Shown here: one piece after another, positions 1-64,000 of the stretch | Layout of the letters: each line of letters opens with the position of its first letter | Numbering within the stretch: the stretch's first letter is position 1 | Origin: a virus | Lineage: Duplodnaviria; Heunggongvirae; Uroviricota; Caudoviricetes | Direction: 5' to 3' (one strand) | Length of the DNA stretch: 64,000 nucleotides | IMG/VR virus record: IMGVR_UViG_3300024259_001450 | Span: 124,076 to 188,075 of that record | The notes under the pieces: model-generated | What the model was told of the DNA's origin: nothing | What the model saw: the letters and a program-made list of their open reading frames with translations, nothing else | Database searches by the model: none | Position numbers and translations under genes: made by a program

Positions 1-158
1 ACTTGATAAAAGAGAGGTTTTAGATGTATTGGAAAATCCAGGTGTGCAATATTTAGTACGAAAATACTCTAAAAAATCTAGCGAATAAATATCAATAATC
101 CGAAATAAGAGTTAGGAATATTAACCGTAAATCTAACTCTTAGATACGAAAGGGGTTA

Positions 159-947
159 TTGAAAATGGCCAGATTAAGAAAGTTTCTGGTCAAGGCGACT
201 ACGGCTAAAGAAGAAGAAAAGAAGAAAAAGCAAGTTTTACTTCTTATTAAGTTAGTTAATACAGTAAGACGATCTAGGAAAAAAGAAAGAATTAATATCG
301 CTTTTAACCAGATTGTCGAAATAATGCAGAAAAAAATAAATCAGTTAGTATATAAGTTTCATATACCAGGATGTACAAAACAAGATATAGAGCAGGAGGC
401 TTTATTTGCATTACGATATAAAGCAATTAAAGATTACGATTCTTCCAGAAGTGAAAGACATGAACTGTCACCATTTGATAAATTCGCAATGTTGTGTATG
501 CGAAGGCATCTTGCCACACAGCTAAAGGCAAGTTATCAAAATAAAAGTTATACACTGAATACAGCCGCAAGCCTTGATAGAGATCGCAGTTGTGCCGCAA
601 AGTCTGAAGAGAATTTATTTCTTTCAGATATTATTTCCACTACGGATGGGGATGTAGTGGAAGCACTTAAAAAAAGAGAATACTTTGTATTGTTTATGAA
701 TCAACTGTACAAACGTCTTTCTCCATTTGAACAGGAAGTATTAAAACTATATAGTCTAAAATATTCATATAATGAAATAGCAGACATAATGAATAGCAGA
801 AGCAAGAAAAAAAGACCAGTAAAAAGCCTTGTTAAATCTGTAGATAACGCACTTTCGCGTATCAAAAATAAAGGCAAAGAAGTGCTGGAAAAATATGGTG
901 ATGAAATAGACAGAAAGAAATTTAAACGCAGAAACAAAAGTAAGTAG
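159..947 (+). CDS. Sigma-70-family RNA polymerase sigma factor (phage-encoded)
   Basis: C-terminal region-4-like HTH (…LKLYSLKYSYNEIADIMNSRSKKKRPVKSLVKSVDNALSRIKNK). Upstream region-2-like segment. Lys-rich N-terminus. Confidence 0.55.
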   Translation: MKMARLRKFLVKATTAKEEEKKKKQVLLLIKLVNTVRRSRKKERINIAFNQIVEIMQKKINQLVYKFHIPGCTKQDIEQEALFALRYKAIKDYDSSRSERHELSPFDKFAMLCMRRHLATQLKASYQNKSYTLNTAASLDRDRSCAAKSEENLFLSDIISTTDGDVVEALKKREYFVLFMNQLYKRLSPFEQEVLKLYSLKYSYNEIADIMNSRSKKKRPVKSLVKSVDNALSRIKNKGKEVLEKYGDEIDRKKFKRRNKSK

Positions 948-987
948 ATGGTGCTAGTAATGGTCGTTAACATGGTAGAAAATACTT

Positions 988-1659
988 TTGAAAGGAGTGG
1001 CCATGAAGAGTTGTTATGAGTTAGACCCTGTATTGTTCACTAAAAAAAGCGTACTCGAATCCCTTGAAATGCCTATTGTGGTACGTGTAAAGGAATTCAA
1101 AGAAGATTCTGTAAAAGATTTTGCAGAAAATATGTCTAAAGCACATCAAACCTCACAGCCTATCATTCCAATTGTTATAGATTCGTATGGTGGCGCGGTT
1201 TACGGGCTTAACGCAATGATCTCTATTTTAGAAAATGCATCAAAACCAGTAGCGACAATTGTTGAAGGAAAAGCAATGAGTGCTGGTGCTATATTGTTTG
1301 CAATGGGAACTCCAGGATATAGATTTATGGCACAACATGCTACTCTTATGTTACATGATGTGAGTTCTTGGGCTTTTGGTAAAATCGAAGAAATGAAATC
1401 AGACACTAAAGAAGCTGATAGACTTAATAAGAAAATATTCAGAATGATTTCTAAGGCGTGTGGACATAAAGACCAAAATTATTTTCTTGATATTATACAT
1501 AAAAAAGGACATGCTGAATGGTATCTAACACCTAATGAAGCTAGAAAACACAAATTAGTTGATGTAATTGGGTTGCCAGAATGCATATTGAAAGTTGATG
1601 TTAATTACATATTCAAATGTAATGGTAAGACAATTTTAGAAAGTTTAGAGAGGAACTAA
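988..1659 (+). CDS. clpP: ClpP-family serine peptidase (S14)
   Basis: Aligns with ClpP catalytic core: IDSYGGAVYG…GKAMSAGAILFAMG (Ser), …TLMLHD (His), …LVDVIG (Asp). Confidence 0.8.
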   Translation: MKGVAMKSCYELDPVLFTKKSVLESLEMPIVVRVKEFKEDSVKDFAENMSKAHQTSQPIIPIVIDSYGGAVYGLNAMISILENASKPVATIVEGKAMSAGAILFAMGTPGYRFMAQHATLMLHDVSSWAFGKIEEMKSDTKEADRLNKKIFRMISKACGHKDQNYFLDIIHKKGHAEWYLTPNEARKHKLVDVIGLPECILKVDVNYIFKCNGKTILESLERN

Positions 1660-1661
1660 AA

Positions 1662-2951
1662 ATGAAATTTAACGTAATAGTAGAAGGTTTTATTCATGGA
1701 GTATCAGCAGCAGTAGAAGCGGCAACTCGTGGTGCAGAAAAGAATTTCTCTGGTGCCGACAAGATCAATATCAAATCGTGTGTAGATGAAATAGAAGCGT
1801 CTGCCTTTGGCGGTTTGATGAGTGTCAAAACAACATTCTCTGATCTGGTTGTAGATTCTCTTGGATATAAGTTTGAAGAAGAAGGAATAGCTACAGTTAA
1901 TGCAAAAGACCTGATGACCGTGTTGAACTCTTTTGCTATAGATGAAGAAGTCATTTTCGAATTGAAAGACGGATCGAAAGATGGTAAGGCGACAAAAGAA
2001 TTGTCAATAACAATGGCTTCTGATACTGACCAGTTCCAGACCCTTCCTTGTTATGACAACTCTGTGAATTTACCAGCAAAGTCGGATGCTTTTTCTAAGA
2101 CATTAGAACTCAATAGGGAACTATTGTTATATGGTCTTGAAAAAGTCGCTTTTGCCATTGGCTTTGAGGGTACAAAGCAAACATATTTGTATGCCTCTTT
2201 GAGAACTGCTGAAGATAATATTAAATTCGCAGCAGGCACAGGCACAAGGCATATCGTGCTTGATATCAGCGGCAAGGATGTTGTGAAGTCTACACCGAAG
2301 GAATCGTCAGTTCTTCTTCATAAGTCTCATATCGCAGTGTTTTCTAAGATTTTACATGCACTGAAATCACAAACTGTGACTATCAAAGAATCGAAAGACG
2401 CTACTTCTTCGGCTTTCCAAGTTGTTATCGAATGTAGTCCCCACGAGATTATATTGATAGGTTCTGATCCTACTATTAAGTGGATAGATGAAAACGTAAT
2501 CCTTGATATGGATTATACTACAAAGATGGTGACTAGGATTGATGATTGGGCGTATGCAGCAAAAGGAACTACGGCCACTTTCAATGATCAAGTCAAGAAA
2601 GAAAGACGGGCACACAAGGCTGTTATTGATGTAGATGTCGCCAAAAAAGAAATCGATATCAAGACAAATGAAATGATGCGTTCTAATCGTAAGGTTCCTG
2701 TCGTAGAATTGGATACGAAAGAATCTACTCTACCTTCCTTTAACTGTGTTTCATCTTATCTAAGAGAAATACCTACAGTTGGAGAAGAGGGTAGTTATGT
2801 TCAGATGGAAATGATTGGCCCCAAAAAGCCTGTAGTATTCCACTATCATGCGAATAAGAACGTTGCAGAAAGGGATACTATTGAGAAGAAAGATACGGCC
2901 ACAGGTTTGACTGAAAAAATGGCCATTTTCTTTGCTACGTATTCGGCTTAA
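1662..2951 (+). CDS. dnaN: DnaN-like DNA polymerase sliding clamp (beta subunit)
   Basis: MKFNV… N-terminus. Internal blocks (FAIGFEGTKQTYLYASLRT…GTRHIV; VLLHKSHIAVFSKIL) resemble bacterial DnaN domain II. Size typical of a three-domain clamp. Confidence 0.6.
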   Translation: MKFNVIVEGFIHGVSAAVEAATRGAEKNFSGADKINIKSCVDEIEASAFGGLMSVKTTFSDLVVDSLGYKFEEEGIATVNAKDLMTVLNSFAIDEEVIFELKDGSKDGKATKELSITMASDTDQFQTLPCYDNSVNLPAKSDAFSKTLELNRELLLYGLEKVAFAIGFEGTKQTYLYASLRTAEDNIKFAAGTGTRHIVLDISGKDVVKSTPKESSVLLHKSHIAVFSKILHALKSQTVTIKESKDATSSAFQVVIECSPHEIILIGSDPTIKWIDENVILDMDYTTKMVTRIDDWAYAAKGTTATFNDQVKKERRAHKAVIDVDVAKKEIDIKTNEMMRSNRKVPVVELDTKESTLPSFNCVSSYLREIPTVGEEGSYVQMEMIGPKKPVVFHYHANKNVAERDTIEKKDTATGLTEKMAIFFATYSA

Positions 2952-2954
2952 TTT

Positions 2955-4091
2955 ATGTCTGAAAAAACTAATAGATTGTTTTGGCTGAGTGGTAGTTACT
3001 ACATGCGTCAGAATATCGTTGCTAAGATCAAAGAAAGTGTAAACGACTATGCTTTGAGTATATACGACGAATCTGATTCGGCAGAATATATCTATTCACA
3101 AATTACAGAGCCTTCTTTATTCGATGACAATAAGATCATCATCTTAAAAGCAATTCCTGATTTCGGCAAATCTCATGCTGCGAACAAAAAGAGATTATTG
3201 GCGATGTTTAATGAAATTCCTGAGAATTGTTTTGTCATTATTGATGGGGTGTCTACAAAGAAAACACCAGCATTATGCAAAGCAGTAAAGAAGATAGGAA
3301 AGGTAAAAGAGTTCGATCAGTTTCTTAAGCCTCGTGACGCATCGAATTGGGTTGGCAATCGTTTCAAAGAACAAGACAAAGAAATATCTAGTGAAGATAT
3401 CATGTTTATAGTTGAGTCTATCGGTCAAGAGGACAAGGGAGTAAATGTAGATAAGATGTACGTCTGTGTCAAGAAGATATGTGATTATCTTGGCAAAAGC
3501 AAGAAGGTGACTAAGGAATCTGTTATTAAGGCTTCTGACAAGTACAATAGATTGTTTGTGCAGGGGATTTTCAACGCATTGGATGATAAGGATTTTGTGG
3601 CGTGTTCTTCGATGTTGTATTCAGCCTGTTGTACTGATAAGATCAAGAATGTAGCTGAAACCATTTTCGCTTTATGTTCTTGGAGATTTAGGATGTTGTG
3701 GTTTGTCAAAGAATCGATAGCAAGAAAAAAGACACTAAATGATATAACGACTGAGATTCAAAATGAATTGCCGAAATTGACCAGAAAAGGCAAAGGCCCA
3801 TTTATGAATTTCACACCTGATTTGACTGCGGACGGTAAAACAAAATCGCCTTATTCTAGTTTCGTATTAAATGCATGTGTAAATGGATTTTATGGGAATA
3901 CGCCATCTATCCGAAAATATAAGAGAGAAGATATATTCAAAGCTATAAAAACTCTTGAAGAATGTATGATTAAGATGAGATTCAGCCAAGACGACGCAGA
4001 AATACTGTTGCTTTTAGATAATTTTTTCATGACATTAACAAAGAGTCCTTTTAGCTATAATGAATTGGCTCAATTGAGGAGAATGGATTGA
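2955..4091 (+). CDS. Possible clamp-loader delta (HolA)-like protein
   Basis: Lies immediately downstream of dnaN and is about 380 aa, as HolA is. Similarity is weak and context-based. Confidence 0.3.
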   Translation: MSEKTNRLFWLSGSYYMRQNIVAKIKESVNDYALSIYDESDSAEYIYSQITEPSLFDDNKIIILKAIPDFGKSHAANKKRLLAMFNEIPENCFVIIDGVSTKKTPALCKAVKKIGKVKEFDQFLKPRDASNWVGNRFKEQDKEISSEDIMFIVESIGQEDKGVNVDKMYVCVKKICDYLGKSKKVTKESVIKASDKYNRLFVQGIFNALDDKDFVACSSMLYSACCTDKIKNVAETIFALCSWRFRMLWFVKESIARKKTLNDITTEIQNELPKLTRKGKGPFMNFTPDLTADGKTKSPYSSFVLNACVNGFYGNTPSIRKYKREDIFKAIKTLEECMIKMRFSQDDAEILLLLDNFFMTLTKSPFSYNELAQLRRMD

Positions 4092-4354
4092 TGGGAGAGA
4101 AAGATTATCAATTCGATAAAATAAACAGAGAAATCTTGATTTGTATACAAGATTTATTAAGCGTAAGTAATTCCATCGAAGAATTTATCGCAGAAGGCAC
4201 ACAACCGCAATTGGATGCTATTGCCGAACACGCTGAGTCTGTTGACACTGATTGGGAAAACACTAAAAAGCATTTAGTTAAATTAATTGATATTATTACT
4301 GGGAAAGAAGAAACAGTATGGCCTGAAACTATGGGAGAGGACTTCATGATTTGA
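4088..4354 (+). CDS. Hypothetical protein
   Basis: 88-aa ORF, translationally coupled to its neighbours. Confidence 0.3.
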   Translation: MMGEKDYQFDKINREILICIQDLLSVSNSIEEFIAEGTQPQLDAIAEHAESVDTDWENTKKHLVKLIDIITGKEETVWPETMGEDFMI

Positions 4355-4572
4355 TGTCTAAGCAACGAAAGAAATTAAAGGTAGTTTTGGACCCCAAAAC
4401 AGGCATAGTTGAAATAGAACAAATCGGGTGGGACGGGGGCGACTGTTCAGGGGCTATTGATGATCTCATTAAAGCCTATGGAAAAGAAATAAAAGTTAAA
4501 AAGAAATCAGGTTGGCATAAAAAGTCAGTTAAAAAGAAAATAAAGAAAACAATTGATAGGGAAACAAGATGA
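4351..4572 (+). CDS. Hypothetical protein
   Basis: 73-aa ORF, overlaps flanking genes by 4 nt. Confidence 0.3.
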   Translation: MMSKQRKKLKVVLDPKTGIVEIEQIGWDGGDCSGAIDDLIKAYGKEIKVKKKSGWHKKSVKKKIKKTIDRETR

Positions 4573-5714
4573 AAGACTATTATTCAATTTTAGGTGTTGA
4601 GAAAGATGCTGAAGGAGACGAAATTAAGTCGGCCTATAGAAAATTGGCTAAACAATATCATCCTGATGTATCAAAAGAAGATGGCTCAGAAGAAAAATTC
4701 AAAGAAATTACAGAGGCATACGAAGTCTTATCTGATTCTGATAAAAGACGCAATTATGACCTTGGTGATGCCAACGGAGTAAATCTTAATGATATATTCA
4801 TGAATTTCCATCGAGGAGCATATGGTGGAGGTACAATGGATTTTCCACAGCAGGGTAATCATATCAAATTCCCTATGCCTCTTACTTATAAAGAGATAAT
4901 CACTAAGGATTTAATCAAAGATATTACAGTCACTCGTCAAGAGGAATGTGCCGTCTGTAAAGAGCATCCTGGGCTTAAGGAAGGGGCTTCTAAGCACGAA
5001 TGTAATGATTGCAGGGGTCAAGGTCGAATAAGGGAAGTATCTACGCATAAGGACGGTATGCAGATGATACGAGAGACTATTTGTTATAAATGTAATGGGA
5101 CTGGTAAATATATCGATAAAGATGATGTGTGTCCTGAATGTAAAGGAACCGCAAGTGTCGAAAAGGAACGCACGTTCTCTGTAAAGATACCAAGAGGTAT
5201 CCATCAAAATCAAGTTATCGCTATGCAAGGCGAGGGAAATTGCGGAAAAAATGGTGGACCGAATGGGGATATCTATGTTATAGCTGTAGAGCAACCTCAT
5301 GAAATATTTGAAAGATATGGAGACGATGTTTTCCTTAAATTGCCAATCACAATATCTCAAGCGGTATTAGGCAGCGAAGTAGAATTGCCAACTGTCTATG
5401 ATAATATTATCAAGGTAGAAATACCAGCCGGATCAGTTGCTGGCACTATGGTTAAAAAATCTGATTATGGTATGCCAATACGAGGACATGCAACAGCAAA
5501 AGGCAATATGGTAGTGGGTTTAAATATCATTGTCCCAGAAAATTTGACGGATAAAGAAAAAGCTTTATTTGAAAAAATTAGAAATATAGAGGACAAAAAG
5601 GCCGATAAAAGAATAGAAAAGATTGAAGAATACATTGAGAGGGTTAGAAATGTTCAAGAAAAGAATAGTAACGGGACAAGTGAAAGAGACGAGGCCGAAG
5701 TCGGAGTTTCCTAA
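4569..5714 (+). CDS. dnaJ: DnaJ co-chaperone (J domain plus CXXCXGXG zinc finger)
   Basis: N-terminal J domain with HPD (DYYSILGV…KQYHPDV). Gly-rich linker. Four CxxCxGxG repeats (CAVCKEHPG, CNDCRGQG, CYKCNGTG, CPECKGTA). C-terminal domains. Confidence 0.85.
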   Translation: MKDYYSILGVEKDAEGDEIKSAYRKLAKQYHPDVSKEDGSEEKFKEITEAYEVLSDSDKRRNYDLGDANGVNLNDIFMNFHRGAYGGGTMDFPQQGNHIKFPMPLTYKEIITKDLIKDITVTRQEECAVCKEHPGLKEGASKHECNDCRGQGRIREVSTHKDGMQMIRETICYKCNGTGKYIDKDDVCPECKGTASVEKERTFSVKIPRGIHQNQVIAMQGEGNCGKNGGPNGDIYVIAVEQPHEIFERYGDDVFLKLPITISQAVLGSEVELPTVYDNIIKVEIPAGSVAGTMVKKSDYGMPIRGHATAKGNMVVGLNIIVPENLTDKEKALFEKIRNIEDKKADKRIEKIEEYIERVRNVQEKNSNGTSERDEAEVGVS

Positions 5715-5883
5715 AGGCACTCAGTATAACTGTGATGGTCATATCTGGAAAGTTGTAGAAGAAGTAGTAGACAGTTCTTGTGAATGGCGTAGAGTAATTT
5801 CAACCGATTGCGGCGATGAAGAATTACTTGAAATTGAAACATTAAAGAAAGATTTAGAATCAGGTAGTATCGAATTTATATAA
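5650..5883 (+). CDS. Hypothetical protein
   Basis: ORF with an RBS-like GAGGG upstream of ATG at 5650. Overlaps the dnaJ 3' end. Confidence 0.3.
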   Translation: MFKKRIVTGQVKETRPKSEFPKGTQYNCDGHIWKVVEEVVDSSCEWRRVISTDCGDEELLEIETLKKDLESGSIEFI

Positions 5884-6080
5884 TGGATGGTAAAATCAAA
5901 TTAATCATTGATTCAGATGGCATTTCATTTCGTAGACACGCTCCACATCTTAACAAACACATTAAAGAGATTATTTTAGGAGCGACCAGCGATACTGTCG
6001 CCCTACAGGAGTTAGACACATTCTTGAACGGTTCTGAGAAAATCACACCGATTGTTGGTGAAGATTATTGGTGTGGTTAA
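5883..6080 (+). CDS. Hypothetical protein
   Basis: 65-aa ORF coupled via TAATG. Confidence 0.25.
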   Translation: MDGKIKLIIDSDGISFRRHAPHLNKHIKEIILGATSDTVALQELDTFLNGSEKITPIVGEDYWCG

Positions 6081-7000
6081 TTTTCAAAAGATTCTTTATC
6101 TATAAATCTTACACATTTTTTGATAATTTTCTTGATTAACGCTGTGTCAGTAATGACTACTTTTGTCCCTTTTTTATCTGGTTTGAATTTGGTACGGAAG
6201 TCAGTTCCTTTATAACCAGATAAAACAGTAAACCCAGGATCACCAGCTATTTCTATCCATTCTCCGTCCCAAGAAAGCGGCACAAATGATTTACCCACAG
6301 TATATCCATCAATTATATCTTTTGGGATGATCGTCAATGTGACATTTACCTTTTTTACCGTATCCAATGATGGAGTTTTTTCTTTTATGGTGTTATCAAG
6401 TTTAGTTGCCTTGTTGTACAGACCGGGCATCATGTATTTCAGATGGAATAAGAATAACGGAACTATGTCTCTCTGATATCCTCTAATTTCTTCGAATGTA
6501 AGTTGGGTACGTGGGACGAATTTTGTTAGTGTCACAATGGCTTCTGGTGTAAAATGTTCTTTTTTCAAAAACGGAGTACCGCTTACCATAAAACCTGAGT
6601 GGCTAAGAAATGGTACTTCTTTACATACAGTTGCATAGGAATATGGGAAAAAGATGTAATCTCCGATTTCTGAAACATGTTTTTTGCCATATGCATTTGG
6701 CATTTTCGGACCGGCATTTACTTCGTCTCGTGCATCTGATAAAAAATTATAATATGATTTTGCTCTTCGACTTGGCCCTCTTAAATCTGAAGAACTAATA
6801 TATGGGCATTTCGCTCCAAATACTAGGATCAAAGGACGGATGCATTCGCCCCTGGCCAAATATGGACATTTTTTCGTTGAGTCTAATGAACAAAATGATT
6901 TCTTGAGAGTCGGATGCCATTTATTATCTTTGTTAGCCTCTGCTAGATAGACTCCTATTAACTTCTTTTCTGCCATCAATTTCTCCTTATGAATTAACAC
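6077..7000 (-). CDS. Hypothetical protein (307 aa)
   Basis: Long uninterrupted ORF with no recognisable motif. Confidence 0.4.
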   Translation of the reverse strand: MLIHKEKLMAEKKLIGVYLAEANKDNKWHPTLKKSFCSLDSTKKCPYLARGECIRPLILVFGAKCPYISSSDLRGPSRRAKSYYNFLSDARDEVNAGPKMPNAYGKKHVSEIGDYIFFPYSYATVCKEVPFLSHSGFMVSGTPFLKKEHFTPEAIVTLTKFVPRTQLTFEEIRGYQRDIVPLFLFHLKYMMPGLYNKATKLDNTIKEKTPSLDTVKKVNVTLTIIPKDIIDGYTVGKSFVPLSWDGEWIEIAGDPGFTVLSGYKGTDFRTKFKPDKKGTKVVITDTALIKKIIKKCVRFIDKESFEN

Positions 7001-7475
7001 CTAGTTCTTGGAACAGATTAATTGCTTCTTGTTTGTCATCAAGTAATGCTTGCATATATGCGGTGAAACCGCTGTTATCTTTTACGGTTGTATCTATTCC
7101 TTTTTTAACCAATTCTTTTATTTTCTCCAAATCGCACACATAAACTGCTCTATGCAACTCTGTCCTACCAAATTCATGACGTTCTTCTGTTGTGCCTGTT
7201 TGTTCAAAAACATACTCACCAGTAGATGCTTCAACTCCGCGATAGTATTCCATCCAATTACTGACACGATCTTCTCGTGACAATGGTTTTTGTTTTGTAT
7301 AATCCGGGGGTTCAGGTTCTTTGAATAGAATATCTTTTTCATACATATTTTTGATTACAGAAAGGATGCGTTCTTTCTTTTCTGGTGAATATTCTTTTTC
7401 GTCCAAATTATTACTGATTAATTCCAAAAAGTCTTTTAGTTCTACCAAGATTGTTTCCTTATTTAGTTTCAACAA
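6987..7475 (-). CDS. Ankyrin-repeat-containing protein
   Basis: C-terminal ankyrin-like repeat (TELHRAVYVCDLEKIKELVKKGIDTTVKDNSGFTAYMQALL). Confidence 0.4.
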   Translation of the reverse strand: MLKLNKETILVELKDFLELISNNLDEKEYSPEKKERILSVIKNMYEKDILFKEPEPPDYTKQKPLSREDRVSNWMEYYRGVEASTGEYVFEQTGTTEERHEFGRTELHRAVYVCDLEKIKELVKKGIDTTVKDNSGFTAYMQALLDDKQEAINLFQELGVNS

Positions 7476-7639
7476 AGAATTTCTTAAACTCTTTTACTTC
7501 GTCTTTAGTTAAACGAATCGATAAATGATCATATTTATTTCTACCGAATTGTTTCACGTACATCGTTGTAACCATTTCTCCTGATTGAGATATATCAAAC
7601 GAAATGTTTCGTTCATCATTTCCAATATTTTTATGCATG

Positions 7640-7852
7640 TTATTTTTCCTCAGATTGTATTATCTCGCCTTCTACTGTCTCTGCGACGGGAAGGGGAATG
7701 TCGGCCTCGACGAAGCGAGGAGTGTTATATCCCCATCCTTCAACGACGGTGAATGCCGCGTCGTCGTCATCAGATGAGCTACTTCCATACGCAGCCCATT
7801 CTCCGTTCCTGTTTATTCCTACCGCTATTCGTACTCGTATTGTATCTTCCAT
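7640..7852 (-). CDS. Hypothetical acidic protein
   Basis: 70-aa ORF downstream of rsr on the same strand. Confidence 0.25.
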   Translation of the reverse strand: MEDTIRVRIAVGINRNGEWAAYGSSSSDDDDAAFTVVEGWGYNTPRFVEADIPLPVAETVEGEIIQSEEK

Positions 7853-7862
7853 ATTATTTCCT

Positions 7863-8075
7863 TTATTTCAATTTGGGTAAAGAAGTCAAACCATAGCCTT
7901 TCATAACTTCACCATCAATAATGACCATATTCTCTAATTCATATCCTTTATATTTTTTTTTGATTTCTTCTGCTGTTAAATGAAGGATGTGTGGTGATGG
8001 AATGTCCCAATGTTCATCATACTCGAATCCGCCTTCAATTACGATGTATGTTTTATCGCTTTTCTTTTTCTTCAT
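7863..8075 (-). CDS. Hypothetical protein
   Basis: 70-aa ORF downstream of rsr on the same strand. Confidence 0.3.
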   Translation of the reverse strand: MKKKKSDKTYIVIEGGFEYDEHWDIPSPHILHLTAEEIKKKYKGYELENMVIIDGEVMKGYGLTSLPKLK

Positions 8076-8193
8076 GCCTTTGTCCTCTGTACATTATAGA
8101 GCGTAGATAAAAAAAGAAAAGGCAACATAGTCACCTTTTCTTTTGCATGAATATAACGACTGACAACACTTGTCGTATTTATCTATCGGAATA

Positions 8194-9843
8194 TTAGAGG
8201 TTTCCTTGAACAAAGTCGCTAATGATTCGTGGGCAGTTGGCATCGAACCCGGCAATGTCGACCATTCCGCCATCATTCGGGTCTGCAACCGTGAACTCAG
8301 TAGCAGTCATTCCGATCACGATCAACTTAGAACCAATACCCATAGCCTGACGATAGTTCCGCAACGCCTTAGCAGGCTTAACATCACCACGCCAAGTTTC
8401 GTTATCAGTGATAACAACGAAAGCGTCTACAGGAACCTTATTCTTCTGTGCCCAAATCATAGGCAACGCACAGTCGGTTCCACCGAAACTCAAGTTTCTA
8501 GTCTTGTTAAGAGCGCTGTTCAAACTGTCTCTTGCAGTAATCTTCAAATCTACTAGTTCATGACAGAAACCACGAATCTCATAGTTCTTTTCAGAACGAG
8601 CAATCGTCATAGCCATTGCTGCCGCACCTTCGCTTGGTAGCAAGTTAGGAATTCCACAGATGTCACTCCAAGTCATAGAACCACTTACATCAATACCAAG
8701 CATGTAGTTAGCACCAGTAGATTCAACATAGTTGAAACTCTTGTAGAAAGCATCTTCCAAAGCGTCCTTAACTTGAGAGATAGGATTCCAAGACAAATTA
8801 CCACGGAAACCATGTCCCTTTTCGTAGGTACGCAAAGCCGCAAGCAGTGCGATAGGATGCACACGAGCAGTCTTTAGATTTTCCTCGTCTGTAAGTCTGT
8901 CAACCACTAAACGAGTCTTGTCACCCATAGAAACCAGAGTACCAGCAGCGGTCAAAGGACCAAGACTACGAATCGTAGCAGTCATAGGCATATGATTTAC
9001 TAGTTCATCCAATACTGCCTTTTCCTTCATGAACTGCGTAGGAATACTTTCACGAGAAAGCTTATATTCCTTGATGATGCTAATAGCGATCTTAGCATTT
9101 TCTGCACCCTTAATCAATTCGTGACCATAGATGTAACGCAAGTCCTCATAATCGTTTAGGTTGTCGAAACTCTTATCAAACCCTTCAACTCCCTTTGCGG
9201 CATAACAGAAAGCCAAGTCGTGCGCCTTCGTTGCAGGAGTTACATGAGCCTTACGCAGAATATCACGGTGACTCCAAGGCAATTCGCCTTCTACGGAACG
9301 AGACTGGTACTTGCAAATCTGATAAGCAACAGAACTCGCGCTCTTGTCGTTATACCAATTTGCGAAAGCCTTACGCAGACCACGGCCCCAACCAGTACCT
9401 ACCTTCATTTCCTTAACGAAGGAAGCGAAAGTGAACAAATGAGTACCGATACGACATACAGCATTCAGATGTGCCAAAGCATACTTACGAACAGCTTCAT
9501 TTTCATGAACTGCTGCAAGAGCCAATACAAAAATAGCAGTGTCGTTCTTGGCGATACGACCTTCGTGACTCATCTTAACAACTTCGTCAATAACTGCCAC
9601 ATGATCCTTACCTAAGAAGCTGATAAGGAAATCGGCGTTATTACGAGAAAGCTTACGCTCCGTAACGTAGTAACTTCCGTTTGTAGTTCCAAGTGTCAGG
9701 AACCTACGAAGACGATTGATATCACTTACTTGGTAGACGAATCCACCAGCGTTATTCTTTACCTGATTCGGTTCGTCCTGAACCATTTGATGTGCGTTCC
9801 CTCTAACTGACTTTCCAGAAATTTGAGCGATGTTCTTAGCCAT
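8194..9843 (-). CDS. rsr: Ro60/Rsr-family protein (TROVE plus vWA domain)
   Basis: N-terminal TROVE signature strongly resembles Ro60 (GGFVYQVSDINRLRRFLTLGTTNGSYY versus human [27 protein letters not shown]). C-terminal vWA/MIDAS motif (GIDVSGSMTW). Confidence 0.85.
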   Translation of the reverse strand: MAKNIAQISGKSVRGNAHQMVQDEPNQVKNNAGGFVYQVSDINRLRRFLTLGTTNGSYYVTERKLSRNNADFLISFLGKDHVAVIDEVVKMSHEGRIAKNDTAIFVLALAAVHENEAVRKYALAHLNAVCRIGTHLFTFASFVKEMKVGTGWGRGLRKAFANWYNDKSASSVAYQICKYQSRSVEGELPWSHRDILRKAHVTPATKAHDLAFCYAAKGVEGFDKSFDNLNDYEDLRYIYGHELIKGAENAKIAISIIKEYKLSRESIPTQFMKEKAVLDELVNHMPMTATIRSLGPLTAAGTLVSMGDKTRLVVDRLTDEENLKTARVHPIALLAALRTYEKGHGFRGNLSWNPISQVKDALEDAFYKSFNYVESTGANYMLGIDVSGSMTWSDICGIPNLLPSEGAAAMAMTIARSEKNYEIRGFCHELVDLKITARDSLNSALNKTRNLSFGGTDCALPMIWAQKNKVPVDAFVVITDNETWRGDVKPAKALRNYRQAMGIGSKLIVIGMTATEFTVADPNDGGMVDIAGFDANCPRIISDFVQGNL

Positions 9844-10170
9844 GATTTTCTCCCTTTCTTTTTCTCAGACCCATTCGGGTCAATTCTCACAATTGTATTA
9901 TAGCAAGAGATAGTGGAAATTTTCGTGATGTGGCAAAAAAAAATACGACCAGAAGTTCAGGGCCGTTAATACACTTTTTATCCAATAAATCAGATCAGGT
10001 TGTCACCTGTTCCCAACTTTCATTTTAATTTGCCTACAGTTGTGGTCAGCAATTTTATAATTAATAATATAGCCTTTAGGGGTTTCTGGTCGCATATATT
10101 GTAACAGGCAAGGATTGCTATAGGCGTTTTACGTGTGCTACCGTTGCACCACAGCCATAAAAGGGTAAAA

Positions 10171-10243
10171 CTTGAAATATGGCCGCTAGGAGTCGAACCC
10201 AGTTCTCGGATTTATGATATCGTTAACCTATTGGCTTCAGCCC
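10171..10243 (+). ncRNA. Candidate Y-RNA-like structured ncRNA, unit 1
   Basis: Shared 3' motif GTTAACCTATTGGCTTCAGCCC. A 5' segment (TATGGCCGCTAGG) is complementary to the 3' arm. Sits in the intergenic region next to rsr. Strand uncertain. Confidence 0.4.
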
Positions 10244-10290
10244 GTATACATGCTCGTTATGAAGTTTTCAAATAATATAATAAAAATAGG

Positions 10291-10364
10291 CAAGTTGTTG
10301 TAAATAGGATTGGTGGTGCGGCCCGCGAAGGCCGCGATCAGAGTTAACCTATAAACTTCAGCCC
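10291..10364 (+). ncRNA. Candidate Y-RNA-like structured ncRNA, unit 2
   Basis: 5' arm AAGTTGTTGTAAATAGG is complementary to 3' arm CCTATAAACTTCAG. Internal GC hairpin GCGGCC-CGCGAA-GGCCGC. TATAAT-like box about 12 nt upstream. Confidence 0.4.
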
Positions 10365-10383
10365 ATATTTAATTCTAATTTGG

Positions 10384-10442
10384 TCGAGTAGTTGTCGATA
10401 GCAATCGTTATCAGGTTAGGTTAAGCTATCAACTTCAGACCA
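10384..10442 (+). ncRNA. Candidate Y-RNA-like structured ncRNA, unit 3
   Basis: 5' arm AGTTGTCGATAGC pairs with 3' arm GCTATCAACTTC. Shares GTTAAGCTATCAACTTCAGACC with the other units. Confidence 0.4.
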
Positions 10443-10590
10443 TTAATGCTGGGGGTTGGATTTGCACCAACTTTTGCTATCTTTTCGAAAGACCTTCGGG
10501 GGGACGAACGTATCCGAAGTAGCAAATACGCCTTTCAGCGATTTCCCAGCGGATAAGACTATATAAAACTGTATTTTATTTTCAATAATG

Positions 10591-10658
10591 AAGTCAAGCT
10601 GTTGTCAATACCGTTTTTGGCCTTATTTAATGTAAGTTAAGGTATCAAACTTCAGACC
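10591..10658 (+). ncRNA. Candidate Y-RNA-like structured ncRNA, unit 4
   Basis: 5' arm AAGCTGTTGTCAATACC is complementary to 3' arm GGTATCAAACTTCAG. Same 3' consensus as the other units. Confidence 0.4.
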
Positions 10659-10711
10659 TCAGTATATTATAGCGCCAAGTGCGTTTTTTTAAGTAGCCGG
10701 TGAAAATTTTT

Positions 10712-11608
10712 TTATGAACGGTTGACATAGTTAAATCTAGACATAAACTTTTCCTTCGCTTTATATGTCTCTCTGCCAAAAAAGTCTATCGAGTTATCTG
10801 CTAAATCAATTTCTAGATTTTCCCATCTATTTTTGAGATAATTCCTTATCCATTGAAACAAAGGTTTTTCACTATTAGTATGTCCAAGTTCAATAATATG
10901 GTCAAATCTATGAGGAGTATTATCGATATTTGATGTTAATTCTCCTGTAATAAAAACATCAGCTTTAAATTCGTTCACACGCAGTGGAGTATTCTCCCAA
11001 CCAGCATGAGTCAAGGCCAATCCTCCCATTCCAGAACAATACAGAACGTCGTGAATTGGTTTATTGTTTAGGTCTTTACTCCATATGCAACCGTCTACTT
11101 TAAAACCTCTTCTTTCCAATAAATCGGATAACTCGTTAAACAACAAGGGTTTAGGCAAAAAACCATGGTAATATATTCCAGCAATTTGTTTGGTATGAGT
11201 AAATCCAAATCTTTTGGCGAAGAAGCCATTATGTCCTTTGGGTTCGATATCCATTGCGATATGCATAATAACTTGTGGCACATCTACTAGGAAATCGTGA
11301 TGGCCCACCAAGAGATCGTAATCGTTTTCAATGAAGTAATTCCTTACTTGGCCAGTAGGTGTGGTAGCTAATAGAATTTTTTTAACTATTTTATTAGGAG
11401 TATCACTAAATAATCCCCATCTGTCACAAAAAAGTTTCCACTCAGGCGACTCTTCTGGATATATCTTTGCCAAGTAATTAGTAATCTCTATTTGAGAGGG
11501 TAATCCCTCTTTTGGAGTTCTTACAAGGGGATTCCCCTTATATTGAGTAGAGTGTGGACTTTGTGGAAATCTCATATTCTGTGTCATCATTGTTCTTCCT
11601 TCAAACAA
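10712..11608 (-). CDS. Nif3/YbgI-family-like dinuclear metal-centre protein (tentative)
   Basis: Two His-rich motifs spaced as in the Nif3 family (LLVGHHDF… near the N-terminus; HIIELGHTNSE near the C-terminus). Confidence 0.4.
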   Translation of the reverse strand: MFEGRTMMTQNMRFPQSPHSTQYKGNPLVRTPKEGLPSQIEITNYLAKIYPEESPEWKLFCDRWGLFSDTPNKIVKKILLATTPTGQVRNYFIENDYDLLVGHHDFLVDVPQVIMHIAMDIEPKGHNGFFAKRFGFTHTKQIAGIYYHGFLPKPLLFNELSDLLERRGFKVDGCIWSKDLNNKPIHDVLYCSGMGGLALTHAGWENTPLRVNEFKADVFITGELTSNIDNTPHRFDHIIELGHTNSEKPLFQWIRNYLKNRWENLEIDLADNSIDFFGRETYKAKEKFMSRFNYVNRS

Positions 11609-11692
11609 TTATAGAAAAATTTTTATTTGTAAAAAGGAAAAACTTATAAAAACTAAAATAAAATAAATGATCTCCTTTCTCTCTTTCTGCTA

Positions 11693-11727
11693 GGGCGGCA
11701 ACTGTTTGAGTTGTCGCCCTTTTATAT
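11693..11727 (+). terminator. Rho-independent-terminator-like hairpin
   Basis: GGGCGGCAAC-tgtttga-GTTGTCGCCC (10-bp stem, one mismatch) followed by TTTTATAT. Confidence 0.35.
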
Positions 11728-11869
11728 AAAAGGTTTTTGGTGGCTTTGATTAAATGTATAATTATGAGTATGCAAAATATATTGGAAAGACACAAATCAC
11801 TTCTTCAACGACTATAAACTGCCGTAGATTGATTGTCCCTCCGATAATTATAAATGGAAGGAGATTAGT

Positions 11870-12568
11870 ATGCCCTACGTAATAATATCTATTGACCCAG
11901 GACTGACCGGTGGTATTGCTATTATTGATGGAAGGAAACGTCCAAAGATAACGAGAATGCCTGTTGTTTCAGTGATGAGAAATAAGAAAAAAAAGAACGA
12001 ATACAATTTAGAGAAAATTGTTGAGATTTGTAAGGAATATATTGATAAGGATGTAGTCTGCGCGGTTGAAAGACAAAGTGTAAGACCTGGCGAGGGTAAT
12101 GTATCAGGTTTTACGACTGGTGTGGGCTATGGATCATTAAAAGGAATAGCCGTTGCTTTAGGCTTTAAACTATTAACAATTGTTCCTGCTGTTTGGAAAA
12201 GGCACCATAAAGAGCTAGATACTGAATTGTTTCTTGAGTTACGAAAAGAAATTAAAGACATTAAACAAAAGAGCAAGGTAACAAAGGATAAAGCCCTAAA
12301 AAAACAGTATAAAACAGATATAGCTAGAGCTAATCGTAAATTAAAATATGAAGCCAAGAAGCAATCAAGGCTATTATGTCAGAAGAAATACTCTAGACTA
12401 AAGAATGAATTAAAATTAGTCAAAGACGATGGAAAATCTGATGCTTTACTAATGGGCTTATATGTGAGGGATAATATCAATGAACTGGTACCAACAAACG
12501 AGAATGAAGAAACAGAGCCAATATTGGCATCGAATGCTAATAAAGCAGCAAAAAAGACGAAAAGATAA
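11870..12568 (+). CDS. RuvC-like Holliday-junction resolvase
   Basis: N-terminal IISIDPGLTGGIAIID matches the RuvC/YqgF motif I. Downstream acidic residue (AVERQ). Lys-rich C-terminus. Confidence 0.5.
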   Translation: MPYVIISIDPGLTGGIAIIDGRKRPKITRMPVVSVMRNKKKKNEYNLEKIVEICKEYIDKDVVCAVERQSVRPGEGNVSGFTTGVGYGSLKGIAVALGFKLLTIVPAVWKRHHKELDTELFLELRKEIKDIKQKSKVTKDKALKKQYKTDIARANRKLKYEAKKQSRLLCQKKYSRLKNELKLVKDDGKSDALLMGLYVRDNINELVPTNENEETEPILASNANKAAKKTKR

Positions 12569-13142
12569 AGTGCCGGGTGGCCTAGCTGACGATAAGTGTA
12601 CTGAAGATTTTGACGAAGAACAGCTTCGTAAAGGTATGCGAGTCGAAATGGAACATACCAACAATAAAGAGTTAGCTAGAGAAATAGCGATGGATCATTT
12701 GGTAGAGCATCCCAAGTATTATGATGAGTTAGAAAAAATGGAAAAAAAGCTAGAGAAAGAAGCAGTTGCTTTTGATTCTTCTTCTTTGTCTACTCTGACA
12801 GATAGAAATCATTTGAATGAGAAAATCAGACGGTTTCAAACCGCTGCCGAAAAGTTGGCATTTTTGAGAAAGGCTATTGCTCAAAATCCACCTGAAGCAC
12901 AAAAAATATTAAAAGAGATCATTGATAGTAAATTACTTTCTTCTTATCCTGAATATCAAGAGATGTTGAAAGTAGCATACTATCCAACGGCAAGAGATAA
13001 CTATGACAAATTTTCAGAGATTTGTGATACCGTTTTAGAGAAAATAACAGCAGAAGTTTCGGAGATGGAAAGCATACGTAAGGATTTTACCAATAATGTT
13101 TTCCCCAAAAAAGTGAGAGAAAGGGCCAATAGGAATGGGTAA
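12480..13142 (+). CDS. Hypothetical protein with MNWY N-terminal tag
   Basis: Starts ATGAACTGGTAC (MNWYQQ…). Overlaps the 3' end of the RuvC-like gene. Confidence 0.35.
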   Translation: MNWYQQTRMKKQSQYWHRMLIKQQKRRKDKVPGGLADDKCTEDFDEEQLRKGMRVEMEHTNNKELAREIAMDHLVEHPKYYDELEKMEKKLEKEAVAFDSSSLSTLTDRNHLNEKIRRFQTAAEKLAFLRKAIAQNPPEAQKILKEIIDSKLLSSYPEYQEMLKVAYYPTARDNYDKFSEICDTVLEKITAEVSEMESIRKDFTNNVFPKKVRERANRNG

Positions 13143-13779
13143 AGAAATTCAGAAAAAGTCGGATGTTGTTCCGGCTTTGCTGGTCAATTACGCAGATGGA
13201 ATAAGCGACGGAACTATTTCAAAAAAGAATTGTAAGCTATGTCAGTCTCCATCTAGGGTGGAAGTGGAAGAAAAGTTTTTGGTAACAAATAGCTTTACTG
13301 CTGCTTCCAGAATTTTGGAGAAAAATGGAGAAGATATAGATTATTCTTCTGTTAGACGACATTTGATGAACCATTTGATTGTTCAGCAACAGCAGATGGC
13401 TGTAAAAGAATATGCTTCTCAGATTTCAAGTATTTTGAAGGAGCATTATAATATAAGGACGCAGATACTAGAACGTATCAAGATCATGAATCGAAAGATG
13501 TATGTTATCGAAGCCATGACCGAAGGACAGACTCTAGATGAAATGCGACGTAGTGCTGATGCCATAAAGAAATTAGTGGACACAATCGCTAGTGCAGAAA
13601 AAGATTTGCAAGCGATTGATCAGACTATGCAGCCTGTACAAATATTGATTAATAATTTCAAAAATATCATTCAAGAAGAGTTGAAGAAAACTAATAGCGA
13701 TGATGTCAAAGAGGTTATTAAGACTATATGGAATAAGTTAATTCATAGTGTAGAAGAGGAAATTGTTCCAAAGGGATAA
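13135..13779 (+). CDS. Hypothetical protein
   Basis: 214-aa ORF overlapping its predecessor by 8 nt. Confidence 0.4.
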   Translation: MGKEIQKKSDVVPALLVNYADGISDGTISKKNCKLCQSPSRVEVEEKFLVTNSFTAASRILEKNGEDIDYSSVRRHLMNHLIVQQQQMAVKEYASQISSILKEHYNIRTQILERIKIMNRKMYVIEAMTEGQTLDEMRRSADAIKKLVDTIASAEKDLQAIDQTMQPVQILINNFKNIIQEELKKTNSDDVKEVIKTIWNKLIHSVEEEIVPKG

Positions 13780-13935
13780 ATTATGGCTAAATTCAATTTG
13801 AAACAGTTAAAAAAAGATATAAAGAAACAGGCTTTAAAGAGAAGAATTGATCAAAGGAAGCCAACTAAAAAGACAGCAAATGCATTCCCTTCTCTGCGTA
13901 AGAAACGAGGCGGATGTGGTTGCGGAGGTTAAAAA

Positions 13936-16900
13936 TGGGAGACGCACAAGCAAAATCTGTTCACGAAAAGATAAATGAAATTCTATGTGATACTTCATTT
14001 AAATATGATCAGTCTGCCTGCTTGTGCGATTTACTTAATTCATTTCGTTATTTATCATATGAATTGATTCAAAATCCTCAGATGCTATTAGAGGATTTGA
14101 TTCAGAACAAAATAGAATCGAACAAGGGATATTACCCATTGGATGTGGTAGAATTGCGGTTGGCGTTGTCACAAGACAGAATTCCGTCTATTAAGCCAAT
14201 GCTATTTTCTTATAAGTTTACACAAAAGTATTTACAAGATTACCCCTTGCTTCTATGTATAGATATTTCTAAAGATGATTATAGCTGCTTTGGCGGATTG
14301 GCTATAGGAGAATATTATTCTTCATTGCATAACTCTTTAAAAAGAATCTATATTTCATCTAAATTGAGCAAGAAAACAATCGAAGATGTACAAAACATTT
14401 TAAAGGAAGAAGATATTAAGTGCGATATGATAGTTGATACTAAAGTTCCAGGTTTGTCTAATCCCAAATTGGCTGCTGCTTTAAATGCGTATATAGTCAA
14501 TATATCTCAGCTAGGCATTGAAGACGAAACTATACACGCCGACACTGAAGAGGAAGCAGTTGCCGATGCTATTAACCGTAAATGGGATCGTGTACAACAA
14601 GCTAAAAATCTTAGATACAGAGAACATAAGTATAGACCGCAAACATGGCTCAAACTTCGTAATACGGAATTTTGGAGCAATATGGTTAGACATGCTCATA
14701 CTGTCAAATCAATTAAAATGGCTCAATTGAATGATAATATCCAACTGTCAGAAATAGAACAAAAGATATTTAATTTCATAAAGATGGTTATAGCAGATTT
14801 GAAACAAAAAGGAATGGATGCAGAATGTAGAGTTGCTGGCGGATGGGTCCGTGATAAGCTAATGGGATATGAGAGTGACGATATTGATATCGCTACCAAT
14901 ATATCTGGTATACAGTTGGCAAACTATATGTCGAAATATGCTCGTGATCATAATATAGACGGCGTGGGGAATGCCCATGAAGTCAGTCTTGAAAAACTAG
15001 TAGATAAAGATGGTGATGAAGGCGAAGAGACATTAAAAGTCGGCGGCATAAATATCTTTGGGCAAAAGATTGAATTTGTGCCAATGAGAAAAGAAATATA
15101 TGATTCAGAAAGCAGAAAGCCAACTATAGTTTTAACTAACAATGTAGAAGACGATGTACTCCGTCGTGATTTGACAATCAACTCATTGTATTACAATATA
15201 TTGACTGGCAAAGTAGAAGATTATGTGGGCGGAAAAGAAGATTTGGAAAAGATGGTGTTGAGGACACCAGCGGGTGCATTAGAAGGATACGATGGGACAT
15301 TGAAAACGTATATTGAAGACCCTCTTAGGATGTTGAGAGTATTGCGTTTCTATACTCGTTATCCTAACGCAAAAATAGATAGTAACATTATCAAGGTTAT
15401 GGAGCAATCTAAAGACCCTAATTCTGAATTCTCGAAAGCGTATAAGGCGAAAGTTGCACCAAGTAGGTCTTCTAAAGAACTCAGAAAAATGATGCAATCT
15501 AAAGACCCAATTCCAGCAAGTAGACTGTTATTGGATTCTAACTTCTATAAATTAGTATTCAATGTAAGTCCTGAATGGTATAACATGGACATGGATCAAC
15601 AAAGTCCTTTTCATAATCTTACATTGAAAGGGCATACTCTTCGCGTAATGGAAGAGTTAAAAAACATAGCAAACGAAATCGGATTAGAAGACAACAGTGA
15701 TGAAAGAGGATTGGTTCTTTTGGCTGGTCTGTTGCACGATTTTGGAAAAATGTCACCTGATATTCGTGCCCCTAAGATTGATAAGAAAACTGGTAAGCCA
15801 GTTACATTCCAAAGGGGAGAAGAAACTGTAGAACGTATGCGTTATATACGTCACGAAGTGGAATCAGCTACATTCTTGTCTCAGACACTCAAAGACATGA
15901 ATTTCAATGAAGAGGAACGAGATTTTGTTGAATTGATTGTTAGAGGTCATATGACACCTACTAATTTGAAGAAATTTGTAGAAATGTATGAAGAGAAATC
16001 AAAATCAGGTAATTCTAGAAAAGCAAAAGATACGATGAATCGTCATTTGGGACAATTTTTACAGAGTGTAGACCAAAGGCTTGATACATTGATGATGGCT
16101 ATAGAAAATGTTAAAAAAGATACCAGAATCAGTGATGAAGATAAAGCCAATAGAATAAAAGACTTAGAAAAATGGATTACACCATATGGTCGTTTGTGGC
16201 AATGGATTATGTATCATCATCGTGCTGATTCAATGGGCAAAAGTGATATGACTGAGCGTGAAATAGAGGAAACTAAGGCGATTAATCAGAAACTTATAAA
16301 TGTAGTAAAAAACTATAGAGATACGCTGGGAACGCTTACCAGAACGCCTGTTGGAGATAAGTTTGGTAATGTAATTCGAGAAATGATGCAAGAACTTGTA
16401 CCAGACTTGCCAAGGGACGCTATGTTGAGCGATTCAAGGATTAAGCGTCCAACGCACTATATCAAGTTTATTATGATGAAAGTGATTGAACAGCAGCAGT
16501 TGGGCTATATAAAGACGCTAGACGATGCTAAAGAATTTATTCGTAAAAGTGGTCGTAACTGGGGTAATATATGGAAACAGCAAATACGGAGACAGCAAAT
16601 GTCAGAATATCATGAAACGAATCTTGCTAATAATTGGTACAAAATGCAAAAGAAAGCGGATGCTTCATCTGCGTCTGAACCATCAGGGTTTGATGGCTAC
16701 GAAGGGCAAAGCCCATTAGAAAGAGTCGATATGCCATATACAATGGAAGATAGAAGTTCTCCTCTTCCTTTCCAGGTTGGAGACAAGGTGAGAGTAAGGC
16801 AAGTCGGAATGATTTATGAGCAAATAGAAGGTCGTGTTGTAGACGCTCAGGAGAATTTGATTGTTATAGATTGGCAGACTGGTAGGTACGCAGGAAAAAC

Positions 16901-16952
16901 TGAGAAGATGACTATGGATAAGGCAACTATAAAGTTGGATGTTATCAAATGA
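13936..16952 (+). CDS. cca: CCA-adding tRNA nucleotidyltransferase (class II head plus HD domain) with long N- and C-terminal extensions
   Basis: Pol-beta-like head motif AGGWVRDKLMGYESDDIDIAT with RRDLTINSLYYN. HD motif LLAGLLHDFGK. GGAGG RBS 8 nt upstream of ATG at 13936. Confidence 0.8.
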
Positions 16953-17302
16953 TGAATTGGTTTAAAAAGGCTGATGGTGAATATAAAGTGTGGTTAGATG
17001 ACTTGAGAGAAATGCCGCCAGAATACGATATTCACGTAAAAACCGCATCTGAAGCTATTGAAGTGTTAAAAACTGGTAAAGTAACACATATGTCCTTCGA
17101 TCACGATTTGGGAGAAGGTAATGGAAGCGGGTATGATGTAGCAAGTTGGATTGAAAGAGCCGCTTATGATAATAGCATACAGCCTATAAAGTTTTCTTTA
17201 CATACACAGAATACTGTTGGAATGGAAAATATGAGTGCCGCGTTATTAAATGCCAATAGATTTTGGCGAGAACATCAAGAAAAGGAACAAGATGTGGTAT
17301 AA
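16952..17302 (+). CDS. CheY-like receiver (REC)-domain-like small protein, MNWF-tagged
   Basis: Starts MNWFKK with TGATG coupling. Conserved REC-like positions (LDDL, FDHDLG, LHTQN). Paralogous to 48491..48868. Confidence 0.4.
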   Translation: MNWFKKADGEYKVWLDDLREMPPEYDIHVKTASEAIEVLKTGKVTHMSFDHDLGEGNGSGYDVASWIERAAYDNSIQPIKFSLHTQNTVGMENMSAALLNANRFWREHQEKEQDVV

Positions 17303-17810
17303 AACAGCTAAAATTGGGTTTACAAAAGAGCAGTTGAATCGTAAACTAAAAGAATTAGTACGTAAAGATTCTTTCTTTAAATTTATGTTTAAAGAATTTG
17401 AAGTTCCTTTTGAAGCAATGGATAACGGCGGTTTAACTTTTATGGCTAAGAAATTAAACGGAAAATTTGCTGAAAGTAATGGCAAATTCATTTTTTTGAA
17501 TGAAAAATTGTTTGAAAAAGATAATTTCTTTGCAAATGGTATACATTTTGTGGTACATGAGTTATTGCACTGGTTAACAAGACAACGAGAGAAAGACTTT
17601 TATTTCACTGATCCAGAAGAAATAGATGCATTCGCTTACGGGATGGCTCACGAAATGCAGAAAGGGAAAGGAAAAGAACATATCGAAAGAGTTTTTTATC
17701 CAATTATTAAAGCCCATTTCAAGAAAAAGAAAAATGCAACAAAAATATTTAATCTAATTTTCAAGCTGGCGTTGCGAAAACAATCGAAAATGAAGAATAA
17801 TTTATCTTAA
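17292..17810 (+). CDS. HExxH zinc-metallopeptidase-like protein, MWYK-tagged
   Basis: Internal start MWYKTAKIG. HELLHW motif. Confidence 0.4.
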   Translation: MWYKTAKIGFTKEQLNRKLKELVRKDSFFKFMFKEFEVPFEAMDNGGLTFMAKKLNGKFAESNGKFIFLNEKLFEKDNFFANGIHFVVHELLHWLTRQREKDFYFTDPEEIDAFAYGMAHEMQKGKGKEHIERVFYPIIKAHFKKKKNATKIFNLIFKLALRKQSKMKNNLS

Positions 17811-17891
17811 AAAGGATATTAGCCGGAAAAATCAAAACTGTAAAATAGTAAGATTATAAGGTAAGTCCCTTAATTATGTGGGGTAAATATT

Positions 17892-18620
17892 ATGGCCAAA
17901 TTGAAACTAAAACGCTATCTTCAAGACCCATCGTACTGTGCTGTTGCCTCTTCAGCTTCGATAGTTAATTATTACAATTCTAAGCTGAATTATGAAAATA
18001 CAAAAACTATAGCAGAAGATTTTGTTGGCGGTGAGGAAGTAATGTCAGAAGGGATGTATACTGGCGAAATAGCCCAATTATTCAATCTATTGGGTTTTAA
18101 GGACGTAACGGTAGTGAGTTCATGTATAGACTACTTAGATTATAGTTGGGCCAAACTTTCCAAATCAGCGTTGATAAAGAATCTTAAAAAAATGTCTAGA
18201 ATCAGAAAAGACATGAAAGAAAATGCTAAATCGATGGTAAGATTTCTTGAAGAATCTGGATACAATAATCAGCTTATTATTGACTATAAATTTGGTGATT
18301 ATATTAGAAAAAGCATTGACAAAGGCATCCCTGTATCTATTTCATTCAAATGGACAGTATTTTTGAGGTTTGAAAAGTACAATGATAAGGGAAAACCTGA
18401 TGCATTTAAGGGAGATGACGAAGAACATGCCGTCGTTATAGTTGGCTATGATGATAAGGGTGTACATGTTGTAGACTCTCATAACAAATTTTACAAATAC
18501 AGATTAAAGAAATATCGCAAAGGAAGATACCACATTTTATGGGAAGATTTAATGTATGTGATTAGCGATGTTGTTATACCGTCTAATTACCAAGAAGACT
18601 TATTAAAATATGAATTTTAA
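17892..18620 (+). CDS. Papain-like cysteine peptidase (C39-like)
   Basis: N-terminal QDPSYCAVAS (Cys). C-terminal HAVVIVGYDDKGVHVVDSH (His), as in C39-like peptidases. Confidence 0.45.
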   Translation: MAKLKLKRYLQDPSYCAVASSASIVNYYNSKLNYENTKTIAEDFVGGEEVMSEGMYTGEIAQLFNLLGFKDVTVVSSCIDYLDYSWAKLSKSALIKNLKKMSRIRKDMKENAKSMVRFLEESGYNNQLIIDYKFGDYIRKSIDKGIPVSISFKWTVFLRFEKYNDKGKPDAFKGDDEEHAVVIVGYDDKGVHVVDSHNKFYKYRLKKYRKGRYHILWEDLMYVISDVVIPSNYQEDLLKYEF

Positions 18621-18622
18621 AT

Positions 18623-19552
18623 ATGAACTGGTACAAAACCTCACAAAGCGATATAATGCCCAAGCGATCACTGGGCAAAACTGGCTATAAGGTAAGCATT
18701 ATATCTTTAGGTGGTCAAGGCTCTCTTGAAACTCAAGGCGATGATGATAACTGTATAGACATCATACGAAGAGCCTACGAATTAGGCATTAATTACTTTG
18801 ACACTTCTCCTATCTATGGCCCATCAGAAGATTTCTATGGTAAAGCACTAGATGGGATTCGTAATGATATATTTTTGGCTACAAAGACAGATAAAAGAGA
18901 TAGAGATGGATCACTCAAAGAGATAGAGAAGTCGCTGAAGAGGCTTAAAACGGATCATGTCGATTTGTGGCAAATACACCATTTAGACACAATGGAAGAG
19001 GTAAACGAAGTTACAGCAAAGGACGGAGCATTACAAGCACTGTTAGAGATGAAAGAACAGGGTGTAGTTAAGTATTGTGGATTTACTGGTCATCAAGACC
19101 CAAAGATACTTATAGAGATGAATAAACGCCATGATTTTGATACCGTATTATGCCCCGTGAATGCAGCAGATTGCCATATGAAACCTCCATTCATAGATAC
19201 TGTTGTTAAGGCTGCAAATAGCAAGAACATTGGTGTTATTGGAATGAAAGTATTTTCACAAGGCTTCATATTCCATCCAAAAGGAATCACAACCTCTTGG
19301 GAACCATTGGCTTATTCACTTTCTCAACCTGTCAGCACTTTGATTGTAGGTCATGATAATGTGGCTCAACTTGAAGAAAATGTTGCTATTGCAAAGAACT
19401 TTAGTCCTCTGAACGAAGAAAAACAAAAGGAAATAGAAGAAAAAACCAAGAACTATATAAGAAGAGCTTCCTTTTTTAGAAGCCGATATGGAGGATATCA
19501 GTCTAGGGACAAATTGAAAGACCCGTTTGTGACTGAAAATGCTAAAGTATGA
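18623..19552 (+). CDS. Aldo/keto reductase, MNWYK-tagged
   Basis: AKR signatures GINYFDTSPIYG, LWQIHHLD, and the YCGFTGH region. Begins MNWYKT. Confidence 0.75.
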   Translation: MNWYKTSQSDIMPKRSLGKTGYKVSIISLGGQGSLETQGDDDNCIDIIRRAYELGINYFDTSPIYGPSEDFYGKALDGIRNDIFLATKTDKRDRDGSLKEIEKSLKRLKTDHVDLWQIHHLDTMEEVNEVTAKDGALQALLEMKEQGVVKYCGFTGHQDPKILIEMNKRHDFDTVLCPVNAADCHMKPPFIDTVVKAANSKNIGVIGMKVFSQGFIFHPKGITTSWEPLAYSLSQPVSTLIVGHDNVAQLEENVAIAKNFSPLNEEKQKEIEEKTKNYIRRASFFRSRYGGYQSRDKLKDPFVTENAKV

Positions 19553-22500
19553 ATTGGTATAAATCAAAAAATATTAAGATAGCTGGTGCTAAAGAAAAAA
19601 TACAGAAGTACCGTATTATAGACTCCGCTATTATCGCTTTCATCCATAAGTATGAGAATCTTATCGATTGGAATATGATTGATTCTCATCTTGCTCTAAC
19701 GGATAAAGATGCAGAATTTCACATTAATAAAGCAATTAATTCTAAACCTCTTACAGCATTATTTAACAAAATTAGATTTGGGCCTGAGTCAATTGCTCTA
19801 AAGGGAAGTAATTATTATCAAGTTGATCCTGAAAGTGAAGAAACGATTGAGATCAATAAAGAAAAACTTAGAGTTTTCCAGTTATGGTGGGACTTGATGA
19901 CTCATAAGTGGAGTAACCCTGCATTCGCATTTTTGATGTTAAAGCCAATTTTTGATTCTTCTGGTCCGAACAAAAAAGCCCCGCCTCCAGAAGTGGATGC
20001 AGAGGTTGTCAATCGTACTTATAAAGAATTAATTCAAAATCCTCAAATGAATACATTCAAAATTTATATGAAGGATTTGAAAAATGCCACATTGAGGAAA
20101 AAAGAATTTTTAGATCATATAGGCTTTGAAGAGTCAATGACTGGATGGTTACGCGTTAAAAGCAAAACAAATGATCCTGATCATTTTGAATATAACTTAG
20201 AAATTCTTAAATCTTTAAGTAGGGAAAATAACTGGTGTACCGCAAGAAATGTTGCAAATAGTTATCTATCAGAAGGCGATTTTTGGTTATATATGGTGGA
20301 CGGAACAGCTAAAGTAGCAATTAGATTGACCGGGAACAATTCTGTGATAGAAATTCGAGGTAAAAACAATCAAATTCCTAAAGACTATTGGGAAGAAGTT
20401 ATTTCGTTTTTGCACAAAAGCAATTTTGAATATCAGCATAATATCTCCTATAAAAAATTATTAGAGACTTATGGGTTCAACCAAGATTTAAGAGAGATGG
20501 ATGAAACAGGATTTGTAAATTTGATCGACACTATTGAATCTAAACCTCTCACTTATGAAAAATTAAGTGCAGAAAACAAAAAGAATTTTCCAGTATTATT
20601 AGAAGCTGCCATCAAGGGATGGACAAATCCACTCGCATTAGATATACAGAATTTTAGAACCACTCTTAAAGACAAAAGAGAAAAGGAAAAACAAAATCTG
20701 CCTGTTGATACACGCACACTAAGCAGATTAGATGATTATAAGTCAGAAGTGATTTATCGGTATAGAAGAATGCCTGTAGATATGCGGGAAAGATTATCTG
20801 ATATAATTATAGAAGGCATAAAGGATGTTTATGCATATTGTCTGACAGTAGATGATCCTTCTTCGATTTGCGATGTACCTAAAGAAATTGCAGCAAAAAT
20901 TAGCAAAAAAGAGTGGGTAAATGCCATTTACAGACTTTTTAAAGACTCTGGGGTATATGCTTTAGAATTTCATATTCCAGAAAATGTTATGAATATAGTT
21001 GATTCCAGAAAACTGAGAAATATAGTATTACGTTTATTTCTTAAAGACCCAACAGTTTGGGAACATGCTCAACAACAATGGATTGATATGATGGGAGATC
21101 AAGAGAGAAAAGTCATTGCTGACGAATTGATAAAGACACAAATTGAAAAAACTTATAGCACCACTGGTACTGCTCCTTTGATTCCAGAAGATTTAGAACA
21201 ATATATACCATTCGAAAAAATTGTAGAAGCATGGACAAAATTCGTTAGGGATTATGCTGTTCGATATGTAGAAGCCTCGATACCAGAACATATTAAATCA
21301 CAAATACCAATTGACGAGGTTGTTAGTGGATATAAAGATATGATAAAATATAATCCTGGAATTTATCTTCAAGTGCCACAAAAACTACAACCCATGATTG
21401 ATCAAGGATGGCTTCGTAGAGCAGTTTATCGATATTTCAAAATCAATATTTTCTCTATTTTCCGCAACCAAAGTGTTAGCGCTTTAGAAATGATGGAGAA
21501 ATTTTTCCCAAAAGAGTTTATAGGAAAAATGTATACACATTTCTTCAAAAAGAATCCAAGTAGTTATAACAAAATACCAGATCATTATAGAGAATATGTT
21601 CCAGAAGATGTTTTGATTGATTCATTTTCCGAAACGGTTTTGAGGCATAAAGATTCTTTAATGAAAGCATTAGAGGGGGATCAGAATATAAGTAATTTTG
21701 TGCGTTATATCAAACGTGATTATCGTGATATACCTGATAAAGTTAAAGAAAAAGTACCTAAAGAAGTTATAGAATTGTTACATTTTGCCATAAACAGCGA
21801 ATTGGCAGCAGACCCATATTCATATAAATCTCTTTCAGCAGCACATAAGGAAGTTATTACGCCTGAAACTATGGAAAGAATTAAAGAATATTGGAGAAAT
21901 TCAACCAGCAATATTACACACGCTTTTACTCAGTGTCCTCTTGAAGTCCAAAAACAACTTTTTGAAGAAAAGGGGCAATTCTATAACGATGTGGTCGCAT
22001 CTTCTTTAAGAGTAGTAACAATGAGGCCGTATATTATTTTACAGACTAGCTGGATGCATGAACCTCTTAGGGGAATGATACCGCCATATGTTTATGAACA
22101 TTTATTAAAAGAGCGACTGCCGGATTTGGGTGAAGCACTTGCAAAAGCTTTTTATGAATATAGAACTTACACCGAATATTACGCCAAGATGCCTGATATA
22201 GTTAGAAATGCTGTTCCAGAAAAAGTAAAAAAAGATATAATAATTCCTTTTTATCAAAGGCGTTATGATGCTTATGGAAGAAATGCTCTTATTCCAAAAG
22301 ATATTGTTCCATTTATAGAGCGGGTAGAACCTAAAGCTTCTGCTAACCATTGGTATAAGTATGCTCAGAATCTACCTAATGAAATAGCAAGACTTTTATT
22401 AGAGGCAGAAAAAGGATATGTCGCACCAGAAAGATTACAAAATGTATCATCGTATTTTGCCGATGAATTTACTCTAAGACAGGCTGTGTCTAAGGGTTCT

Positions 22501-22680
22501 CAAATGGCTCAAATGTCTCAGAAATATGCATTGAGTCCTAAACAGCAAGAAACCATCCAGCAATTAATGCAAGCATTTTTGGGAAAGCGTCAAGAAATGA
22601 ATGAAAATAGCGATTATCATATCGAACCAGAAACCAAAGAAAACATTTCAGAAATTCCTCAAGAACAACCAGTCGAATAG
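19549..22680 (+). CDS. Large hypothetical protein (1043 aa), MNWYK-tagged
   Basis: Uninterrupted 3.1-kb ORF starting MNWYKS with ATGA coupling. No recognisable catalytic motif. Confidence 0.5.
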   Translation: MNWYKSKNIKIAGAKEKIQKYRIIDSAIIAFIHKYENLIDWNMIDSHLALTDKDAEFHINKAINSKPLTALFNKIRFGPESIALKGSNYYQVDPESEETIEINKEKLRVFQLWWDLMTHKWSNPAFAFLMLKPIFDSSGPNKKAPPPEVDAEVVNRTYKELIQNPQMNTFKIYMKDLKNATLRKKEFLDHIGFEESMTGWLRVKSKTNDPDHFEYNLEILKSLSRENNWCTARNVANSYLSEGDFWLYMVDGTAKVAIRLTGNNSVIEIRGKNNQIPKDYWEEVISFLHKSNFEYQHNISYKKLLETYGFNQDLREMDETGFVNLIDTIESKPLTYEKLSAENKKNFPVLLEAAIKGWTNPLALDIQNFRTTLKDKREKEKQNLPVDTRTLSRLDDYKSEVIYRYRRMPVDMRERLSDIIIEGIKDVYAYCLTVDDPSSICDVPKEIAAKISKKEWVNAIYRLFKDSGVYALEFHIPENVMNIVDSRKLRNIVLRLFLKDPTVWEHAQQQWIDMMGDQERKVIADELIKTQIEKTYSTTGTAPLIPEDLEQYIPFEKIVEAWTKFVRDYAVRYVEASIPEHIKSQIPIDEVVSGYKDMIKYNPGIYLQVPQKLQPMIDQGWLRRAVYRYFKINIFSIFRNQSVSALEMMEKFFPKEFIGKMYTHFFKKNPSSYNKIPDHYREYVPEDVLIDSFSETVLRHKDSLMKALEGDQNISNFVRYIKRDYRDIPDKVKEKVPKEVIELLHFAINSELAADPYSYKSLSAAHKEVITPETMERIKEYWRNSTSNITHAFTQCPLEVQKQLFEEKGQFYNDVVASSLRVVTMRPYIILQTSWMHEPLRGMIPPYVYEHLLKERLPDLGEALAKAFYEYRTYTEYYAKMPDIVRNAVPEKVKKDIIIPFYQRRYDAYGRNALIPKDIVPFIERVEPKASANHWYKYAQNLPNEIARLLLEAEKGYVAPERLQNVSSYFADEFTLRQAVSKGSQMAQMSQKYALSPKQQETIQQLMQAFLGKRQEMNENSDYHIEPETKENISEIPQEQPVE

Positions 22681-22720
22681 TCTCTAACCTTCTATAATGA
22701 ATAGACGCAGGAGATATATC

Positions 22721-23260
22721 ATGACGCAGAAATACTACAAATATCCACGAACTTTTCATTTCCTTTGGAGTGAGAATCTTCAGAATGATGATCGTCTGCT
22801 TCCGTCGATGGATGATTTTATAGGTAAAGAAATCGTTATCACGGAAAAAATGGATGGTGAGTGCCTTGACGAAAATGTTTTGATATCAACAGACCAAGGA
22901 GAAATTTCTATTGGAGAAAAATGTTTTTGTAATGATAGAGAAAGCTTTGTCAAATATATTGTTCTTAGGTTGAGATTCCACAATACAAAAGAAAAATTTA
23001 GGGAACTTCGAAAAAGAGCAGAAGATATCGTAGATGAAGTAATATTTTTGTGGAAAAAGAAGGAAAAAGAACGTAAAGAGGGAAATACTGAAAAAGCGGT
23101 TAAAGTAGGCGGATATAAACCCGGCATTAATGAAAAGCCACTTACAGAGGGTTACCAGCCAAAAGCTTCCGCTTCTCAAGAGATCATTCCTCCTTCTCCA
23201 CCAAGAAAACGTATTAAAGTTAATCCGCAGATGTGTCCTCATTGCGGTAAGGAGATATAA
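22721..23260 (+). CDS. Rnl2-family-like (KYPxxxH…EKxDG) motif protein, short, possibly a remnant
   Basis: MTQKYYKYPRTFHF…ITEKMDGE resembles the RNA-ligase (Rnl2/PF09414) N-terminus with nucleotidyltransferase motif I KxDG. AGGAGAT RBS. The protein is only about 180 aa. Confidence 0.3.
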   Translation: MTQKYYKYPRTFHFLWSENLQNDDRLLPSMDDFIGKEIVITEKMDGECLDENVLISTDQGEISIGEKCFCNDRESFVKYIVLRLRFHNTKEKFRELRKRAEDIVDEVIFLWKKKEKERKEGNTEKAVKVGGYKPGINEKPLTEGYQPKASASQEIIPPSPPRKRIKVNPQMCPHCGKEI

Positions 23261-23724
23261 TGGACACGATGTATCAAATAGGTGATTGGGTAGAAGTGAA
23301 GTCTCGTGTTGAGTTCTATTACGACAAAGATAGGATGCGTAAAACACGAGAAGCACCCTATGATGAGCCGTGGAAAGGGCAAGTGGTTGGTGTCGCTACG
23401 AGAATGTTAGGACAATATTATCCCCCTGAGACATCATATAGCCCCAGTTATGATTCGATGACTGACTACGGAGAATATGAGCCTGCTTATCTCACTTGGG
23501 AAAAAACGGTTCGTGTTTGGCTGGTTCGCAGAGGCATGATAAATCTACCTGTAGAAGTTTCATCACAGGGACTAGAAATAACTACACCAGAAGAACAGTT
23601 ACCGTGGATGTGGACTAATCCATTAAGATGTACAAAAGAATATAGAAGTATGTTAAGTAGAGAGTCGCGTGATTGGCCTAGAGACGAAAAAGGCAGATGG
23701 ATTTCGTTTAAGAAAGGTAAATAA
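23260..23724 (+). CDS. Hypothetical protein
   Basis: 154-aa ORF coupled via TAATG. Confidence 0.4.
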   Translation: MDTMYQIGDWVEVKSRVEFYYDKDRMRKTREAPYDEPWKGQVVGVATRMLGQYYPPETSYSPSYDSMTDYGEYEPAYLTWEKTVRVWLVRRGMINLPVEVSSQGLEITTPEEQLPWMWTNPLRCTKEYRSMLSRESRDWPRDEKGRWISFKKGK

Positions 23725-23818
23725 TGTCAAGAAAGAAAAAGCATAGTAAAAGTCGTCGTAGACGCAAAATAGGTTCTCATAAGCGTCGTGCAGCAAAAAG
23801 ACGAAGTAAGGAAAGATA

Positions 23819-24727
23819 ATGAGTAAGCTGATTGTATTACGTGGTCTGCCAGGTTCTGGCAAATCGACCAAGGCGAAAGAAATTGTACAGCAAGACCATA
23901 ACGCTGTACGAGTCAATAAAGATGCGCTTAGAGATATGCTTTTCTTCATCTCAAAAAGTGATCATTCGGAATGGTCAAATAAGAGAGAAAATATTGTTAA
24001 AAAGGCACAACTTGAACTTGTGAGAACTTTACTTGCCAAACATAAAACGGTTATTATAGATGATACTAATTTAAATCAGAACACCGTCCGAAGATGGGAA
24101 GATGTAGCATTGCAAGGCAATCACAAATTCCAAATTATTACCATTGATACTGATGTAGAGGAATGCATCAAGCGTGATGCTCTGCGTGATATTACTGTTG
24201 GTGAAGAAGTTATCCGAAAATTCGCTTCTGTTCATCATATTGGTAATAACAAAGCAGACGACCAGAAGGCTTTTGACTGTCCTGATGATAAGAAAATTGT
24301 CATTTATGACTTAGACGGTACACTTGCTGATGTTGAACATAGATTGCATTTCATTAATGGTGGAGTTCGAAAAGATTGGGCTGGATTTTTCGACGGAATG
24401 AGTAAAGACCCTCTTAGAGAAGGGGTTGCCAGTCTAATTACAGATTGCTATAAAGATCACATAACTATTATAGTAACAGGGCGTCCTTCAAATTACCGCA
24501 CTAAAACAGAGAAATGGCTTAAAAAACATAACATACCATATAAGGCTCTGTATATGAGGAAAGCTGGTGATTTTAGACCTGATTATATTGTCAAACAAGA
24601 AATCCTCGATAAATTCTTGCCAAAAGACAAAATTGAGATGATCGTGGACGATAGGAAATGTGTTTTGGATATGTGGAGGTCGAATAGATTACCAGTAATC
24701 GATGTCGGCGATGGCACAGATTTTTAA
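23819..24727 (+). CDS. Polynucleotide kinase-phosphatase (T4 Pnk-like)
   Basis: N-terminal P-loop kinase LRGLPGSGKST. C-terminal HAD phosphatase motif VIYDLDGTLAD…IVDDR. Confidence 0.8.
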   Translation: MSKLIVLRGLPGSGKSTKAKEIVQQDHNAVRVNKDALRDMLFFISKSDHSEWSNKRENIVKKAQLELVRTLLAKHKTVIIDDTNLNQNTVRRWEDVALQGNHKFQIITIDTDVEECIKRDALRDITVGEEVIRKFASVHHIGNNKADDQKAFDCPDDKKIVIYDLDGTLADVEHRLHFINGGVRKDWAGFFDGMSKDPLREGVASLITDCYKDHITIIVTGRPSNYRTKTEKWLKKHNIPYKALYMRKAGDFRPDYIVKQEILDKFLPKDKIEMIVDDRKCVLDMWRSNRLPVIDVGDGTDF

Positions 24728-24787
24728 AGCGGTGACAGTAAACAGAGTAAACTTAACAAGGAGTTATTATTATGAAGAGTTATTATT

Positions 24788-25204
24788 ATGAAACAAAGTA
24801 GTGCATGGAAAAAATTAGGCAAACCAGTTGTAGTAGTTGATTTCGATGGCGTTATTATGGATTACACCAAGGGATTTCGAGGGGTTGATGTTTTCGATGA
24901 AGCCGTTGATGGAGCAGGCGAAGCATTACAAGAATTGCAAGATGCAAATTGGCATATCGTTATTTTCACCACACGGTTTGCTTCACCAGCATTGGTGGAA
25001 TGGCTCAAAGATAAAAAGATTCCATATAATGCATTGAATTCTACAGATCACAATCCTCCCAATACGTCGCATAAGCCTATTGCTACTGTATATTTAGATG
25101 ATAGAGCATGGCCTTGGGGTGGAAAACAGTATACAAAAGAAACATGGCAACAGATTGTCAAGGACTTGAAAAAGATGCAGAAAGAAATGTCTGCGTTTGC
25201 ATAA
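24788..25204 (+). CDS. HAD-superfamily phosphatase-like protein
   Basis: VVVDFDGVIMDY (HAD motif I) and YLDDR-type motif. Confidence 0.5.
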   Translation: MKQSSAWKKLGKPVVVVDFDGVIMDYTKGFRGVDVFDEAVDGAGEALQELQDANWHIVIFTTRFASPALVEWLKDKKIPYNALNSTDHNPPNTSHKPIATVYLDDRAWPWGGKQYTKETWQQIVKDLKKMQKEMSAFA

Positions 25205-25215
25205 GGAGATTTATA

Positions 25216-25524
25216 ATGATCAGTCATGCGTTTTACACAGTTGTAGTGAAATTGGCATCGTTCAAATCCATTGAAACAAAAGGATCACCTGTTCTTACTT
25301 GTGATGCTGATGAAAATATAGTGGGCATTAATTATGTAAATTGGGCAGATGTCAAAAAGGAAGTAAAAGAATTGGAAACCAAAGGTCTTGAAGATGGCAA
25401 AGATTTTGCTATCTTCCACGCGGCAGATGGCAATTTCAAGAATAAAGACTATGAAGTTGTAGAATACCCGTGGGTATCTTTGGATACAGAAAGTGAGAAT
25501 CTAGTTTATAACAATGCAGTTTAA
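25216..25524 (+). CDS. Hypothetical protein
   Basis: ORF with AGGAGAT RBS before ATG at 25216. Confidence 0.35.
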   Translation: MISHAFYTVVVKLASFKSIETKGSPVLTCDADENIVGINYVNWADVKKEVKELETKGLEDGKDFAIFHAADGNFKNKDYEVVEYPWVSLDTESENLVYNNAV

Positions 25525-25825
25525 TATTCCTAAACAAGAAGTTATATATGTTTTGTCCGAGAATTGGACATTTCATGTCGATATCGATCACATCAATGGT
25601 CAATTTTGTGACTATTTTCTGAATGATGGGATTGGGGAGGGTGTTTTTAGCAGTGACAAACAAGAAGTTATTTTGCCAGCAGGTTCAAGGATACAGGCGT
25701 CTTATCTGGATAGTACGAAAATAATGTTTAATTATTTGCCTACAAAACATCCGGAAGACCATAATGTTTTCTCTTTTTGGGTTTACTATGAAGAACTAGA
25801 GAAATTTCATTATGATAATTCGTAA
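25514..25825 (+). CDS. Hypothetical protein
   Basis: 103-aa ORF. Confidence 0.35.
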   Translation: MQFNIPKQEVIYVLSENWTFHVDIDHINGQFCDYFLNDGIGEGVFSSDKQEVILPAGSRIQASYLDSTKIMFNYLPTKHPEDHNVFSFWVYYEELEKFHYDNS

Positions 25826-26964
25826 TGTGACTTACGACGTATCTTTATCCGGATGGCTGACTTAACTTCCGCTTCGGAGATCAAAATCAAATACCCTCCC
25901 CCTCCCGCACCAGACACCTTCCATCCAAGGGCGGTGTCTGCAAACTCGTGAATTCTTTGCATTATAGCACTATCCACCATTCTTGGGAATAGTGCTATTT
26001 GTGCCTCAAATGATTTCTTGAAGAATGCTCCGAATTTTTTTATATCCTGAGACAATATAGCATCCCAACAACCATCAGCCGCATATGCTAATGCTTTTGC
26101 ATTGTGTACATCCAAATAAGTATCGCTTAATACATCATAATCATTGTGTCTAGGAAACAATGGAACCAAATAAATGCATTCTTCCAGCCAATCCAATGTC
26201 GGACCATTTGTTATACTAACAATATCTGTGGGCCAATAATGATTATCATAATAAGCCTTATTCAGTCCCGGCATCACAATCCCCATGGAGTCTTGGGCAC
26301 CAGAAACGCAAGTAGTCCCCGGTGGGTTATCAAAACAAAACAATGTTTTTGCTAATTTCTCAAAATTGCCAGATGGAATATCATTCTGCCACAATTCAAT
26401 TGCTTTCTGTCTCGTGCTTGATGCCATACCACTTCTGTCGTTAAATTCAATCGTTGGTTCAATGCTGATCGTTAACACATTGCCAGGATGATATTTAGAC
26501 ACATATGGTTGATCAAGCCATGAACCAGCCAAATCAATTCTATATGGAATATTGCTATGCTGTTTGATCGCTGTACTGCTACGAGGGGTAAGCCCCTCAT
26601 GTGGTTTTCGCCGCAAAATTTTATATTGGATGCCCAACGCTCCACAAAGGTTTTCTTTTTCTTTATAGTTTCCATCTTCATTGGTTATGAATATGTCTGG
26701 TTTAATTTCTCTGATTTCTTTATCGAAATCTAACACTCCTGAACCAGAAGAAATGAATGCATCCGAAACGTAACGAATTGCTTTGATTAGATAAAGACGC
26801 TCTTTTTCATCAACTACAGGTCGTCTTCCTTTTAATTCTTCAATTGTTTTATCTGAACCTATGGCTACAATTAGATCACCATATTTTGAGGCTTCCTCAA
26901 AGAAAGAAAGGTGGCCGCTATGAAATAGATCGAAACATCCGCTGACAAATACCTTTTTGTTCAT
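25810..26964 (-). CDS. Bifunctional cytidylyltransferase-like / GHMP-kinase-like sugar-nucleotide enzyme
   Basis: N-terminal nucleotidyltransferase motif VFVSGCFDLFHSGHLSF (HxGH). C-terminal GHMP kinase motif III KVSGAGGGGYLILI. Confidence 0.55.
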   Translation of the reverse strand: MNKKVFVSGCFDLFHSGHLSFFEEASKYGDLIVAIGSDKTIEELKGRRPVVDEKERLYLIKAIRYVSDAFISSGSGVLDFDKEIREIKPDIFITNEDGNYKEKENLCGALGIQYKILRRKPHEGLTPRSSTAIKQHSNIPYRIDLAGSWLDQPYVSKYHPGNVLTISIEPTIEFNDRSGMASSTRQKAIELWQNDIPSGNFEKLAKTLFCFDNPPGTTCVSGAQDSMGIVMPGLNKAYYDNHYWPTDIVSITNGPTLDWLEECIYLVPLFPRHNDYDVLSDTYLDVHNAKALAYAADGCWDAILSQDIKKFGAFFKKSFEAQIALFPRMVDSAIMQRIHEFADTALGWKVSGAGGGGYLILISEAEVKSAIRIKIRRKSHYELS

Positions 26965-26979
26965 ACATTTAAGATCGGA

Positions 26980-27564
26980 TTAGTATGGTAAACTTCTTAA
27001 GAAAGGTTGTACAGCAGAATCTTGCTGTTGTCTAGTTTGTTGTCCGAACTGTTCTGCTGGGCCTTCCTGTACGCTTGTAAACGGTTGTCCAGACTGGATG
27101 GCACTACCATAGTCTCTGACATGGGCGCTTTCATGTGCGGCTGTTTCTAGCAATTCTCCCAATATCCAAGAGCCTACTTGTTGGATAAGGCTGTTGACGA
27201 TATCTGGGTCAGTTTCTATTCCGTCCATTTGTGCTGTAGGAGGTAGTGAATGTTTGGCATTATCAAATACCTTTTTGACATCGACATGGATTACGCCAGG
27301 TTCATGGCTGATTGCTAACCCTTGAGCAGAAGCATCGGCAATTGGGCTAGTGTCTATTTTTTTGACATTATTTTCTATAAGAATAGGTGCTATACGAGTT
27401 TTTACTTCATCTAGTAGTTGATAGGCAGAAATCGTGACTCCTGAACCTGGTATTGCGATATTCTCACTTTGACCGGTGCCAGTGATCTCGATTGCTTTGG
27501 CTTGTTCCATCAATTGTTGATATTCAAGCCCTATATTTTGTTGTGCTTTTATAAACCAGTTCAT
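26980..27564 (-). CDS. HExxH-motif protein, MNWF-tagged
   Basis: Begins MNWFIKAQQ. TAAHESAHVRD motif. Confidence 0.4.
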   Translation of the reverse strand: MNWFIKAQQNIGLEYQQLMEQAKAIEITGTGQSENIAIPGSGVTISAYQLLDEVKTRIAPILIENNVKKIDTSPIADASAQGLAISHEPGVIHVDVKKVFDNAKHSLPPTAQMDGIETDPDIVNSLIQQVGSWILGELLETAAHESAHVRDYGSAIQSGQPFTSVQEGPAEQFGQQTRQQQDSAVQPFLRSLPY

Positions 27565-27653
27565 ATTTCTCTGTTGGTGATAAATTTACACTTATACTAG
27601 TCCTGTATTCAGTGAAAGTATATAAAACCCTTCTATAGATAAGGAGAATTCTA

Positions 27654-28430
27654 ATGAAAAGGAAAACCACAAAAGAACAAAAAGTAGCAACAGCATCAAT
27701 TCCTAGAGAAAATATTATTGCCCCTAAAGGCACAAAAATAGTTACCCAAGAAGATATTGATATGAAACAGCAAGTGATTACTAATCATTTATATCAAGTC
27801 GGTAACTTGGTAGCAGGAATTTGTTCAGCCGATTTAGACGGAGAATATAAAGAAATGCAAAAAGCTATGTTTACTAGTGTTATTGAGAGATCGTCTGATA
27901 TCATTATGGCCGTTGTTAATAATATGACGCTAGAGGACGGTACAATTGTTATAAATACTAATAGGGAAATTCCATTTTGCGAAACACCAGATTCAATTCT
28001 AGACACAGAAAAGATGCGTGATTCCGGTTTGTCTCCATTGAGCTATAAGCCAGCTAATACTCCGAATGTAATTGTTTTAGATAGGCATTCGCTTTTGGAA
28101 CACAATTTGGTTGAGAGGAGCAATACTCCTATTACCAGTGAAATGTTACATAGATTAAAAAGTAAATTGAACACCATAGATGATCCTAAAAAAGCACAAG
28201 GGCCAATAAGAATCGATATGGATGAAGCGGAAAATAAAAAGCTTCCCAAAAACAAGAACAATGAAAATCAGATGTCTACAGAAGCCTCTTCTCTTCTCGA
28301 TGATTATGTAGAGAAATATAATAAGCAAATTTTCGCTAACCGTTCAGAAGCCGCCAAAAAAGGTTGGGTAACTCGTAAAAATAACATAAAAAAGGCCAAA
28401 AGAAATGCAAAACGAAGAAAAAACAGATAA
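27654..28430 (+). CDS. Hypothetical protein with Lys/Arg-rich C-terminus
   Basis: 258-aa ORF. Confidence 0.4.
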   Translation: MKRKTTKEQKVATASIPRENIIAPKGTKIVTQEDIDMKQQVITNHLYQVGNLVAGICSADLDGEYKEMQKAMFTSVIERSSDIIMAVVNNMTLEDGTIVINTNREIPFCETPDSILDTEKMRDSGLSPLSYKPANTPNVIVLDRHSLLEHNLVERSNTPITSEMLHRLKSKLNTIDDPKKAQGPIRIDMDEAENKKLPKNKNNENQMSTEASSLLDDYVEKYNKQIFANRSEAAKKGWVTRKNNIKKAKRNAKRRKNR

Positions 28431-28713
28431 ACAATTAAAAAAAGAAAACAAAGAACTTCTCAAAGAGAACAAAAGACTCATAAAAGAGAACGAAGCCGCT
28501 AGAGCAATAGCAGAGGAAAAAGCAAATAAACATCCTTGTGAGAATTATTGGTTTCGTAGAGCATTGTACTTAGAAAAAGAGATTGAGAAAAGAGACAAGC
28601 AAATTGAAAACATGAACGTAGGAATTTCCGTAGCAGTAATCAAATTGGATATGATAGAAAATAATATAGTTACAATCATGAAAGAAGCAAAAGCATGTTG
28701 TCCAAAGAAATGA
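28405..28713 (+). CDS. Hypothetical coiled-coil protein
   Basis: Heptad-like KEN/KRL repeats. Confidence 0.3.
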   Translation: MQNEEKTDKQLKKENKELLKENKRLIKENEAARAIAEEKANKHPCENYWFRRALYLEKEIEKRDKQIENMNVGISVAVIKLDMIENNIVTIMKEAKACCPKK

Positions 28714-29108
28714 AAAAATATGCTGTAATTCAAGTGTGGCAATGTTATGATGATATAGAAGGAGTGGAATGCATTGATTCATTTGATACCAAGAAAGAAT
28801 GCAATAAGATTATCAAGTCCATGACTGATAAACGAGATGCAGAGTGGAAGAAGAGATTTGATTACATCGAAAAATATATTGATGATTTTGAAATACCAAA
28901 AATACATTACACCAATTGGAATTATGATAACTGGAAGAAATATCTTTTACAGATTCATTGGTGTTTGGCGAACGGTAGTGTTGACACAAAAAATTTTAAA
29001 GATCAATTAAAGATGTATATTAGGGGTGGAACATGTATGAATCTGAAAGATTTTAATCCGCCAGATTATTCCGAAATTGGTCAATTATTTGTAGTTAAAT
29101 TAAAATAA
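28695..29108 (+). CDS. Hypothetical protein
   Basis: 137-aa ORF. Confidence 0.35.
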   Translation: MLSKEMKKYAVIQVWQCYDDIEGVECIDSFDTKKECNKIIKSMTDKRDAEWKKRFDYIEKYIDDFEIPKIHYTNWNYDNWKKYLLQIHWCLANGSVDTKNFKDQLKMYIRGGTCMNLKDFNPPDYSEIGQLFVVKLK

Positions 29109-29124
29109 TGAAAGGTTCAAGACA

Positions 29125-29997
29125 ATGAAAAGTATTCATATCGTAGAAAAAACACTTCCGATGGCATGGGAAAAGGCAGTTTTAGCATGTTGGAAACAAG
29201 GGGAAAGTTTTCCCACTGAATATGACAAGCCTAATGATCCAAACAGCAGAGACGTTGTCGCCCTTATTCATGTTACAGAGCCATTTTCTGAGCCTAGAAT
29301 TCATAGGGCATTTCCAGGCGGGTTAGATGATTTAGAGAAATATAGAGCAGAAGTCTTATACGGTGTTCACAATCATTGGGTAGACCCTGTTGCCGGTAAA
29401 TGGGAATATACATATCATCAGAGATTATTTGAATACAATGTTCCACGAAATATTGCAGATGGCTTCACTGGACAATTGCCTATGCCAGACTCTATCATTA
29501 ATCAAGTAGGTAGATGCATAGAAATGCTAAAGAAATGTGGATATACCAGAAGGGCACAAGCAGTTACGTGGAAAGCATGGGAAGATTTAGGCATTCATGA
29601 TCCTGCTTGTTTACAGAGATTGTGGTTCAGAGTACAAGATGGAAAACTGAACATGAATATTCACATTCGTAGCAATGACGCATATAAAGCTGGATTTATG
29701 AATATGTATGCATTTATTGAATTGCAAAAATATGTTGCCGAACAAGTCGGAGTAGAACCAGGTGAATATGTGCATATCGCTGATTCATTCCATATCTATG
29801 GAAGTTACTTTGATGAATTTAAAGGTTTCCTGAAAACAGTTAAAGATAGAAAAGAAGAAGATAGAATATATACAGAAAAATTCGCAATTCCATTCTTCAT
29901 TGATGGTTGTGACACGCTTTTGGCAGAAGATGATATGCCAGAAGATAAGAGGAAATTGGTTTTGGCGAGAAAAGCAAAGCTAGAAAGTTTATCTTAA
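29125..29997 (+). CDS. Thymidylate synthase / dNMP hydroxymethylase-family (ThyA-fold) enzyme
   Basis: C-terminal half matches the ThyA/dCMP-HMase pattern: DPACLQRLWF (Cys nucleophile region) and IRSNDAYKAGFMNMYAF…GEYVHIADSFHIY. The N-terminal half is divergent and lacks the DRTGTGT folate loop. Confidence 0.6.
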   Translation: MKSIHIVEKTLPMAWEKAVLACWKQGESFPTEYDKPNDPNSRDVVALIHVTEPFSEPRIHRAFPGGLDDLEKYRAEVLYGVHNHWVDPVAGKWEYTYHQRLFEYNVPRNIADGFTGQLPMPDSIINQVGRCIEMLKKCGYTRRAQAVTWKAWEDLGIHDPACLQRLWFRVQDGKLNMNIHIRSNDAYKAGFMNMYAFIELQKYVAEQVGVEPGEYVHIADSFHIYGSYFDEFKGFLKTVKDRKEEDRIYTEKFAIPFFIDGCDTLLAEDDMPEDKRKLVLARKAKLESLS

Positions 29998-30398
29998 ACC
30001 ATATTCTTATTATACATTAAAGACATTGCCTTTAAAATGTTATGTGACATTTCTTCAGATGTGACAGTGGTATGTATACTGCCATCGCATGCACCACGAC
30101 ACCTATCTCCACGATATTCGAAATCACGACATTCTTGAGGTCTATTTTTATAAATTGTACAATCATGTGTTTCAGCCTCACATAATACACAATATCCATC
30201 ATCGCATGTATTGAGCATTAAAACATTAATTAAATCTTCGTTAGTCCCACGGATTTGCAGTACGTCATGTCGTTGTGAGACTTCATTTACATTAATATCA
30301 GCAGCTTCTATTCGTTCAATATCAATATCAGTTAATGTCACCCGACATTTACAGCATGCTGCACACCCCCGACATAAATTTGGGATTAGATTTTTCAA
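29994..30398 (-). CDS. YkgJ/UPF0153-family Cys-cluster (Fe-S/Zn) protein
   Basis: CRGCAACCKC N-terminal cluster plus additional conserved Cys residues. Confidence 0.45.
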   Translation of the reverse strand: MKNLIPNLCRGCAACCKCRVTLTDIDIERIEAADINVNEVSQRHDVLQIRGTNEDLINVLMLNTCDDGYCVLCEAETHDCTIYKNRPQECRDFEYRGDRCRGACDGSIHTTVTSEEMSHNILKAMSLMYNKNMV

Positions 30399-30407
30399 TA
30401 TTCCTCC

Positions 30408-33400
30408 TTAATGCCAGAAGGTGCCAAGCAATTCAACATTTACAATGTAAATATCACCACCATAATTATCGCCAGTCGCACCACCATTTGCATCTCGTCT
30501 CAATACGAAAAATAAACCTTGCTCTGGCAATGAATCAGGTACCGAAAACTCATATCTCGATTCATATATCTCATCAGAACTATTTAATACAGTAGTGGTT
30601 ACATCCGTAATGGTTGTTTCTGTATTTGTTCCATCCAAAATTGTACCCACTACCGCTTGCCCATACACGAAGTCGAGTGCCACATCCCCAGATGCTTCAT
30701 CGGAATTTGGTGCCCATCGCACGACATATGTTAGCGGTAAAGATGTATCTAACCCAGAAAGCACAGGGATCGCCTGACCGAACCCATCTATGCTGCCATC
30801 TTGAAATTCATTCTTTTTCACCTTAAGATTAATAATTGCCCCAAAATCAACATTGTTGTCTTTAGGGGCGAATCCGTCAACTTCATAGGTATTTCCTAGA
30901 TTAATCCCTTCAATGGTTCTCGTGTCTCTTGCGGCTCCCATATGCTCTATAAAACCATCAGCATTAATTTCAGTTCTATTTGTATGAACTTTAAATTGTT
31001 GAAAAATCGGAGCGGTAGTAATTGCGGTAGCAATTCTAAATCTAATCCAAAATCTACTGGTCCCAGTTGTTGGTGGGTCACTTTTTGCCCAATCAAATCG
31101 CGTACTATCAGTAAGATCATCAAAACGAATTTGTTCTGAACTTACTCTCTCAAATATTGCATTACCATATTGTGTATATGGGCTATTCGAGGCTGCACTC
31201 ATTTGATTAAATTCAACCCATGAACCACCACCCACAGTTCCATCCCAGTATTCAGCTATAATTCCACCTGCTCCAGGAACGGTGGCAGTCGCTATAGACA
31301 CTTTAATACCAAGAAACTGTTTGTAGTCTGTGGCATCCTGCAAATCAGATGACACATAAATTGCATTATCTTGAGCGACACCTGTAAACGTAAAAGTAGA
31401 GCCACTAGCACTAGCTGCTTCTGCACTTACGTCCACAAAAACATTCCCGGCGGTTTCAGTATAAACAAGCATTCCTCTTGTATAGCTGTCGCCCTCACCG
31501 AGTACCGTCTCTCTGCCCTTCTCTGGAGTACCGACTTGGACTTCCTCTAGGAATAAATGTCCTTCGTCTCCTTCTAGATCACTATTGAAGTCTATTTTTA
31601 CGTTATCTGGATCGGTCATTGAAAGTTTTGTGGCCAAGAATATGCACGAAGTTAGGTGAAAATCACCTGATGCTGCTTCTTGCAAAATATGCCAAGTGCT
31701 ATTATCATCTGCTGTAATACTTACTCCGTGAATAGTGTTCAAAGTTCCGTTAAGCCCAGTTCTTGCCACGTTTGTTCCGCCTAGACAATTAACAAGATGA
31801 GGATGTAGCGTTCCATCATTATCGCAATAAAGGTGGTTAGTTGCACCACTACTAAAGCTGTTGTGAATCAATAACGTGCCGCCATCAGCAAAAAAGGCAT
31901 TCCCTGTAGCACTTGAGAATATATTAGATGCACCAATCCAGCCGCTATTGGTAGAATGTAAACCATTGGTGCAACTTGATTTGAATTTTGTCTCCTCAAC
32001 TGTTATATTGCCATTGGCCGTGTCCGACTGAACACAAGTTTCAGCATTTTGAAAAACACAACGCACAATTTCAGCTTCATCGTCAGAATAAGCGGCGATA
32101 TCTCCTGTAGGTCCGTCTACTCTTAAATTATAGAGAACCGCATCATGCCCAAGCGTAATAAACGTGGCATTATTATTAGACGCTTCAATAAATGTACATT
32201 CATCGTTTACCCCCATAATTGAAACATAATCAGGGACGGTAAACGGGGCTTCTACAAACGTGCCTGGGGTTAATTGGATTACATACCGCTTGGCAGATGA
32301 AGCATCTCCCAACGCGTTGATCTGAGCAATCGCATCGGCGATTGTTGTATATTCGGCCTCTCCATCCACCGTGGATACTGTTACGATCTGTTCGGACATG
32401 CGATTATCACCGACCATAGCCCATATGCCAGTAGCACCAGACCAATAGCTGGTAATAGTGAAGCCTTGATGGTTCTTACTTATTGTCTGCGATGTGTATC
32501 CACCTATTTCTTGCACGCCGCCCACAGTTGTGACAATAACTTGGTTTGCGTCATCTGTGTGCTTATAGAACGACATCCTATCGCCGTTATTCGTAGCAGC
32601 ACTGTTGGAGATAGTAATTGTGATATCACCAGCAGTCGTATCAACAAGGAACACGCCAGTGACTGTGCCTGCGGCATCTAAATCGGTACTCACATTTATC
32701 AGCGTTACTTCCGTAGCATCAGCTACATTCTCCCATTTACCAGTTACTGAATTATATTGTAAGAATTCATGTGCGGCGACACCTGAAATGCTTACTGATT
32801 CTGCAAAATCTTTAGCGTCTTCTTTTAGATGCCAATAATTAGCAGCTTCTCCACCTTGTAGGCCACTCAAACTATTGTGGTCAGATATACCACCAGCTTT
32901 TACCCAATCGGTGCCATTAAAAATATAAGCAGAACTTTCGGAATCTATATAAGTTGAATTACCAGAGACAACTACTGTTTCATCCCATGTCGCTCCATTG
33001 TATTCATATACATTGTCTGCGGTCCAACCGTTGCCAGATACAGAACAAATATATCTATCTCCGACACCGGGGCCACCCGGCAACGCACCTGATGCATCGT
33101 GGAAATCAAGAACCGCTTCTAACCACGCACTAGCACCAGCCACGGCCCCGTCTACATATCCTTTTGTTGCAGCATCAGTATTGTCATCAATACTACCACT
33201 GATCGTGACACCAACAAAGGTGGGCTGTCCTCCGGTTAAATTAGTTTCTTGAGCAGCCGTTAAATGCTTATGATCGCCCACAGCGCCGCCCTGCAATCCT
33301 GTTAATGATTCATGATCGTAGGTCAATGCATTAATTTCAGTCTTAGTATAATAATCGTCTGGTCCATTACCAGAGTTGGTCAAATTACCCGTTCCATCTA

Positions 33401-33836
33401 AACCCGCAAAATCTCCGATTACAGGTGCTGATACTTTATCTGCTTTCCCATCGACATCTACAGTGATCTCTGCTATTTCTGCATCAACTTCAGTTTTTGT
33501 ATATGTTTGATCTTTTGTATACACATTATCGCTTAATGCGTATGGATCAAGTTCATTTTCTTCAACAGACACAACGCCTGTTTCGGCTTTAGAAACACTT
33601 AATCTGGTTCTATCTGAATCCTTATTTTTAACCAATCTGAATTGACCACTATTTAATAATGATCGCAAATCTTCTGACTGTCCGATTTCAGATGGTGTAT
33701 AATATCTCAATAAATCATGAGTATCATTTGGATTAAATGTCGGAACATATGGCAAATCGCCTATACTAATCATACTGCTAGTAGTATTAGTAACACGCCA
33801 ATACTCTCTTTTACTACTATTTCTGTCTCTACCCAT
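30408..33836 (-). CDS. Tail fibre / tailspike protein with right-handed parallel beta-helix (pectate-lyase-like) domain
   Basis: 1142 aa. Central region is rich in N/G/T/S with repeated short beta-strand motifs (…NNATFITLGHDAVLYNLRVDGPTG…). A Gly/Thr-rich C-terminal receptor-binding-like region. Confidence 0.55.
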   Translation of the reverse strand: MGRDRNSSKREYWRVTNTTSSMISIGDLPYVPTFNPNDTHDLLRYYTPSEIGQSEDLRSLLNSGQFRLVKNKDSDRTRLSVSKAETGVVSVEENELDPYALSDNVYTKDQTYTKTEVDAEIAEITVDVDGKADKVSAPVIGDFAGLDGTGNLTNSGNGPDDYYTKTEINALTYDHESLTGLQGGAVGDHKHLTAAQETNLTGGQPTFVGVTISGSIDDNTDAATKGYVDGAVAGASAWLEAVLDFHDASGALPGGPGVGDRYICSVSGNGWTADNVYEYNGATWDETVVVSGNSTYIDSESSAYIFNGTDWVKAGGISDHNSLSGLQGGEAANYWHLKEDAKDFAESVSISGVAAHEFLQYNSVTGKWENVADATEVTLINVSTDLDAAGTVTGVFLVDTTAGDITITISNSAATNNGDRMSFYKHTDDANQVIVTTVGGVQEIGGYTSQTISKNHQGFTITSYWSGATGIWAMVGDNRMSEQIVTVSTVDGEAEYTTIADAIAQINALGDASSAKRYVIQLTPGTFVEAPFTVPDYVSIMGVNDECTFIEASNNNATFITLGHDAVLYNLRVDGPTGDIAAYSDDEAEIVRCVFQNAETCVQSDTANGNITVEETKFKSSCTNGLHSTNSGWIGASNIFSSATGNAFFADGGTLLIHNSFSSGATNHLYCDNDGTLHPHLVNCLGGTNVARTGLNGTLNTIHGVSITADDNSTWHILQEAASGDFHLTSCIFLATKLSMTDPDNVKIDFNSDLEGDEGHLFLEEVQVGTPEKGRETVLGEGDSYTRGMLVYTETAGNVFVDVSAEAASASGSTFTFTGVAQDNAIYVSSDLQDATDYKQFLGIKVSIATATVPGAGGIIAEYWDGTVGGGSWVEFNQMSAASNSPYTQYGNAIFERVSSEQIRFDDLTDSTRFDWAKSDPPTTGTSRFWIRFRIATAITTAPIFQQFKVHTNRTEINADGFIEHMGAARDTRTIEGINLGNTYEVDGFAPKDNNVDFGAIINLKVKKNEFQDGSIDGFGQAIPVLSGLDTSLPLTYVVRWAPNSDEASGDVALDFVYGQAVVGTILDGTNTETTITDVTTTVLNSSDEIYESRYEFSVPDSLPEQGLFFVLRRDANGGATGDNYGGDIYIVNVELLGTFWH

Positions 33837-33931
33837 GTCTGTATAACTCCTTATTAATTTAATTCAATGTGTTTTTTATTTTTCCTTGTAAACTTTACGG
33901 TGATTGCTCGATATAATATAATGAGAAACTC

Positions 33932-34246
33932 GTGAAGAAAAAAGATAAAATTTTTGTGAAAACGACTGTATACTTAGTATACCCATATGATGAAAGTGCA
34001 TCTACGCTACAAGATATGTGCAATTTATGGAGTATTAAGCTTTTAGAGTGTGATACTACAAAAAATAAAGCGACGATTGCTTTTCCTCTAAAAGTATTCA
34101 AAAAAATGTTTGAAGAAAACCCGAGAGTTCAAGAATATGAGCCATTAGAGGGCACTGAAAGGTTTATTAAGAAAATGATAGTAAAAGAAATAATAGTTGA
34201 GGAAAATAAAAAACATGGTAAACATCAAATGCCCCAACGAAATTAA
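33932..34246 (+). CDS. Hypothetical protein
   Basis: 104-aa ORF preceded by TATAAT-like boxes. Confidence 0.3.
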   Translation: MKKKDKIFVKTTVYLVYPYDESASTLQDMCNLWSIKLLECDTTKNKATIAFPLKVFKKMFEENPRVQEYEPLEGTERFIKKMIVKEIIVEENKKHGKHQMPQRN

Positions 34247-34823
34247 ATTAGCTTCACCCAAAAAGAAAAAAGAATTCATCATCTATCTCGATATGGATGG
34301 TGTCTTAACTGCATGGACAGAAAGAGCTTGTGAAATTTCTGGCCTTGATATAAAAATCCCAGAAATTCGTGATGAACTCAAAAAAGGAGCATATCTCGAT
34401 GACATCAAAGGATATGGGGAAGATGTTTGGGACAATGTAATGGCAGAAGGACAAAGCTTTTGGGAATCTCTAGACCAATATCCTTGGGCTAAGAAGCTTT
34501 TTGACACAATGCAAAAGCATGGTAATGTATATATTCTTACGTCGCCAGGCGTTTGCACTGATGCACCAAGTGGCAAAATGGTGTGGATACAAAACAATTT
34601 CGGCGATATCGAGAAATTAATCATTTGCAAAGATAAATATCGCTGTGCCACCAAAAACACTATTTTGATTGATGATAGTTACAAAAAAATTGATGCTTTT
34701 AGAGAAGCTGGTGGTCACGCATTTTTGTGGCCGAATCCTTGTTCCCTAGAAGATGGTGATATTGATGTAGACGAAACAATTGACAAGTTGGTGGAAGAGA
34801 TAAAATCCTACAAAAAAGATTGA
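34215..34823 (+). CDS. 5'(3')-deoxyribonucleotidase-like HAD enzyme
   Basis: IIYLDMDGVLTAW (DxDGV HAD motif I), as in NT5C-type dNMP phosphatases. Confidence 0.6.
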   Translation: MVNIKCPNEIKLASPKKKKEFIIYLDMDGVLTAWTERACEISGLDIKIPEIRDELKKGAYLDDIKGYGEDVWDNVMAEGQSFWESLDQYPWAKKLFDTMQKHGNVYILTSPGVCTDAPSGKMVWIQNNFGDIEKLIICKDKYRCATKNTILIDDSYKKIDAFREAGGHAFLWPNPCSLEDGDIDVDETIDKLVEEIKSYKKD

Positions 34824-35095
34824 ATAATTTTCTCTTTACCGTCTTTAATAATGATCAACACCTTGCCGCCCGTTGATTCAAACCATCCTTTGATTTGGAT
34901 TCTATCTTTATGGATTAGCGTGTGACATGAACTACAACATATTACGACATTAGACGGTATGTATGTTCCACCATCCTTGCCGGGTACAATGCGGTGATAT
35001 TCTAATACATCAATATCTTTGTCGTCACAGATTGGACATTTCTTTGCTGCTGATTTATCTACTTCTCGATTGATAAGTTTTCTTTTTCTTCCCAT
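34808..35095 (-). CDS. HNH endonuclease (small)
   Basis: CPICDD…EYHRIVPGKDGG…CCSSCHTLIH: two Cys pairs plus H-N-H core. Confidence 0.7.
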   Translation of the reverse strand: MGRKRKLINREVDKSAAKKCPICDDKDIDVLEYHRIVPGKDGGTYIPSNVVICCSSCHTLIHKDRIQIKGWFESTGGKVLIIIKDGKEKIIQSFL

Positions 35096-35157
35096 GGTGA
35101 TACCTCATACCTATATTATCGTCATACCGATTAAACAAGTGGAGCAAGGAGATTCGT

Positions 35158-36261
35158 ATGACAAAGATTAAGAGTATCCATCTAAAAAACTATTGCGGAT
35201 ATCGAGATATATTTTTTGATTTTACTGGAAATAATCAAATAAACAAATTAGCAATGTTTGTAGGACCAAATGGTTCTGGTAAATCCAATTTATTAGAAGC
35301 AATCCAACTTTTGTCTGCTGCATCAAGATTTTCTCGCAGAGATATGTCATTGACATGGCGTAAATATACATACGATCCTGATTACAATCCCACAACTCAA
35401 GAGTATACGATAGCTTATGCTGACCATATCAAAAAAGACAAAAAAGGTAGAATAGTTATTGATAACACTAATAATCAGGCGAATAAGATGCCAGGATTGG
35501 AAACACACGATCCTGAATTTCTGAAAAAAGTTATTGGTGATCTTGAAGAAATGGAAATAACTGGTGTATTCTCCACTAACGACGGGGACAAAGAAGTAAT
35601 AGTTACTACAAGAGGCGTAAAGAAAAATGAACTGTCAGCAGGCATGGGTGCTATTTCTTTTGACTATTTTATAGACGCAGACAATCCAAATAATATGGCC
35701 AAATTTCAGTTGCCAGTTGAGAAGGAAAAAATGTTTATTGATTTGGCTGAAACTATTTATGGATACAAATGCTCTTTAGAGAAAAAAGTAAATAATATCG
35801 ATGGGGAAATTGATGAAAATGGAAATATAGTAAATGAATATTTCTTTACTGATTGCGTTTTAACAAAGCCGTGGGGAGATAGAGTTCATTTCAAACGTAT
35901 GTCAGACGGAGAAAAGAAGATTGCGACATTGATTCGCCATCTTTGTGATCCTACTTATATGGAAGAATTCGATTTGATTCTTATCGATAATTCTGTAATG
36001 CATGTCTATGCAAAGAGACACAGGCAAATGATTAAAAAGATATTGGATACATTTCCTGATAAGCAATTTATTATGACTACTCACAGTAGTATTTTAATAG
36101 ACAGTTTACCAAGTCGTTATCTATATGACGTAGAAGACTATAAAATCAAAGAGGCGAAGAAAATGGGAATAAAATTGATTTATCCTGATAGCCAATCCAA
36201 ACAATTCACTCCATCTTTCAAGCTTTCTGGCATGAATGCTGCTGAGTTCAAGATTAAATAA
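35158..36261 (+). CDS. ABC-type (AAA_21-like) ATPase
   Basis: Walker A GPNGSGKSN. Signature-like MSDGEKK. Walker B-like DLILIDN (Asn in place of the catalytic Glu). H-loop TTHS. Confidence 0.55.
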   Translation: MTKIKSIHLKNYCGYRDIFFDFTGNNQINKLAMFVGPNGSGKSNLLEAIQLLSAASRFSRRDMSLTWRKYTYDPDYNPTTQEYTIAYADHIKKDKKGRIVIDNTNNQANKMPGLETHDPEFLKKVIGDLEEMEITGVFSTNDGDKEVIVTTRGVKKNELSAGMGAISFDYFIDADNPNNMAKFQLPVEKEKMFIDLAETIYGYKCSLEKKVNNIDGEIDENGNIVNEYFFTDCVLTKPWGDRVHFKRMSDGEKKIATLIRHLCDPTYMEEFDLILIDNSVMHVYAKRHRQMIKKILDTFPDKQFIMTTHSSILIDSLPSRYLYDVEDYKIKEAKKMGIKLIYPDSQSKQFTPSFKLSGMNAAEFKIK

Positions 36262-36319
36262 TCTCTGTTGGTGCTGAACAATCTTGTACAATGGTCATGT
36301 AACATCTGAGGAGAAAACA

Positions 36320-36733
36320 ATGGTAGATTATATCCCCATCTGTGTAATTTGCGACAATACCATGATAGAGGTTGATAATGATAATGGTTATATTTGTCCA
36401 ATATGTGACCCCAAAGGGTGGAAAGACTACATGGGACGAATATATGAACAATTACAAATAGATAAAAAGGAGAGACAAATGGCTAGAGAACAAGTATACA
36501 AAGCAATCGACAGCGAAAGGGAATACCAAGACTCGATGGACGGCGTAAGTGAAGCCCCGAGTGTTGCTTCTGAATTAATATTGTTAGAAGAATATGTTGG
36601 ACGAGCAAGAAATACTTTTACAGAAACTTTTGGTGATCCTGAAGAGCAACCCACAATGAACGTAATTCGTAAAATTGCCGGGATTGCAACACGAGCCATG
36701 GAAAACCACGGGGCGCCAAATAGGGAGAAATAA
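36320..36733 (+). CDS. Zinc-ribbon protein, tandem paralogue A
   Basis: CVICDN…CPICD zinc ribbon. Shares REQVYKAIDSEREYQ and HGAPNREK blocks with the next gene. Confidence 0.4.
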   Translation: MVDYIPICVICDNTMIEVDNDNGYICPICDPKGWKDYMGRIYEQLQIDKKERQMAREQVYKAIDSEREYQDSMDGVSEAPSVASELILLEEYVGRARNTFTETFGDPEEQPTMNVIRKIAGIATRAMENHGAPNREK

Positions 36734-36734
36734 A

Positions 36735-37019
36735 ATGCCTACAAGAGAACAAGTATACAAAGCAATCGACAGTGAAAGAGAATATCAGAATTATTGGGAC
36801 AACAAACGTCTTAATGGGAATGATAATGAAACACAGATGGACAAAGACAAACCTGTTGAATGTTGGGTTCTTTGGATGGAAGAATATATCAAAAAGGCAA
36901 GAGAAGAGGCAACTGGTGATTGCACTAAAGAACGAGCATTGCACCAAATCAGAAAAGTGGCCGCTTTAGGTGTCGCTTGTATGGAATCCCTTGGGGCACC
37001 AGAAAGAGAAAAGAAATAA
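36735..37019 (+). CDS. Tandem paralogue B
   Basis: MPTREQVYKAIDSEREYQ…LGAPEREKK. Confidence 0.4.
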   Translation: MPTREQVYKAIDSEREYQNYWDNKRLNGNDNETQMDKDKPVECWVLWMEEYIKKAREEATGDCTKERALHQIRKVAALGVACMESLGAPEREKK

Positions 37020-37020
37020 T

Positions 37021-37368
37021 ATGATTACACTACAAGAAAATGCGAAATCTGGAATTGGAATCACTGTTTTATCAATTGAATTGGAAAAATATGGAGTAGA
37101 ACTTCCAATTACAATGGACGAATTTTTGGAACGCGGTCTTAACATGAAGAATATGTTAGACAAAAATTTATTAAGCAGAGAAGCCTTTGAAAAAGATATA
37201 CAAGGACATTCATTAAGATTAATAGATTTTATCGGTGTGAGAGAAAACATATCTACACTTCTAGAACTTGGTAAAAAAGATTTGGCCATAGAATATTTGT
37301 GCTATGCAAATTCATTGGGGTCAAAACTGAGATACATGGATACGATAGGAGACAAGTTGGATGAATAA
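37021..37368 (+). CDS. Hypothetical protein
   Basis: 116-aa ORF. Confidence 0.35.
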   Translation: MITLQENAKSGIGITVLSIELEKYGVELPITMDEFLERGLNMKNMLDKNLLSREAFEKDIQGHSLRLIDFIGVRENISTLLELGKKDLAIEYLCYANSLGSKLRYMDTIGDKLDE

Positions 37369-38119
37369 AAGACCCAAAAAAGCCGCAGAACTTTTGCAGA
37401 ATTATAGTGTAACATCTGGTCCACTGAAAACCATGGAAGATGGTAAAGATATTCCATCTAAACCAAGAAAAGGCAGATGGATTCAGACTTATGTTGGTAA
37501 GAAATATTTCCCATTAGACCCTCGACCAGAAGAAGTTGACATTAAAGATATCGCTCATGCTCTAGCGTTAAAATGTCGTTTTGGTGGGCACTGTAAACGA
37601 TTTTATTCGGTTGCAGAGCATTCTGTGCGATGCGTAGAGTATTTTGATAGGCATAATCATGAGAAGATACTGAGGGCTGGTGAATATAACGTGGGAGATA
37701 TCCATACTGATTGGGTCAAATTCCATGAAGATATGCATGAAATTCAAAGATGGGTTTTGATGCATGACGCAGCAGAGGCTTACTTGGCAGATGTGCCAAG
37801 ACCAGTAAAAAAGTGTATGCCAGAATTTAAGGAATTGGAAGAGAAAAATCTGGAAGCAATTGCAGAAGCGTTTGAAATGTCTTACCCAATTCCTGAAAGA
37901 ATCGATGAATATATCAAAGAGGCAGATAATGCTCTGTTAATGACAGAGAGACGAGACAATATGAGTAATCCGCCTGAGAAATGGGATATCGATGGAATTG
38001 GTATTGAGCCTGATTGTTATTTTGTTATACCAATGACAGCGGAAGAGGCGGAAAGAAGATTTTTAGATAAATTCGTATTTTTGTTTCACTACGATTTTTT
38101 AGATAAGGAGAAAGAATAA
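37361..38119 (+). CDS. HD-domain phosphohydrolase (YfbR-like 5'-deoxynucleotidase family)
   Basis: H…R…YSVAEHSVRC…LMHDAAEAYLADVP motif arrangement. Confidence 0.6.
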   Translation: MNKRPKKAAELLQNYSVTSGPLKTMEDGKDIPSKPRKGRWIQTYVGKKYFPLDPRPEEVDIKDIAHALALKCRFGGHCKRFYSVAEHSVRCVEYFDRHNHEKILRAGEYNVGDIHTDWVKFHEDMHEIQRWVLMHDAAEAYLADVPRPVKKCMPEFKELEEKNLEAIAEAFEMSYPIPERIDEYIKEADNALLMTERRDNMSNPPEKWDIDGIGIEPDCYFVIPMTAEEAERRFLDKFVFLFHYDFLDKEKE

Positions 38120-38213
38120 TGTTAGATAACAATGCACCAACCACTGGTTTGGAGTGTAAACAAAGAACACTAGATACTGATCTAGATTTAGAAAAAATTA
38201 ACGAATCAATTTA

Positions 38214-38891
38214 ATGGATAAGATAAGAGCCATATCACTATACGGTGGACCAGCCTGTGGCAAATCAACAATCATGTCTAAGCTGTTTGCTGACCTGAAA
38301 ATCCAAGGGCATAGTGTTGAATTAAGCCCTGAAGTCATTAAACCATTTACGTATATGGATTATAAGATACAAGGATATGATCAGATGTATATCCATGCAT
38401 TACAAATGCGACAAGCAGATATCTATTTAAGAGGATGCGATTTTATTGTAACAGATTGTTCACCAACAGTTAATCTATTTTATGCGTATGATTACAAGTA
38501 CCCATATGCAGATGGGCTAAAAGAAATTGTTAAAGTATATGATAAGCAGTATCCGTCTTTACATATCTTTATTGACGCACCAAGGGTGCGTGAGCATTAT
38601 CAAGAAGCTGGACGTTTTCACACATTTGATGAAGCGGTGAGCATAGATAAAGCGATGTTAGAGTTTATGACAGATTTTTATGGCGAAGATGGATTTGTTA
38701 TTTTGCCAAGAAATTATGATGAGATTCTGGAATTCGTAGAGGATAGGCTATGGGAGAGTGGGGATATGTCTACGTCTGCCATAACTATAGAACAAAAAGC
38801 AATAGCAAAAGAAGCGATAGCTGATGAAGATCGAAAAATATTTCGAGATTTAGAAATTGCAATGAATATAAAAGGAGAGAAGAATGACTGA
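38214..38891 (+). CDS. P-loop nucleotide/nucleoside kinase-like protein
   Basis: Walker A SLYGGPACGKSTI. Size and fold compatible with a dNMP/dN kinase. Confidence 0.45.
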   Translation: MDKIRAISLYGGPACGKSTIMSKLFADLKIQGHSVELSPEVIKPFTYMDYKIQGYDQMYIHALQMRQADIYLRGCDFIVTDCSPTVNLFYAYDYKYPYADGLKEIVKVYDKQYPSLHIFIDAPRVREHYQEAGRFHTFDEAVSIDKAMLEFMTDFYGEDGFVILPRNYDEILEFVEDRLWESGDMSTSAITIEQKAIAKEAIADEDRKIFRDLEIAMNIKGEKND

Positions 38892-39441
38892 AATTAAAAC
38901 CGATGTAGAAGTGATGGTTCCAAAGTCTGCTGAAATATTTGATGGAATAGTAACAAGCGATTTGGACGGAATACGAAGAGCGTATAAAGCAGCAGAATTA
39001 TTTTCCACTGACCCAAATACTCAAAATGGAGCGATCCTTGTTTCTAAGAGTGGAAACGTTTTGGGAGCAGAGGCTAATCATTTTCCTAATAATGTAGCAG
39101 AAAAAGATGAACGATGGGAAAGACCTCTTAAATATAAATATGTGGAACACGCCGAGCGGGGCATTATTCTTTATGCTGCCAAGATGGGTATAGCCACACT
39201 AGGTAAAACTATGTATTGCCCGTGGTACGCTTGCACCGATTGTGCTAGAGCAATTATACAAGCTGGAATCGGTCAAGTTGTTGGTCACCAGACAACAATC
39301 GATAATACACCTGATCGATGGATGGGTGAAATCGAATTAGCACTATCTATGTTAACAGAAGCTGGTGTCAATTATCGTTTTGTCAAAGGCGAACTTGGTG
39401 ACGTAGAAATCCGTTTCAATGGAGAGATACTACGCCCATAA
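38884..39441 (+). CDS. dCMP deaminase
   Basis: HAERGIILYAAK (H-x-E zinc ligand) and PCTDCARAI (PCxxC). Confidence 0.75.
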   Translation: MTEIKTDVEVMVPKSAEIFDGIVTSDLDGIRRAYKAAELFSTDPNTQNGAILVSKSGNVLGAEANHFPNNVAEKDERWERPLKYKYVEHAERGIILYAAKMGIATLGKTMYCPWYACTDCARAIIQAGIGQVVGHQTTIDNTPDRWMGEIELALSMLTEAGVNYRFVKGELGDVEIRFNGEILRP

Positions 39442-39450
39442 GGAGAAACA

Positions 39451-39987
39451 ATGGCTGATGAATTTGGAAGAACAACATGGGATAATTTCAACATGGCTAT
39501 TGCCATGCTGGTAACATCAAGGTCGATTGATCCGAGAACGAAACATGGTTGCTATATAATAGATAAGAATAATAAGCCTTTAAGTTTTGGATACAATGGG
39601 CCATTGAGGGGTTCAGATGATGAAAAAGTTTCATTACAACCCCCTGATAAATATTTTGAGATGGAACATAGCGAACGTAACGCAATTTTCAATTACAATG
39701 GGTCACTGGAAGGGGCTACGGCATATATCACAGGATTCCCATGTTCTGATTGCTTTAGGGCGTTAGTGCAAAGTGGAATCAAAAAAATTGTCTATGGGCC
39801 GATCACTTCTAATATGTTAGAAACAGAAGAAGGAAGAAAAGAACTTGCGGCCATTCAAAGAATGGTCGATTACTGTAAGGGAGTAGAACTTATTGAATTT
39901 CAAGGCGATTTTTGGGAATCGTTTGAAATCATGAAACAATATTTAACGACAAAAGGTATTAAACAATCTAAGGAATCATATGAGTAA
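39451..39987 (+). CDS. Second dCMP/cytidine-deaminase-family protein
   Basis: HSERNAIFNY and PCSDCFRAL zinc motifs. Confidence 0.6.
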   Translation: MADEFGRTTWDNFNMAIAMLVTSRSIDPRTKHGCYIIDKNNKPLSFGYNGPLRGSDDEKVSLQPPDKYFEMEHSERNAIFNYNGSLEGATAYITGFPCSDCFRALVQSGIKKIVYGPITSNMLETEEGRKELAAIQRMVDYCKGVELIEFQGDFWESFEIMKQYLTTKGIKQSKESYE

Positions 39988-40609
39988 AAGTTTAGATAAC
40001 CGTCGTGACAATCGTACCGAAAAACAATTTAAAAAAGACATTTCAGCGTGGGAAGCAAGAGAAGACATTTGGGCAGAAACAATGAAGGCCGAAATGGAGC
40101 AGTGCGGCCACAATGTAGAAGTTGAGCATTACGGAATAGGTGATGGCACTGGCAAGATGATTGAAAATGCGACGGTAAAAGATTTAAGTCGTCCAGATAA
40201 AAAGTTTGTTATTGATGGCGAAACTCATTTAGTGGAAATCAAAACATGTGATATGGGAAAAGATTATCCTGATCTTCCATTTATCACAATTAAAACTAAT
40301 TCAATGAAAAGTGCCATTAAGGAAGAAAACGGTAAAGTTGTAATTTGTGATCGTGAATGGTGGATGATACTTCGTAAAGATGTTTTAGAAAAATTGTTAG
40401 AAGTATATCCTCATAAACTGTATCACGGTTTTTCTCCAAATAAGAAGGCGATTAGAGTGCCTGGCAAAGATTTGGCCGGATGGCTTTCTAACAAAAGAGA
40501 AGATGGGAAGATAGAAATTAGACGATGGAATAAAGACGCTGAAAAAGTTATCAAAAAACATGCTGACAAATTGTTTAGAAAAGCAAAATATACACGCAAA
40601 GGAAAATAA
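39980..40609 (+). CDS. Possible PD-(D/E)xK nuclease-fold protein
   Basis: VIDGETHLVEIKT resembles a D…ExK motif. Weak. Confidence 0.3.
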   Translation: MSKSLDNRRDNRTEKQFKKDISAWEAREDIWAETMKAEMEQCGHNVEVEHYGIGDGTGKMIENATVKDLSRPDKKFVIDGETHLVEIKTCDMGKDYPDLPFITIKTNSMKSAIKEENGKVVICDREWWMILRKDVLEKLLEVYPHKLYHGFSPNKKAIRVPGKDLAGWLSNKREDGKIEIRRWNKDAEKVIKKHADKLFRKAKYTRKGK

Positions 40610-41675
40610 AATGAATAGAAGAAATTTCTTAAAAACTTTAGCAGTTGCTAGTGCGAGTGGGGCATTGCCTATCAAATTATTAGCATCTAACAACAAGCCA
40701 CTTCATTTAAATCAAGAAGAAAAAGAATTTGTTGCCAATCAAGTACACCATTTTATTTGTAGACATGCTGAACATTATTGGATAACAAGAATGTGTTTAC
40801 TTGTAGATGAAATTCCACCAAAGAAAAAACCTATTTATGAACGAGACTCTTATAGCAAAGGAGATTTTGCCGTTTATATGAGAACTGATTTCCCTATGTT
40901 TTTCTCACCTGTATGCCCAGCTAGGCCAAGGGAAATACAGCAACGTTGGAGATTGCCATCAAGTAATATATATCCAAGTTTTTATTGGCAAAACAGAAAA
41001 TGTATTACGGTTCCCACTTATGATATCGAAGGTACTTCTTTGCAATTCACTGAAAAAGAAATTAAAGGATTCAAAAATAAAACATTCACAAAGAGTGCCA
41101 ACGAAAAGGTGAAAAAACTTTCGGAGCATTTAGAGAAAACAGAACTGAATGATTTGATTTATCTGTTGGATTTTAACTGTTTATCAGAGATTGAAGATAA
41201 TTATTGGATGAATCCATTAAAACATTGTAAGCGTTCTCGTAATTTACAAACACATATATTTGTTTGTGATAAAAAGGAGGATTTGCACGATGCCGTCAAT
41301 GATGCTTTCGCGTTTATAGAGTGCCAAGAAGATTTGGTGGTTAATATGATTATTAATCCAAATACAATGGAAAAAATAAAGCACTTATTTACTGATGATG
41401 AACTTGAGATAAATGAATATAGGAACTCGTGGCATTTTATAAATCCTTTATACGGCTATATGTGGCTTTGCAGGATTTTAGTTCATGAGGCTGTTCCAGA
41501 AAAGTCCATATATATTATGGGTTCTCCTGATCGTTGTGGTGTATTGCCCCTAGAAAAAGATTTGCAAACACACTATAATGATGATAATACATGCACAACA
41601 TCGGAGAAAATAGGAATGTCTATTGTATATCCCAATTCTGTTATGAAAATTGAACTAGATGACTCTATAATATAA
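40610..41675 (+). CDS. Tat-signal-peptide protein (predicted exported)
   Basis: MNRRNFLKTLAVASASGALPIKLLA: twin-arginine RRxFLK plus hydrophobic h-region plus A-x-A-like site. Confidence 0.45.
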
Positions 41676-41688
41676 TAGAGGAAATAAA

Positions 41689-43713
41689 ATGCCGAAATCA
41701 CTGTTTCGCTATCCTGGCGGAAAATCAAAAAAAAGCATATTGGATAAACTCTGGGCTAAAGCGCCCAAAGAGTTTTCTGAGTATAGAGAACCATTTGTAG
41801 GCGGTGGAGGGCTGTTTTTCGATATCCCTAGCACCAAATGTAAAAAACGGTGGATTAACGATATAGACAGCAATCTAATAGCTGTCTATGATGCTTTCAG
41901 GAACCGCCCAGAAGCCTTTATATCGCTCTGTAAGGCCATCGAACCACAAAAGGCGGGCGAAACCCTAACTTCCTCTAAACCAGGCGGAAAAGAGATTTAT
42001 AACGCTCGTTTAAAAGAGGTTTTCGATAAATTCGTTGCAGATAAAGACATGGATAGGGCATTGCGTTATTTCTTCCTTAATAGGACTAATTGGGGTGGTA
42101 GAGTTGATTATGACAGACCTTCACGATTATACTATTCAAATCCTCAAGGATGGAATATCGTTAAAGGCGATACACTAGAAAAAGCAGCAAAACATATAAA
42201 AGGAGCAAGAATAACCAATCATTGTGCTTCTATCTTGCTTAAAGAACCAGGTAAGGATGTTTTTATATATTGTTTTCCAAAAGATTCTAAAGTTAAAATG
42301 GCCAACAGAACTCTTAAGAAAATACAAAATATTGAAATTGGAGATAAAGTCTTAGGAGGCAGGACAGTCAAAAAAGTCTTTTGTAATCATTATAATGGCA
42401 AAATCGTAAATATTAAAATTCAAGGCTCACCGTTTATGATAAATATTACTGATGATCACCCGATGATGGCTATAAAAAAAATAAATTCTAAACAAGAAAA
42501 AAGAAACGTTGAGAAATTAGAGAAATCGATAAAACTTATTGATGCCGGAAAATTACAAATTGGGGATTATCTATGTGTCCCTGTTGGCTGCGACAACGGC
42601 AATCAATGGAACTGGGGTTTTGAGCCGTACAAAGGTGACCCATATTACGGCGATAAAAGAAAAACCAAGATAAATAAAATATCTTTTATTCAAGATGATA
42701 TTAAAATTGCCAATATATTAGGGCTTTATTCCGCTGAAGGAACTGCCTCAAAATATATAGTGCATTTTTATTTTAGTGTAAAAGAAAAAGAAATAATCAA
42801 AAAGCTTTGTCAAGATATAGAAGATGTATTTAATTATAAGCCTGTTGTTTATGAAAAATCACCTAGCGATAGTGTAACAACTGTTGCCATCCACTCTGTT
42901 GTAATAAGCTCTTTTATCCGCAAATGGGTTAAAGGAAAAAGTCGCAGATGTGATATCCCTAATAAAAGATTCAGCAATAAAATATTGGAAGCTCCTCAGA
43001 AAATATTATTTCAGATTCTAAAATCGTGGCTTTTGGGAGATGGGGGATTTTGGAATCCCGGTAACGGTAAGGGTAAAGTAACTGGCACTAGTGCTTCTTA
43101 TGAATTAGCTTTACAAATGTATGACATAGCTCTCCAATGTAAATTGCGACCTGGCTTCAAAAAACGTCAAAACTGTTATGATGTTTATTTTTCTATTGCC
43201 GATGAAATTAAAAAATTAGGTTATGACATCGAAAGCGGCAAAAGTAGACCACAGCGTAAAATAACAAACGATTATATTTTGTCAAGAATTACAAGAATTT
43301 CAAATATTGATTTTTTAGGCAATGTTTACAATTTACATGTTGATAAAGATAATTTGATATGTGTGGATGGTGTTATGTCGCATAATTGTGATCCGCCTTA
43401 TGTCGTAAATTCTGATTTAGCTAAGAGTTCACAATTGTATGCAAATAATTTCACAGAAGAAGATCATATTAAGTTGGCAGGAATTATTAAACAATGTAAA
43501 CACAATGTGTTAATTAGTTACGACGATCATAAGTTAATAAGAGAATTATATTTGCCAAAAGATGGATTCCATATTTTCGATGAGGAATGGACATATTGTG
43601 GAACGTCGAGTTCAGAAGATGCTGGCGAAGACAATAAACAGAAAAAAGTCGGCAAGGAATTATTAATTACCAATTACGAAGTCGAAAAAGAAACAGATTT
43701 ATTTGAAGAATAA
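41689..43713 (+). CDS. dam: Dam-family N6-adenine DNA methyltransferase interrupted by an intein
   Basis: Motif I FRYPGGKSK. Extein junction …DVFIY|C…HN|CDPPYVV (E. coli Dam has VYCDPPY). Confidence 0.8.
   Translation: MPKSLFRYPGGKSKKSILDKLWAKAPKEFSEYREPFVGGGGLFFDIPSTKCKKRWINDIDSNLIAVYDAFRNRPEAFISLCKAIEPQKAGETLTSSKPGGKEIYNARLKEVFDKFVADKDMDRALRYFFLNRTNWGGRVDYDRPSRLYYSNPQGWNIVKGDTLEKAAKHIKGARITNHCASILLKEPGKDVFIYCFPKDSKVKMANRTLKKIQNIEIGDKVLGGRTVKKVFCNHYNGKIVNIKIQGSPFMINITDDHPMMAIKKINSKQEKRNVEKLEKSIKLIDAGKLQIGDYLCVPVGCDNGNQWNWGFEPYKGDPYYGDKRKTKINKISFIQDDIKIANILGLYSAEGTASKYIVHFYFSVKEKEIIKKLCQDIEDVFNYKPVVYEKSPSDSVTTVAIHSVVISSFIRKWVKGKSRRCDIPNKRFSNKILEAPQKILFQILKSWLLGDGGFWNPGNGKGKVTGTSASYELALQMYDIALQCKLRPGFKKRQNCYDVYFSIADEIKKLGYDIESGKSRPQRKITNDYILSRITRISNIDFLGNVYNLHVDKDNLICVDGVMSHNCDPPYVVNSDLAKSSQLYANNFTEEDHIKLAGIIKQCKHNVLISYDDHKLIRELYLPKDGFHIFDEEWTYCGTSSSEDAGEDNKQKKVGKELLITNYEVEKETDLFEE
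42271..43386 (+). mobile_element. Intein (372 aa) with LAGLIDADG-type homing-endonuclease domain inside dam
   Basis: Starts Cys (CFPKDSKV…), ends …VMSHN followed by extein Cys. Internal ILGLYSAEG and LLGDGG LAGLIDADG-like motifs. In-frame. Confidence 0.7.
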
Positions 43714-43761
43714 TTAAGTTAATTTTACTGACACTATAATGAAAATGAAAGGAGACGCATT

Positions 43762-44232
43762 ATGGGTGGTTTATTAATTTTGATTGGTTTTATTATCGTG
43801 TTTTTGCTCCCGTCTATAGCAGTTTGGAAATTGAGCGGCTGGGGCAAATTAGGCAATGTAGCAATTTATTTCATGTTGGCAGGAATATTGGTTGTTCCAC
43901 TTTGTTTGGGAACCCTATATATGACTACGGGCCTTGGACCCAATTATGGAAGCGGTGAAGTTGATGTAAATATTATGCACTGCAATTATGAAGGCATAAT
44001 TTGGGAAACATATGAGATAAAAGGAACTGCTGGTGAAGAGAACAGAGATTTTATCAAGTATGGTTTTTCTACCAACGATGATAAGATTGGTAAATTCTTA
44101 CAAGATAACATTGGAAAGAATGTGCGTATAAAATATAAGATATGGCTTATGGCCCCAGCTTATGTTGGAAATGACACATGGCAAATTACTGATGTAAATG
44201 ACGGAAATGGATGGCTTTCTGAAAGAGAATAA
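43762..44232 (+). CDS. Membrane protein (two N-terminal transmembrane helices)
   Basis: GGLLILIGFIIVFLLPSIAVW and IYFMLAGILVVPLCLG hydrophobic segments. Confidence 0.4.
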   Translation: MGGLLILIGFIIVFLLPSIAVWKLSGWGKLGNVAIYFMLAGILVVPLCLGTLYMTTGLGPNYGSGEVDVNIMHCNYEGIIWETYEIKGTAGEENRDFIKYGFSTNDDKIGKFLQDNIGKNVRIKYKIWLMAPAYVGNDTWQITDVNDGNGWLSERE

Positions 44233-44234
44233 AA

Positions 44235-44996
44235 ATGGATAAGACAAGTTTAGGTGACAGAATAAAAGGATACGAGGGAGTTTCTCGTAATTTCCTTGTA
44301 GGAAGAATGCCAGTAATCTGTCGCGTCGATGGACGAGCATTTCACACATTCACCAAACACTGTGAAAAGCCTTTCGATAAGAACATTATATCGGCAATGG
44401 TTCACGGTGCAAAACAGGTGGCAGATGATATGCAGGGATTCAAGGTTGGATATGTCCAATCAGATGAAGCATCGTTTGTAATCACAGATTATGATGAAAT
44501 AAACACACAAGGATGGTTTAACTACAATCTTAGTAAAATGATATCTATGTCTGCATCTGTAATGACTTTGCATTTTAATAGTTATTATAGATATCTAGAC
44601 GAGAATATTGTGGTCAATGGATCAGCAGTAACAAGGTTAAGACCTATTCCTAATGGTTATTTTGATTCTAGAGCATTTAATGTGCCAAGAGAAGATGTTT
44701 CAAATTACCTATTGTGGCGTTGCCAAGATTGGAAACGTAATAGTTTACAAATGTATGCTCGTTCTGTCTATTCTCACAAAGCATTAATGAACAAGAATCA
44801 GGACGACATGCACGAACTGTTGCACCAAAAGGGTAAAAATTGGGCTACAGATTTGAGTAATGTAGAGAAGAATGGAACATTTTTGGTGAAAACAGATGAT
44901 GGAATAGGAACAAGATCAGACATTAGACCATCGTTTGAGGAAATCAGTGCTGTTGTGGAACCATTGGTTTATCCGTTAGAGAAATTGGAGAAATAA
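44235..44996 (+). CDS. Thg1-like protein (tRNA-His guanylyltransferase family 3'-5' nucleotidyltransferase)
   Basis: VICRVDGRAFHTFTK…KPFDKNII…VGYVQSDEASFVI parallels the Thg1 catalytic motifs (VVRLDGRNFH…; YGQSDEYSFVF). Confidence 0.7.
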   Translation: MDKTSLGDRIKGYEGVSRNFLVGRMPVICRVDGRAFHTFTKHCEKPFDKNIISAMVHGAKQVADDMQGFKVGYVQSDEASFVITDYDEINTQGWFNYNLSKMISMSASVMTLHFNSYYRYLDENIVVNGSAVTRLRPIPNGYFDSRAFNVPREDVSNYLLWRCQDWKRNSLQMYARSVYSHKALMNKNQDDMHELLHQKGKNWATDLSNVEKNGTFLVKTDDGIGTRSDIRPSFEEISAVVEPLVYPLEKLEK

Positions 44997-45430
44997 TGAA
45001 CAACAGAATAACATCATTTACTGACGAAGAAAAAATAAAATTCATTGAATTGTTTAATAAAATAGCTACAGAATATACGACAGACAAGTGGGTGGCATCA
45101 CCATGTACAGATTGGGATGCCTATGAAACATTTATAGCCACAGAAGATGGTAACGATTTTGGATTTGAACATTATCTTTCGATAACCATTTATAGAAAAC
45201 AGCGTTTCTGGTCTAAGCAATTTCGTTACGAAATTAGTTGTTATGCCAGCGGGCACAGTAGTATATCAGCCAAGAAAACAGTGTCTGTCCATTTGGGGAT
45301 AGAAAAAAATTCAGAATTAGAGAATACAATAAAAAGTATTTTCAATAGGATAGAATCAGATTTCGTTAATAAAGAAAAAAACACTGTGAGTATCTTGGAC
45401 AAATTAATGAAAGAAGGAAATCACTTGTAA
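44996..45430 (+). CDS. Hypothetical protein
   Basis: 144-aa ORF coupled via ATGA. Confidence 0.4.
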   Translation: MNNRITSFTDEEKIKFIELFNKIATEYTTDKWVASPCTDWDAYETFIATEDGNDFGFEHYLSITIYRKQRFWSKQFRYEISCYASGHSSISAKKTVSVHLGIEKNSELENTIKSIFNRIESDFVNKEKNTVSILDKLMKEGNHL

Positions 45431-45439
45431 GGAAATAAT

Positions 45440-46396
45440 ATGCATACGGAAGAATTGAAGTTAGATTTTGATGACGTTTTAATACGTCCCAAACGTAGTA
45501 AGGTTCCCTCCCGATCACATATCGAATTAGAAAGAACATATACTTTCAAAAATAGCGGAAAAGAATGGACTGGTTTACCAATTATTGCCGCGAATATGGA
45601 CACCACCGGAACATTTGCCATGGCTCAAGCATTAGCAGAATACAAAATGCTCACGGCATTACATAAGCATTATTCAATCGAAGAACTGACAGATTTTTTT
45701 GCCGACAATCAAAACATATGGGATAATGTCTTTTACACTGTTGGCATTGGCGATGATGACTTTGAAAAATTGAAAGAAGTAGCGGTTGCACTATATGTAA
45801 AAATAAATGATTTTGACACAAGCAATCAACCTCCAATGTGGAGAACTAGATGCTATAAAGAAATGAAGAAAACATTTCCAAGAATGCTTTGTATTGATGT
45901 TGCAAACGGATATACGGAATATTTTTTGGAACGAGTTGAAAAGATAAGAAAAGAATTTCCGAATAGCACTATAATGGCTGGCAATGTAGTGACTTATGAA
46001 ATGGCAGAACAATTGATCCTTTCCGGTGTAGATATCGTAAAATGCGGGATTGGATCAGGAAGTGTGTGTACGACTCGTATAAAGACGGGTTGTTTTGTTG
46101 CTGGGACTAAAGTTAATACTAAAAAAGGATTAATAAATATTGAAGATATCAAAGTGGGTAATTATGTATTAACTCACGACGGAACTTATCAAAAAGTTAA
46201 GAAAAATAATAGACTAAAAGAAAAAGAAGATTTATTAGAGATAAACGGTGTGATATGCACAAAAGATCATGAGTTTTATGTAATCGATAAAAACAAAGCT
46301 GATTTAGTTAATGAAAACAATTTACACAATTTTGCATATTGGGTAGAAGCTGTTAATTTAACTGATCATCATTTTCTCATAGAAATAGAGGAATAA
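45440..46396 (+). CDS. guaC: GMP reductase N-extein fused to split-intein N-fragment (IntN, 101 aa)
   Basis: N-terminus [13 protein letters not shown]…[13 protein letters not shown]…[13 protein letters not shown] matches GuaC up to the catalytic loop. It then continues [23 protein letters not shown]…LIEIEE and stops. Confidence 0.8.
46091..46393 (+). mobile_element. Split intein N-fragment
   Basis: Begins with Cys directly after the extein KTG. Hint blocks A/B present (LTHDGTY). Terminated by an in-frame TAA. Confidence 0.7.
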
Positions 46397-46404
46397 ATTA
46401 TTTT

Positions 46405-46447
46405 ATAGTGTATAAAATAGTATAGATTTACCTATTTTATACACTAT
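46405..46447 (+). promoter_or_regulatory. Perfect 16-bp inverted repeat (hairpin) between IntN stop and the HNH gene RBS
   Basis: ATAGTGTATAAAATAG-tatagatttac-CTATTTTATACACTAT, immediately followed by GGAGAAATATTATG. Confidence 0.5.
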
Positions 46448-46458
46448 GGAGAAATATT

Positions 46459-47172
46459 ATGTCTAAAGCCAAATTTAATCTAGAAAAAAAAGATATTAAA
46501 AAGAAGATTAATTCAGGTCAAAAGGTCAAAAATATAGCCAAAGAATACGGTTGTTCTGTGGGTCTAATTTATACTTTTTGTAAAAACAACAACATAAAAA
46601 TACCCAAGTTGGATTTAGTGGGACACCAATTTAATAAACTAAAAGTAATTAAAAAAATTGGGTCTAAAAACGGGTCTATTTACTGGCTTTGTGAATGTGA
46701 ATGTGGCAAATTAAGAGAATTTCCAACAAAATCCATTAATCGAAAAGAAAATATTTCTTGTGGATGTTATTTATATTCAAAAGAAAGAAGTCGAAAAAAT
46801 AAGTTTTGGAATGGTTATGAGGACATACACGGAAAATGGTGGGGCAATATAAGAAAAGGGGCAGCGAAAAGGAGCCATCAATTTAATATAAGTATAAAGT
46901 ACGCATGGAAATTATTTTTAAAACAAGAAAAAAAATGTTCTTTAAGTGGAGTTGATATAAAATTCTCTCGATCTTCTCGTGGATTTCAAAGAGGAGAAAC
47001 CACAGCGAGTTTAGATAGAATAGATAATTCAAAAGGTTATATTAAAGGAAATGTCCAGTGGTTACACAAAAATGTTAATCTTATGAAACAAAAAATGTCA
47101 CAAGATGAATTGATCGGTTGGTGCAAACTGATAGTAGATTACAGGAAAAATAATCATGAAATTCAAACTTAA
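46459..47172 (+). CDS. Free-standing HNH homing endonuclease inserted between the intein halves
   Basis: Own RBS. Cys-rich N-terminus. C-terminal [27 protein letters not shown] (HNH_3/AP2-type). Different reading frame from guaC. Confidence 0.7.
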
Positions 47173-47959
47173 AAAAGTATTTAAAAAAAATGTAAAATCT
47201 AATCTAGAAGACGTTTATGATTTAACAGTTGAAAACAATCATTCTTATTGTGTCGAGAGCATGGTTGTTCATAATTGTGGATATCCTCAATTGTCAGCGG
47301 TGTTAGAGACAAAAAGTGCAGCACACGGATTGGATGGTCATGTCTGCTCTGATGGGGGCTGTAACGTCACAGGTGATGTCTGTAAGGCATTTGGCGCTGG
47401 TGCTGACTTCGTTATGTTGGGTGGATTCTTCGCTGGCACAAGCGAATGTGAGGGCGAATGGGAATATCACGAATTGCAAGACGAAGAACAAAAACGACAC
47501 GAATATTATTCATCTTTGAATAATTATGTACGAGAAAGCATGAGAACAAGAATTGTTGACAAGGAGAATATTCCTATTACGATTTCTTCGTATGAACAGC
47601 AAAACAGTGGTGAAGGTAAAATGTTTCATTCTTGGGAAGATGCCCTTAGATATGTAGAAACAGAACTTGAAAAAACTGCTAAAAATGTTGGTAAAAAAAC
47701 TTTGAAATTTTACGGTATGTCATCTAAGGATGCACAAGAAAAATACCATGATGGAGTAAAAAAATATAGAACTTCTGAGGGAAAAACTGTTTCAATTCCC
47801 TATAAAGGTAAGGCAGAAGATATTGTGCAAGACATTCTTGGTGGTTTAAGATCGGCTTGCACGTATGTTGGAGCGAGTAAGTTAAAGTATTTTAATAAAT
47901 GCTGTGAATTTATTCGCGTCTCAAGAACTCATAATACGGTGTATGGAAATGGTACGTAA
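47156..47959 (+). CDS. guaC: Split-intein C-fragment (IntC, 40 aa) fused to GMP reductase C-extein
   Basis: MKFKLKK…[21 protein letters not shown]|[11 protein letters not shown]…DGGC…GADFVMLGG…[11 protein letters not shown] matches the GuaC C-terminal half. Same frame as the N-part. Confidence 0.8.
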
Positions 47960-48491
47960 AGAAAAGACATTTGGGTCTTGTTTTACTGGGCTGGACATTC
48001 ATAAAGCCTCACTGGAATTAGTGCGCTCTTATAGAGAATTGGAACAAACGAATGACGACCAAAAAGGATATTTCAAATTACTGAATGTTCTGAGCAACCT
48101 AATTTATGCTTTTGAAATTATGAAAGTAAATTTGGATTGGCCTCCTCCGTTTGTCGGCCAACACCATCTATTGGAATGTGAACACTATCAAAAAGAATTG
48201 AATTTAAAAATCAATACTTTTGATAACTATTTGAAATTACGTTTAGAGTCCATATTAAAGGCTCAACCCATATCAATACGAGCAGAGCAAATTAACGAAT
48301 TGATACGGGTGACATTTGAAAGTGTCGAAAAAGATTCTTATATCATTGGATGGGAAAAAGAAGCTGATTGTTTAGCGACAGAGGCATCTAATTTTATGAA
48401 GAAAATTTCTGACGAATGCGAATCTCGCAATCCTATATTAATAAAATGGCTATTAAGCCAAGTGTACTGGGACACAATGGAGGAAGAGTAA
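47943..48491 (+). CDS. Hypothetical protein
   Basis: ORF overlapping the guaC stop. Confidence 0.35.
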
Positions 48492-48868
48492 TGAAAATAT
48501 TTGTACTAGATGACGACCATTGGCGAATTGGGTGGTTTTTAAACACTTTTGGAGCGAGAAATGTGGATTACGCCCACGGACCAATTAGGGCTATCGCAAA
48601 ATTGTGTCTTAATAAGTATGATAAAATCTTTCTAGATCACGACTTAGGTGGAGCATACACCCGTGGACCCAATGGCGATGGAATTGATGTGGTAAAAGTG
48701 ATGCATGAAGAAAAGCTTCATATTGATACTCCTATTGTCATTCATACAATGAACGAGGAAGCCGGGAAGAAAATGGAAAAAGTTTTATCTTATGAACATA
48801 AAAATGTTGAGGTCATTCCATTCTGGATATTGTCGAAAAATTATGAATCAGAGAAGGATTCCGAATAA
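48491..48868 (+). CDS. CheY-like receiver-domain-like small protein (paralogue of 16952..17302)
   Basis: [11 protein letters not shown]…FLDHDLGG…IHTMNEEAGKK. GGAGGAAGAG RBS. Confidence 0.4.
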   Translation: MKIFVLDDDHWRIGWFLNTFGARNVDYAHGPIRAIAKLCLNKYDKIFLDHDLGGAYTRGPNGDGIDVVKVMHEEKLHIDTPIVIHTMNEEAGKKMEKVLSYEHKNVEVIPFWILSKNYESEKDSE

Positions 48869-48903
48869 AAATAGTATAATTGTATGTAGAGAGGACTATT
48901 TTT

Positions 48904-50262
48904 ATGAAATCCATAATCAAAAATATATCAAAAATAGCCAATTACTTTGATAAACACCATCAAGTTAAAGAGGCTAATTTTGTAGACAAAATAAACGCAA
49001 ACCTTGTTTTAAGCTATCGTTCTACCACAAAATGGACTAAAATAGCCAGTATTGGCACTCAAGACAAACTCACTGTTAAACACGCAGAAGATGTTATCAG
49101 TGCATTTCTATCTTTAGAGAAACTGTCTAGCACCATTAAGGATTCTAAAGATTTAAAATTAGCATGGGCTTATAGTAGTGCTTTATATGGTTTACTTAAA
49201 TATGCTAAGAAAGAAAATTTATTACCAATTGTTAAAACTAGCGGTGAACGATGGGATAAGGTAAAAGATACAATGATGGGTGTTGGAAGGGGATTAAAAG
49301 ACAGTTTACTTTCTCCTTTAAATAAGCCAATTCGTAGAGAAAAATATCTTAGAAATATAAAAAGAGTAGAAAAAATGGAATTAGCAGGACAGGGTGTTGC
49401 TCAGGAAATGCATTCAAACCAAGATGACCCTCAAAAGATTCAGGAATTATTCCAGAATTTTGTTGGAAGCCTAAATGAATCATTACAATTTTTTGCAAGA
49501 GAAGCGTCTGTTTCTTCTTATGATCAAGATCAATTCAATTTCCTTTTGAGTCATGGTGTTGTAGAAACTATTCAAGAAATACAATCATTAGGCAGAACTG
49601 CCCAGACACCAGACGATTTATTTAATATAGTTATTGACGGTATTAAACAACTACAAAATACAAGAATGCAACAAGGATATGCAGCGGCTCAACAAGAAAG
49701 AGGCGGTATGCCGCAAGGACAAAGACCGCAAGGGCAAGGACAAGGACCGCAAGGACAAACTCCTATTGGCGGATATGGTCAACAGCAACAGCGTCCTTTG
49801 AATCCTCAAGACGCATATGGTAAACGAACATTTTACGTGACTCGTCAGAGAGCGGCTTCATTTTTACAAAAATACGGAGGACAAGGTAAGGAAATATTAC
49901 AAATACTTACAGTTCCAGAAGATTGGGCGCAATATACAGAAGAAAATCAAAGTCAAAAATATCCCAAAGATTTGCCACCAGCACAACATCACGCCGCAAA
50001 TGAAGCATTTAGAGATGGAATAGCTCGTTTGATTAATAGATATGGCAATAACGCAGAAGCCATATTAGACCATCTGGGCATCCCGATACGTCATAAGAGT
50101 TGGCCTAATGCAGCAAGGGCCGGAATGGGCGGAAACAGGAATACTGGCAGAGGGACTGGTGATCCGTATGATCTAGGCAATCAAGGTTTATTCAGTCAGC
50201 AGGGCAGTGAAGAAGTTAATAAGAGTTTATATGATATGAGAAATACTGGCACCGGTTATTAA
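48904..50262 (+). CDS. Hypothetical protein with Gln/Gly/Pro-rich low-complexity segment
   Basis: GGMPQGQRPQGQGQGPQGQTPIGGYGQQQQRP segment. Possible virion or internal protein. Confidence 0.4.
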   Translation: MKSIIKNISKIANYFDKHHQVKEANFVDKINANLVLSYRSTTKWTKIASIGTQDKLTVKHAEDVISAFLSLEKLSSTIKDSKDLKLAWAYSSALYGLLKYAKKENLLPIVKTSGERWDKVKDTMMGVGRGLKDSLLSPLNKPIRREKYLRNIKRVEKMELAGQGVAQEMHSNQDDPQKIQELFQNFVGSLNESLQFFAREASVSSYDQDQFNFLLSHGVVETIQEIQSLGRTAQTPDDLFNIVIDGIKQLQNTRMQQGYAAAQQERGGMPQGQRPQGQGQGPQGQTPIGGYGQQQQRPLNPQDAYGKRTFYVTRQRAASFLQKYGGQGKEILQILTVPEDWAQYTEENQSQKYPKDLPPAQHHAANEAFRDGIARLINRYGNNAEAILDHLGIPIRHKSWPNAARAGMGGNRNTGRGTGDPYDLGNQGLFSQQGSEEVNKSLYDMRNTGTGY

Positions 50263-50302
50263 TTTTTTCAAAAATTAGATAATGCAAAACTGTCTTGACC
50301 TA

Positions 50303-50315
50303 CCTATAATTAAGT
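50303..50315 (+). promoter_or_regulatory. Related promoter-like motif CCTATAATTAAGT
   Basis: Variant of the same motif, 15 nt upstream of ATG at 50330. Confidence 0.25.
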
Positions 50316-50329
50316 GAAGGAAGAATAAA

Positions 50330-50668
50330 ATGGATAATGAAGAAAGACAAAACACTCAAAATGCACCTTTGCGATATACCCCCAGAGAAGGTAGACTTCC
50401 AGATGGTAGCGGAATGTTCTATGGGTATATGTGTAAAAAACAAGCAGAACAGAATGGTTCTATGCCTATGTTCCAAGGGAAAATAGAAAGAGAACTGATC
50501 GAAGAGATGGCAAACGATGCTCGTAAGAATGAAAAAGAAAGAATTAAATTCATTCGTAGAATGCAAATAGCTGGAAATGACCAATATCTCAGAGATATGG
50601 GATATGACGTACCTCCCCTCCAAGACATCACCTGGTGGGATCGATTCAAAACTTTTCTTGGCCTATAA
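50330..50668 (+). CDS. Hypothetical protein
   Basis: 112-aa ORF. Confidence 0.35.
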   Translation: MDNEERQNTQNAPLRYTPREGRLPDGSGMFYGYMCKKQAEQNGSMPMFQGKIERELIEEMANDARKNEKERIKFIRRMQIAGNDQYLRDMGYDVPPLQDITWWDRFKTFLGL

Positions 50669-50677
50669 ACCAAGACA

Positions 50678-52696
50678 TTGAAAGGGCTAATGATGGAAGA
50701 TATGTTTGATGATGCAGTCGCTGTAGCAGAAGATTCTCAAGCAGATAGAATCAAAGAGCTTGAAAAACTCATTTTCGCAGCAAGGAAACCTTATTATAAT
50801 GGCAATCCTATTATGGAGGACTCCGAATACGATGCCCTTGAAGATGAATTGCGTGAATTAGCACCAGATTCTAAGGTCTTTGACGAAGTTGGAGCAGATG
50901 ACGGTTCTGATGATTCCGTTAAATTCTCCAAGGAAAAGCACCAAGTTCCTATGGGAAGTCAAAGCAAGTGTGCCAATGAAGATGAATTCAGAGATTGGGA
51001 CAGACTTCATAATCTCGAAAATGAATCTGTTTTGGCGACATATAAGCTGGATGGAGCATCGTTGAATGTCGTGTATGAAGATGGTAAACTCGCAAAGGCT
51101 GTGACTCGCGGCAATGGTGTCGTAGGTCGCAATATCACTTCTAATGCCAAGAATTTCATCGGTATCCCTGCAACCATTAGTATGAAAGAACGTTTGGACA
51201 TTCGCGGTGAGTGCATTCTTTCTACTGAAAATTGGAAAGCAATCGATCCTAAAGCCTTGAATCCTCGCAACTTAGGAACAGGCATTATGAGCAGAGAAGA
51301 TGGAAAAGACTCTGACAAACTAAGATTTATTGCATTTGATGTGGTTTGTGAGAAGAAAGAATTCAAAACAGAACATGAAAAGATGAAATTCCTTAGACAT
51401 ATAGGAATTGAAGTTACATGGTATAAGATTTGTAAGAATGTTGATGAGGCTATCGAATTCTATCAAAAAATAGCCAAAGGGCGAACGAATTGTGCAGTAA
51501 GATTGCATGATTACCATGTATGGATTGATGGCATTGTAATGAAATTGAATAGTGTCGCAACCCAAGAGAAATTGGGGATTAGCAGTGGTCGTCCTAAGTG
51601 GTCTACTGCTTTGAAGTTCCCCCCACCTGGGGCGATTACATACATTAAAGACGTTGAATTGGGCGTGGGACATACTGGTGCAATTACGCCTGTGGCGTGG
51701 ATAGAACCAGTACAAATCGGTGGAACCACAGTTAAAAGAGCCACGCTGAATAACTGGGATTTCATCAATATGATGGACGTAGCCATTGGCGATAAGGTAA
51801 AAATCGTCAAGGGTGGTGATATCATTCCTAAATTGGTATCAGTTATAGATAGACCCAAAAACCGCACAGTCATTCCTGCTCCGACAGAGTGCCCTGAATG
51901 CGGCGGTCCTGTCGGAAGAGATACAAATGTCACTGGCGATTTGGGAGCAGTTATTCGCTGTACAAATACTGATTGTGATGCTCAAGCTGTCGGTAAGTTC
52001 AAGAGAATGGTTAAGAGGCTGGAAATTCTCGAAATCGGTGAGAGTATTATCGTTGGAATGTATGAAGCTGGCATTATTAAAACAATTGCTGATATGTTTA
52101 GAATCGAAAACCATCGTACTGAAATTTCTAAGCTAGAAGTAGGAAATGGTGTATGGGGTGAAAGTAGAACTGATAAAATGATTGATGAAGTCAATAAGAA
52201 AAAGAAAATGACTTTGGATGTCTTTTTGGGAATGCTTGGAATCAAGGGTCTTGGACAACGAAGGGCTAAGATTGTAATGGATAACGACGTAGCCCCTCAG
52301 ACGCTTGATGAGTGGCGTTCTGGTCAGTTGGTTAAAGTCGCTGACAAGGTTGGTGTTCCGAATATCGCTGTTAATATCCAAAAGGCGATTGATGCGAATA
52401 GCAACTTGATTGATGACCTAGTAACAGTGATCACAATTACAGAGACTAAACAAAAGCAAGACGGCGTTCTGTCTGGCAAGTCGTTTGTTTTGACTGGCAG
52501 TTTTAGCCGCAAGAAAGCATTGATTCACGCTGATATCGAGAACGCTGGTGGAGAAATCCATAAGAGTGTTAGTAAAAATATTGATTATCTTGTGCAAGCA
52601 GACAAGAACAGCACAAGTACAAAAACTCAAAAAGCAGAGAAGTTAGGAATCGAAGTTATTGATGAAGATGATCTAGCGGAGATAATTAATGGCTAA
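50678..52696 (+). CDS. ligA: NAD-dependent DNA ligase (LigA)
   Basis: Adenylation motif KLDGASLNVVYEDGKL. OB and Zn finger (CPECGGPV…C…C). HhH region. C-terminal BRCT (GKSFVLTGSFS…). Confidence 0.9.
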   Translation: MKGLMMEDMFDDAVAVAEDSQADRIKELEKLIFAARKPYYNGNPIMEDSEYDALEDELRELAPDSKVFDEVGADDGSDDSVKFSKEKHQVPMGSQSKCANEDEFRDWDRLHNLENESVLATYKLDGASLNVVYEDGKLAKAVTRGNGVVGRNITSNAKNFIGIPATISMKERLDIRGECILSTENWKAIDPKALNPRNLGTGIMSREDGKDSDKLRFIAFDVVCEKKEFKTEHEKMKFLRHIGIEVTWYKICKNVDEAIEFYQKIAKGRTNCAVRLHDYHVWIDGIVMKLNSVATQEKLGISSGRPKWSTALKFPPPGAITYIKDVELGVGHTGAITPVAWIEPVQIGGTTVKRATLNNWDFINMMDVAIGDKVKIVKGGDIIPKLVSVIDRPKNRTVIPAPTECPECGGPVGRDTNVTGDLGAVIRCTNTDCDAQAVGKFKRMVKRLEILEIGESIIVGMYEAGIIKTIADMFRIENHRTEISKLEVGNGVWGESRTDKMIDEVNKKKKMTLDVFLGMLGIKGLGQRRAKIVMDNDVAPQTLDEWRSGQLVKVADKVGVPNIAVNIQKAIDANSNLIDDLVTVITITETKQKQDGVLSGKSFVLTGSFSRKKALIHADIENAGGEIHKSVSKNIDYLVQADKNSTSTKTQKAEKLGIEVIDEDDLAEIING

Positions 52697-52765
52697 AGAC
52701 CAAATAAAGATAAGCCCGTTTGTCCATTTTGCGGAAGTCCTCATGTCGAAGTACAAACTGGCCCT

Positions 52766-53269
52766 ATGACATTGGTTGGATATTCTGGCAAATTAGATAT
52801 CAATCATCATTGGGATGGTTGTCTTTGTATAGAATGCCATAAAAGTTGGACTATGGAGTGGAAAGGCGAAGAAAAACTAAAAGGATATAATGTTTGGCAT
52901 GTGGACAGTAACAACCATGTTATCGCAGGGATTCCCTCATGCTTTGAGAGTTATGTATATACATGTTCCGAATGTGGAGGGGATGTAAAAAGGCATTTTT
53001 TTGATAAAGATACGAGAAATACTGCCAAATGTTTAAGTCAAAAAATAGGCGGTGAAAGATACTACGATATCTATTTTATTTGTGAAGATTGTAAAGTCGA
53101 AGAAAAATGTTCTAATGATCATTATATATTTTATAATCCACACAAGCCAATTCGTCCTTCCAAAAACTGGTTAATTACCGGTTGGAAGATAATACAGGAG
53201 ACAGGAATAGTAGTTATTAACGACTCTGGAATTAGTCGTATTGATTTGATAGAGGAAAAAAATGAGTAA
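52766..53269 (+). CDS. Cys/His-rich zinc-finger protein
   Basis: Multiple CxxC pairs (CLCIECH, CSECGG, CEDCK). Confidence 0.35.
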   Translation: MTLVGYSGKLDINHHWDGCLCIECHKSWTMEWKGEEKLKGYNVWHVDSNNHVIAGIPSCFESYVYTCSECGGDVKRHFFDKDTRNTAKCLSQKIGGERYYDIYFICEDCKVEEKCSNDHYIFYNPHKPIRPSKNWLITGWKIIQETGIVVINDSGISRIDLIEEKNE

Positions 53270-53882
53270 AGATTACGGCAAGAAGTGCGAAAAAGTTTTC
53301 GCAAAAGAATTATCATTGATTAAAGACCAGAAGATAAGGGATTTTGTAGTTAAATGTTTTGAGGAATTGTGCCCAGATTATTTTTGGACTGTCCCAGCGT
53401 CCACCAGTGGACGTTATCATCCAGATCATTCTAATGGAAAAGGTGGGCTTGTAAGGCATGTAAAGGCGGCAATCTGGTGGGCTGAAAAGCTACTTTGTGC
53501 ATTTGATAGCGATAATGGGGAAAAAGACACTACGAATAAAGATGCTGTTATCGCAGCATTAATTCTCCATGATATGAAGAAAAATGGGGACAGCCTAGAC
53601 GACAAGAAAAAGAGCGGTTATCGCATTACACAGACTCATGGCGTTTCTTTGGGGCATCGTATTTTCGATATAGTTCTCAAGAAAAAAGCAAACAAAGTAC
53701 AATCATTAATCATTTACGCTGTCCAAAGTCATATGGGCGTATGGACAAGGCCGAATGAATATCGTCCTGACAATATTCCATTGCCATTAGCGTACCATGT
53801 CGCTCATATCGTTCATATGGCAGATTTCTGTGCTGCTCAAAAGACAGAAACTTTACCGAAAGAAGTGGGATATAAAAAATAG
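53262..53882 (+). CDS. HD-domain phosphohydrolase
   Basis: H…HPDH…LILHDMKK…H arrangement. Confidence 0.5.
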   Translation: MSKDYGKKCEKVFAKELSLIKDQKIRDFVVKCFEELCPDYFWTVPASTSGRYHPDHSNGKGGLVRHVKAAIWWAEKLLCAFDSDNGEKDTTNKDAVIAALILHDMKKNGDSLDDKKKSGYRITQTHGVSLGHRIFDIVLKKKANKVQSLIIYAVQSHMGVWTRPNEYRPDNIPLPLAYHVAHIVHMADFCAAQKTETLPKEVGYKK

Positions 53883-54767
53883 ATGGATGATAAATTAGAA
53901 CAAAAGAATATTAAAGCCGGAGCAGAACTTGCCTATTATATTCAACGAGTGCAAAGCAGTTCGGAAAATATGTTAGAAAGTTTTCAATGTCTACAAAAAA
54001 TTCTAGACGAAAAAATAGCAGAAACAATTGATGGCGACTTACAATATATGGTTCTAAATGAATATCTTTCTAATGTTGTCGATTTTCAATTTTCAATTGA
54101 AGAAATTAAAGAAAAGAATGAACGATTCTTCAAAGATTTAAGCGAAGCAGATATCAAGGGAATGAAAAAGAATAGTACGATGATGACTATTAAAGATTTT
54201 ACTAAAAATTTAGCATCATTACGTAGTGATCAATCGATAGTATTTAGACCTGTTGGTAATCCACTTGAAGTGAATAGGGTTTCGTGTGATAATCCAATAA
54301 CAGGCAGATGGGTTGGAGTTATTGTAAAAGATATTAATAAATTTTCAGGTCTATCTAAAGAGATTCAATCTAAAGTTGTTAAAACCACAAAAAGATATTT
54401 TGTTAATGCTATTGTTCAAAATGTAAAAGATAACTATTCTAATGCTTCTGGCCATTTTAATTCTTCTGGTTTGAAAATAGTAAAAAAACTAAAAATATTA
54501 GAATTGCCTCAAACAGCATATCGAGAGTTAAAAGACGCTGAACAACTTAAAGGAGTAACGGCTGGTGATTGGAATAATGGATTAGAACTTAAAATGACTA
54601 GAACTGGCTCTGGTATGCAAACAAGATATGCAGTGAAATTTATATCATCAGGCCCATTGGGCAAAAAAGAAAGAGAAATCATCAAAAAACAAGGGTTATT
54701 TGAATTAGAGAAATCAATTCCCTTGGTAGAGGACGAGAAAAAATTAAGAAAGAAATTGGGAATATAA
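53883..54767 (+). CDS. Hypothetical protein
   Basis: 294-aa ORF. Confidence 0.4.
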   Translation: MDDKLEQKNIKAGAELAYYIQRVQSSSENMLESFQCLQKILDEKIAETIDGDLQYMVLNEYLSNVVDFQFSIEEIKEKNERFFKDLSEADIKGMKKNSTMMTIKDFTKNLASLRSDQSIVFRPVGNPLEVNRVSCDNPITGRWVGVIVKDINKFSGLSKEIQSKVVKTTKRYFVNAIVQNVKDNYSNASGHFNSSGLKIVKKLKILELPQTAYRELKDAEQLKGVTAGDWNNGLELKMTRTGSGMQTRYAVKFISSGPLGKKEREIIKKQGLFELEKSIPLVEDEKKLRKKLGI

Positions 54768-55279
54768 TGACCTATAAACCTATTTTCAAATTAGGCGAAT
54801 CAGAAAACAAGAAACTGTTAGACAGTCTATCAGGATGGTTTGAGGCAACCAAATCTGCTAGTTTAAAAGCGATTTCCTTTGAACAAGCTAAAGAGAAGGG
54901 TGTCATCGAAGAAGATGGGACAGTTAATACCAAAGAAGGAAAAGTCAAGGCTAAAAAAGGGTCAATGATTTGTATGGGTATTGAAGGAGAACTGTGGGTT
55001 CAAGAAGAAAAACGCCTAGAAGATAAATATACCAAATCTAATTTTCTTTGGAAAGATGTTGTTAAAGATGTTAAATGGAGAATCTATAATCCGAAGAAAG
55101 AAGAAAATAAGGTAAGAGCCGTACAAGTCAATGACAGGGAAGAGTTTACGGTAAAAGCGTCTTGGGGAAATTTAAAAGGCAAAAAGGGCGATTACATTTT
55201 ACAAGATATTGATAATCCTGATGATGTATGGATCATCGATAAAAATATATTTTCTAAGACGTACAAGTATGTCTCCTGA
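54767..55279 (+). CDS. Hypothetical protein
   Basis: 170-aa ORF coupled via ATGA. Confidence 0.4.
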   Translation: MTYKPIFKLGESENKKLLDSLSGWFEATKSASLKAISFEQAKEKGVIEEDGTVNTKEGKVKAKKGSMICMGIEGELWVQEEKRLEDKYTKSNFLWKDVVKDVKWRIYNPKKEENKVRAVQVNDREEFTVKASWGNLKGKKGDYILQDIDNPDDVWIIDKNIFSKTYKYVS

Positions 55280-55291
55280 CTATAATGTAGT
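55280..55291 (+). promoter_or_regulatory. Conserved promoter-like motif CTATAATGTAGT
   Basis: Identical 12-mer 16 nt upstream of ATG at 55307. Confidence 0.35.
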
Positions 55292-55306
55292 GCAAGGAGA
55301 TAAAAG

Positions 55307-55678
55307 ATGTTAGATTTTATTGGCAAGATGATCGATATCGTTTTCCTATTTGGAATCCCCGTTTTGGTGGCAATCATAGGACTGGTTTCATTTTTCGCAT
55401 TTTTTGGTTATATTCAAGCCGGTGACCCACAAACAGGATTTTATGCTGGCACTGTTTTCATCTGCACATTTGCATTCTTTTTTAATTGGTGGCCTGAGAT
55501 TTTGAGTTACGAACAGGTCGCTGATACTAAGATGGCAGATATGATGATCTCTACTGTAGTGGCGTTTATCATTATGCTAATATGTATTAGGTTTAGTAGC
55601 TTGCTAATACGTAGATTAAAAATGCCTGCTGTACTTGTTTTCTTGCTTTACTTAGGTTTTCTTATTTTTGGTTTTTAA
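55307..55678 (+). CDS. Membrane protein
   Basis: Three or four hydrophobic helices. Preceded by the CTATAATGTAGT motif. Confidence 0.4.
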   Translation: MLDFIGKMIDIVFLFGIPVLVAIIGLVSFFAFFGYIQAGDPQTGFYAGTVFICTFAFFFNWWPEILSYEQVADTKMADMMISTVVAFIIMLICIRFSSLLIRRLKMPAVLVFLLYLGFLIFGF

Positions 55679-55694
55679 ATGGGAGGAATACACT

Positions 55695-55922
55695 ATGAAT
55701 CCTAAACGTAAAAGACACTCACAACAAGATCACGAAATATACCCCGAAGATCAAGACAATTTTTCAATCGATGACGATTGGGAAGAAGATTGGGAAGAAG
55801 AGGATGATTTGGATGATGAATACATCGATGATGGCTATTGGCTAGAAGAAGATGATTTTGGAAGATGTTTCGATGATGACGACGAGTTGGAAGAAGATGA
55901 AGATTTTGAAGATGAAGATTAG
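55695..55922 (+). CDS. Highly acidic (Asp/Glu-rich) small protein
   Basis: GGGAGG RBS. DDDWEEDWEEEDDLDDE… composition. Confidence 0.35.
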   Translation: MNPKRKRHSQQDHEIYPEDQDNFSIDDDWEEDWEEEDDLDDEYIDDGYWLEEDDFGRCFDDDDELEEDEDFEDED

Positions 55923-56034
55923 AAAATTGTTTAAAAAAGGAATTGATATAAAAACAATATCTGAAATTACTGGAATGTCATATTCTGGTGTTTATGCGAT
56001 GATACAGAGGAATAATATCAAAAAGGAGATGTAA
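55912..56034 (+). CDS. Small HTH DNA-binding protein
   Basis: ISEITGMSYSGVYAMIQRNN helix-turn-helix-like segment. Confidence 0.3.
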   Translation: MKIRKLFKKGIDIKTISEITGMSYSGVYAMIQRNNIKKEM

Positions 56035-56118
56035 ATAATGAATAAAGGAATCAATGTCCGCAGTGAGAACACTTTTTTCACTGCGGACCCATAACTACAT
56101 TTTGATCACGGCAATATT

Positions 56119-56721
56119 ATGAAGTATTGTCTAAGGACTAAATACATGGATGACCGTGAAAAGAACATCCTCGAAACAGGCGATGAACAAGCGAAGAGAC
56201 AACTGCGCATGTCTAGAGAGTCTATTGAACGAATGAATACGGATATCATTGATAATATTAATGCCGTTGTATATTCTAATGCAACTTTGTGGATTTTGGG
56301 AGATTTGGGATTCTTTAAGCATCATGATTCAGTACAAAAAACAATTGACAAAATAAATTGCAAAAACATATATTATGTGATGGGCAATCATGACAAATAT
56401 GCGAATATTCATCCGTGCGTAGCAAAGACATTTGATCAAGTTTTAATTCAAGTAGAAGGTCAGTATATTGTTCTAAATCATTATCCTATGCTAAGATGGG
56501 ACCATTCCCATCGCGGTTCTTGGAACCTTTTTGGGCATTGTCATTGCAACGTAAATGAATGGATTGAAAATCGTATGCCAGAGGCGAAAATGCTTGATGT
56601 CGGTGTGGATGGTCACAACTATAAGCCGTGGTCGTTTGAGGAAGTTCAAGCGTATATGGATACGAAAAAAGGCGAAGGGATATTCGAGAAAAAAGAAGCA
56701 GTTTGGACCAAGGAGACTTAA
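56119..56721 (+). CDS. Calcineurin-like metallophosphoesterase
   Basis: ILGDLGFF…MGNHD…NHYP…GHCH motif series. Confidence 0.65.
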   Translation: MKYCLRTKYMDDREKNILETGDEQAKRQLRMSRESIERMNTDIIDNINAVVYSNATLWILGDLGFFKHHDSVQKTIDKINCKNIYYVMGNHDKYANIHPCVAKTFDQVLIQVEGQYIVLNHYPMLRWDHSHRGSWNLFGHCHCNVNEWIENRMPEAKMLDVGVDGHNYKPWSFEEVQAYMDTKKGEGIFEKKEAVWTKET

Positions 56722-57818
56722 TGAATTATTTGCTAGTAGGTGGCCGATTTGGATTCGACGACGGAAGAACTTCTTCCTCATATATGGGAAAACTCTTTCG
56801 ATCTCTTCGTAAAAATATTGATACAGATGATGATGTAACAATGACAAACGGAGGCTCTTGGCAAGACCTTCTCGACATTTTCGAGACAGTGACTCAGTAT
56901 GATGTGATTTTTTGGTTCCCAGATATTCCTAACGATAACCAAAAATTAATTCTTTCGCTTAAAAAGAAACATCAAAAATGCATTCTAATTACTTCTAAAA
57001 ACAATCTTGGTGATGAATATCCTGCATTGTATCTGATTGGCAAAATGCTTAGAGTAAAAAGTAACTTGCTATTGGAATTCACAAAGAATGATAATGGTCT
57101 TTTTGAGGGAACTGTACTTGATCCTCTTGGGAATGTATTTGTCAGCAAAACGACTGACATAGACATTTTGGCTAAGACGCTGTTTGATAGAGTGGATGAA
57201 TTAACAGGATTTACTCGTATTCCGAGTGCAAGACTTGGCGATGCAATTGAAGTGCCTGACAAAAAAGAGTTCTTTAAACTTGCCAAACAATATGCAGATA
57301 GATTTCATGAGTTAGTACATGCTATTGATCAAGATAGATTCTTGGGGAATATATCATTTAGGTGTGAAGCTGGTTTTCCGTCTTTTCGCCATAAAGACTT
57401 GATCTTTGTATCCAAGAGAAACATTGACAAAAGACACATAGGAACAGAAGGATTTGTAGCTGTAAATCCATTGTCATTAGACACAGTGGAATATTATGGG
57501 GATCATAAGCCTTCAATTGATACGCCAACGCAATTACGTCTATATGACTATTATGAGAATATCAATTATATGTTGCATTCTCATGTATATATCAAAGATG
57601 CTCCATTTACGGAGTGGGTAATTCCTTGTGGTGCAGTAGAAGAAACAGGTGAAATTATCTTCGTGTTTAAGGATTGGGGTTTGGATTTCTTTAGAGTAAA
57701 TCTAAAAGGGCATGGCTCATTAATACTTTCTTCTGATGTAGAGAGGCTGAAAGATATTGATTATGTGACTAGGCCAATGCCAGAGATTTACAAAGACTAT
57801 AAGATCAAGTTGAGATAA
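56721..57818 (+). CDS. Hypothetical protein
   Basis: 366-aa ORF coupled via TAATG. Confidence 0.4.
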   Translation: MNYLLVGGRFGFDDGRTSSSYMGKLFRSLRKNIDTDDDVTMTNGGSWQDLLDIFETVTQYDVIFWFPDIPNDNQKLILSLKKKHQKCILITSKNNLGDEYPALYLIGKMLRVKSNLLLEFTKNDNGLFEGTVLDPLGNVFVSKTTDIDILAKTLFDRVDELTGFTRIPSARLGDAIEVPDKKEFFKLAKQYADRFHELVHAIDQDRFLGNISFRCEAGFPSFRHKDLIFVSKRNIDKRHIGTEGFVAVNPLSLDTVEYYGDHKPSIDTPTQLRLYDYYENINYMLHSHVYIKDAPFTEWVIPCGAVEETGEIIFVFKDWGLDFFRVNLKGHGSLILSSDVERLKDIDYVTRPMPEIYKDYKIKLR

Positions 57819-57829
57819 GGAGTAATACA

Positions 57830-58132
57830 ATGGTTCCAGGATCATTATTAGGCGATTCACCAGCCGCCAATGAGTTAATAAAAATATTAAACAAACTTAA
57901 CGATAAAAAAATGAGAAGAAAGGTGTCTTCTATTTTTCAGAGATATACATATGACATGAAGAGTATACAGAATATTGACGATAATCATACTAGAGCATTA
58001 GTGTCTGTATTATTGAGAAAACATGCTCTAGATGTCATTGAGGATACATTGTATTTTCCACAAGAAATTAAATTTTTTATGAAAAATATGGTTATAACAC
58101 TTTACAAACAGTATTTACGAGGAGAAAAGTAA
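57830..58132 (+). CDS. Hypothetical protein
   Basis: 100-aa ORF. Confidence 0.35.
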   Translation: MVPGSLLGDSPAANELIKILNKLNDKKMRRKVSSIFQRYTYDMKSIQNIDDNHTRALVSVLLRKHALDVIEDTLYFPQEIKFFMKNMVITLYKQYLRGEK

Positions 58133-58447
58133 ATGGGTGAAACAATAGCAATTGCAATTATTCTTATAGTTGCACTAGTCGCGTTGGTTGTTTTGGGCAA
58201 AAAAAATAGTTGCTCTTGTACAGGAAAAACGTTAGAAGCATTTGGAAATGGAGAAAATGAAATGAATGAAGAATACTATATCGAAACATGGGAAAGTAAA
58301 GATGGATGGCGTTGGCGTTTAATGCATGAAAATGGTAATATCCTTGCCGACAGCGAAGCATACTCTTCCAAGCAAATGATGTCAAAGACGGCAGATGGCG
58401 TAGCAGAAACATTCAAGTTGAAAATCGTTGAAGCAAAAACAGAATAA
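58133..58447 (+). CDS. YegP/DUF1508-like protein with N-terminal transmembrane helix
   Basis: …WESKDGWRWRLMHENGNILADSEAYSSKQ… resembles the YegP repeat. Confidence 0.45.
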   Translation: MGETIAIAIILIVALVALVVLGKKNSCSCTGKTLEAFGNGENEMNEEYYIETWESKDGWRWRLMHENGNILADSEAYSSKQMMSKTADGVAETFKLKIVEAKTE

Positions 58448-58450
58448 ACA

Positions 58451-58864
58451 ATGGCTAAAGAGAGAAATGACAATCAAGATATCCATTATGTAACATGGAA
58501 ACAATATGATAGTATGTTGTATCAGTTATCTCATAAACTAGAAAAACTACCCACCGGCATACAATTATATGGAATTCCTCGTGGCGGTATTCACATTGCG
58601 TTGGACTTAAATTACATATTAAAAGATACGATTTTCATTATGTCAATTCCGAGCATTCCGCCAGATCAAAAGCATGATAACATATTGATACTCGATGATA
58701 TCGTTGATTCTGGTGATACGATTGTGAAATACAGCAATTCATTTAAAACGGCTTCGTTGTTTTATCGTTACAATTCTGTGTATAAACCAGATTACTATGT
58801 TGAAGAAATATACAATGATGATTGGATTCAGTTTCCTTGGGAACGAGATTTAGGAGCAATTTAA
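58451..58864 (+). CDS. Type I phosphoribosyltransferase
   Basis: PRPP-binding motif ILILDDIVDSGDT. Confidence 0.65.
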   Translation: MAKERNDNQDIHYVTWKQYDSMLYQLSHKLEKLPTGIQLYGIPRGGIHIALDLNYILKDTIFIMSIPSIPPDQKHDNILILDDIVDSGDTIVKYSNSFKTASLFYRYNSVYKPDYYVEEIYNDDWIQFPWERDLGAI

Positions 58865-58907
58865 TTTAAAAACAAAACTTCTACGCTATAATACATTAGA
58901 GGCAAAT

Positions 58908-58980
58908 GGGCCAGTAGCTTAATTGGGAAAGCACTACACTTGCAATGTGGAGGATATGGGTTCGATTCCCATCTGTGTCC
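58908..58980 (+). tRNA. tRNA-like gene, anticodon UGC (Ala) by canonical numbering; acceptor stem imperfect
   Basis: D-stem GCTT/AAGC with GG in the loop. Anticodon stem CTACA/TGTGG, loop cTTGCaa. T-arm ATGGG-TTCGATT-CCCAT. Acceptor GGGCCAG/CTGTGTC pairs at 5 of 7 positions (3:70 G·G, 4:69 C·T). TATAAT 17 nt upstream. Confidence 0.45.
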
Positions 58981-59008
58981 AGTAAATTTTTGGAATAAGA
59001 ATAAACAG

Positions 59009-59386
59009 ATGGAACAAGAAAAACGCAAAAAAGTTGAGACGACAGAAGATATGCATGGAGTTTTTGATAACTATGCATTGCATTATCTTCGCACTTCATT
59101 AGATTCAATCGCAAGAAATCAACACATGAACAAATTGGGTGGCGTACAACCTTCCGCAGCAAAAGTTGGTGACAGTCTATCATCCTATATTGATCATTGT
59201 CATGCCAACGTAGACGCATGGGAGGGCAAGGTGTCTACTTCTGGTGATGTGTTAAGCGAAATGTCACGACAAGCCGTATTGCTAGAATTGAAAGATGAAG
59301 AAGATAAAGCTGTTGTCGTAGATTTTATCAATTTTGTAGGAATGTGTTGTGGCGTTGATTTTGGGTTATATACGAAGGATATCTAA
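59009..59386 (+). CDS. Hypothetical protein
   Basis: Start moved downstream of the tRNA-like gene (MEQEKRKK…). Confidence 0.35.
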   Translation: MEQEKRKKVETTEDMHGVFDNYALHYLRTSLDSIARNQHMNKLGGVQPSAAKVGDSLSSYIDHCHANVDAWEGKVSTSGDVLSEMSRQAVLLELKDEEDKAVVVDFINFVGMCCGVDFGLYTKDI

Positions 59387-59388
59387 AA

Positions 59389-59850
59389 ATGGACAAGTTG
59401 AAGATACAACGAGCTACTGTTGATGACCATCTAGCCATCCAACGTTTAGCCAAAAAAGCATTTCGTGGTTTCTTTTTAGAATTAGAAGATAAAAAATGGA
59501 TTTTAAATCAAATTAAAAATCATTTTTACTACATCATTAAGAACAATAACCGGCTGATTGGGATGATGTGCCTGGAAGATGATGGCACGGGTGTTATAAA
59601 CATAGAAACACTCGCCATTAGTAAATCTTATCAAAAAAAGGGATTAGGAAAATTATTAATCTCTAAAGCGATTTCAGTAGTAAAAAAGATGAATAGTCTT
59701 AGAACGAAAACCCCCCGGATAGAAATCATAACTGTTGCTTCAGATGATCGGTATAAAGCAAAAGATTTTTACTTGAAAATGGGGTTTAAAATCACCCATG
59801 AATTTGTTTTGAGTAAGAAATTGTATAGATATTTTGAAATGAAAATTTGA
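59389..59850 (+). CDS. GNAT-family N-acetyltransferase
   Basis: Acetyl-CoA motif A region (…TLAISKSYQKKGLGKLLISKAI). Confidence 0.65.
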   Translation: MDKLKIQRATVDDHLAIQRLAKKAFRGFFLELEDKKWILNQIKNHFYYIIKNNNRLIGMMCLEDDGTGVINIETLAISKSYQKKGLGKLLISKAISVVKKMNSLRTKTPRIEIITVASDDRYKAKDFYLKMGFKITHEFVLSKKLYRYFEMKI

Positions 59851-59864
59851 AAGAGGATATTTAA

Positions 59865-60188
59865 ATGGCCAAACAATATAAATCAGTTCAAAAAACACTT
59901 TTCTTTCCAATATCAGAAGATGATTTTAGTGACGCAATTGATTGGATGAAGAAACATAAAAACTCAGAATTTCGTAGGAGTTGCCCCGGCAGAGATTGGA
60001 CACAAGGACACGGTGCTTCTTTGCGTGGCGAACGAGAAATGACTGCTCAAGAAATTAAAGAAGAAAAAGCAAAAGCTAAAAAAGCTAAAGAACGAGTACA
60101 AAGACAAATAGAAGTCGCAAAGAAAAAACGTGAAGAACGTTTCAAAAAAGAAGCAACAAAATTAGGTTATAAAATAACCAAGAAATAA
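59865..60188 (+). CDS. Lys-rich hypothetical protein
   Basis: 107-aa ORF with a KAKKAKERVQRQIEVAKKKREE coiled/basic tail. Confidence 0.35.
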   Translation: MAKQYKSVQKTLFFPISEDDFSDAIDWMKKHKNSEFRRSCPGRDWTQGHGASLRGEREMTAQEIKEEKAKAKKAKERVQRQIEVAKKKREERFKKEATKLGYKITKK

Positions 60189-60199
60189 AGGAGATAAAG

Positions 60200-60493
60200 A
60201 TGAGTATCTTATGGCGTATAGTTATTTTGTTGATCATCATGGTGGTTGTAACTTCTGCTGGTGAATACTTGCATGGGGCGTGGTATCCACTACATGCTCA
60301 AAATGATGCTGCATTAGCACAAGTCAATGGAAGCAATGAAGCAGTGGTTGCTATCGAATCGGTTAGGCATTTATTGACGTATGTAGAAGCCTTGATTGTC
60401 TTTGTAGCAGGAGTTTTATTGATGGCAACCCCTATTGCAAAGGCATGGGCGATGTATAAGCCTAAAGAACAATTGTTGAAAGAACAGTCGTAA
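60200..60493 (+). CDS. Small membrane protein
   Basis: Two hydrophobic helices. Confidence 0.35.
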   Translation: MSILWRIVILLIIMVVVTSAGEYLHGAWYPLHAQNDAALAQVNGSNEAVVAIESVRHLLTYVEALIVFVAGVLLMATPIAKAWAMYKPKEQLLKEQS

Positions 60494-60525
60494 ATCATCG
60501 ATATAATAACGAAAGGAGAAAAACG

Positions 60526-61581
60526 ATGAAGTATTTGCTAGGCGGTATTGGATTTTTGGTATTTTGTGGTATTATGTGGTTTGCAACTTGCTTGAAGCCG
60601 CATGAGGTTCCGATTTTTGAGGAAATTGAAAACTCGGAAACTGTATATGTTATCCCTCTTGAGGGTGATATCGACAAGCAAGTGAAGTTCGATTCAGAAG
60701 CACAGTTAGAAACATTGAAAGTGGCTACTAAAAGAATTCTAGTACCACAAAAATGGGTTTCAACTGGTTATCTTCCTAGAAGTGGTGTGTACAAACGCAC
60801 TGTCAAGGTTATTAAAGTAGATAGAAAACCAGTAACTCGTGAATGGCTAGTAGACGAAGATAGAGGAACTAGGCAACAAGATGAAGGTATTTGGGTAGAA
60901 TCAAAAGACTCTGTAAGTTTTTCGACAGGCATTACCATTTCTGGCATGGTCGAAGAGCAAAATACCTCGAAATTCCTTTATCGTTATCCTGCTGGCAGTT
61001 TGGCAGACGTAATGGATAATGAAATTCGTAGTCATGTTCAGTCTCAGTTTTCTGACTTTTCAGCGGGATTTGATATGAGCGAATTGAGAAATCAAAAAGT
61101 TGAGATTGCTATATCAATTCGTGAAAAAGTTATTCCTATTTTTGAAGAACGAGGAATTACAATTACCACAATTGGTCTTACTGGCGGATTCGAATATAAG
61201 AATGGTGATATTCAGAAAGCCATTGATGGAGTATTCGTGGCTCAACGCGAGAAAGACGTTAATGCTGCGTTATTAGAGGCTCAAAATGATAAGAATGAAA
61301 AGATTATCATGGAAGCAGATGCAAAGGCTGAAGCCTTTAAGAAAGAAGCCAATGGAGAAGCGGCGGCTCTTTTGTTGGTTGCAAATGCAGAAGTGGAAGC
61401 CAATACGATGCGTTTGGAATTGGCCAAAACTCCAGAGTATTTGATGATGCAACAGATCGAAATCAACAAAATCCAAGCAGAGAATTGGGATGGCGTATTG
61501 CCAGTTTACTTTATGGGTGGAATGGAAAAATTGCCTATGATGATGATGAAGCTGGATGTTCCTAAAACTTTGTCTAACTAA
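60526..61581 (+). CDS. SPFH/band-7 (prohibitin/flotillin-like) membrane protein
   Basis: N-terminal TM segment. SPFH-like core. Ala/Glu-rich coiled-coil tail (…EAQNDKNEKIIMEADAKAEAFKKEANGEAAALLLVANAEVEAN…). Confidence 0.55.
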   Translation: MKYLLGGIGFLVFCGIMWFATCLKPHEVPIFEEIENSETVYVIPLEGDIDKQVKFDSEAQLETLKVATKRILVPQKWVSTGYLPRSGVYKRTVKVIKVDRKPVTREWLVDEDRGTRQQDEGIWVESKDSVSFSTGITISGMVEEQNTSKFLYRYPAGSLADVMDNEIRSHVQSQFSDFSAGFDMSELRNQKVEIAISIREKVIPIFEERGITITTIGLTGGFEYKNGDIQKAIDGVFVAQREKDVNAALLEAQNDKNEKIIMEADAKAEAFKKEANGEAAALLLVANAEVEANTMRLELAKTPEYLMMQQIEINKIQAENWDGVLPVYFMGGMEKLPMMMMKLDVPKTLSN

Positions 61582-61595
61582 TGGAGAAAATAAAT

Positions 61596-61630
61596 GGGGG
61601 AGAGATTTTCTCTCCCCCATTTATTTTTGT
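61596..61630 (+). terminator. Rho-independent terminator
   Basis: Perfect 10-bp stem GGGGGAGAGA-ttt-TCTCTCCCCC followed by ATTTATTTTTGTTTG. Confidence 0.65.
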
Positions 61631-61789
61631 TTGCAATGTATAGAGACAACATAGTAGAGAAGTATAGACTTATATATACAAATCTAAACAAAAACAACAA
61701 GCGTTTTCAGTCGAAAGAACCTTGGATGCGCCGATTAATTAGAGAGGAAGCCATTATACATATGATCCGTTATTATGGAGGAAAATAGC

Positions 61790-62206
61790 ATGGCTAATCG
61801 AGCAACTTGCTTGGACTGTGTAAGAAAACATTTAGGACAAGCATATGTCCTTTTAAGTGAATACGCTGACGATACAGAAGCCTTTGAAGAATATTTCTAC
61901 TATGCCATGGGCCATTTGGCAGAGGCTTGTGACGAATGCAAAAACGCATATCCCTTTGTAGGGCAAGTGCTTAGGGCACATCGACGCAAAATGATGGAAG
62001 ATGATGATTATTGGATTGATTTCAAACCGTTGATTCGATGGATAAATCGTTTGGCATTTTTGGAGAACGATATTGAGTTCCCAGATGGCGAATTAGAACA
62101 ATACATTGAAGAGTCTATAGAGCCTGTAAAGGATTTACTTGGAATTGAAGAAGAAAAACCGACGAAAACAAAAAAGAGCAGCAAGCAAAAAAATGAATTA
62201 CCATGA
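61790..62206 (+). CDS. Hypothetical protein
   Basis: GGAGG RBS 10 nt upstream of ATG at 61790. Confidence 0.35.
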   Translation: MANRATCLDCVRKHLGQAYVLLSEYADDTEAFEEYFYYAMGHLAEACDECKNAYPFVGQVLRAHRRKMMEDDDYWIDFKPLIRWINRLAFLENDIEFPDGELEQYIEESIEPVKDLLGIEEEKPTKTKKSSKQKNELP

Positions 62207-62207
62207 C

Positions 62208-62219
62208 CTATAATGTAGT
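62208..62219 (+). promoter_or_regulatory. Conserved promoter-like motif CTATAATGTAGT
   Basis: Identical 12-mer 17 nt upstream of ATG at 62236. Confidence 0.35.
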
Positions 62220-62235
62220 AACAGAAGGAGATATT

Positions 62236-62439
62236 ATGAATTGGGAATTACTTAGTGAGAAGCAAGGTCGTATCGAAGGACAGATTATTATTTTTTGTGC
62301 AAAAGAAGATAGAAAGACCGATTGGATTGTCAATCGTGTTAAGATGTACGAAGACGATGGGTATAAAGTTCTTGTAAAGAACGCATTTTCAAAGAAGTCT
62401 CCTCATTACACTTCTGATAGAAAGACTGAGAAAAACTAA
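62236..62439 (+). CDS. Small hypothetical protein, MNW-tagged
   Basis: Starts ATGAATTGGGAA (MNWELL). Preceded by CTATAATGTAGT and a GGAG RBS. Confidence 0.35.
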   Translation: MNWELLSEKQGRIEGQIIIFCAKEDRKTDWIVNRVKMYEDDGYKVLVKNAFSKKSPHYTSDRKTEKN

Positions 62440-62440
62440 A

Positions 62441-62704
62441 ATGAGTAAGGAAGCGAAAAAGAAAAAGATTCGCTTTCTTTTTAATGACGCGAATCTATCA
62501 GCGGCAAAAGTTATGCAAGATTTAGCAACTATGGCGAATGAAATCCCAGTGATTATTAGCAATTCGCCATCGTCAATTCCGATCATGTGGTTAAATGACG
62601 AGTGCTATACTGGTGTGATCGCTATTAGGAAAATTGTGGAAGAACTTAAATCCCAGGAGATAACAAAACATGGACAGACTCACATCGAAGGGGTCCAAAA
62701 GTGA
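62441..62704 (+). CDS. Hypothetical protein
   Basis: 87-aa ORF. Confidence 0.35.
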   Translation: MSKEAKKKKIRFLFNDANLSAAKVMQDLATMANEIPVIISNSPSSIPIMWLNDECYTGVIAIRKIVEELKSQEITKHGQTHIEGVQK

Positions 62705-63269
62705 CTATGAGTTGATTCGAGACGAGGCCGAGAAACCATACAAGCAAAGATGCAAAATGATTCAAACAAAAAACGGATTTGTAAGACCAAAGAAATACCA
62801 TATGTCTTGGGCGAAAGCCAATCAATTACGTCAAGTTTATGATCAATGTAGTATCTTTGTAAATCCGTACAGAAAAGGTGGTGTATATTACGGCCTCATA
62901 CAATCGCTTATATCTTTGGGCATTAACCAAAAACACCCATTTGTTAATGTAAAAAAACAGATGGAAATAGAAATGTCAAAGTTTCCATGTAAGAATAAAA
63001 GCAATGCATGGAAAAACTTTGAAAATAAACTCGCTGATAATAATCTAGTGGCCAGAGACGTTAATGGTCGTATTATGGAAACGGCAAGAATGTGCCAGAG
63101 AATTCGTGGTTTCAATCCGTATGGAGAGAAACTAAGACAAATGAAAACTTCCATAAATGTATACGTAGACAAAAATGGTCTACCTATGTATGAATTGTAT
63201 ACAAGATGGAAATCTTATGATGAAGTAGAACCCTTTAATGGGCTAAAAAAGAGAGGAAGAAAGAAATGA
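62670..63269 (+). CDS. Hypothetical protein
   Basis: 199-aa ORF. Confidence 0.35.
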   Translation: MDRLTSKGSKSDYELIRDEAEKPYKQRCKMIQTKNGFVRPKKYHMSWAKANQLRQVYDQCSIFVNPYRKGGVYYGLIQSLISLGINQKHPFVNVKKQMEIEMSKFPCKNKSNAWKNFENKLADNNLVARDVNGRIMETARMCQRIRGFNPYGEKLRQMKTSINVYVDKNGLPMYELYTRWKSYDEVEPFNGLKKRGRKK

Positions 63270-63631
63270 GTTTAGGAATATGGATGTTAATTATTTTGGG
63301 CGGTTATTACATTGGGGCATTTATTACCATAATGCTTGTGTCAAGCGAATTATTTGACAAAATCGATAAATGGATGTGGACTCATATACCTCCTGATCAG
63401 ACCTGTAGTAACGATTATGGTGAAGAAGACCAAAGAAAAGATTTATGGATTGCGATAGGTCTTTGGTGGGTTTTCTTGCCCATATTCGCTTTGTTTATTG
63501 CTTTGGCATCAATTATAGCCTTTGTAAAATTGCTGCATATTAAAAAAGTTCTAAAATTCATTGGAAATGCATTCCTTTGTTTATGGATATGGCCTCTAAA
63601 GAAAATCGGTATTTTAGATAAAAATTTATAG
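63266..63631 (+). CDS. Membrane protein
   Basis: Three hydrophobic helices. Confidence 0.35.
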   Translation: MSLGIWMLIILGGYYIGAFITIMLVSSELFDKIDKWMWTHIPPDQTCSNDYGEEDQRKDLWIAIGLWWVFLPIFALFIALASIIAFVKLLHIKKVLKFIGNAFLCLWIWPLKKIGILDKNL

Positions 63632-63659
63632 TTTTTTATTATCCCGAAATTAGTCTGTG

Positions 63660-63671
63660 TTATAATGTAGT
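63660..63671 (+). promoter_or_regulatory. Conserved promoter-like motif TTATAATGTAGT
   Basis: 11 of 12 identical, 4 nt upstream of ATG at 63675. Confidence 0.3.
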
Positions 63672-63674
63672 ACC

Positions 63675-64000
63675 ATGACTGAGACACTACAAATACATCG
63701 ACTGTCCGAATTATCTGGAAATGATCCTAAGAGAATGCCTACTGGTTTCAAGGATTTAGACATCGCTTATGGCATCAATCGCGTTTGCGACGAACAAGGT
63801 AACGAAATACTATGGGAAGTTGGTATGCCTAGAGGTCGTGTGACCATCTTGGCTGGTGCTGGCGGTGTTGGGAAAAGCCGTCTTTGTATGCAAATCGGTA
63901 TGCAAATGGCTAAAGGCGACCAATACCGTTCTCCTTTGACTGTTCTGTATATTCTTAATGAAGATGACCCTAACAGTCTTGCAACATGGGTTAAAGAGCA
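63675..64000 (+). CDS. RecA-fold P-loop ATPase (DnaB/RepA/AAA_25-like), 5' partial
   Basis: Walker A GRVTILAGAGGVGKS. ORF runs off the window end. Confidence 0.4.
   Translation, partial: MTETLQIHRLSELSGNDPKRMPTGFKDLDIAYGINRVCDEQGNEILWEVGMPRGRVTILAGAGGVGKSRLCMQIGMQMAKGDQYRSPLTVLYILNEDDPNSLATWVKE

What the first reader, a model, noticed from the sequence alone, without database searches (positions are those of the whole stretch)
8194..44996. Dispersed phage-encoded tRNA/RNA repair and quality-control repertoire
The window encodes Ro60/Rsr, a CCA-adding enzyme for the 3' end, and a Thg1-like 3'-5' polymerase for the 5' end. It also has T4-type polynucleotide kinase-phosphatase plus an extra HAD phosphatase, an Rnl2-like ligase motif protein, and one tRNA-like gene. 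This is a nearly complete kit for healing and sealing tRNAs. It would suit a counter-defence role against host anticodon nucleases, as in the T4 Pnk/Rnl versus PrrC paradigm. The combination with Ro60 plus Y RNAs and a Thg1-like enzyme in one phage is unusual.
Basis: partly seen in the sequence, partly recalled or inferred. Interest (0 to 1): 0.7.

Follow-up and report, generated by a model that had tools for sequence, protein, structure and literature searches.

The report
Huge-phage RNA end-repair and Ro60/Y-RNA genes
A very large bacteriophage carries scattered genes for mending the ends of transfer RNAs, plus a Ro60 protein with four small partner RNAs; gene sets like this are already described in giant phages, and here the enzyme that would rejoin cut RNA is only a broken remnant.

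Summary
The gene calls largely hold. Profile and structure searches confirm:
- Ro60/Rsr (8194-9843, -)
- a long class II CCA-adding-type nucleotidyltransferase fused to an HD phosphohydrolase (13914-16952)
- a T4-type kinase-phosphatase, PNKP (23819-24727), with a small HAD phosphatase (24788-25204)
- a bacterial-type Thg1-like protein, TLP (44235-44996)

I also found:
- two cREC cyclic-phosphate domains
- four Y RNA genes with covariation support
- a tRNA-like element
- a fifth conserved structured RNA, all just upstream of rsr

The "Rnl2-like ligase" is not a ligase. Only about 47 extein residues up to the KxDG lysine survive, followed by about 20 residues of an intein start and an orphan tail. 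Relatives carry the same gene intact, or split by an intein plus a homing endonuclease. So "healing and sealing" is not supported within this window. The intact set fits ligase-independent repair or maturation of tRNA 5' and 3' ends, plus Ro60/Y RNA quality control.

The repertoire is not unusual. Iyer et al. 2021 catalogued TROVE, CCA, Thg1, PNK-HAD, cREC and RNA ligases across jumbo phages. The genes sit in separate small modules, and the rsr cassette looks like an insertion.

Verdict: a new member of a known kind, of modest interest. The RNA cluster is the most interesting part.

The parts
8194..9843 (-). Ro60/Rsr ortholog (549 aa): TROVE ring plus vWA domain with a DxSxS MIDAS motif
   Evidence: Relatives at 81-53% identity keep Y RNAs upstream.
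9865..9883 (-). Hairpin in the rsr 5' UTR (UUGACCC-GAAU-GGGUCUGA), just upstream of the Shine-Dalgarno sequence. It reproduces the basal Ro-binding helix of the Y RNAs in permuted order. Candidate autoregulatory site (inferred).
   Evidence: one copy per locus, always 5' of rsr, in the window, L013, L014 and L016, with compensatory changes. Chance expectation is 0.28 per 64 kb. Absent in L015.
9935..10095 (-). Fifth conserved structured RNA. It has a 12-bp basal stem, an internal loop with invariant CCCCUAAAG / GAAC, a 4-bp stem, a variable apex and a U9 tail (terminator-like). Family unknown.
   Evidence: 4 sequences, 14 of 28 pairs with compensatory change. No Rfam match.
10097..10249 (-). 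Y4: a Y RNA whose internal loop is a permuted tRNA-like domain (T arm, closed acceptor-like stem, D arm), i.e. YrlA-like architecture
   Evidence: fold. (CM hit of 29.8 bits, although not in the training set). No hit to Rfam YrlA RF02553.
10279..10370 (-). Y3: stem-bulge Y RNA
   Evidence: RF01656 nematode sbRNA, 33 bits, gathering cut-off 38; 67.6 bits; covariation.
10373..10447 (-). Y2: stem-bulge Y RNA
   Evidence: RF01656, 29.3 bits; z -3.9; 64.5 bits.
10448..10550 (-). tRNA-like element: 6-bp acceptor stem, short D arm, long extended 'anticodon' arm, T arm. It abuts Y2 and starts about 7 nt after a promoter-like -10 box. Inferred processing punctuation, and a possible RNase P or CCA-enzyme substrate.
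   Evidence: MFE -37.7, z -4.0. (acceptor and T arm conserved in L013, with one compensatory pair). Not called by ARAGORN or Rfam tRNA.
10583..10664 (-). Y1: stem-bulge Y RNA, directly downstream of a GCTATAATA -10 box (10665-10673)
   Evidence: 60.4 bits.
10712..11608 (-). NIF3/DUF34 protein, first gene of the minus-strand rsr cassette. Linkage is conserved only in the closest relative.
13914..16952 (+). 1012-aa protein: unassigned N-terminal alpha/beta domain (about aa 10-260), class II CCA-type nucleotidyltransferase (GGWVRD...DxD, RRD, EDPLRMLRVLRF), HD phosphohydrolase, and a C-terminal extension with a small beta domain
   Evidence: (catalytic columns invariant in 42 homologs).
16949..17302 (+). 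cREC (cyclic-phosphate-processing receiver) domain protein. Its start overlaps the stop codon of the CCA gene.
   Evidence: PF20274, 8.5e-26. Absent at this position in L022 and L023.
22697..23260 (+). Remnant of a PF09414 (Rnl2-family) RNA ligase: extein aa 10-56 ending EKMDGE, then about 20 aa of intein block A (CLDENVLISTDQGEISIGEKC), then an orphan 110-aa tail
23819..24727 (+). T4-type polynucleotide 5'-kinase / 3'-phosphatase (P-loop GLPGSGKS; HAD DLDGT)
   Evidence: Syntenic with PNKP in L022 and L023.
24788..25204 (+). Stand-alone small HAD phosphatase, a conserved neighbour of PNKP
   Evidence: 66% identical homolog near PNKP in L023.
44235..44996 (+). Thg1-like protein (TLP), bacterial type, with catalytic D / DE motifs retained (RVDGRAFH, QSDEAS)
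48416..48868 (+). Second cREC domain protein
   Evidence: PF20274, 1.8e-12.
58908..58980 (+). The only canonical tRNA call, and it lies outside the finding's range. ARAGORN calls Cys-GCA. No CCA is encoded, and the acceptor stem has two mismatches.

Best explanation
The window is part of a huge phage genome; identical proteins occur on contigs of up to 188 kb. It carries several small, separately acquired RNA-metabolism modules of the kind already catalogued in jumbo phages.

Shown by sequence and structure:
1. A minus-strand cassette: NIF3, then Y1, a tRNA-like element, Y2, Y3, Y4, a fifth RNA, then rsr.
2. A long CCA-type nucleotidyltransferase fused to an HD domain, translationally coupled to a cREC protein.
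3. A decayed Rnl2-family ligase gene, followed by an intact PNKP and a small HAD phosphatase.
4. A stand-alone bacterial-type TLP.

Inferred mechanism:
- After host nucleases damage tRNAs, the PNKP phosphatase, the HD domain and cREC clear 2',3'-cyclic or 3'-phosphate ends.
- The PNKP kinase supplies the 5'-phosphate.
- The CCA enzyme rebuilds the 3' end, and TLP refills a truncated 5' acceptor strand against the 3' strand.
- By analogy with Deinococcus, Salmonella and Thermus phage phiLo, the Ro60-Y RNA particle tethers host PNPase to degrade misfolded or irreparable RNAs.

The cognate ligase is broken, so in this phage the intact enzymes suit ligase-independent repair of the acceptor ends. 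That differs from T4-style resealing of anticodon-loop nicks. Sealing, if it occurs, needs a ligase encoded elsewhere or the host RtcB.
For: - Family placements.
- Y RNA cluster: motif enrichment. The covariance model finds exactly four hits, all on the minus strand next to rsr. 93.2% of cells are paired against 73.9% in shuffles (0/500 shuffles reach it) and 24-50% with slid partners; 8 of 12 pairs show compensatory changes.
- Clusters of 2-4 Y units lie upstream of rsr in four relatives with 81-53% Ro60 identity.
- Ligase decay: only aa 10-56 match. Homologs P0002 and P0010 are N-extein plus N-intein, then a DUF7487 endonuclease, then C-intein plus C-extein. Syntenic relatives L022 and L023 have an intact ligase two ORFs upstream of PNKP.
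- Prior knowledge: PMC7824862, PMC2904730 (Thg1-PNK linkage), PMC4201824 (YrlA is a substrate of RNase P and the CCA enzyme), PMC12135203 (phage Ro60-Yrl-PNPase).
Against: - No activity, expression or phenotype has been tested.
- The genes are spread over 37 kb on both strands, with unrelated genes between them and no shared regulatory signal. The GCTATAATA -10 box is shared only by Y1, rsr and the tRNA.
- The rsr cassette and cREC are absent at these positions in syntenic relatives, so the set was assembled piecemeal.
- The CCA protein scores below every NCBIfam equivalog cut-off. CCA-adding, A-adding and poly(A) activities cannot be told apart by sequence.
- Only 64 kb, plus about 9 kb on each side, of a genome of at least 188 kb was seen. 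An intact ligase may exist elsewhere.
- No capsid or terminase gene lies in the window, so the phage assignment rests on context: a gp32-like SSB, a RuvC-like resolvase, homing endonucleases, PHROG hits and contig sizes.
Confidence: 0.6

Rival explanations
1. The enzymes serve maturation rather than repair. They process the phage's own tRNAs and tRNA-like Y RNA domains: CCA addition to genes that do not encode CCA, 5'-end completion by TLP (for example G-1 of a phage tRNA-His), and end trimming by PNKP, HD and cREC. They are not directed against host nucleases.
For: - The one tRNA in the window lacks an encoded CCA and has a defective acceptor stem.
- Related contigs carry several tRNAs near rsr.
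- YrlA-type RNAs are substrates of RNase P and the CCA enzyme (PMC4201824).
- The tRNA-like element abuts Y2.
Against: - Only one tRNA lies in 64 kb, and no tRNA-His was seen.
- Most bacterial hosts already have a CCA enzyme.
- PNKP is not needed for ordinary tRNA maturation in bacteria.
- tRNAs of relatives have normal acceptor stems.
Confidence: 0.3
2. There is no system. The genes are independent accessory genes that accumulate in huge phages, each with its own role (or none), and their co-occurrence within 37 kb is incidental.
For: - Dispersed layout on both strands.
- Lineage-specific insertion of the rsr cassette and of cREC.
- One member, the ligase, has already decayed.
- Each family occurs separately in many phages: 355 records with Ro60, 162 with TLP, 49 with cREC.
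Against: - Local linkages are conserved across relatives: Rnl-PNKP-HAD, CCA with orf17250, and Y RNAs with rsr.
- The biochemical complementarity of PNKP with TLP and with CCA is well documented (PMC2904730).
Confidence: 0.25
3. The Ro60-Y RNA cassette is an offensive takeover device rather than a quality-control one. It captures host PNPase to redirect RNA decay, or to interfere with crRNA maturation, as proposed for Thermus phage phiLo. It is unrelated to the tRNA enzymes.
For: PMC12135203. Four Y RNAs with different loop modules could tether different host partners.
Against: This is purely by analogy. No PNPase-binding module can be recognised by sequence here.
Confidence: 0.2
4. The 187-aa ligase ORF is the functional N-half of an atypical split intein with a very short N-intein. 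A C-half encoded elsewhere in the genome is joined to it by trans-splicing to give an active ligase.
For: - The intein block A start is preserved directly after EKMDGE, at the same insertion site as in P0002.
- The ORF is identical on 8 contigs.
- Fractured genes with split inteins exist in this very window (45440-47959).
Against: - Similarity to the N-intein stops after about 20 residues. Block B (TxxH) is missing, and an orphan 110-aa tail follows.
- No endonuclease gene or C-half lies in 64 kb, whereas in relatives they are adjacent.
Confidence: 0.15

Closest known systems
Jumbo-phage RNA repair repertoire (Iyer, Anantharaman, Krishnan, Burroughs, Aravind 2021, Viruses 13:63; PMC7824862)
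   Same: The same families appear: TROVE/Ro with a tRNA-like RNA partner, CCA-adding enzyme, Thg1, PNK-HAD, a stand-alone HAD, cREC and Rnl2-family ligases. They are scattered in large phage genomes and are read as counter-measures to host attack on tRNAs.
   Different: This phage is not in the phage collection searched (no megablast match). It combines Ro60, CCA and Thg1, which the paper scores as present in a small subset, several, and only a few of its group 2 and 3 phages respectively. Its ligase is decayed.
T4 Pnkp plus Rnl1/Rnl2 healing-and-sealing against the PrrC anticodon nuclease
   Same: PNKP has the same two-domain architecture and catalytic motifs. Ancestrally it was paired with an Rnl2-family ligase two ORFs upstream.
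   Different: No intact ligase is present here, so the sealing step is not encoded in the window. CCA, TLP and Ro60 are not part of the T4 system.
Bacterial and phage Ro60-Y RNA RNPs (Deinococcus Rsr/Yrn1/PNPase; Salmonella rsr-yrlBA-rtcBA; mycobacteriophage YrlA; Thermus phage phiLo Ro60-Yrl1/2)
   Same: Y RNA genes lie directly beside rsr on the same strand. One of the Y RNAs carries a tRNA-like domain (PMC4201824). The arrangement has already been seen in phages.
   Different: - There are four Y units plus a separate tRNA-like element and a fifth RNA.
- Both strands of the Ro-binding helix are conserved, as in metazoan Y RNAs. The best Rfam match is the nematode sbRNA family, not YrlA.
- There is a Y-like hairpin in the rsr 5' UTR.
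- No RtcB or RtcA is linked.
Thg1-like proteins (BtTLP, PDB 4KGK) and the phage or bacterial TLP-PNK-ligase neighbourhoods (PMC2904730; Omegavirus mycobacteriophages)
   Same: Bacterial-type TLP with conserved catalytic carboxylates. It co-occurs with PNKP in the same genome.
   Different: Here TLP is 20 kb from PNKP and stands alone. In Kalah2 it is two ORFs from the polynucleotide kinase.
Fractured genes with split inteins and a free-standing homing endonuclease (Dassa et al. 2009, recalled from memory)
   Same: Relatives of the ligase show exactly this arrangement: N-extein plus N-intein, then an endonuclease, then C-intein plus C-extein. The window's IMPDH/GMP-reductase-like gene shows it too.
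   Different: In the window's ligase only the first ~20 intein residues remain. The endonuclease and the C-half are gone.

Membership tests
Ro60/Rsr (TROVE) | TROVE HEAT-repeat ring plus a C-terminal vWA domain with a MIDAS motif, over the full length | tested here: met
   (TROVE and vWA_Ro60). (aligned over aa 25-545 to Xenopus Ro60; DVSGSM present). Scores below the NCBIfam Rsr equivalog cut-off (492 against 900 bits).
Ro60/Rsr (TROVE) | Bound to Y RNAs | not testable with these tools
   Only adjacency of Y-like genes is shown. Binding needs RIP or EMSA.
Y RNA | 5' and 3' ends pair into a conserved bulged helix (the Ro60 site), with a variable internal loop | tested here: met
   covariation, 93% paired, 8 of 12 pairs compensatory.
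Y RNA | Match to a curated Rfam Y family at the gathering score (Y_RNA RF00019, YrlA RF02553, or sbRNA RF01656) | tested here: not met
   The best matches are RF01656 at 33 and 29.3 bits, below the cut-off of 38. There are no hits to RF00019 or RF02553.
Class II CCA-adding enzyme | Head-domain motifs A (GGxVRD...DxD), B (RRD) and D (EDxxR) on a class II fold | tested here: met
   alignment; invariant G309, G310, R313, D314, D323, D325, R417, R418, D419, D469-R475; Foldseek, Arabidopsis CCA enzyme, 3e-20.
Class II CCA-adding enzyme | Adds C-C-A, rather than A only, CC only or poly(A) | not testable with these tools
   Below all NCBIfam equivalog cut-offs. Needs an enzyme assay.
T4-type Pnkp | N-terminal P-loop 5'-kinase fused to a C-terminal DxDxT HAD 3'-phosphatase | tested here: met
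   aligned end to end with T4 Pnk 1ltq and Pnkp1 4xrp; GLPGSGKS and DLDGT present.
Thg1-like protein (TLP) | Thg1 palm domain with catalytic Asp and Asp-Glu; closer to bacterial TLPs than to eukaryotic Thg1 | tested here: met
   BtTLP 5e-45 against human Thg1 3e-8; RVDGRAFH and QSDEAS aligned.
Rnl2-family RNA ligase (PF09414) | Complete nucleotidyltransferase domain with motifs I, III, IIIa, IV and V | tested here: not met
   Only motif I (EKMDGE) is present. No Pfam hit. An HMM search with filters off and tblastn find no remainder in the window.
Split-intein fractured gene | N-intein with blocks A and B, a C-intein with blocks F and G plus a +1 nucleophile, and usually an endonuclease gene between them | tested here: not met
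   Only block A is present in the ligase ORF. All features are met in relatives L005 and L006.
cREC | Divergent receiver domain, PF20274, above the gathering score | tested here: met
   (90.9 and 48.2 bits against a cut-off of 27).
Canonical tRNA (for the element at 10448-10550) | Recognised by tRNA models, with a 7-nt anticodon loop and a canonical T loop | tested here: not met
   The fold shows a cloverleaf-like shape with a 48-nt 'anticodon' arm.

The most novel reading that the evidence does not exclude
The rsr cassette may be a self-contained, self-regulating RNP operon of a kind not yet described. It would consist of:
- an array of metazoan-type (both-strand) Y RNAs, cut apart at a tRNA-like punctuation element
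- an additional, unclassified structured RNA (CCCCUAAAG/GAAC loop) as a further partner
- a Y-helix mimic in the rsr 5' UTR, through which Ro60 represses its own translation when free of Y RNA

Together with the loss of the ligase, this phage lineage would have shifted from nick sealing to ligase-independent repair of tRNA acceptor ends by PNKP, CCA and TLP.
Probability: 0.2. Interest if true: 0.55.

Novelty: new member of a known kind. Interest (0 to 1): 0.35.

Why it matters
- It adds an uncultured huge phage to the list of phages that carry both a Ro60/Y RNA particle and tRNA end-repair enzymes.
- It shows that annotating a ligase from a motif alone can mislead. The ligase here is a relic of an intein and homing-endonuclease invasion.
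- The well-supported four-gene Y RNA array, with its tRNA-like spacer, an extra conserved RNA and a possible autoregulatory hairpin, is a compact and testable model for how phage Ro60 RNPs are made and controlled.
- An intact PNKP, CCA enzyme and TLP without a ligase suggests acceptor-end repair as a counter-defence distinct from the T4 paradigm.
- None of this changes current concepts.

Tried and rejected
- Megablast of the CCA gene against 50,697 phage records found no match.
- A Y RNA sequence pattern scanned in IMG/VR gave only chance hits inside coding regions.
- I searched for the missing ligase half with a CcrSC ligase, with C-halves and endonucleases from relatives, and with a family HMM run with filters off. 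Nothing turned up.
- Walking about 9 kb beyond each window end found no RtcB, Rnl1 or Rnl2.
- I tested whether cREC-CCA linkage is general. It is not present in L022 or L023, and the Atu_ph07 cREC neighbourhood is uninformative.
- I tested whether TLP might edit mismatched 5' ends of phage tRNAs. tRNAs of relatives have normal acceptor stems, so this is rejected as a general pattern.
- I did not establish a full co-occurrence table of Ro60, TLP, CCA and PNKP across phage records. The tool lists at most 60 rows, and the part of Rhodococcus phage Weasels2 that I inspected shows TLP, RtcB and a 2'-5' RNA ligase but no Ro60.
- A literature search for Ro60 autoregulation through its own mRNA found nothing relevant.

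Full report
**What is there.** The window reads as a densely packed, mostly plus-strand stretch of a very large phage. It holds:
- a ClpP-like protease, a sliding-clamp-like protein and clamp-loader delta, and DnaJ
- a RuvC-like resolvase, a gp32-like SSB and an NAD-dependent DNA ligase
- several inteins and homing endonucleases, and a tail-fibre-like 1142-aa protein

Identical proteins occur on metagenomic contigs of up to 150-188 kb. There is no match at the DNA level in 50,697 phage records. No capsid or terminase gene lies in the window, so "huge phage" is a contextual inference.

**Checking the named proteins.** Profile searches support five of the six calls.
- *Ro60 (8194-9843, minus strand).* It hits vWA_Ro60 at 1.2e-63 and TROVE at 1.3e-33. 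It aligns over its whole length to Xenopus Ro60 at 8.7e-126, which is better than to Deinococcus Rsr at 4.5e-107.
- *The 1012-aa protein (13914-16952).* It has a PolyA_pol head domain and an HD domain. Motifs GGWVRD...DxD, RRD and EDPLRMLRVLRF align to eukaryote-type CCA enzymes. These residues, and the HD histidines and aspartates, are invariant in 42 homologs of 860-1030 aa, which share the N- and C-terminal extensions and sit on contigs of up to about 550 kb.
  - An AlphaFold model built from that alignment is confident (pLDDT 86). All 41 significant Foldseek hits are class II CCA-adding, A-adding or poly(A) enzymes.
  - The N-terminal domain (about aa 10-260) remains unassigned.
  - The protein scores below every NCBIfam equivalog cut-off, so the exact nucleotide specificity is open.
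- *PNKP (23819-24727).* It aligns end to end with T4 Pnk and with bacterial Pnkp1.
- *The 138-aa HAD protein (24788-25204).* It is a conserved neighbour of PNKP (66% identical homolog in L023).
- *The Thg1 family protein (44235-44996).* It is a bacterial-type TLP: BtTLP at 5e-45 against human Thg1 at 3e-8, with the catalytic carboxylates in place.
The other is at 48416-48868.

**The ligase is a relic.** The 187-aa ORF at 22697-23260 matches RNA ligase profiles only over aa 10-56 and has no Pfam hit. After the motif I sequence EKMDGE comes CLDENVLISTDQGEISIGEKC, which is the start of an intein.
- Database homologs explain this. P0002 and P0010 are N-extein plus a complete N-intein, followed by a DUF7487 homing-endonuclease gene, and then a gene for C-intein plus the ligase C-half. 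That is a fractured gene.
- The window keeps about 20 intein residues and then an orphan tail with no homologs.
- tblastn with four different ligases, C-halves or endonucleases, and a family HMM with filters off, find nothing more in 64 kb.
- Two syntenic relatives have an intact 244-272-aa ligase two ORFs upstream of PNKP. These are L022 (63 kb) and L023 (114.6 kb; CCA 44% and PNKP 53% identical), which share the order DnaJ, CCA/HD, orf17250-like, Rnl, PNKP.
- The gene lists for about 9 kb on each side of the window show no other RNA ligase.
- A functional atypical split intein cannot be excluded, but it is the less likely reading.

**The RNA genes.** These are the best-supported addition.
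- *Evidence for four Y RNAs.* Between NIF3 and rsr, on the rsr strand, the motif GGBCTGAAGY occurs four times and nowhere else in the window (expected 0.32).
  - Two units hit the nematode stem-bulge RNA family, whose members are Y RNA homologs (PMC4726728), just below threshold (33 and 29.3 bits against 38).
  - Rfam YrlA and vertebrate Y_RNA do not hit.
- *Conservation and covariation.* Four relatives with 81-53% identical Ro60 carry two to four such units upstream of rsr.
  - A covariance model built from 14 units finds exactly four matches in the window: 10583-10664, 10373-10447, 10279-10370 and 10097-10249. It also recovers units that were not in the training set.
  - On the resulting alignment 93.2% of cells pair, against 73.9% in shuffles (0 of 500 reach it) and 24-50% when partners are slid. 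8 of 12 pairs show compensatory changes.
- *Y4.* Y4 carries a permuted tRNA-like domain: T arm, closed acceptor-like stem and D arm. This fits the rule that one Y RNA per species mimics tRNA (PMC4201824).
- *The tRNA-like element (10448-10550).* A separate cloverleaf-like element with a long "anticodon" arm lies between Y1 and Y2 (z -4.0). Its acceptor and T arms are conserved in L013, but tRNA finders reject it. It starts a few bases after a promoter-like -10 box and ends 1 nt before the Y2 model hit (3 nt before its basal stem). I infer that it acts as a processing signal.
- *A fifth RNA (9935-10095).* Downstream of Y4 there is a conserved structured RNA with a covarying 12-bp stem, an invariant CCCCUAAAG/GAAC internal loop and a U9 tail. 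It has no Rfam match.
- *The rsr 5' UTR hairpin.* The leader contains UUGACCC-GAAU-GGGUCUGA, which is the basal Y helix in permuted order. It recurs, with compensatory changes, at the same place in three of the four distinct relatives (chance expectation 0.28 per 64 kb). Autoregulation by Ro60 is a hypothesis only.

**Organisation.** The genes form four local modules rather than one system:
1. NIF3, the Y RNAs and rsr
2. CCA/HD, cREC and orf17250
3. the Rnl remnant, PNKP and HAD
4. TLP alone

Relatives lack the rsr cassette and the cREC gene at these positions, so the set was assembled stepwise. The only shared signal I found is a GCTATAATA -10 box in front of Y1, rsr and the tRNA.

**How it probably works.** This part is inferred. 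PNKP, the HD domain and cREC would clear 3'-phosphate or cyclic-phosphate ends and phosphorylate 5'-OH ends. The CCA enzyme would rebuild the 3' terminus, and TLP would refill the 5' strand of the acceptor stem. Ro60 with its Y RNAs would recruit host PNPase to remove defective RNAs, as in Deinococcus, Salmonella and Thermus phage phiLo. With the ligase gone, the intact enzymes fit ligase-independent repair or maturation of tRNA ends better than T4-style resealing of anticodon nicks. Rival readings are maturation of phage tRNAs and Y RNAs, functionally unrelated accessory genes, or an offensive use of Ro60. None of them is excluded.

**Comparison with what is known.** Iyer et al. 2021 (PMC7824862) list the following as the jumbo-phage RNA repair repertoire: RNA ligases, TROVE proteins with a tRNA-like partner, PNK-HAD, a stand-alone HAD, cREC, CCA-adding enzymes and sporadic Thg1. 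Anantharaman et al. 2010 had already linked Thg1 to polynucleotide kinase and ligase and noted a phage copy. In the phage collection, Ro60 occurs in 355 records, TLP in 162 and cREC in 49. Omegavirus mycobacteriophages have TLP two ORFs from a polynucleotide kinase, with an RNA ligase 14 kb away.

**Verdict.** The finding is a new member of a known kind. I score interest at 0.35, mostly for the Y RNA array and its associated RNAs.

Noticed in passing
45440-46396, 46459-47172, 47156-47959 (+): An IMPDH/GMP-reductase-like gene is fractured by a split intein, with a free-standing endonuclease ORF between the two halves. The N part ends in [10 protein letters not shown]..., and the C part has ...VVHNC|GYPQLS. 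The C-intein resembles that of the ligase relatives.
   Followed up: partly
41689-43713 (+): A D12-class DNA methyltransferase is interrupted by an in-frame intein of roughly 380 aa (CFPKDSKVKM ... VMSHNC).
   Followed up: no
58908-58980 (+): The only tRNA call has two consecutive acceptor-stem mismatches (G3.G70, C4/U69), discriminator C and no encoded CCA. Its anticodon register is ambiguous: GCA by ARAGORN, or UGC with a better-paired stem. tRNAs of relatives are normal.
   Followed up: partly
9935-10095 (-): A conserved structured RNA of unknown family lies next to the Y RNAs. It has a covarying basal stem, an invariant CCCCUAAAG/GAAC internal loop and a U-run.
   Followed up: partly
9865-9883 (-): A Y-helix-like hairpin sits in the rsr 5' UTR just before the ribosome-binding site. 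It is conserved, with compensatory changes, in three of the four distinct relatives. I found no literature on Ro60 autoregulation of this type.
   Followed up: partly
13914-14700 (+), aa ~10-260 of the CCA protein: A confidently folded alpha/beta N-terminal domain is conserved in more than 50 long CCA/HD homologs from large contigs. It has no Pfam or Foldseek assignment.
   Followed up: partly
17250-17810 (+): A 186-aa protein with an HExxH-like motif (HELLH) is the conserved downstream neighbour of the long CCA/HD gene in relatives L022 and L023. Its function is unknown.
   Followed up: partly
8194-9843 (-) and 13914-16952 (+): Both Ro60 and the CCA core score better against eukaryotic proteins (Xenopus and human Ro60; S. 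pombe and Arabidopsis CCA enzymes) than against bacterial ones among solved structures. No phylogeny was made.
   Followed up: no
48416-48868 and 50678-52696 (+): The second cREC gene lies 1.8 kb upstream of an NAD-dependent DNA ligase. cREC has been tied to NAD/ADP-ribose-centred systems (PMC7824862). An ADP-ribosylglycohydrolase and a Cas3-like HD-helicase lie just beyond the window's 3' end (L017).
   Followed up: no
6077-11608 (-): The block with the 307-aa ORF, an ankyrin-repeat protein, rsr, the Y RNAs and NIF3 lies on the opposite strand to its surroundings. It sits between DnaJ and the CCA gene, where syntenic relatives have other genes, so it looks like an inserted cassette.
   Followed up: partly

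What the first reader, a model, noticed from the sequence alone, without database searches (positions are those of the whole stretch)
9941..10660. Cluster of four or more paralogous Y-RNA-like structured elements beside a phage-encoded Ro60/Rsr gene
The largest non-coding gap in the window (868 bp) abuts the rsr start. It contains at least four units (10171-10243, 10291-10364, 10384-10442, 10591-10658). All share the 3' consensus GTTAA(c/g)(c/g)TAT-n-AACTTCAG(C/A)CC. In each unit a 5' segment (…AAGTTGTTG…ATAGG or GTTGTCGATAGC) is complementary to that 3' arm. The termini therefore pair around a variable, hairpin-containing middle (for example GCGGCC-cgcgaa-GGCCGC). That is the general Y-RNA architecture: a long terminal stem with internal loops, bound by the Ro60 ring. 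Degenerate copies of both arms (AAGTTCAGGGCCGTTAAT at 9941; GTTGTCACC) suggest a fifth, decayed unit. Unit 1 also carries a tRNA T-arm-like GGTTCGACTCC on the opposite strand, reminiscent of the tRNA-like domain of bacterial YrlA. In bacteria, rsr is typically adjacent to its Y RNA. A multi-copy phage Y-RNA array would be new.
Basis: partly seen in the sequence, partly recalled or inferred. Interest (0 to 1): 0.85.

Follow-up and report, generated by a model that had tools for sequence, protein, structure and literature searches.

The report
Four Y RNA genes upstream of rsr
The gap next to the Ro60 (rsr) gene of this probable large phage holds four real Y RNA genes, one of them a tRNA mimic, plus two other structured RNAs; such clusters turn out to be common next to rsr in phages and bacteria, so this is a good new example of a known system, not a new kind.

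Summary
The 868-bp gap (9844-10711) contains four paralogous structured units. They lie on the minus strand, co-oriented with and upstream of rsr (8194-9843, TROVE + Ro60 vWA).

Corrected units are D 10590-10661, C 10380-10444, B 10286-10367 and A 10104-10246. It is a YrlA-type tRNA mimic with a T arm, a closed acceptor-like stem and a D arm.

A covariance model built only from units beside other phages' rsr genes finds exactly these four in 64 kb (E 6.5e-8 to 3.8e-4) and nothing else. Across 137 units from 59 of the 86 loci searched (all but 6 IMG/VR viral contigs), 95% of cells pair, against 47% or less when partners are slid. All 137 lie on the rsr strand. Thirteen loci carry four or more units, and one carries eight. 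Sixty-four further hits in bacterial rsr loci are also all on the rsr strand.

A stand-alone tRNA-like element (10448-10551) sits between units D and C.

Phage Y RNAs have been published (Chen 2014; Thermus phage phiLo 2025), so novelty is modest. This clade has a bulged U where other Y RNAs have C, and UUAAC where others have UUAUC.

The parts
8194..9843 (-). rsr, the Ro60 orthologue (549 aa)
   Evidence: Pfam vWA_Ro60 1.2e-63 and TROVE 1.3e-33. It is 40-58% identical to thousands of TROVE proteins and about 40% identical to 'Ro-like RNA binding protein' in 357 phage records.
9897..9905 (-). TGCTATAAT, a likely extended -10 promoter element for rsr
   Evidence: Exact match. It is conserved in L002 (ATGCTATAAT) and lies after the U-tract of the fifth element. 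Promoter function is inferred only.
9934..10095 (-). Fifth structured RNA, not a Y RNA. It has a 12-bp outer stem, an internal loop CCCCUAAAG / (C/A)UGAAC, a 4-bp inner stem, a variable interior and a run of nine U at the 3' end (9934-9942).
   Evidence: MFE fold. Conserved in L002, L003 and L004 with compensatory changes in 12 of 24 predicted pairs. No hit with Y-RNA model R3 up to E=10 and no Rfam hit.
10104..10246 (-). Y RNA unit A, a YrlA-type tRNA mimic: Ro-type terminal stem, T arm 10186-10202, closed acceptor-like stem 10152-10185, D arm 10134-10150
   Evidence: R3 27.2 bits, E 3.8e-4. The MFE fold gives exactly this architecture. RNAalifold on 9 long units from different loci predicts T, AS and D arms, with 21 of 27 pairs showing double changes. 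Weak tRNA-model match over the T arm.
10286..10367 (-). Y RNA unit B, with a distal GC-rich hairpin GCGGCC-UUCG-CGGGCCGC
   Evidence: R3 43.7 bits, E 6.5e-8. Rfam RF01656 (sbRNA) 33 bits, E 1e-4. Fold z -2.1.
10380..10444 (-). Y RNA unit C, with a short open loop
   Evidence: R3 43.4 bits, E 7.4e-8. Rfam RF01656 29.3 bits, E 1e-3. Fold z -3.05.
10448..10551 (-). Stand-alone tRNA-like element: 6-bp acceptor-like stem, short D-like hairpin, long irregular arm in the anticodon position, T-arm-like GUUGG-UGCAAAU-CCAAC. It ends a few bases before unit C (10444).
   Evidence: Cloverleaf-like MFE, z -4.07, 0/200 shuffles as stable. The counterpart in L002 2725-2849 folds alike and has a compensatory G-C to A-U change in the acceptor stem. 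Not called by ARAGORN or the Rfam tRNA model.
10590..10661 (-). Y RNA unit D, with an A/U-rich loop
   Evidence: R3 35.8 bits, E 4.2e-6. The terminal stem appears in the MFE fold.
10666..10674 (-). CGCTATAAT, a likely -10 promoter element of the RNA cluster, a few bases upstream of unit D
   Evidence: A (T)GCTATAAT-type box precedes the first unit in L002, L003 and L004, and CTCTATAAT in L005. The same 9-mer sits 16 nt upstream of tRNA-Cys at 58884-58892. Function is inferred.

Best explanation
The gap encodes a cluster of four Y RNAs, the non-coding partners of the Ro60/Rsr ring, on the same strand as rsr and upstream of it.

Structure of each RNA. The 5' and 3' ends pair into the Ro-binding module, which consists of:
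- a 6-7 bp lower stem;
- one bulged nucleotide (U here, C in most relatives);
- a G.U/G-C pair and an A-U pair (GGKC-U-GAAG against CUYGMC);
- an asymmetric internal loop;
- a 5-6 bp upper stem, followed directly by UUAAC (UUAUC elsewhere).

The distal module differs in each RNA. Unit A carries a circularly permuted tRNA-like domain (T arm, closed acceptor-like stem, D arm), as in YrlA. Unit B carries a GC hairpin. Units C and D have open loops.

Inferred mechanism, by analogy with the characterised systems (D. radiodurans RYPER, Salmonella YrlA, Thermus phage phiLo). Phage Rsr binds the common stem. The different distal modules either gate its cavity or tether it to different partners, such as host PNPase or tRNA-recognising enzymes. 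This would redirect RNA decay or quality control during infection.

Inferred transcription. The spacers are too short to hold promoters (3 nt between the tRNA-like element and unit C, 12 nt between C and B). At least those genes must therefore be co-transcribed and cut apart. The whole cluster probably runs from the CGCTATAAT box at 10666-10674 to the U-tract at 9934-9942.

Shown: sequence family, structure, covariation, strand, and linkage to rsr.
Inferred: Rsr binding, effector tethering, and processing.
For: 1. rsr identity.
2. Independent model R3 finds exactly the four units in 64 kb.
3. Covariation on 121 distinct units: 95.2% of cells paired against 47% or less with slid partners; covariation score 0.762 against 0.144 or less; 12 of 14 pairs have double changes; 0/500 shuffles reach the observed score (the same picture with 48 units).
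4. Strand: 137/137 viral-set and 64/64 bacterial hits lie on the rsr strand, with 127 of the 137 upstream. Many G.U pairs (for example 100 of 121 at one pair) would be A.C mismatches on the other strand.
5. Sub-threshold Rfam hits of units B and C to RF01656, the nematode sbRNA family described as Y RNA homologues (PMC4726728). They align the GGNC-N-GAAG, UUAnC and CUUG(A/C)C motifs.
6. The tRNA-like domain of unit A appears in the MFE fold. RNAalifold on 9 loci supports it, with 21 of 27 pairs compensatory. The order T-AS-D matches the published YrlA description (PMC4201824).
7. Published criterion: YrlA candidates lie within 4 kb of rsr on the same strand. A phage Ro60 binds two upstream Y-like RNAs and forms complexes with host PNPase.
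Against: - There are no expression data, so transcript ends, stability and Rsr binding are untested.
- The published motif GNCGAAN0-1G is not met literally: the window units read GCUGAAG or UCUGAAG (G-N-C-U-G-A-A-G).
- No unit reaches any Rfam gathering score. RF02553 YrlA and RF00019 Y_RNA give no hit even at E<=10.
- MFE z-scores of units A and D are unremarkable (-0.25 and -0.96).
- Alignments A5 and A7 were fitted to the model, which inflates the percentage paired. The slid-partner control and the independent RNAalifold run argue this is not the whole effect.
- Phage origin of the window is likely but not proven. No structural genes were examined.
Confidence: 0.85

Rival explanations
1. 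The repeats are cis-acting elements of the rsr mRNA: a long structured leader carrying several Rsr-binding sites for autoregulation, not separate stable RNAs.
For: The array lies upstream of rsr on the same strand. There is only one clear TATAAT box at its far end, and the short spacers imply co-transcription.
Against: - A 12-bp stem followed by nine U (9934-9954), then a second TGCTATAAT box, separates the array from rsr.
- In 10 of 137 cases the units lie downstream of rsr. In Gordonia phage Sixama they sit among tRNA genes.
- Characterised relatives are free, stable RNAs (PMC4201824, PMC12135203).
Confidence: 0.06
2. The units are degenerate tRNA genes or tRNA-derived repeats from a decayed phage tRNA cluster, with no link to Rsr.
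For: Unit A has T- and D-arm-like hairpins, and a tRNA-like element lies between units D and C. Related loci are rich in tRNA genes.
Against: - Units B, C and D have no tRNA features.
- In unit A the T arm precedes the D arm (a circular permutation), and the ends form the Ro-type helix.
- ARAGORN and the Rfam tRNA model call nothing in the gap.
- The shared core is the Y-RNA stem with invariant G9 and UUAnC.
- Linkage to rsr holds at 59 loci of the viral set and in many bacterial loci.
Confidence: 0.03
3. The units are repeated promoter, terminator or REP-like palindromic DNA elements of the flanking genes.
For: The consensus scan found more promoter-like and terminator-like sites than in shuffles (8 vs 3.5, and 4 vs 0.8).
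Against: - Only one of the four terminator-like sites is followed by a good U-tract, and none coincides with a unit.
- The stems covary while specific unpaired nucleotides (the bulge, GAAG, UUAnC, ACA) stay fixed. That is the pattern of an RNA-protein interface, not of DNA palindromes.
- G.U pairs fix the strand.
Confidence: 0.02

Closest known systems
Bacterial and phage YrlA / Y RNA-like RNAs (Chen et al. 2014, RNA 20:1715, PMC4201824; Rfam RF02553)
   Same: They are encoded within 4 kb of rsr on the same strand. The 5'/3' stem carries a GNCGAA-type motif. One RNA per locus has a tRNA-like domain in the order T arm, closed acceptor-like stem, D arm. Further, shorter Y RNAs (YrlB-like) lie alongside. 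Reported in 22 phages.
   Different: No Rfam YrlA hit even at E<=10. The bulged position is U, not C. Both strands of the Ro helix are recognisable (CUYGMC on the 3' side), whereas Chen et al. state that only the 5' strand is recognisable in Salmonella and M. smegmatis. There are four Y RNAs plus two other RNAs in one cluster.
Thermus phage phiLo Ro60 with Yrl1 and Yrl2 (NAR 2025, PMC12135203)
   Same: A phage-encoded Ro60 with more than one Y-like RNA directly upstream. Those RNAs were identified by the CGAA motif and a stem-bulge-stem fold.
   Different: phiLo has two RNAs and here there are four. In phiLo, binding to Ro60 and to host PNPase was shown experimentally; here nothing was tested. 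The window motif is UGAA, not CGAA.
Metazoan Y RNAs and nematode stem-bulge RNAs (Rfam RF00019, RF01656; Kowalski & Krude 2015, PMC4726728)
   Same: A lower stem with a single bulged pyrimidine, then an upper stem, then a UUAUC-type pentanucleotide at the start of the loop. The 3' strand reads CUUGAC/CUUGCC. Units B and C give 33 and 29 bits to RF01656.
   Different: The scores are below the gathering score of 38, and there is no hit to RF00019. The window has UUAAC and a bulged U. The genes use bacterial-type promoters and have no pol III features. Homology versus convergence on the Ro60 surface is unresolved.
Deinococcus radiodurans rsr locus (Yrn1, Yrn2 and further small RNAs upstream of rsr)
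   Same: Several small RNAs are encoded upstream of rsr, and both strands of the Ro-binding helix are retained (PMC4201824).
   Different: According to that paper, Yrn1 has the T and D arms in the opposite order relative to the 5' end. Unit A follows the YrlA order.

Membership tests
Y RNA (Ro60/Rsr-binding ncRNA, general) | The 5' and 3' ends pair into a long stem that encloses a variable loop | tested here: met
   14 modelled pairs are 95.2% paired over 121 distinct units, with 12 pairs showing double changes; slid controls give 47% or less. The MFE folds of the four units show the stem.
Y RNA (Ro60/Rsr-binding ncRNA, general) | A conserved Ro-binding helix with a single bulged cytidine on the 5' strand | tested here: inconclusive
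   A single bulged nucleotide is present at the right place in all units. It is U in all 4 window units and in the 13 units from L002-L005, against C in 103 of 121 distinct units overall. Whether U supports binding is unknown.
Y RNA (Ro60/Rsr-binding ncRNA, general) | Physically bound and stabilised by Ro60/Rsr | not testable with these tools
   This needs EMSA or co-immunoprecipitation.
Y RNA (Ro60/Rsr-binding ncRNA, general) | In prokaryotes, encoded close to rsr on the same strand | tested here: met
   The units lie 261-818 bp upstream of the rsr start, on the same strand. All 137 viral-set and all 64 bacterial hits are on the rsr strand.
YrlA (Rfam RF02553; Chen et al. 2014), applied to unit A | GNCGAAN0-1G motif in the 5' strand | tested here: not met
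   Unit A reads GGGCUGAAG. The C before GAA is replaced by U.
YrlA (Rfam RF02553; Chen et al. 2014), applied to unit A | T-arm-like and D-arm-like hairpins with an acceptor-like stem-loop between them, T before D | tested here: met
   CUGGG-UUCGACU-CCUAG, then GCGGCCAUA/UAUGGCUGU, then GUGC-AACGGUA-GCAC, all in the MFE fold. RNAalifold on 9 loci supports all three with compensatory changes.
YrlA (Rfam RF02553; Chen et al. 2014), applied to unit A | Reaches the Rfam gathering score (69 bits) | tested here: not met
   No RF02553 match at E<=10 in 9750-10800. GC-rich relatives in L001 reach only 32-34 bits.
Nematode sbRNA (Rfam RF01656) | Reaches the gathering score (38 bits) | tested here: not met
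   Units B and C score 33.0 and 29.3 bits; units A and D are not reported. This is a resemblance of shared Y-RNA features, not membership.
Vertebrate Y RNA (Rfam RF00019) | A match to the covariance model | tested here: not met
   No match at E<=10.
tRNA, applied to the element at 10448-10551 | Detected by ARAGORN or by Rfam RF00005, with an anticodon arm | tested here: not met
   ARAGORN finds only tRNA-Cys at 58908. The Rfam tRNA model gives no hit there at E<=10. The anticodon arm is replaced by a 54-nt irregular hairpin.

The most novel reading that the evidence does not exclude
The rsr-linked RNA cluster may be a six-gene RNA operon. Under this reading its two non-Y members are previously undescribed partners or processing modules of the phage Ro60 RNP: the stand-alone tRNA-like RNA, and the CCCCUAAAG-loop RNA that closes the cluster.

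The short Y RNAs found here at phage and bacterial rsr loci would form a single, uncatalogued family. It retains the full metazoan/sbRNA signature: both strands of the bulged helix plus an essentially invariant UUAnC. That would argue that prokaryotic, viral and animal Y RNAs are truly homologous, and that UUAnC is part of an ancient Ro60-related interface.
Probability: 0.25. Interest if true: 0.6.

Novelty: new member of a known kind. Interest (0 to 1): 0.4.

Why it matters
The locus gives a clean, well-delimited set of RNA ligands for an uncultured phage Ro60: one tRNA mimic plus three short Y RNAs with different distal modules. This could be used to test how one Ro60 ring is matched with several adaptors.

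The side survey is probably more useful than the locus itself. It rests on 201 co-oriented hits in the viral-set and bacterial rsr loci searched. It shows that:
- multi-gene Y RNA clusters (up to eight genes) are the rule, not the exception;
- most of these genes are unannotated, even in cultured phages such as Streptomyces phage Yaboi;
- Rfam has no model that captures the short type;
- the UUAnC pentanucleotide, known from animal Y RNAs and sbRNAs, is the most invariant feature in these phage and bacterial units. A full-text search for UUAUC together with Y RNA returned no paper that applies it to prokaryotic or phage Y RNAs.

A phage Ro60-like protein has also been linked to countering a defence system (Bas63 gp130, PMC11482910), so these RNAs may matter for phage-host conflict.

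Tried and rejected
- Rfam at gathering thresholds over the whole window found only tRNA-Cys.
- An Rfam E-value scan of the gap gave no Y_RNA or YrlA hit. The sn1502, OrzO-P, sau-5949 and ssNA-helicase hits (E 0.65-8.5) are judged to be chance.
- ARAGORN called nothing in the gap.
- Megablast of 8000-11700 against 50,697 phage records found no match, so no annotated close relative exists.
- A look-up of the 100%-identical protein P0001 for its contig found nothing on record, so the sample and host remain unknown.
- Three review papers on bacterial Y RNAs (PMC10870794, PMC6047535, PMC6542706) and the supplementary tables of Chen 2014 are not held. I could not check how many Y RNAs per phage were listed there.
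- The plain MAFFT alignment of the units put the 3' arms out of register. This was solved by realigning to a covariance model.
- The idea that the fifth element is a decayed Y unit was rejected. It gets no R3 hit, and it is conserved as its own structure in four loci.
- I considered a kink-turn reading of the CCCCUAAAG / CUGAAC loop and dropped it, because the 9-nt strand does not fit the motif (my own reasoning, not tested).
- I considered running ARAGORN on a circularly permuted unit A and did not, because the construct would have to be partly artificial.

Full report
**What is there.**
The window has an 868-bp gap (9844-10711). On one side is a minus-strand gene at 8194-9843, a clear Ro60/Rsr orthologue (Pfam vWA_Ro60 1.2e-63, TROVE 1.3e-33). 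On the other is a minus-strand NIF3/DUF34 gene at 10712-11608.

Read on the minus strand, each copy begins GG(G/U)CUGAAG(U/C)(U/C)..AUA(G/C)(G/C)UUAAC. Each ends ..(stem complement)..ACAA..CU(U/C)G(A/C)C(U/C).

**Is it more than chance?**
I built a covariance model from 17 units found in the window and in four related loci. I then searched 81 other rsr loci from IMG/VR. From the 52 matches found there I built a third model, R3, which contains no sequence from the window or its close relatives. R3 finds exactly four places in the 64-kb window on both strands, and nothing else up to E=10:
- 10286-10367 (43.7 bits, E 6.5e-8)
- 10380-10444 (43.4 bits, E 7.4e-8)
- 10590-10661 (35.8 bits, E 4.2e-6)
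- 10104-10246 (27.2 bits, E 3.8e-4)

**Structure and covariation.**
Model R2 matched 137 units (121 distinct), and I counted pairs on their alignment.
- The 14 modelled pairs form standard pairs in 95.2% of cells. With the 3' partners slid by one to three columns the figure is 37-47%.
- The covariation score is 0.762, against 0.144 or less for the slid versions.
- Twelve pairs show changes on both sides.
- No shuffle out of 500 reaches the observed score. A smaller set gives the same picture.

These alignments were fitted to the model, which favours the structure. However, RNAalifold run on a plain MAFFT alignment of nine long units predicts the same stems.

The strand is fixed in two ways. 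First, one pair is G.U in 100 of 121 units, and several others are G.U in 26-35 units. These would be A.C mismatches on the other strand. Second, all 137 viral-set hits and all 64 hits in bacterial genomes lie on the rsr strand, with 127 of the 137 upstream of the gene.

**What kind of RNA.**
The common core consists of:
- a 6-7 bp lower stem;
- a single bulged pyrimidine;
- G.U/G-C and A-U pairs;
- an asymmetric internal loop;
- a 5-6 bp upper stem;
- then UUA(N)C.

[quoted passage not shown] Accordingly, units B and C give sub-threshold matches to Rfam RF01656, the nematode sbRNA family (33.0 and 29.3 bits, gathering score 38, E 1e-4 and 1e-3). Those alignments run through GGNC-N-GAAG, UUAnC and CUUG(A/C)C.

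In the 121 distinct units the most invariant positions are G9 (121/121) and the pentanucleotide: U 121, U 121, A 119, N, C 119. The bulge is C in 103 units and U in 18. Seventeen of those 18 are the units of the window and L002-L005. The window units, like those of L002-L004, also read UUAAC where most others have UUAUC; the two L005 units keep UUAUC.

**Unit A is a YrlA-type tRNA mimic.**
The partner of its 5' arm lies further on, at 10104-10125. The true unit is 143 nt (10104-10246).

Its minimum-energy fold contains the terminal stem and three further elements:
- a T arm (CUGGG-UUCGACU-CCUAG);
- a closed 8-9 bp acceptor-like stem (GCGGCCAUA / UAUGGCUGU);
- a D arm (GUGC-AACGGUA-GCAC).

The order T, acceptor-like stem, D is the one described for YrlA (PMC4201824). 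The L002 copy keeps all three helices through compensatory changes. RNAalifold on nine such long units from different loci predicts all of them, with 21 of 27 pairs showing a double change. Among units of 100 nt or more, 14 of 28 carry a GGUUCGAnUCC-like T loop, typically about 46 nt from the 5' end as here. Only 1 of 109 short units does.

Unit A nevertheless fails formal membership of Rfam YrlA (no hit at E<=10). It also does not carry the literal GNCGAA motif, reading GCUGAA.

**Two further RNAs in the gap.**
1. Between units D and C lies a 104-nt element (10448-10551, minus strand). It folds like a cloverleaf, with a 6-bp acceptor-like stem, a small D-like hairpin, a long irregular arm in place of the anticodon arm, and a T-arm-like GUUGG-UGCAAAU-CCAAC. 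Its z-score is -4.07, and none of 200 shuffles is as stable. L002 has the counterpart, with a compensatory change in the acceptor stem. L005 has a different stand-alone tRNA-like hairpin set in the same place. Neither ARAGORN nor the Rfam tRNA model accepts the window element.
2. It has a 12-bp outer stem, an internal loop CCCCUAAAG / (C/A)UGAAC, a 4-bp inner helix and a run of nine U. It is conserved in L002, L003 and L004, with compensatory changes in 12 of 24 predicted pairs. It is found only in these close relatives. It is not a Y RNA by model R3, and its function is unknown.

**Transcription (inferred).**
A CGCTATAAT box sits a few bases before unit D (10666-10674). A TGCTATAAT box sits between the U-tract and rsr (9897-9905). 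Boxes of the (T)GCTATAAT type precede the first unit in L002-L004, and CTCTATAAT does so in L005.

The tRNA-like element ends three bases before the modelled start of unit C. Units C and B are 12 bases apart, separated by a conserved A/U-rich spacer (UUAGAAUUAAAU). These genes cannot have their own promoters, so they must be cut out of a common precursor. The cluster as a whole probably runs from 10674 to 9934. Weaker internal promoter-like sites exist.

**How common is this?**
- Of the 86 loci searched with R2 (80 IMG/VR rsr loci from the alignment scan, one from an earlier scan, four metagenomic relatives and the window), 59 have at least one unit. Forty-one have two or more, 13 have four or more, and L061 has eight in a row.
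- Bacterial genomes show the same pattern, with up to four units per locus.
- Cultured phages have them too, unannotated. Streptomyces phage Yaboi has two just upstream of its Ro-like gene (57.8 and 33.6 bits). Gordonia phage Sixama has hits among its tRNA genes.

**What is already known.**
- Chen et al. 2014 reported YrlA-like RNAs within 4 kb of rsr on the same strand in 254 bacteria and 22 phages. [quoted passage not shown]
- A 2025 study showed that Thermus phage phiLo Ro60 binds two Y-like RNAs encoded upstream of it, and forms complexes with host PNPase.
- A Ro60-like protein of phage Bas63 was found to counter a defence gene.

This is a new member of a known kind. Its minor distinctive points are the U bulge, the UUAAC motif, four paralogues, and two extra RNAs.

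**Context.**
The window is about 36% G+C with strongly one-sided coding. It carries:
- T4-like polynucleotide kinase (23819-24727);
- a 1012-aa nucleotidyltransferase-HD protein (13914-16952);
- an NAD-dependent ligase (50678-52696);
- thymidylate synthase, ClpP, DnaJ and one tRNA.

There are many ORFs without matches, and only a faint hit to a 462-kb uncultured phage. A large phage is the likely source, but I examined no structural genes, so this is not proven.

**Verdict.**
The interpretation as Y RNAs is well supported (0.85). The mechanism is inferred from characterised relatives. Novelty is modest.

Noticed in passing
window 10448-10551 (minus); L002 2725-2849; L005 3879-3956: A stand-alone tRNA-like RNA lies inside the Y RNA cluster. 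It has an acceptor-like stem, a T-arm-like hairpin with loop UGCAAAU, and a long irregular arm in place of the anticodon arm. It ends about 3-5 nt before the next Y RNA. It could be a processing signal (RNase P/Z) or another RNP component. tRNA finders do not call it.
   Followed up: partly
window 9934-10095 (minus); L002 ~3195-3350; L003 ~3795-3915; L004 ~3805-3950: A conserved structured RNA closes the cluster. It has an invariant CCCCUAAAG opposite (C/A)UGAAC in an internal loop, enclosed by a covarying 12-bp stem and followed by a U-tract. It has no Rfam match, occurs only in the closest relatives, and its function is unknown.
   Followed up: partly
alignment A7 (137 units from 59 of the 86 loci searched, mostly IMG/VR), columns 26-30: The pentanucleotide UUA(N)C directly after the upper stem is the most invariant feature of the family (U 121/121, U 121/121, A 119/121, C 119/121). 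It matches the UUAUC motif described for vertebrate Y RNAs and nematode sbRNAs. A full-text search for UUAUC with Y RNA returned no paper on prokaryotic or phage Y RNAs. Model selection bias contributes to the invariance.
   Followed up: partly
L061 1633-2437 (IMGVR_UViG_3300027852_000034): Eight consecutive Y-RNA-type units lie upstream of one phage rsr gene. This is the largest array seen, and it mixes short units with units of about 105-128 nt.
   Followed up: no
L088 1864-1975 and 1986-2052 (Streptomyces phage Yaboi NC_048730.1, about 79967-80155): Two strong Y RNA matches (33.6 and 57.8 bits) lie in the unannotated space between tRNA-Asp and gene 129, just upstream of the Ro-like gene. 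Cultured actinophages carry unannotated Y RNA genes.
   Followed up: partly
L087 (Gordonia phage Sixama) 4993-5634: Y-RNA-model hits lie between annotated tRNA genes downstream of the Ro-like gene (for example 5145-5269, between tRNA-Arg and tRNA-Gln). This suggests Y RNAs are embedded in, and perhaps processed with, the phage tRNA array.
   Followed up: no
window 13914-16952 (+), 23819-24727 (+), 50678-52696 (+): An RNA repair or maturation toolkit lies near the rsr cluster. It comprises a 1012-aa protein with a poly(A) polymerase/CCA-adding head domain and an HD domain behind a ~300-aa unmatched N-terminus, a T4-type polynucleotide kinase, and an NAD-dependent ligase. The nucleotidyltransferase could act on the tRNA-like RNAs; M. 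smegmatis YrlA receives CCA.
   Followed up: no
window 58884-58892 and 58908-58980 (+): The only tRNA gene of the window (tRNA-Cys) is preceded at 16 nt by CGCTATAAT, the same 9-mer that precedes Y RNA unit D. This is consistent with a shared promoter type for small RNA genes.
   Followed up: no
window 10368-10379; L002, L003, L004 inter-unit spacers: The spacers between adjacent Y units are short (10-14 nt) and share the A/U-rich sequence UUA(G/A)AAUUAAAU. This could be a conserved endonuclease (RNase E-type) cleavage site.
   Followed up: no
window 10712-11608 (minus) and 6987-7475 (minus); L002 1685-2563 and 5200-5661: The gene order NIF3/DUF34, RNA cluster, rsr, ankyrin-repeat protein is conserved in the closest relative (81% identical Rsr). 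More distant relatives instead have a small acetyltransferase upstream (L003, L004).
   Followed up: no

What the first reader, a model, noticed from the sequence alone, without database searches (positions are those of the whole stretch)
12480..62439. Conserved N-terminal MNW(Y/F)K tag on seven or more unrelated proteins (nucleotide motif ATGAAYTGGTWYAAA)
Proteins starting at 12480 (MNWYQQ), 16952 (MNWFKK), 17292 (MWYKT), 18623 (MNWYKT), 19549 (MNWYKS), 26980 on the minus strand (MNWFIK) and 62236 (MNWELL) share this N-terminus. Their remaining sequences are unrelated: an aldo-keto reductase, two HExxH proteins, a REC-like protein, a 1043-aa protein and others. Four are consecutive (16952-22680) and flank a papain/C39-like peptidase gene. 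Two starts are identical over 12 nt (ATGAACTGGTAC). The pattern resembles capsid-targeting or ejection-signal peptides of internal virion proteins in T4 and jumbo phages. It could also be a processing site for the ClpP-like or C39-like protease, or a conserved translation-initiation context.
Basis: seen in the sequence. Interest (0 to 1): 0.7.

Follow-up and report, generated by a model that had tools for sequence, protein, structure and literature searches.

The report
Shared N-terminal tag on phage accessory proteins
Many unrelated accessory enzymes of this large uncultivated phage and its relatives start with the same eight amino acids (Met-Asn-Trp-Tyr-Lys-Lys-Ala-Gln), an apparently undescribed address-label-like tag that may direct them all to one shared partner, perhaps the phage head.

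Summary
In the window, five genes start M-N-W-[YF] (12480, 16952, 18623, 19549, 27564 minus strand) against 0.006 expected by chance. One gene starts MWYK (17292). Two large proteins carry internal copies (16632, 22345). MNWELL at 62236 is not a member.

The same motif, consensus MNWYKKAQ, heads about 375 otherwise unrelated proteins on 150 viral or metagenomic contigs with GC from 24 to 63%. They often form uninterrupted arrays of up to 16 genes. The motif is almost absent from 185,579 cellular genomes, and I found no mention of it in the literature.

It is a peptide-level signal. Synonymous sites vary, its distance from the Met varies, it lies outside the Pfam domains, and AlphaFold2 models it as disordered. 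One protein family conserves copies at both ends. Within a genome, however, the roughly 20-nt tag DNA is homogenised across unrelated genes.

The tagged proteins include ADP-ribosyltransferases, GNATs, 2H/Acb1 phosphoesterases, PNK-like kinases, lysozymes and peptidases. This overlaps the domain set of injected "polyvalent" proteins.

Best reading: a portable docking peptide, closest to the T4 capsid-targeting sequence. Packaging is unproven (about 0.3). Rivals are a degron, another shared partner, or a pure gene-junction module.

The parts
12480..13142 (+). DUF5661 protein (220 aa); tag MNWYQQTR at 12480-12503
   Evidence: The Pfam DUF5661 match begins at residue 45. A GAGGG SD lies 9 nt upstream. 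DUF5661 homologues in 8 other loci are all tagged. Public gene calls used 12534.
13914..16952 (+). CCA-adding (PolyA_pol head) + HD protein, 1012 aa, with an internal in-frame copy NNWYKMQKK at 16629-16655, 106 aa before the C-terminus
16952..17302 (+). cREC_REC receiver-like protein (116 aa); tag MNWFKKAD at 16952-16975
   Evidence: The Pfam domain starts at residue 11. Homologues either carry the tag or start directly at strand beta-1. In the AlphaFold2 model, residues 1-7 have pLDDT below 50 and no secondary structure, while the domain scores above 94.
17292..17810 (+). HExxH (HELLH) protein, 172 aa; variant tag MWYKTAKI at 17292-17315
   Evidence: An AAGGA SD lies upstream. The alternative start at 17250 would place the motif 15 residues in.
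17892..18620 (+). Untagged Peptidase_C39_2 (papain-like) gene embedded in the tagged run
   Evidence: E 1.6e-14. BLAST finds no homologue of it in the other tag-bearing loci.
18623..19552 (+). Aldo-keto reductase (309 aa); tag MNWYKTSQ at 18623-18646
   Evidence: The family profiles begin at residues 14-33.
19549..22680 (+). 1043-aa protein of unknown function; tag MNWYKSKN at 19549-19572 and a second copy NHWYKYAQ at 22345-22368
   Evidence: All five homologues found have a tag-like N-terminus. The three other full-length ones (L001/P0002, L036, L105; 29-34% identical) also carry NWY[KR]K 8-12 residues from their C-terminus. The window protein's second copy lies 110 aa from its end.
26980..27564 (-). 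194-aa HExxH (HESAH) protein; tag MNWFIKAQ at 27564-27541
   Evidence: It is 41% identical over 185 aa to a protein in L093.
62236..62439 (+). MNWELL start; not a member of the motif
   Evidence: It shares only M-N-W and lacks the Y/F-K core that is more than 94% conserved elsewhere.

Best explanation
The motif is a portable peptide tag. Its core is [N/S]-W-[Y/F]-K and its consensus is M-N-W-Y-K-K-A-Q. It is encoded by the first ~21-24 nt of the gene and appended as a flexible extension to otherwise unrelated accessory proteins of a lineage of large, uncultivated phages.

Shown:
- It is far beyond chance and virus-specific.
- It is selected at the amino-acid level.
- It lies outside the folded domains.
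- It marks nearly every gene in compact, co-oriented arrays.
- It also occurs, conserved, at domain junctions and at C-termini.
- Within a genome the tag DNA is homogenised across unrelated genes.

Inferred:
- It works as a short linear docking or address signal that brings many different enzymes to one shared partner.
- The repeated ~20-nt tag DNA also acts as the joint at which gene cassettes are exchanged.

My most likely specific mechanism is by analogy only. As with the T4 capsid-targeting sequence, the tag would bind the assembling head interior. An arsenal of counter-defence, host-takeover and RNA-repair enzymes would then be packaged and injected with the DNA.

Layered confidence: real, selected peptide tag about 0.9; docking or address signal about 0.6; capsid loading specifically about 0.3.
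For: Chance is excluded in the window.

Generality: 47 of 111 distinct matches to the MNWYKK-coding 18-mer in viral contigs sit at the start of an ORF of at least 60 aa. A scrambled-codon control gives 3 of 79 (Fisher p 3e-10), and multi-hit loci number 6 versus 0. Positions 7-8 were not in the search pattern, yet they are conserved as A/S/I and Q/K. A search for NWYKKAQ without a start codon in metagenomes gave 145 distinct sites. Of these, 91 are preceded by ATG, 8 by GTG or TTG, and about 15 have a Met 1-3 residues upstream. Only 2 hits appear in 185,579 cellular species genomes. Both are MAG contigs, and one carries a five-gene array.

Arrays: 143 of 157 genes inside arrays are tagged. The gene bodies are unrelated: 2 of 91 pairs are similar in L343, and 0 of 21, 0 of 55 and 0 of 45 in L030, L114 and L346.

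Peptide level: AAT/AAC, TAT/TAC and AAA/AAG all occur. The TAC deficit disappears once tags whose TAT|AAA supplies the upstream gene's stop are removed. Substitutions are conservative (Y/F, K/R, N/S). The offset from the Met varies (MWYK, MMNWFK, MTNWYK, MKTKSWYKK). Pfam domains begin 2-13 residues after the tag. cREC homologues exist with and without it. AlphaFold2 leaves residues 1-7 disordered. The 1043-aa family keeps copies at both termini at about 30% identity. A second tag, MK[IV][IY]K[IT]A[QS], replaces it on one family.

DNA level: the Asn codon is homogeneous within genomes (13 of 13 AAC in L343, 6 of 6 in L030; heterogeneity chi-square p 4e-7). There are ~20 identical nt at each start, with no conserved upstream sequence.

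For packaging: tagged domains include ART-PolyVal (9), GNAT (about 12), 2H/Acb1, AAA_33 kinases, lysozyme/SLT, peptidases, PcfJ and HicA. This repertoire overlaps that of polyvalent proteins predicted to be injected (PMC5512222). In 11 loci, tagged genes abut a phage-G-type major head protein and a protease-fusion gene. In T4, a 10-residue N-terminal CTS is the only feature shared by diverse anti-defence internal proteins, and it suffices to load foreign proteins (PMC3012670; PMC9026906).
Against: There are no virion or expression data.

No protease-type cleavage motif follows the tag: [LIV]xE occurs in 21.6% of tagged proteins against 23% of neighbours, and GG in 6%. T4 CTSs are cleaved off.

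Tagged proteins are acidic (median pI 5.9, or 5.4 without the tag). T4 internal proteins are basic.

In the window, the tagged genes sit among RNA-repair and nucleotide-metabolism genes, not head genes.

The link to head genes (11 of about 150 loci) is not clearly above what random sampling of 50-500-kb genomes would give.

One tagged family is a lysozyme with a transmembrane helix right after the tag. That fits a signal-anchored endolysin at least as well as an ejected protein.

Bacillus phage G, the nearest cultured relative by head protein (55% identity), has no tag in its first 200 kb.

No untagged candidate receptor recurs next to the arrays.

The within-genome nucleotide homogeneity shows that DNA-level processes also shape the tag.
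Confidence: 0.4

Rival explanations
1. Recognition tag for an AAA+ unfoldase or protease (a degron). The tag would make a whole class of phage proteins short-lived or remodelled at a set time, through host ClpX/ClpC working with host or phage ClpP.
For: The window phage encodes ClpP (988-1659), and phage G encodes ClpP- and ClpX-like genes. From memory (Flynn et al. 2003), ClpX N-motif 1 is polar-hydrophobic-hydrophobic-basic-hydrophobic near the N-terminus. N-W-Y-K-I/A fits this. The C-terminal copies (..NWYKKITI*) loosely resemble the MuA-type basic C-motif. The tag is disordered and only 2-6 residues from the first strand of the domain, as expected for a pulling handle. Toxic cargo such as HicA, ARTs and lysozymes would benefit from timed removal.
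Against: ClpP was not found near tags in any other locus, though the loci are short. Internal copies at domain junctions are hard to use as terminal degrons. There is no obvious reason to destabilise repair enzymes, kinases or an aldo-keto reductase. The resemblance to ClpX motifs is recalled from memory, not tested.
Confidence: 0.15
2. Docking to some other shared partner, with the same logic as the best explanation but a different destination. Candidates are the phage sliding clamp, a chaperone (phage DnaJ), the membrane, or a replication/repair factory.
For: The motif works at N-terminal, internal and C-terminal positions, as clamp-binding and similar linear motifs do. The window encodes a probable beta-clamp (1662-2951; PDB beta-clamp E 1e-3), clamp-loader subunits and DnaJ. 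The aromatic-plus-lysine composition and the tag's position just before a transmembrane helix in the lysozyme family suit a membrane-proximal site. The window's tagged genes form an RNA-repair neighbourhood: Ro60, NIF3, CCA-adding enzyme, cREC, PNKP and an RNA-ligase-like fragment.
Against: The tag does not resemble known clamp-binding peptides (QL[SD]LF, or the T4 C-terminal hydrophobic-acidic tails). No candidate partner could be tested for co-occurrence because most loci are under 15 kb.
Confidence: 0.2
3. A gene-junction and recombination module with no peptide function. The ~20-nt start sequence would be kept because it ends the upstream gene in either alternative frame, restarts translation, and provides homology for cassette exchange. 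The peptide would be a by-product.
For: The tag DNA contains TGA in frame +1 (ATGA) and TAA in frame +2 (TAT|AAA). Of 366 tagged starts, 77 and 52 use these as the upstream gene's stop. 78% of tagged starts lie within 20 nt of the upstream ORF's end. The tag DNA is identical over ~20 nt across unrelated genes of one genome, and the Asn codon is homogenised. Relic tags and tandem tags exist. In-frame read-through would create internal copies automatically. T4-type phages are known to shuffle small genes at conserved flanking sequences (recalled from memory).
Against: Between genomes, synonymous sites differ while the amino acids stay fixed. TAC is at its background frequency when the TAA is not used as a stop. 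Trp is invariant, although any A-starting second codon plus xxT-AAx would meet the stop-codon needs. The offset from the Met varies. C-terminal copies are conserved in the three other full-length orthologues of the 1043-aa family, at about 30% identity. In the window itself, three copies use TAC and lack the TAA. Ordinary SD-like sequences precede many tags.
Confidence: 0.15
4. A cleavage site for the C39-like or HExxH peptidases. The arrays would descend from polyproteins, and the motif would mark the junctions where domains are released.
For: Internal copies lie at domain boundaries of large proteins. Papain-like and metallopeptidase genes occur in or next to arrays. Polyvalent proteins are proposed to be cut by embedded peptidases (PMC5512222).
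Against: About 80% of copies are at the extreme N-terminus of separately translated genes, where no cleavage is needed. No peptidase family co-occurs consistently. No GG or other site is conserved around the motif, and the residue before it is variable.
Confidence: 0.05

Closest known systems
Capsid targeting sequence (CTS) of T4 internal proteins (IPI, IPII, IPIII, Alt)
   Same: Both are short (~8-10 residue) N-terminal peptides that are the only feature shared by otherwise diverse, fast-evolving accessory or anti-defence proteins. The T4 CTS is sufficient to load foreign proteins of any size into the head (PMC3012670, PMC9026906). The tagged set here includes an ADP-ribosyltransferase class, as T4 Alt does.
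   Different: There is no sequence similarity to MKTYQEFIAE. No protease site follows the tag. Copies also occur at domain junctions and at C-termini. There are up to 16 tagged genes per array, against about four in T4. The tagged proteins are acidic, not basic. Packaging is untested, and the phages have phage-G-type heads (where known), not T4-type.
Polyvalent proteins of phages and conjugative elements (Iyer, Burroughs, Anand, de Souza, Aravind 2017)
   Same: The domain repertoires overlap: ART-PolyVal, 2H phosphoesterases, GNAT, zincin-like and papain-like peptidases, and PcfJ-like domains. Polyvalent proteins are predicted to act in the earliest phase of infection after delivery with the DNA.
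   Different: Polyvalent proteins join 2-15 domains in one chain and rely on MuF, portal or other carrier domains. Here the domains are mostly separate small genes (median 156 aa), each with its own octapeptide. The paper does not mention such a motif.
Cargo-loading peptides of encapsulins and N-terminal packaging signals of contractile injection systems (recalled from memory)
   Same: These are short terminal peptides that suffice to load unrelated cargo into an HK97-fold shell or a tail-like particle. The cargo genes lie next to the shell genes.
   Different: Encapsulin signals are usually C-terminal and bind a defined pocket of the shell protein. Nothing comparable could be tested here.
Double-glycine bacteriocin leaders cut by C39 peptidases
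   Same: These are conserved N-terminal leaders on unrelated peptides, with a papain-like C39 peptidase encoded nearby.
   Different: Those leaders are 15-30 residues long and end in GG. The peptidase is fused to an ABC exporter. Neither feature is present here.

Membership tests
T4-type capsid targeting sequence | Short N-terminal peptide shared by otherwise unrelated proteins of one phage | tested here: met
T4-type capsid targeting sequence | The peptide is an appendage outside the folded protein | tested here: met
   Pfam domain boundaries, tagged and untagged cREC homologues, and AlphaFold2 pLDDT below 50 for residues 1-7.
T4-type capsid targeting sequence | Followed by a prohead-protease cleavage site (T4: L/I-x-E) so that the tag is removed | tested here: not met
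   [LIV]xE at residues 7-25 occurs in 21.6% of 375 tagged proteins against 23% of untagged neighbours. No column beyond position 8 is conserved.
T4-type capsid targeting sequence | Sequence resembles MKTYQEFIAE | tested here: not met
   Direct comparison: the consensus here is MNWYKKAQ.
T4-type capsid targeting sequence | Tagged proteins are present in virions and are ejected | not testable with these tools
   No cultured representative was found. The 1043-aa and Y.DIGH families have no match in 50,697 GenBank phage records.
T4-type capsid targeting sequence | Genetic linkage to head-morphogenesis genes | tested here: inconclusive
   11 of about 150 loci have a phage-G-type head protein and protease-fusion gene next to tagged genes. 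This is not clearly above chance, and there is no such linkage in the window.
ClpX N-terminal recognition motif (N-motif 1; recalled from memory) | Polar-hydrophobic-hydrophobic-basic-hydrophobic pattern close to a free N-terminus | tested here: inconclusive
   N-W-Y-K fits the first four positions. The fifth is K in 62% of tags and I/L/A in a minority. Conserved internal copies do not fit.
ClpX N-terminal recognition motif (N-motif 1; recalled from memory) | ClpXP-dependent degradation | not testable with these tools
   Needs an experiment.
Double-glycine leader with C39 peptidase | Leader of 15-30 residues ending in GG/GA/GS | tested here: not met
   The conserved part is 8 residues long, and GG occurs within residues 7-25 in 6% of tagged proteins.
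Double-glycine leader with C39 peptidase | C39 domain fused to an ABC exporter | tested here: not met
   The protein at window 17892-18620 is a stand-alone 242-aa Peptidase_C39_2 protein.
Sec/Tat signal peptide | Hydrophobic core after a basic N-region | tested here: not met
   About 1% of tagged proteins have a transmembrane-like segment after the tag, mainly the lysozyme family. Most go straight into a soluble domain.
Polyvalent proteins | Two or more unrelated effector domains in one polypeptide | tested here: not met
   Median tagged protein length is 156 aa, mostly with one domain or none recognisable. A minority are large fusions with internal tags.
Polyvalent proteins | Characteristic effector domain repertoire | tested here: met
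   ART-PolyVal, 2H/2H-SAK/Acb1, GNAT, peptidases and PcfJ.
Translation-initiation or downstream-box type RNA element | Conservation at nucleotide rather than amino-acid level, fixed to the start codon | tested here: not met
   Synonymous sites vary. The TAC deficit is explained by out-of-frame stop use. The offset from the Met varies, and in-frame non-initiating copies are conserved. Caveat: nucleotides are homogeneous within a genome.

The most novel reading that the evidence does not exclude
Large uncultivated phages use a plug-and-play addressing system. It has at least two interchangeable N-terminal octapeptides (MNWYKKAQ and MK[IV][IY]K[IT]A[QS]). Their coding DNA doubles as the recombination joint of gene-cassette arrays. 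Any captured enzyme placed behind the joint would automatically be sent to a common destination, either the head interior for co-injection or a dedicated intracellular site. This would give these phages an expandable, exchangeable arsenal of dozens of counter-defence and repair enzymes.
Probability: 0.25. Interest if true: 0.9.

Novelty: new variant of a known kind. Interest (0 to 1): 0.78.

Why it matters
If the tag is an address label, it is a simple sequence marker for mining hundreds of phage accessory proteins. More than two thirds of the tagged proteins have no Pfam match. These would be proteins that huge phages deploy together, probably against host defences and RNA damage.

It would also be a natural eight-residue handle for loading arbitrary cargo, as the T4 CTS has been used. 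That could extend the approach to phages with much larger heads.

The coupling of a peptide signal with a homogenised ~20-nt DNA joint offers a concrete, testable model of how large phages build and exchange accessory-gene arrays.

Finally, the motif defines a widespread phage group (GC 24-63%, many metagenomes) whose signature tagged gene families have no match among sequenced isolates.

Tried and rejected
- Chance or codon bias is rejected by shuffles, by a scrambled-codon control scan and by Poisson expectation.
- An extended -10 or late-promoter reading of TGGTATAAA was considered. It is rejected because TAT is not favoured over TAC once tags supplying the upstream stop codon are removed, and a start site there would lie inside the gene.
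- Whole-gene duplication as the source of the identical tag DNA is rejected. Gene bodies within arrays are unrelated, except for the L070 paralogues.
- A search for a recurrent untagged receptor gene by clustering all ORFs of about 250 loci returned only the head module, homing endonucleases and methylases.
- The search for a cultured carrier failed. Phage G has no tag in 200 kb. Brevibacillus phage Jenst has an ART homologue without the tag. The 735-kb and 462-kb uncultured phages have DUF5661 but no tag nearby. The 1043-aa and Y.DIGH families have no match in GenBank phages.
- Several pattern hits in T4-like marine phage loci proved to be out-of-frame chance matches repeated across near-identical contigs.
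- Literature searches for MNWYK, NWYKK and DUF5661 found nothing relevant.
- PDB sequence searches for the DUF5661 and 1043-aa proteins found nothing.
- The search for related loci with the 1043-aa protein found nothing in viral contigs.
Full report
**The observation**

The window is 36% GC phage DNA. The same sequence occurs on metagenomic contigs of up to 188 kb. Reading the starts directly confirms M-N-W-[Y/F] at 12480, 16952, 18623, 19549 and, on the minus strand, 27564. The variant MWYK is at 17292. MNWELL at 62236 shares only three residues and lacks the conserved core.

Each frame opens only 3-12 codons upstream, so the N-termini are well defined. ATGAAYTGG occurs 7 times against 2.1 expected. 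From the window's own amino-acid composition, 0.006 of 93 genes should start MNW[YF], and five do (Poisson p about 7e-14).

Two further in-frame copies lie inside large proteins, at 16632 and 22345, each about 106-110 residues before the C-terminus.

The tagged proteins are:
- a DUF5661 protein;
- a cREC_REC receiver-like protein;
- an HExxH protein;
- an aldo-keto reductase;
- a 1043-aa protein with no family match;
- a second HExxH protein.

A CCA-adding/HD enzyme carries one of the internal copies. An untagged C39-like peptidase sits among them. In every case the recognised domain starts after the tag. The neighbourhood is an RNA-repair and replication region: Ro60/TROVE, NIF3, a RuvC-like resolvase, PNKP, an RNA-ligase-like fragment, ClpP, DnaJ and clamp-loader subunits.

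**It is conserved and widespread**

The only distant homologue of the 1043-aa protein with a usable contig is P0002 (34% identity; contig L001, 27% GC). It begins MNWYKK and ends ...QNWYKKIYGINIL. Its contig has six consecutive genes starting M[NS]W[YF]K, plus internal copies.

Of 111 distinct matches, 47 sit at the start of an ORF of at least 60 aa. A control with the same codons in scrambled order gave 3 of 79 (Fisher p 3e-10). Six loci had multiple hits, against none for the control.

Positions 7 and 8 were not part of the pattern, yet they are conserved (A/S/I and Q/K). The consensus is therefore MNWYKKAQ, and nothing is conserved beyond position 8.

Of 145 distinct sites, 91 are preceded by ATG, 8 by GTG or TTG, and about 15 have a Met 1-3 residues upstream. 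About 22 are internal to long ORFs and a few are C-terminal.

The 24-mer with ATG occurs only twice in one genome each of 185,579 bacterial and archaeal species. Both hits are MAG contigs, and one carries a five-gene tagged array.

In total I collected about 375 tagged proteins on 150 loci, with GC from 24 to 63%. No paper in the searchable library mentions the motif or DUF5661. The signature families have no match in 50,697 GenBank phage records.

**Anatomy of the arrays**

Tagged genes come in co-oriented, tightly packed runs: 16 in L070, 14 in L343, 11 in L114 and 7 in L030. Within runs of five or more tags, 143 of 157 genes are tagged. Most of the rest carry near-variants such as MSWYN, MTWYG or MKVIKTAS.

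The gene bodies are unrelated to one another. Similar pairs number 2 of 91 in L343, and none in L030, L114, L346 or the window. L070 is the exception, a paralogue expansion.

Pfam recognises fewer than a third of the tagged proteins. Those it does recognise are:
- GNAT acetyltransferases;
- ART-PolyVal ADP-ribosyltransferases;
- AAA_33 (PNK-like) kinases;
- 2H/LigT/Acb1 phosphoesterases;
- lysozymes and SLT transglycosylases;
- HTH proteins;
- DUF5661;
- PcfJ;
- UvrD helicases;
- HicA;
- trypsin-like and papain-like peptidases.

**Peptide or nucleotide signal?**

Several results point to selection on the peptide:
- All synonymous codons of Asn, Tyr and Lys occur.
- Substitutions are conservative.
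- The distance from the initiator Met varies from 0 to 7 residues.
- cREC homologues of 45-73% identity carry the tag, while others start exactly at strand beta-1.
- AlphaFold2 folds the cREC domain confidently (pLDDT above 94) but leaves residues 1-7 unstructured with pLDDT below 50.
- All five homologues of the 1043-aa family have a tag-like N-terminus. The three other full-length ones also have NWY[KR]K 8-12 residues from the C-terminus, and the window protein's second copy lies 110 aa from its end, although the family is only about 30% identical.
- A second tag, MK[IV][IY]K[IT]A[QS], occupies the same position in some loci and replaces MNWYKK on orthologues of one 2H-like family. No gene of phage G (200 kb) or of the window starts that way.

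Nucleotide-level effects also exist. Within a genome the Asn codon is uniform (13 of 13 AAC in L343 against 31% background; 6 of 6 in L030; heterogeneity p 4e-7). About 20 nt are identical at each start, while upstream sequence is not conserved. Because the gene bodies are unrelated, this is homogenisation of the tag DNA itself.

The tag also carries stop codons in both other frames: ATGA, and TAA from TAT|AAA. These end the upstream gene in 77 and 52 of 366 cases. The overall deficit of TAC disappears when those cases are removed. That argues against any further RNA or promoter constraint.

**What it most likely does**

The motif is disordered and position-tolerant, and it sits on dozens of unrelated enzymes of one virus. 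That pattern is best explained as a docking or address peptide for a single partner.

The closest precedent is the T4 capsid-targeting sequence. It is a 10-residue N-terminal peptide and the only feature shared by diverse anti-defence internal proteins. It is sufficient to load beta-galactosidase, GFP or a nuclease into heads (PMC3012670; PMC9026906).

The kinds of proteins tagged here overlap the repertoire of "polyvalent proteins", which are predicted to be injected with the DNA (PMC5512222). In 11 loci the tagged genes abut a phage-G-type major head protein (55% identical to phage G gp27) and a giant protease-fusion gene.

I therefore rank capsid loading first among the specific mechanisms, at only about 0.3. 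The reasons for caution are:
- No cleavage motif follows the tag.
- The tagged proteins are acidic.
- One tagged family is a membrane-anchored lysozyme.
- The window's tagged genes are not near head genes.
- The head-gene linkage is not clearly above chance.
- Phage G shows no tag in its first 200 kb.
- No receptor could be identified.

The rivals are:
- an unfoldase/protease recognition tag (the window encodes ClpP, and the motif loosely fits ClpX N-motif 1 as I recall it);
- docking to another hub (a probable phage beta-clamp at 1662-2951; DnaJ; the membrane);
- a pure junction/recombination module;
- a peptidase site.

The junction features and the homogenised DNA are real. I read them as a second property of the same element: it is also the joint at which cassettes are stitched together and exchanged.

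**Verdict**

The finding is real, highly non-random, general, and apparently undescribed. Its function is unproven. It is best filed as a new variant of the capsid-targeting or cargo-address peptide idea, with an unusual coupling to cassette-array architecture.

Noticed in passing
window 10283-10370 (-) and 10377-10445 (-): Two tandem sub-threshold Rfam matches to RF01656 (nematode stem-bulge RNAs, which I recall to be Y-RNA homologues): 33 and 29 bits against a gathering score of 38. They lie in the 870-nt gap just upstream of the Ro60/TROVE gene (8194-9843, minus strand). This may be a phage-encoded Y-RNA pair.
   Followed up: partly
window 40560-41675 (+); L106 2-439, 996-1268, 1265-1582 (-): A 371-aa protein has a twin-arginine (Tat-type) N-terminus, MNRRNFLK... 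(Pfam TAT_signal). Its body aligns weakly (21% identity, E 4e-7) with the phage-G-type major head protein. The same MNRRSF[LIF]K start heads three consecutive ORFs in L106, two of which are pieces of that head protein, next to a C39-like peptidase. This is another shared N-terminal label and is unexplained.
   Followed up: partly
L044, L049, L076, L096, L276, L306, L349, L370 and others: A second shared N-terminus, MK[IV][IY]K[IT]A[QS] (e.g. MKIYKIAQ, MKVIKTAS), occurs on small unrelated genes, some inside the head-gene module. It replaces MNWYKK on orthologues of one family. 0 of 337 genes in phage G (200 kb) plus the window start this way.
   Followed up: partly
window 1662-2951 (+): A 429-aa protein lies between ClpP and the clamp-loader delta subunit. 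It has no Pfam match but marginal similarity to bacterial DNA polymerase III beta clamps in the PDB (E 1e-3, residues 33-149). It is probably the phage sliding clamp.
   Followed up: partly
window 22697-23260 (+); 41689-43713; 45440-46396: The 187-aa ORF at 22697 starts like an RNA ligase (…ITEKMDGE, the lysine nucleotidyl-transfer motif) and then continues from a Cys into unrelated sequence. It may be a split or intein-interrupted gene. Inteins are recorded in the Dam methylase and IMPDH genes further on.
   Followed up: no
L070 387-9065; L001 10114-10506; L039 7884-8270; L088; L075; L141: A roughly 125-aa family with the pattern tag - 10-25 residues - Y.DIGH ... LW ... GR[FY] ... F.N..I..F has no Pfam or PHROG match. 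It occurs as 11 or more tandem paralogues in L070. It also occurs as the C-terminal domain of 600-700-aa proteins, where it accounts for many of the internal tags.
   Followed up: partly
window 58908-58980 (+): A single tRNA-Cys (GCA) gene.
   Followed up: yes
L030, L079, L096, L069 and 8 other loci: LAGLIDADG homing-endonuclease genes recur between the phage-G-type head-protein gene and the tagged arrays (12 loci). GIY-YIG and TnpB-like genes also recur near arrays. Whether any of them cuts the conserved tag DNA was not examined.
   Followed up: no
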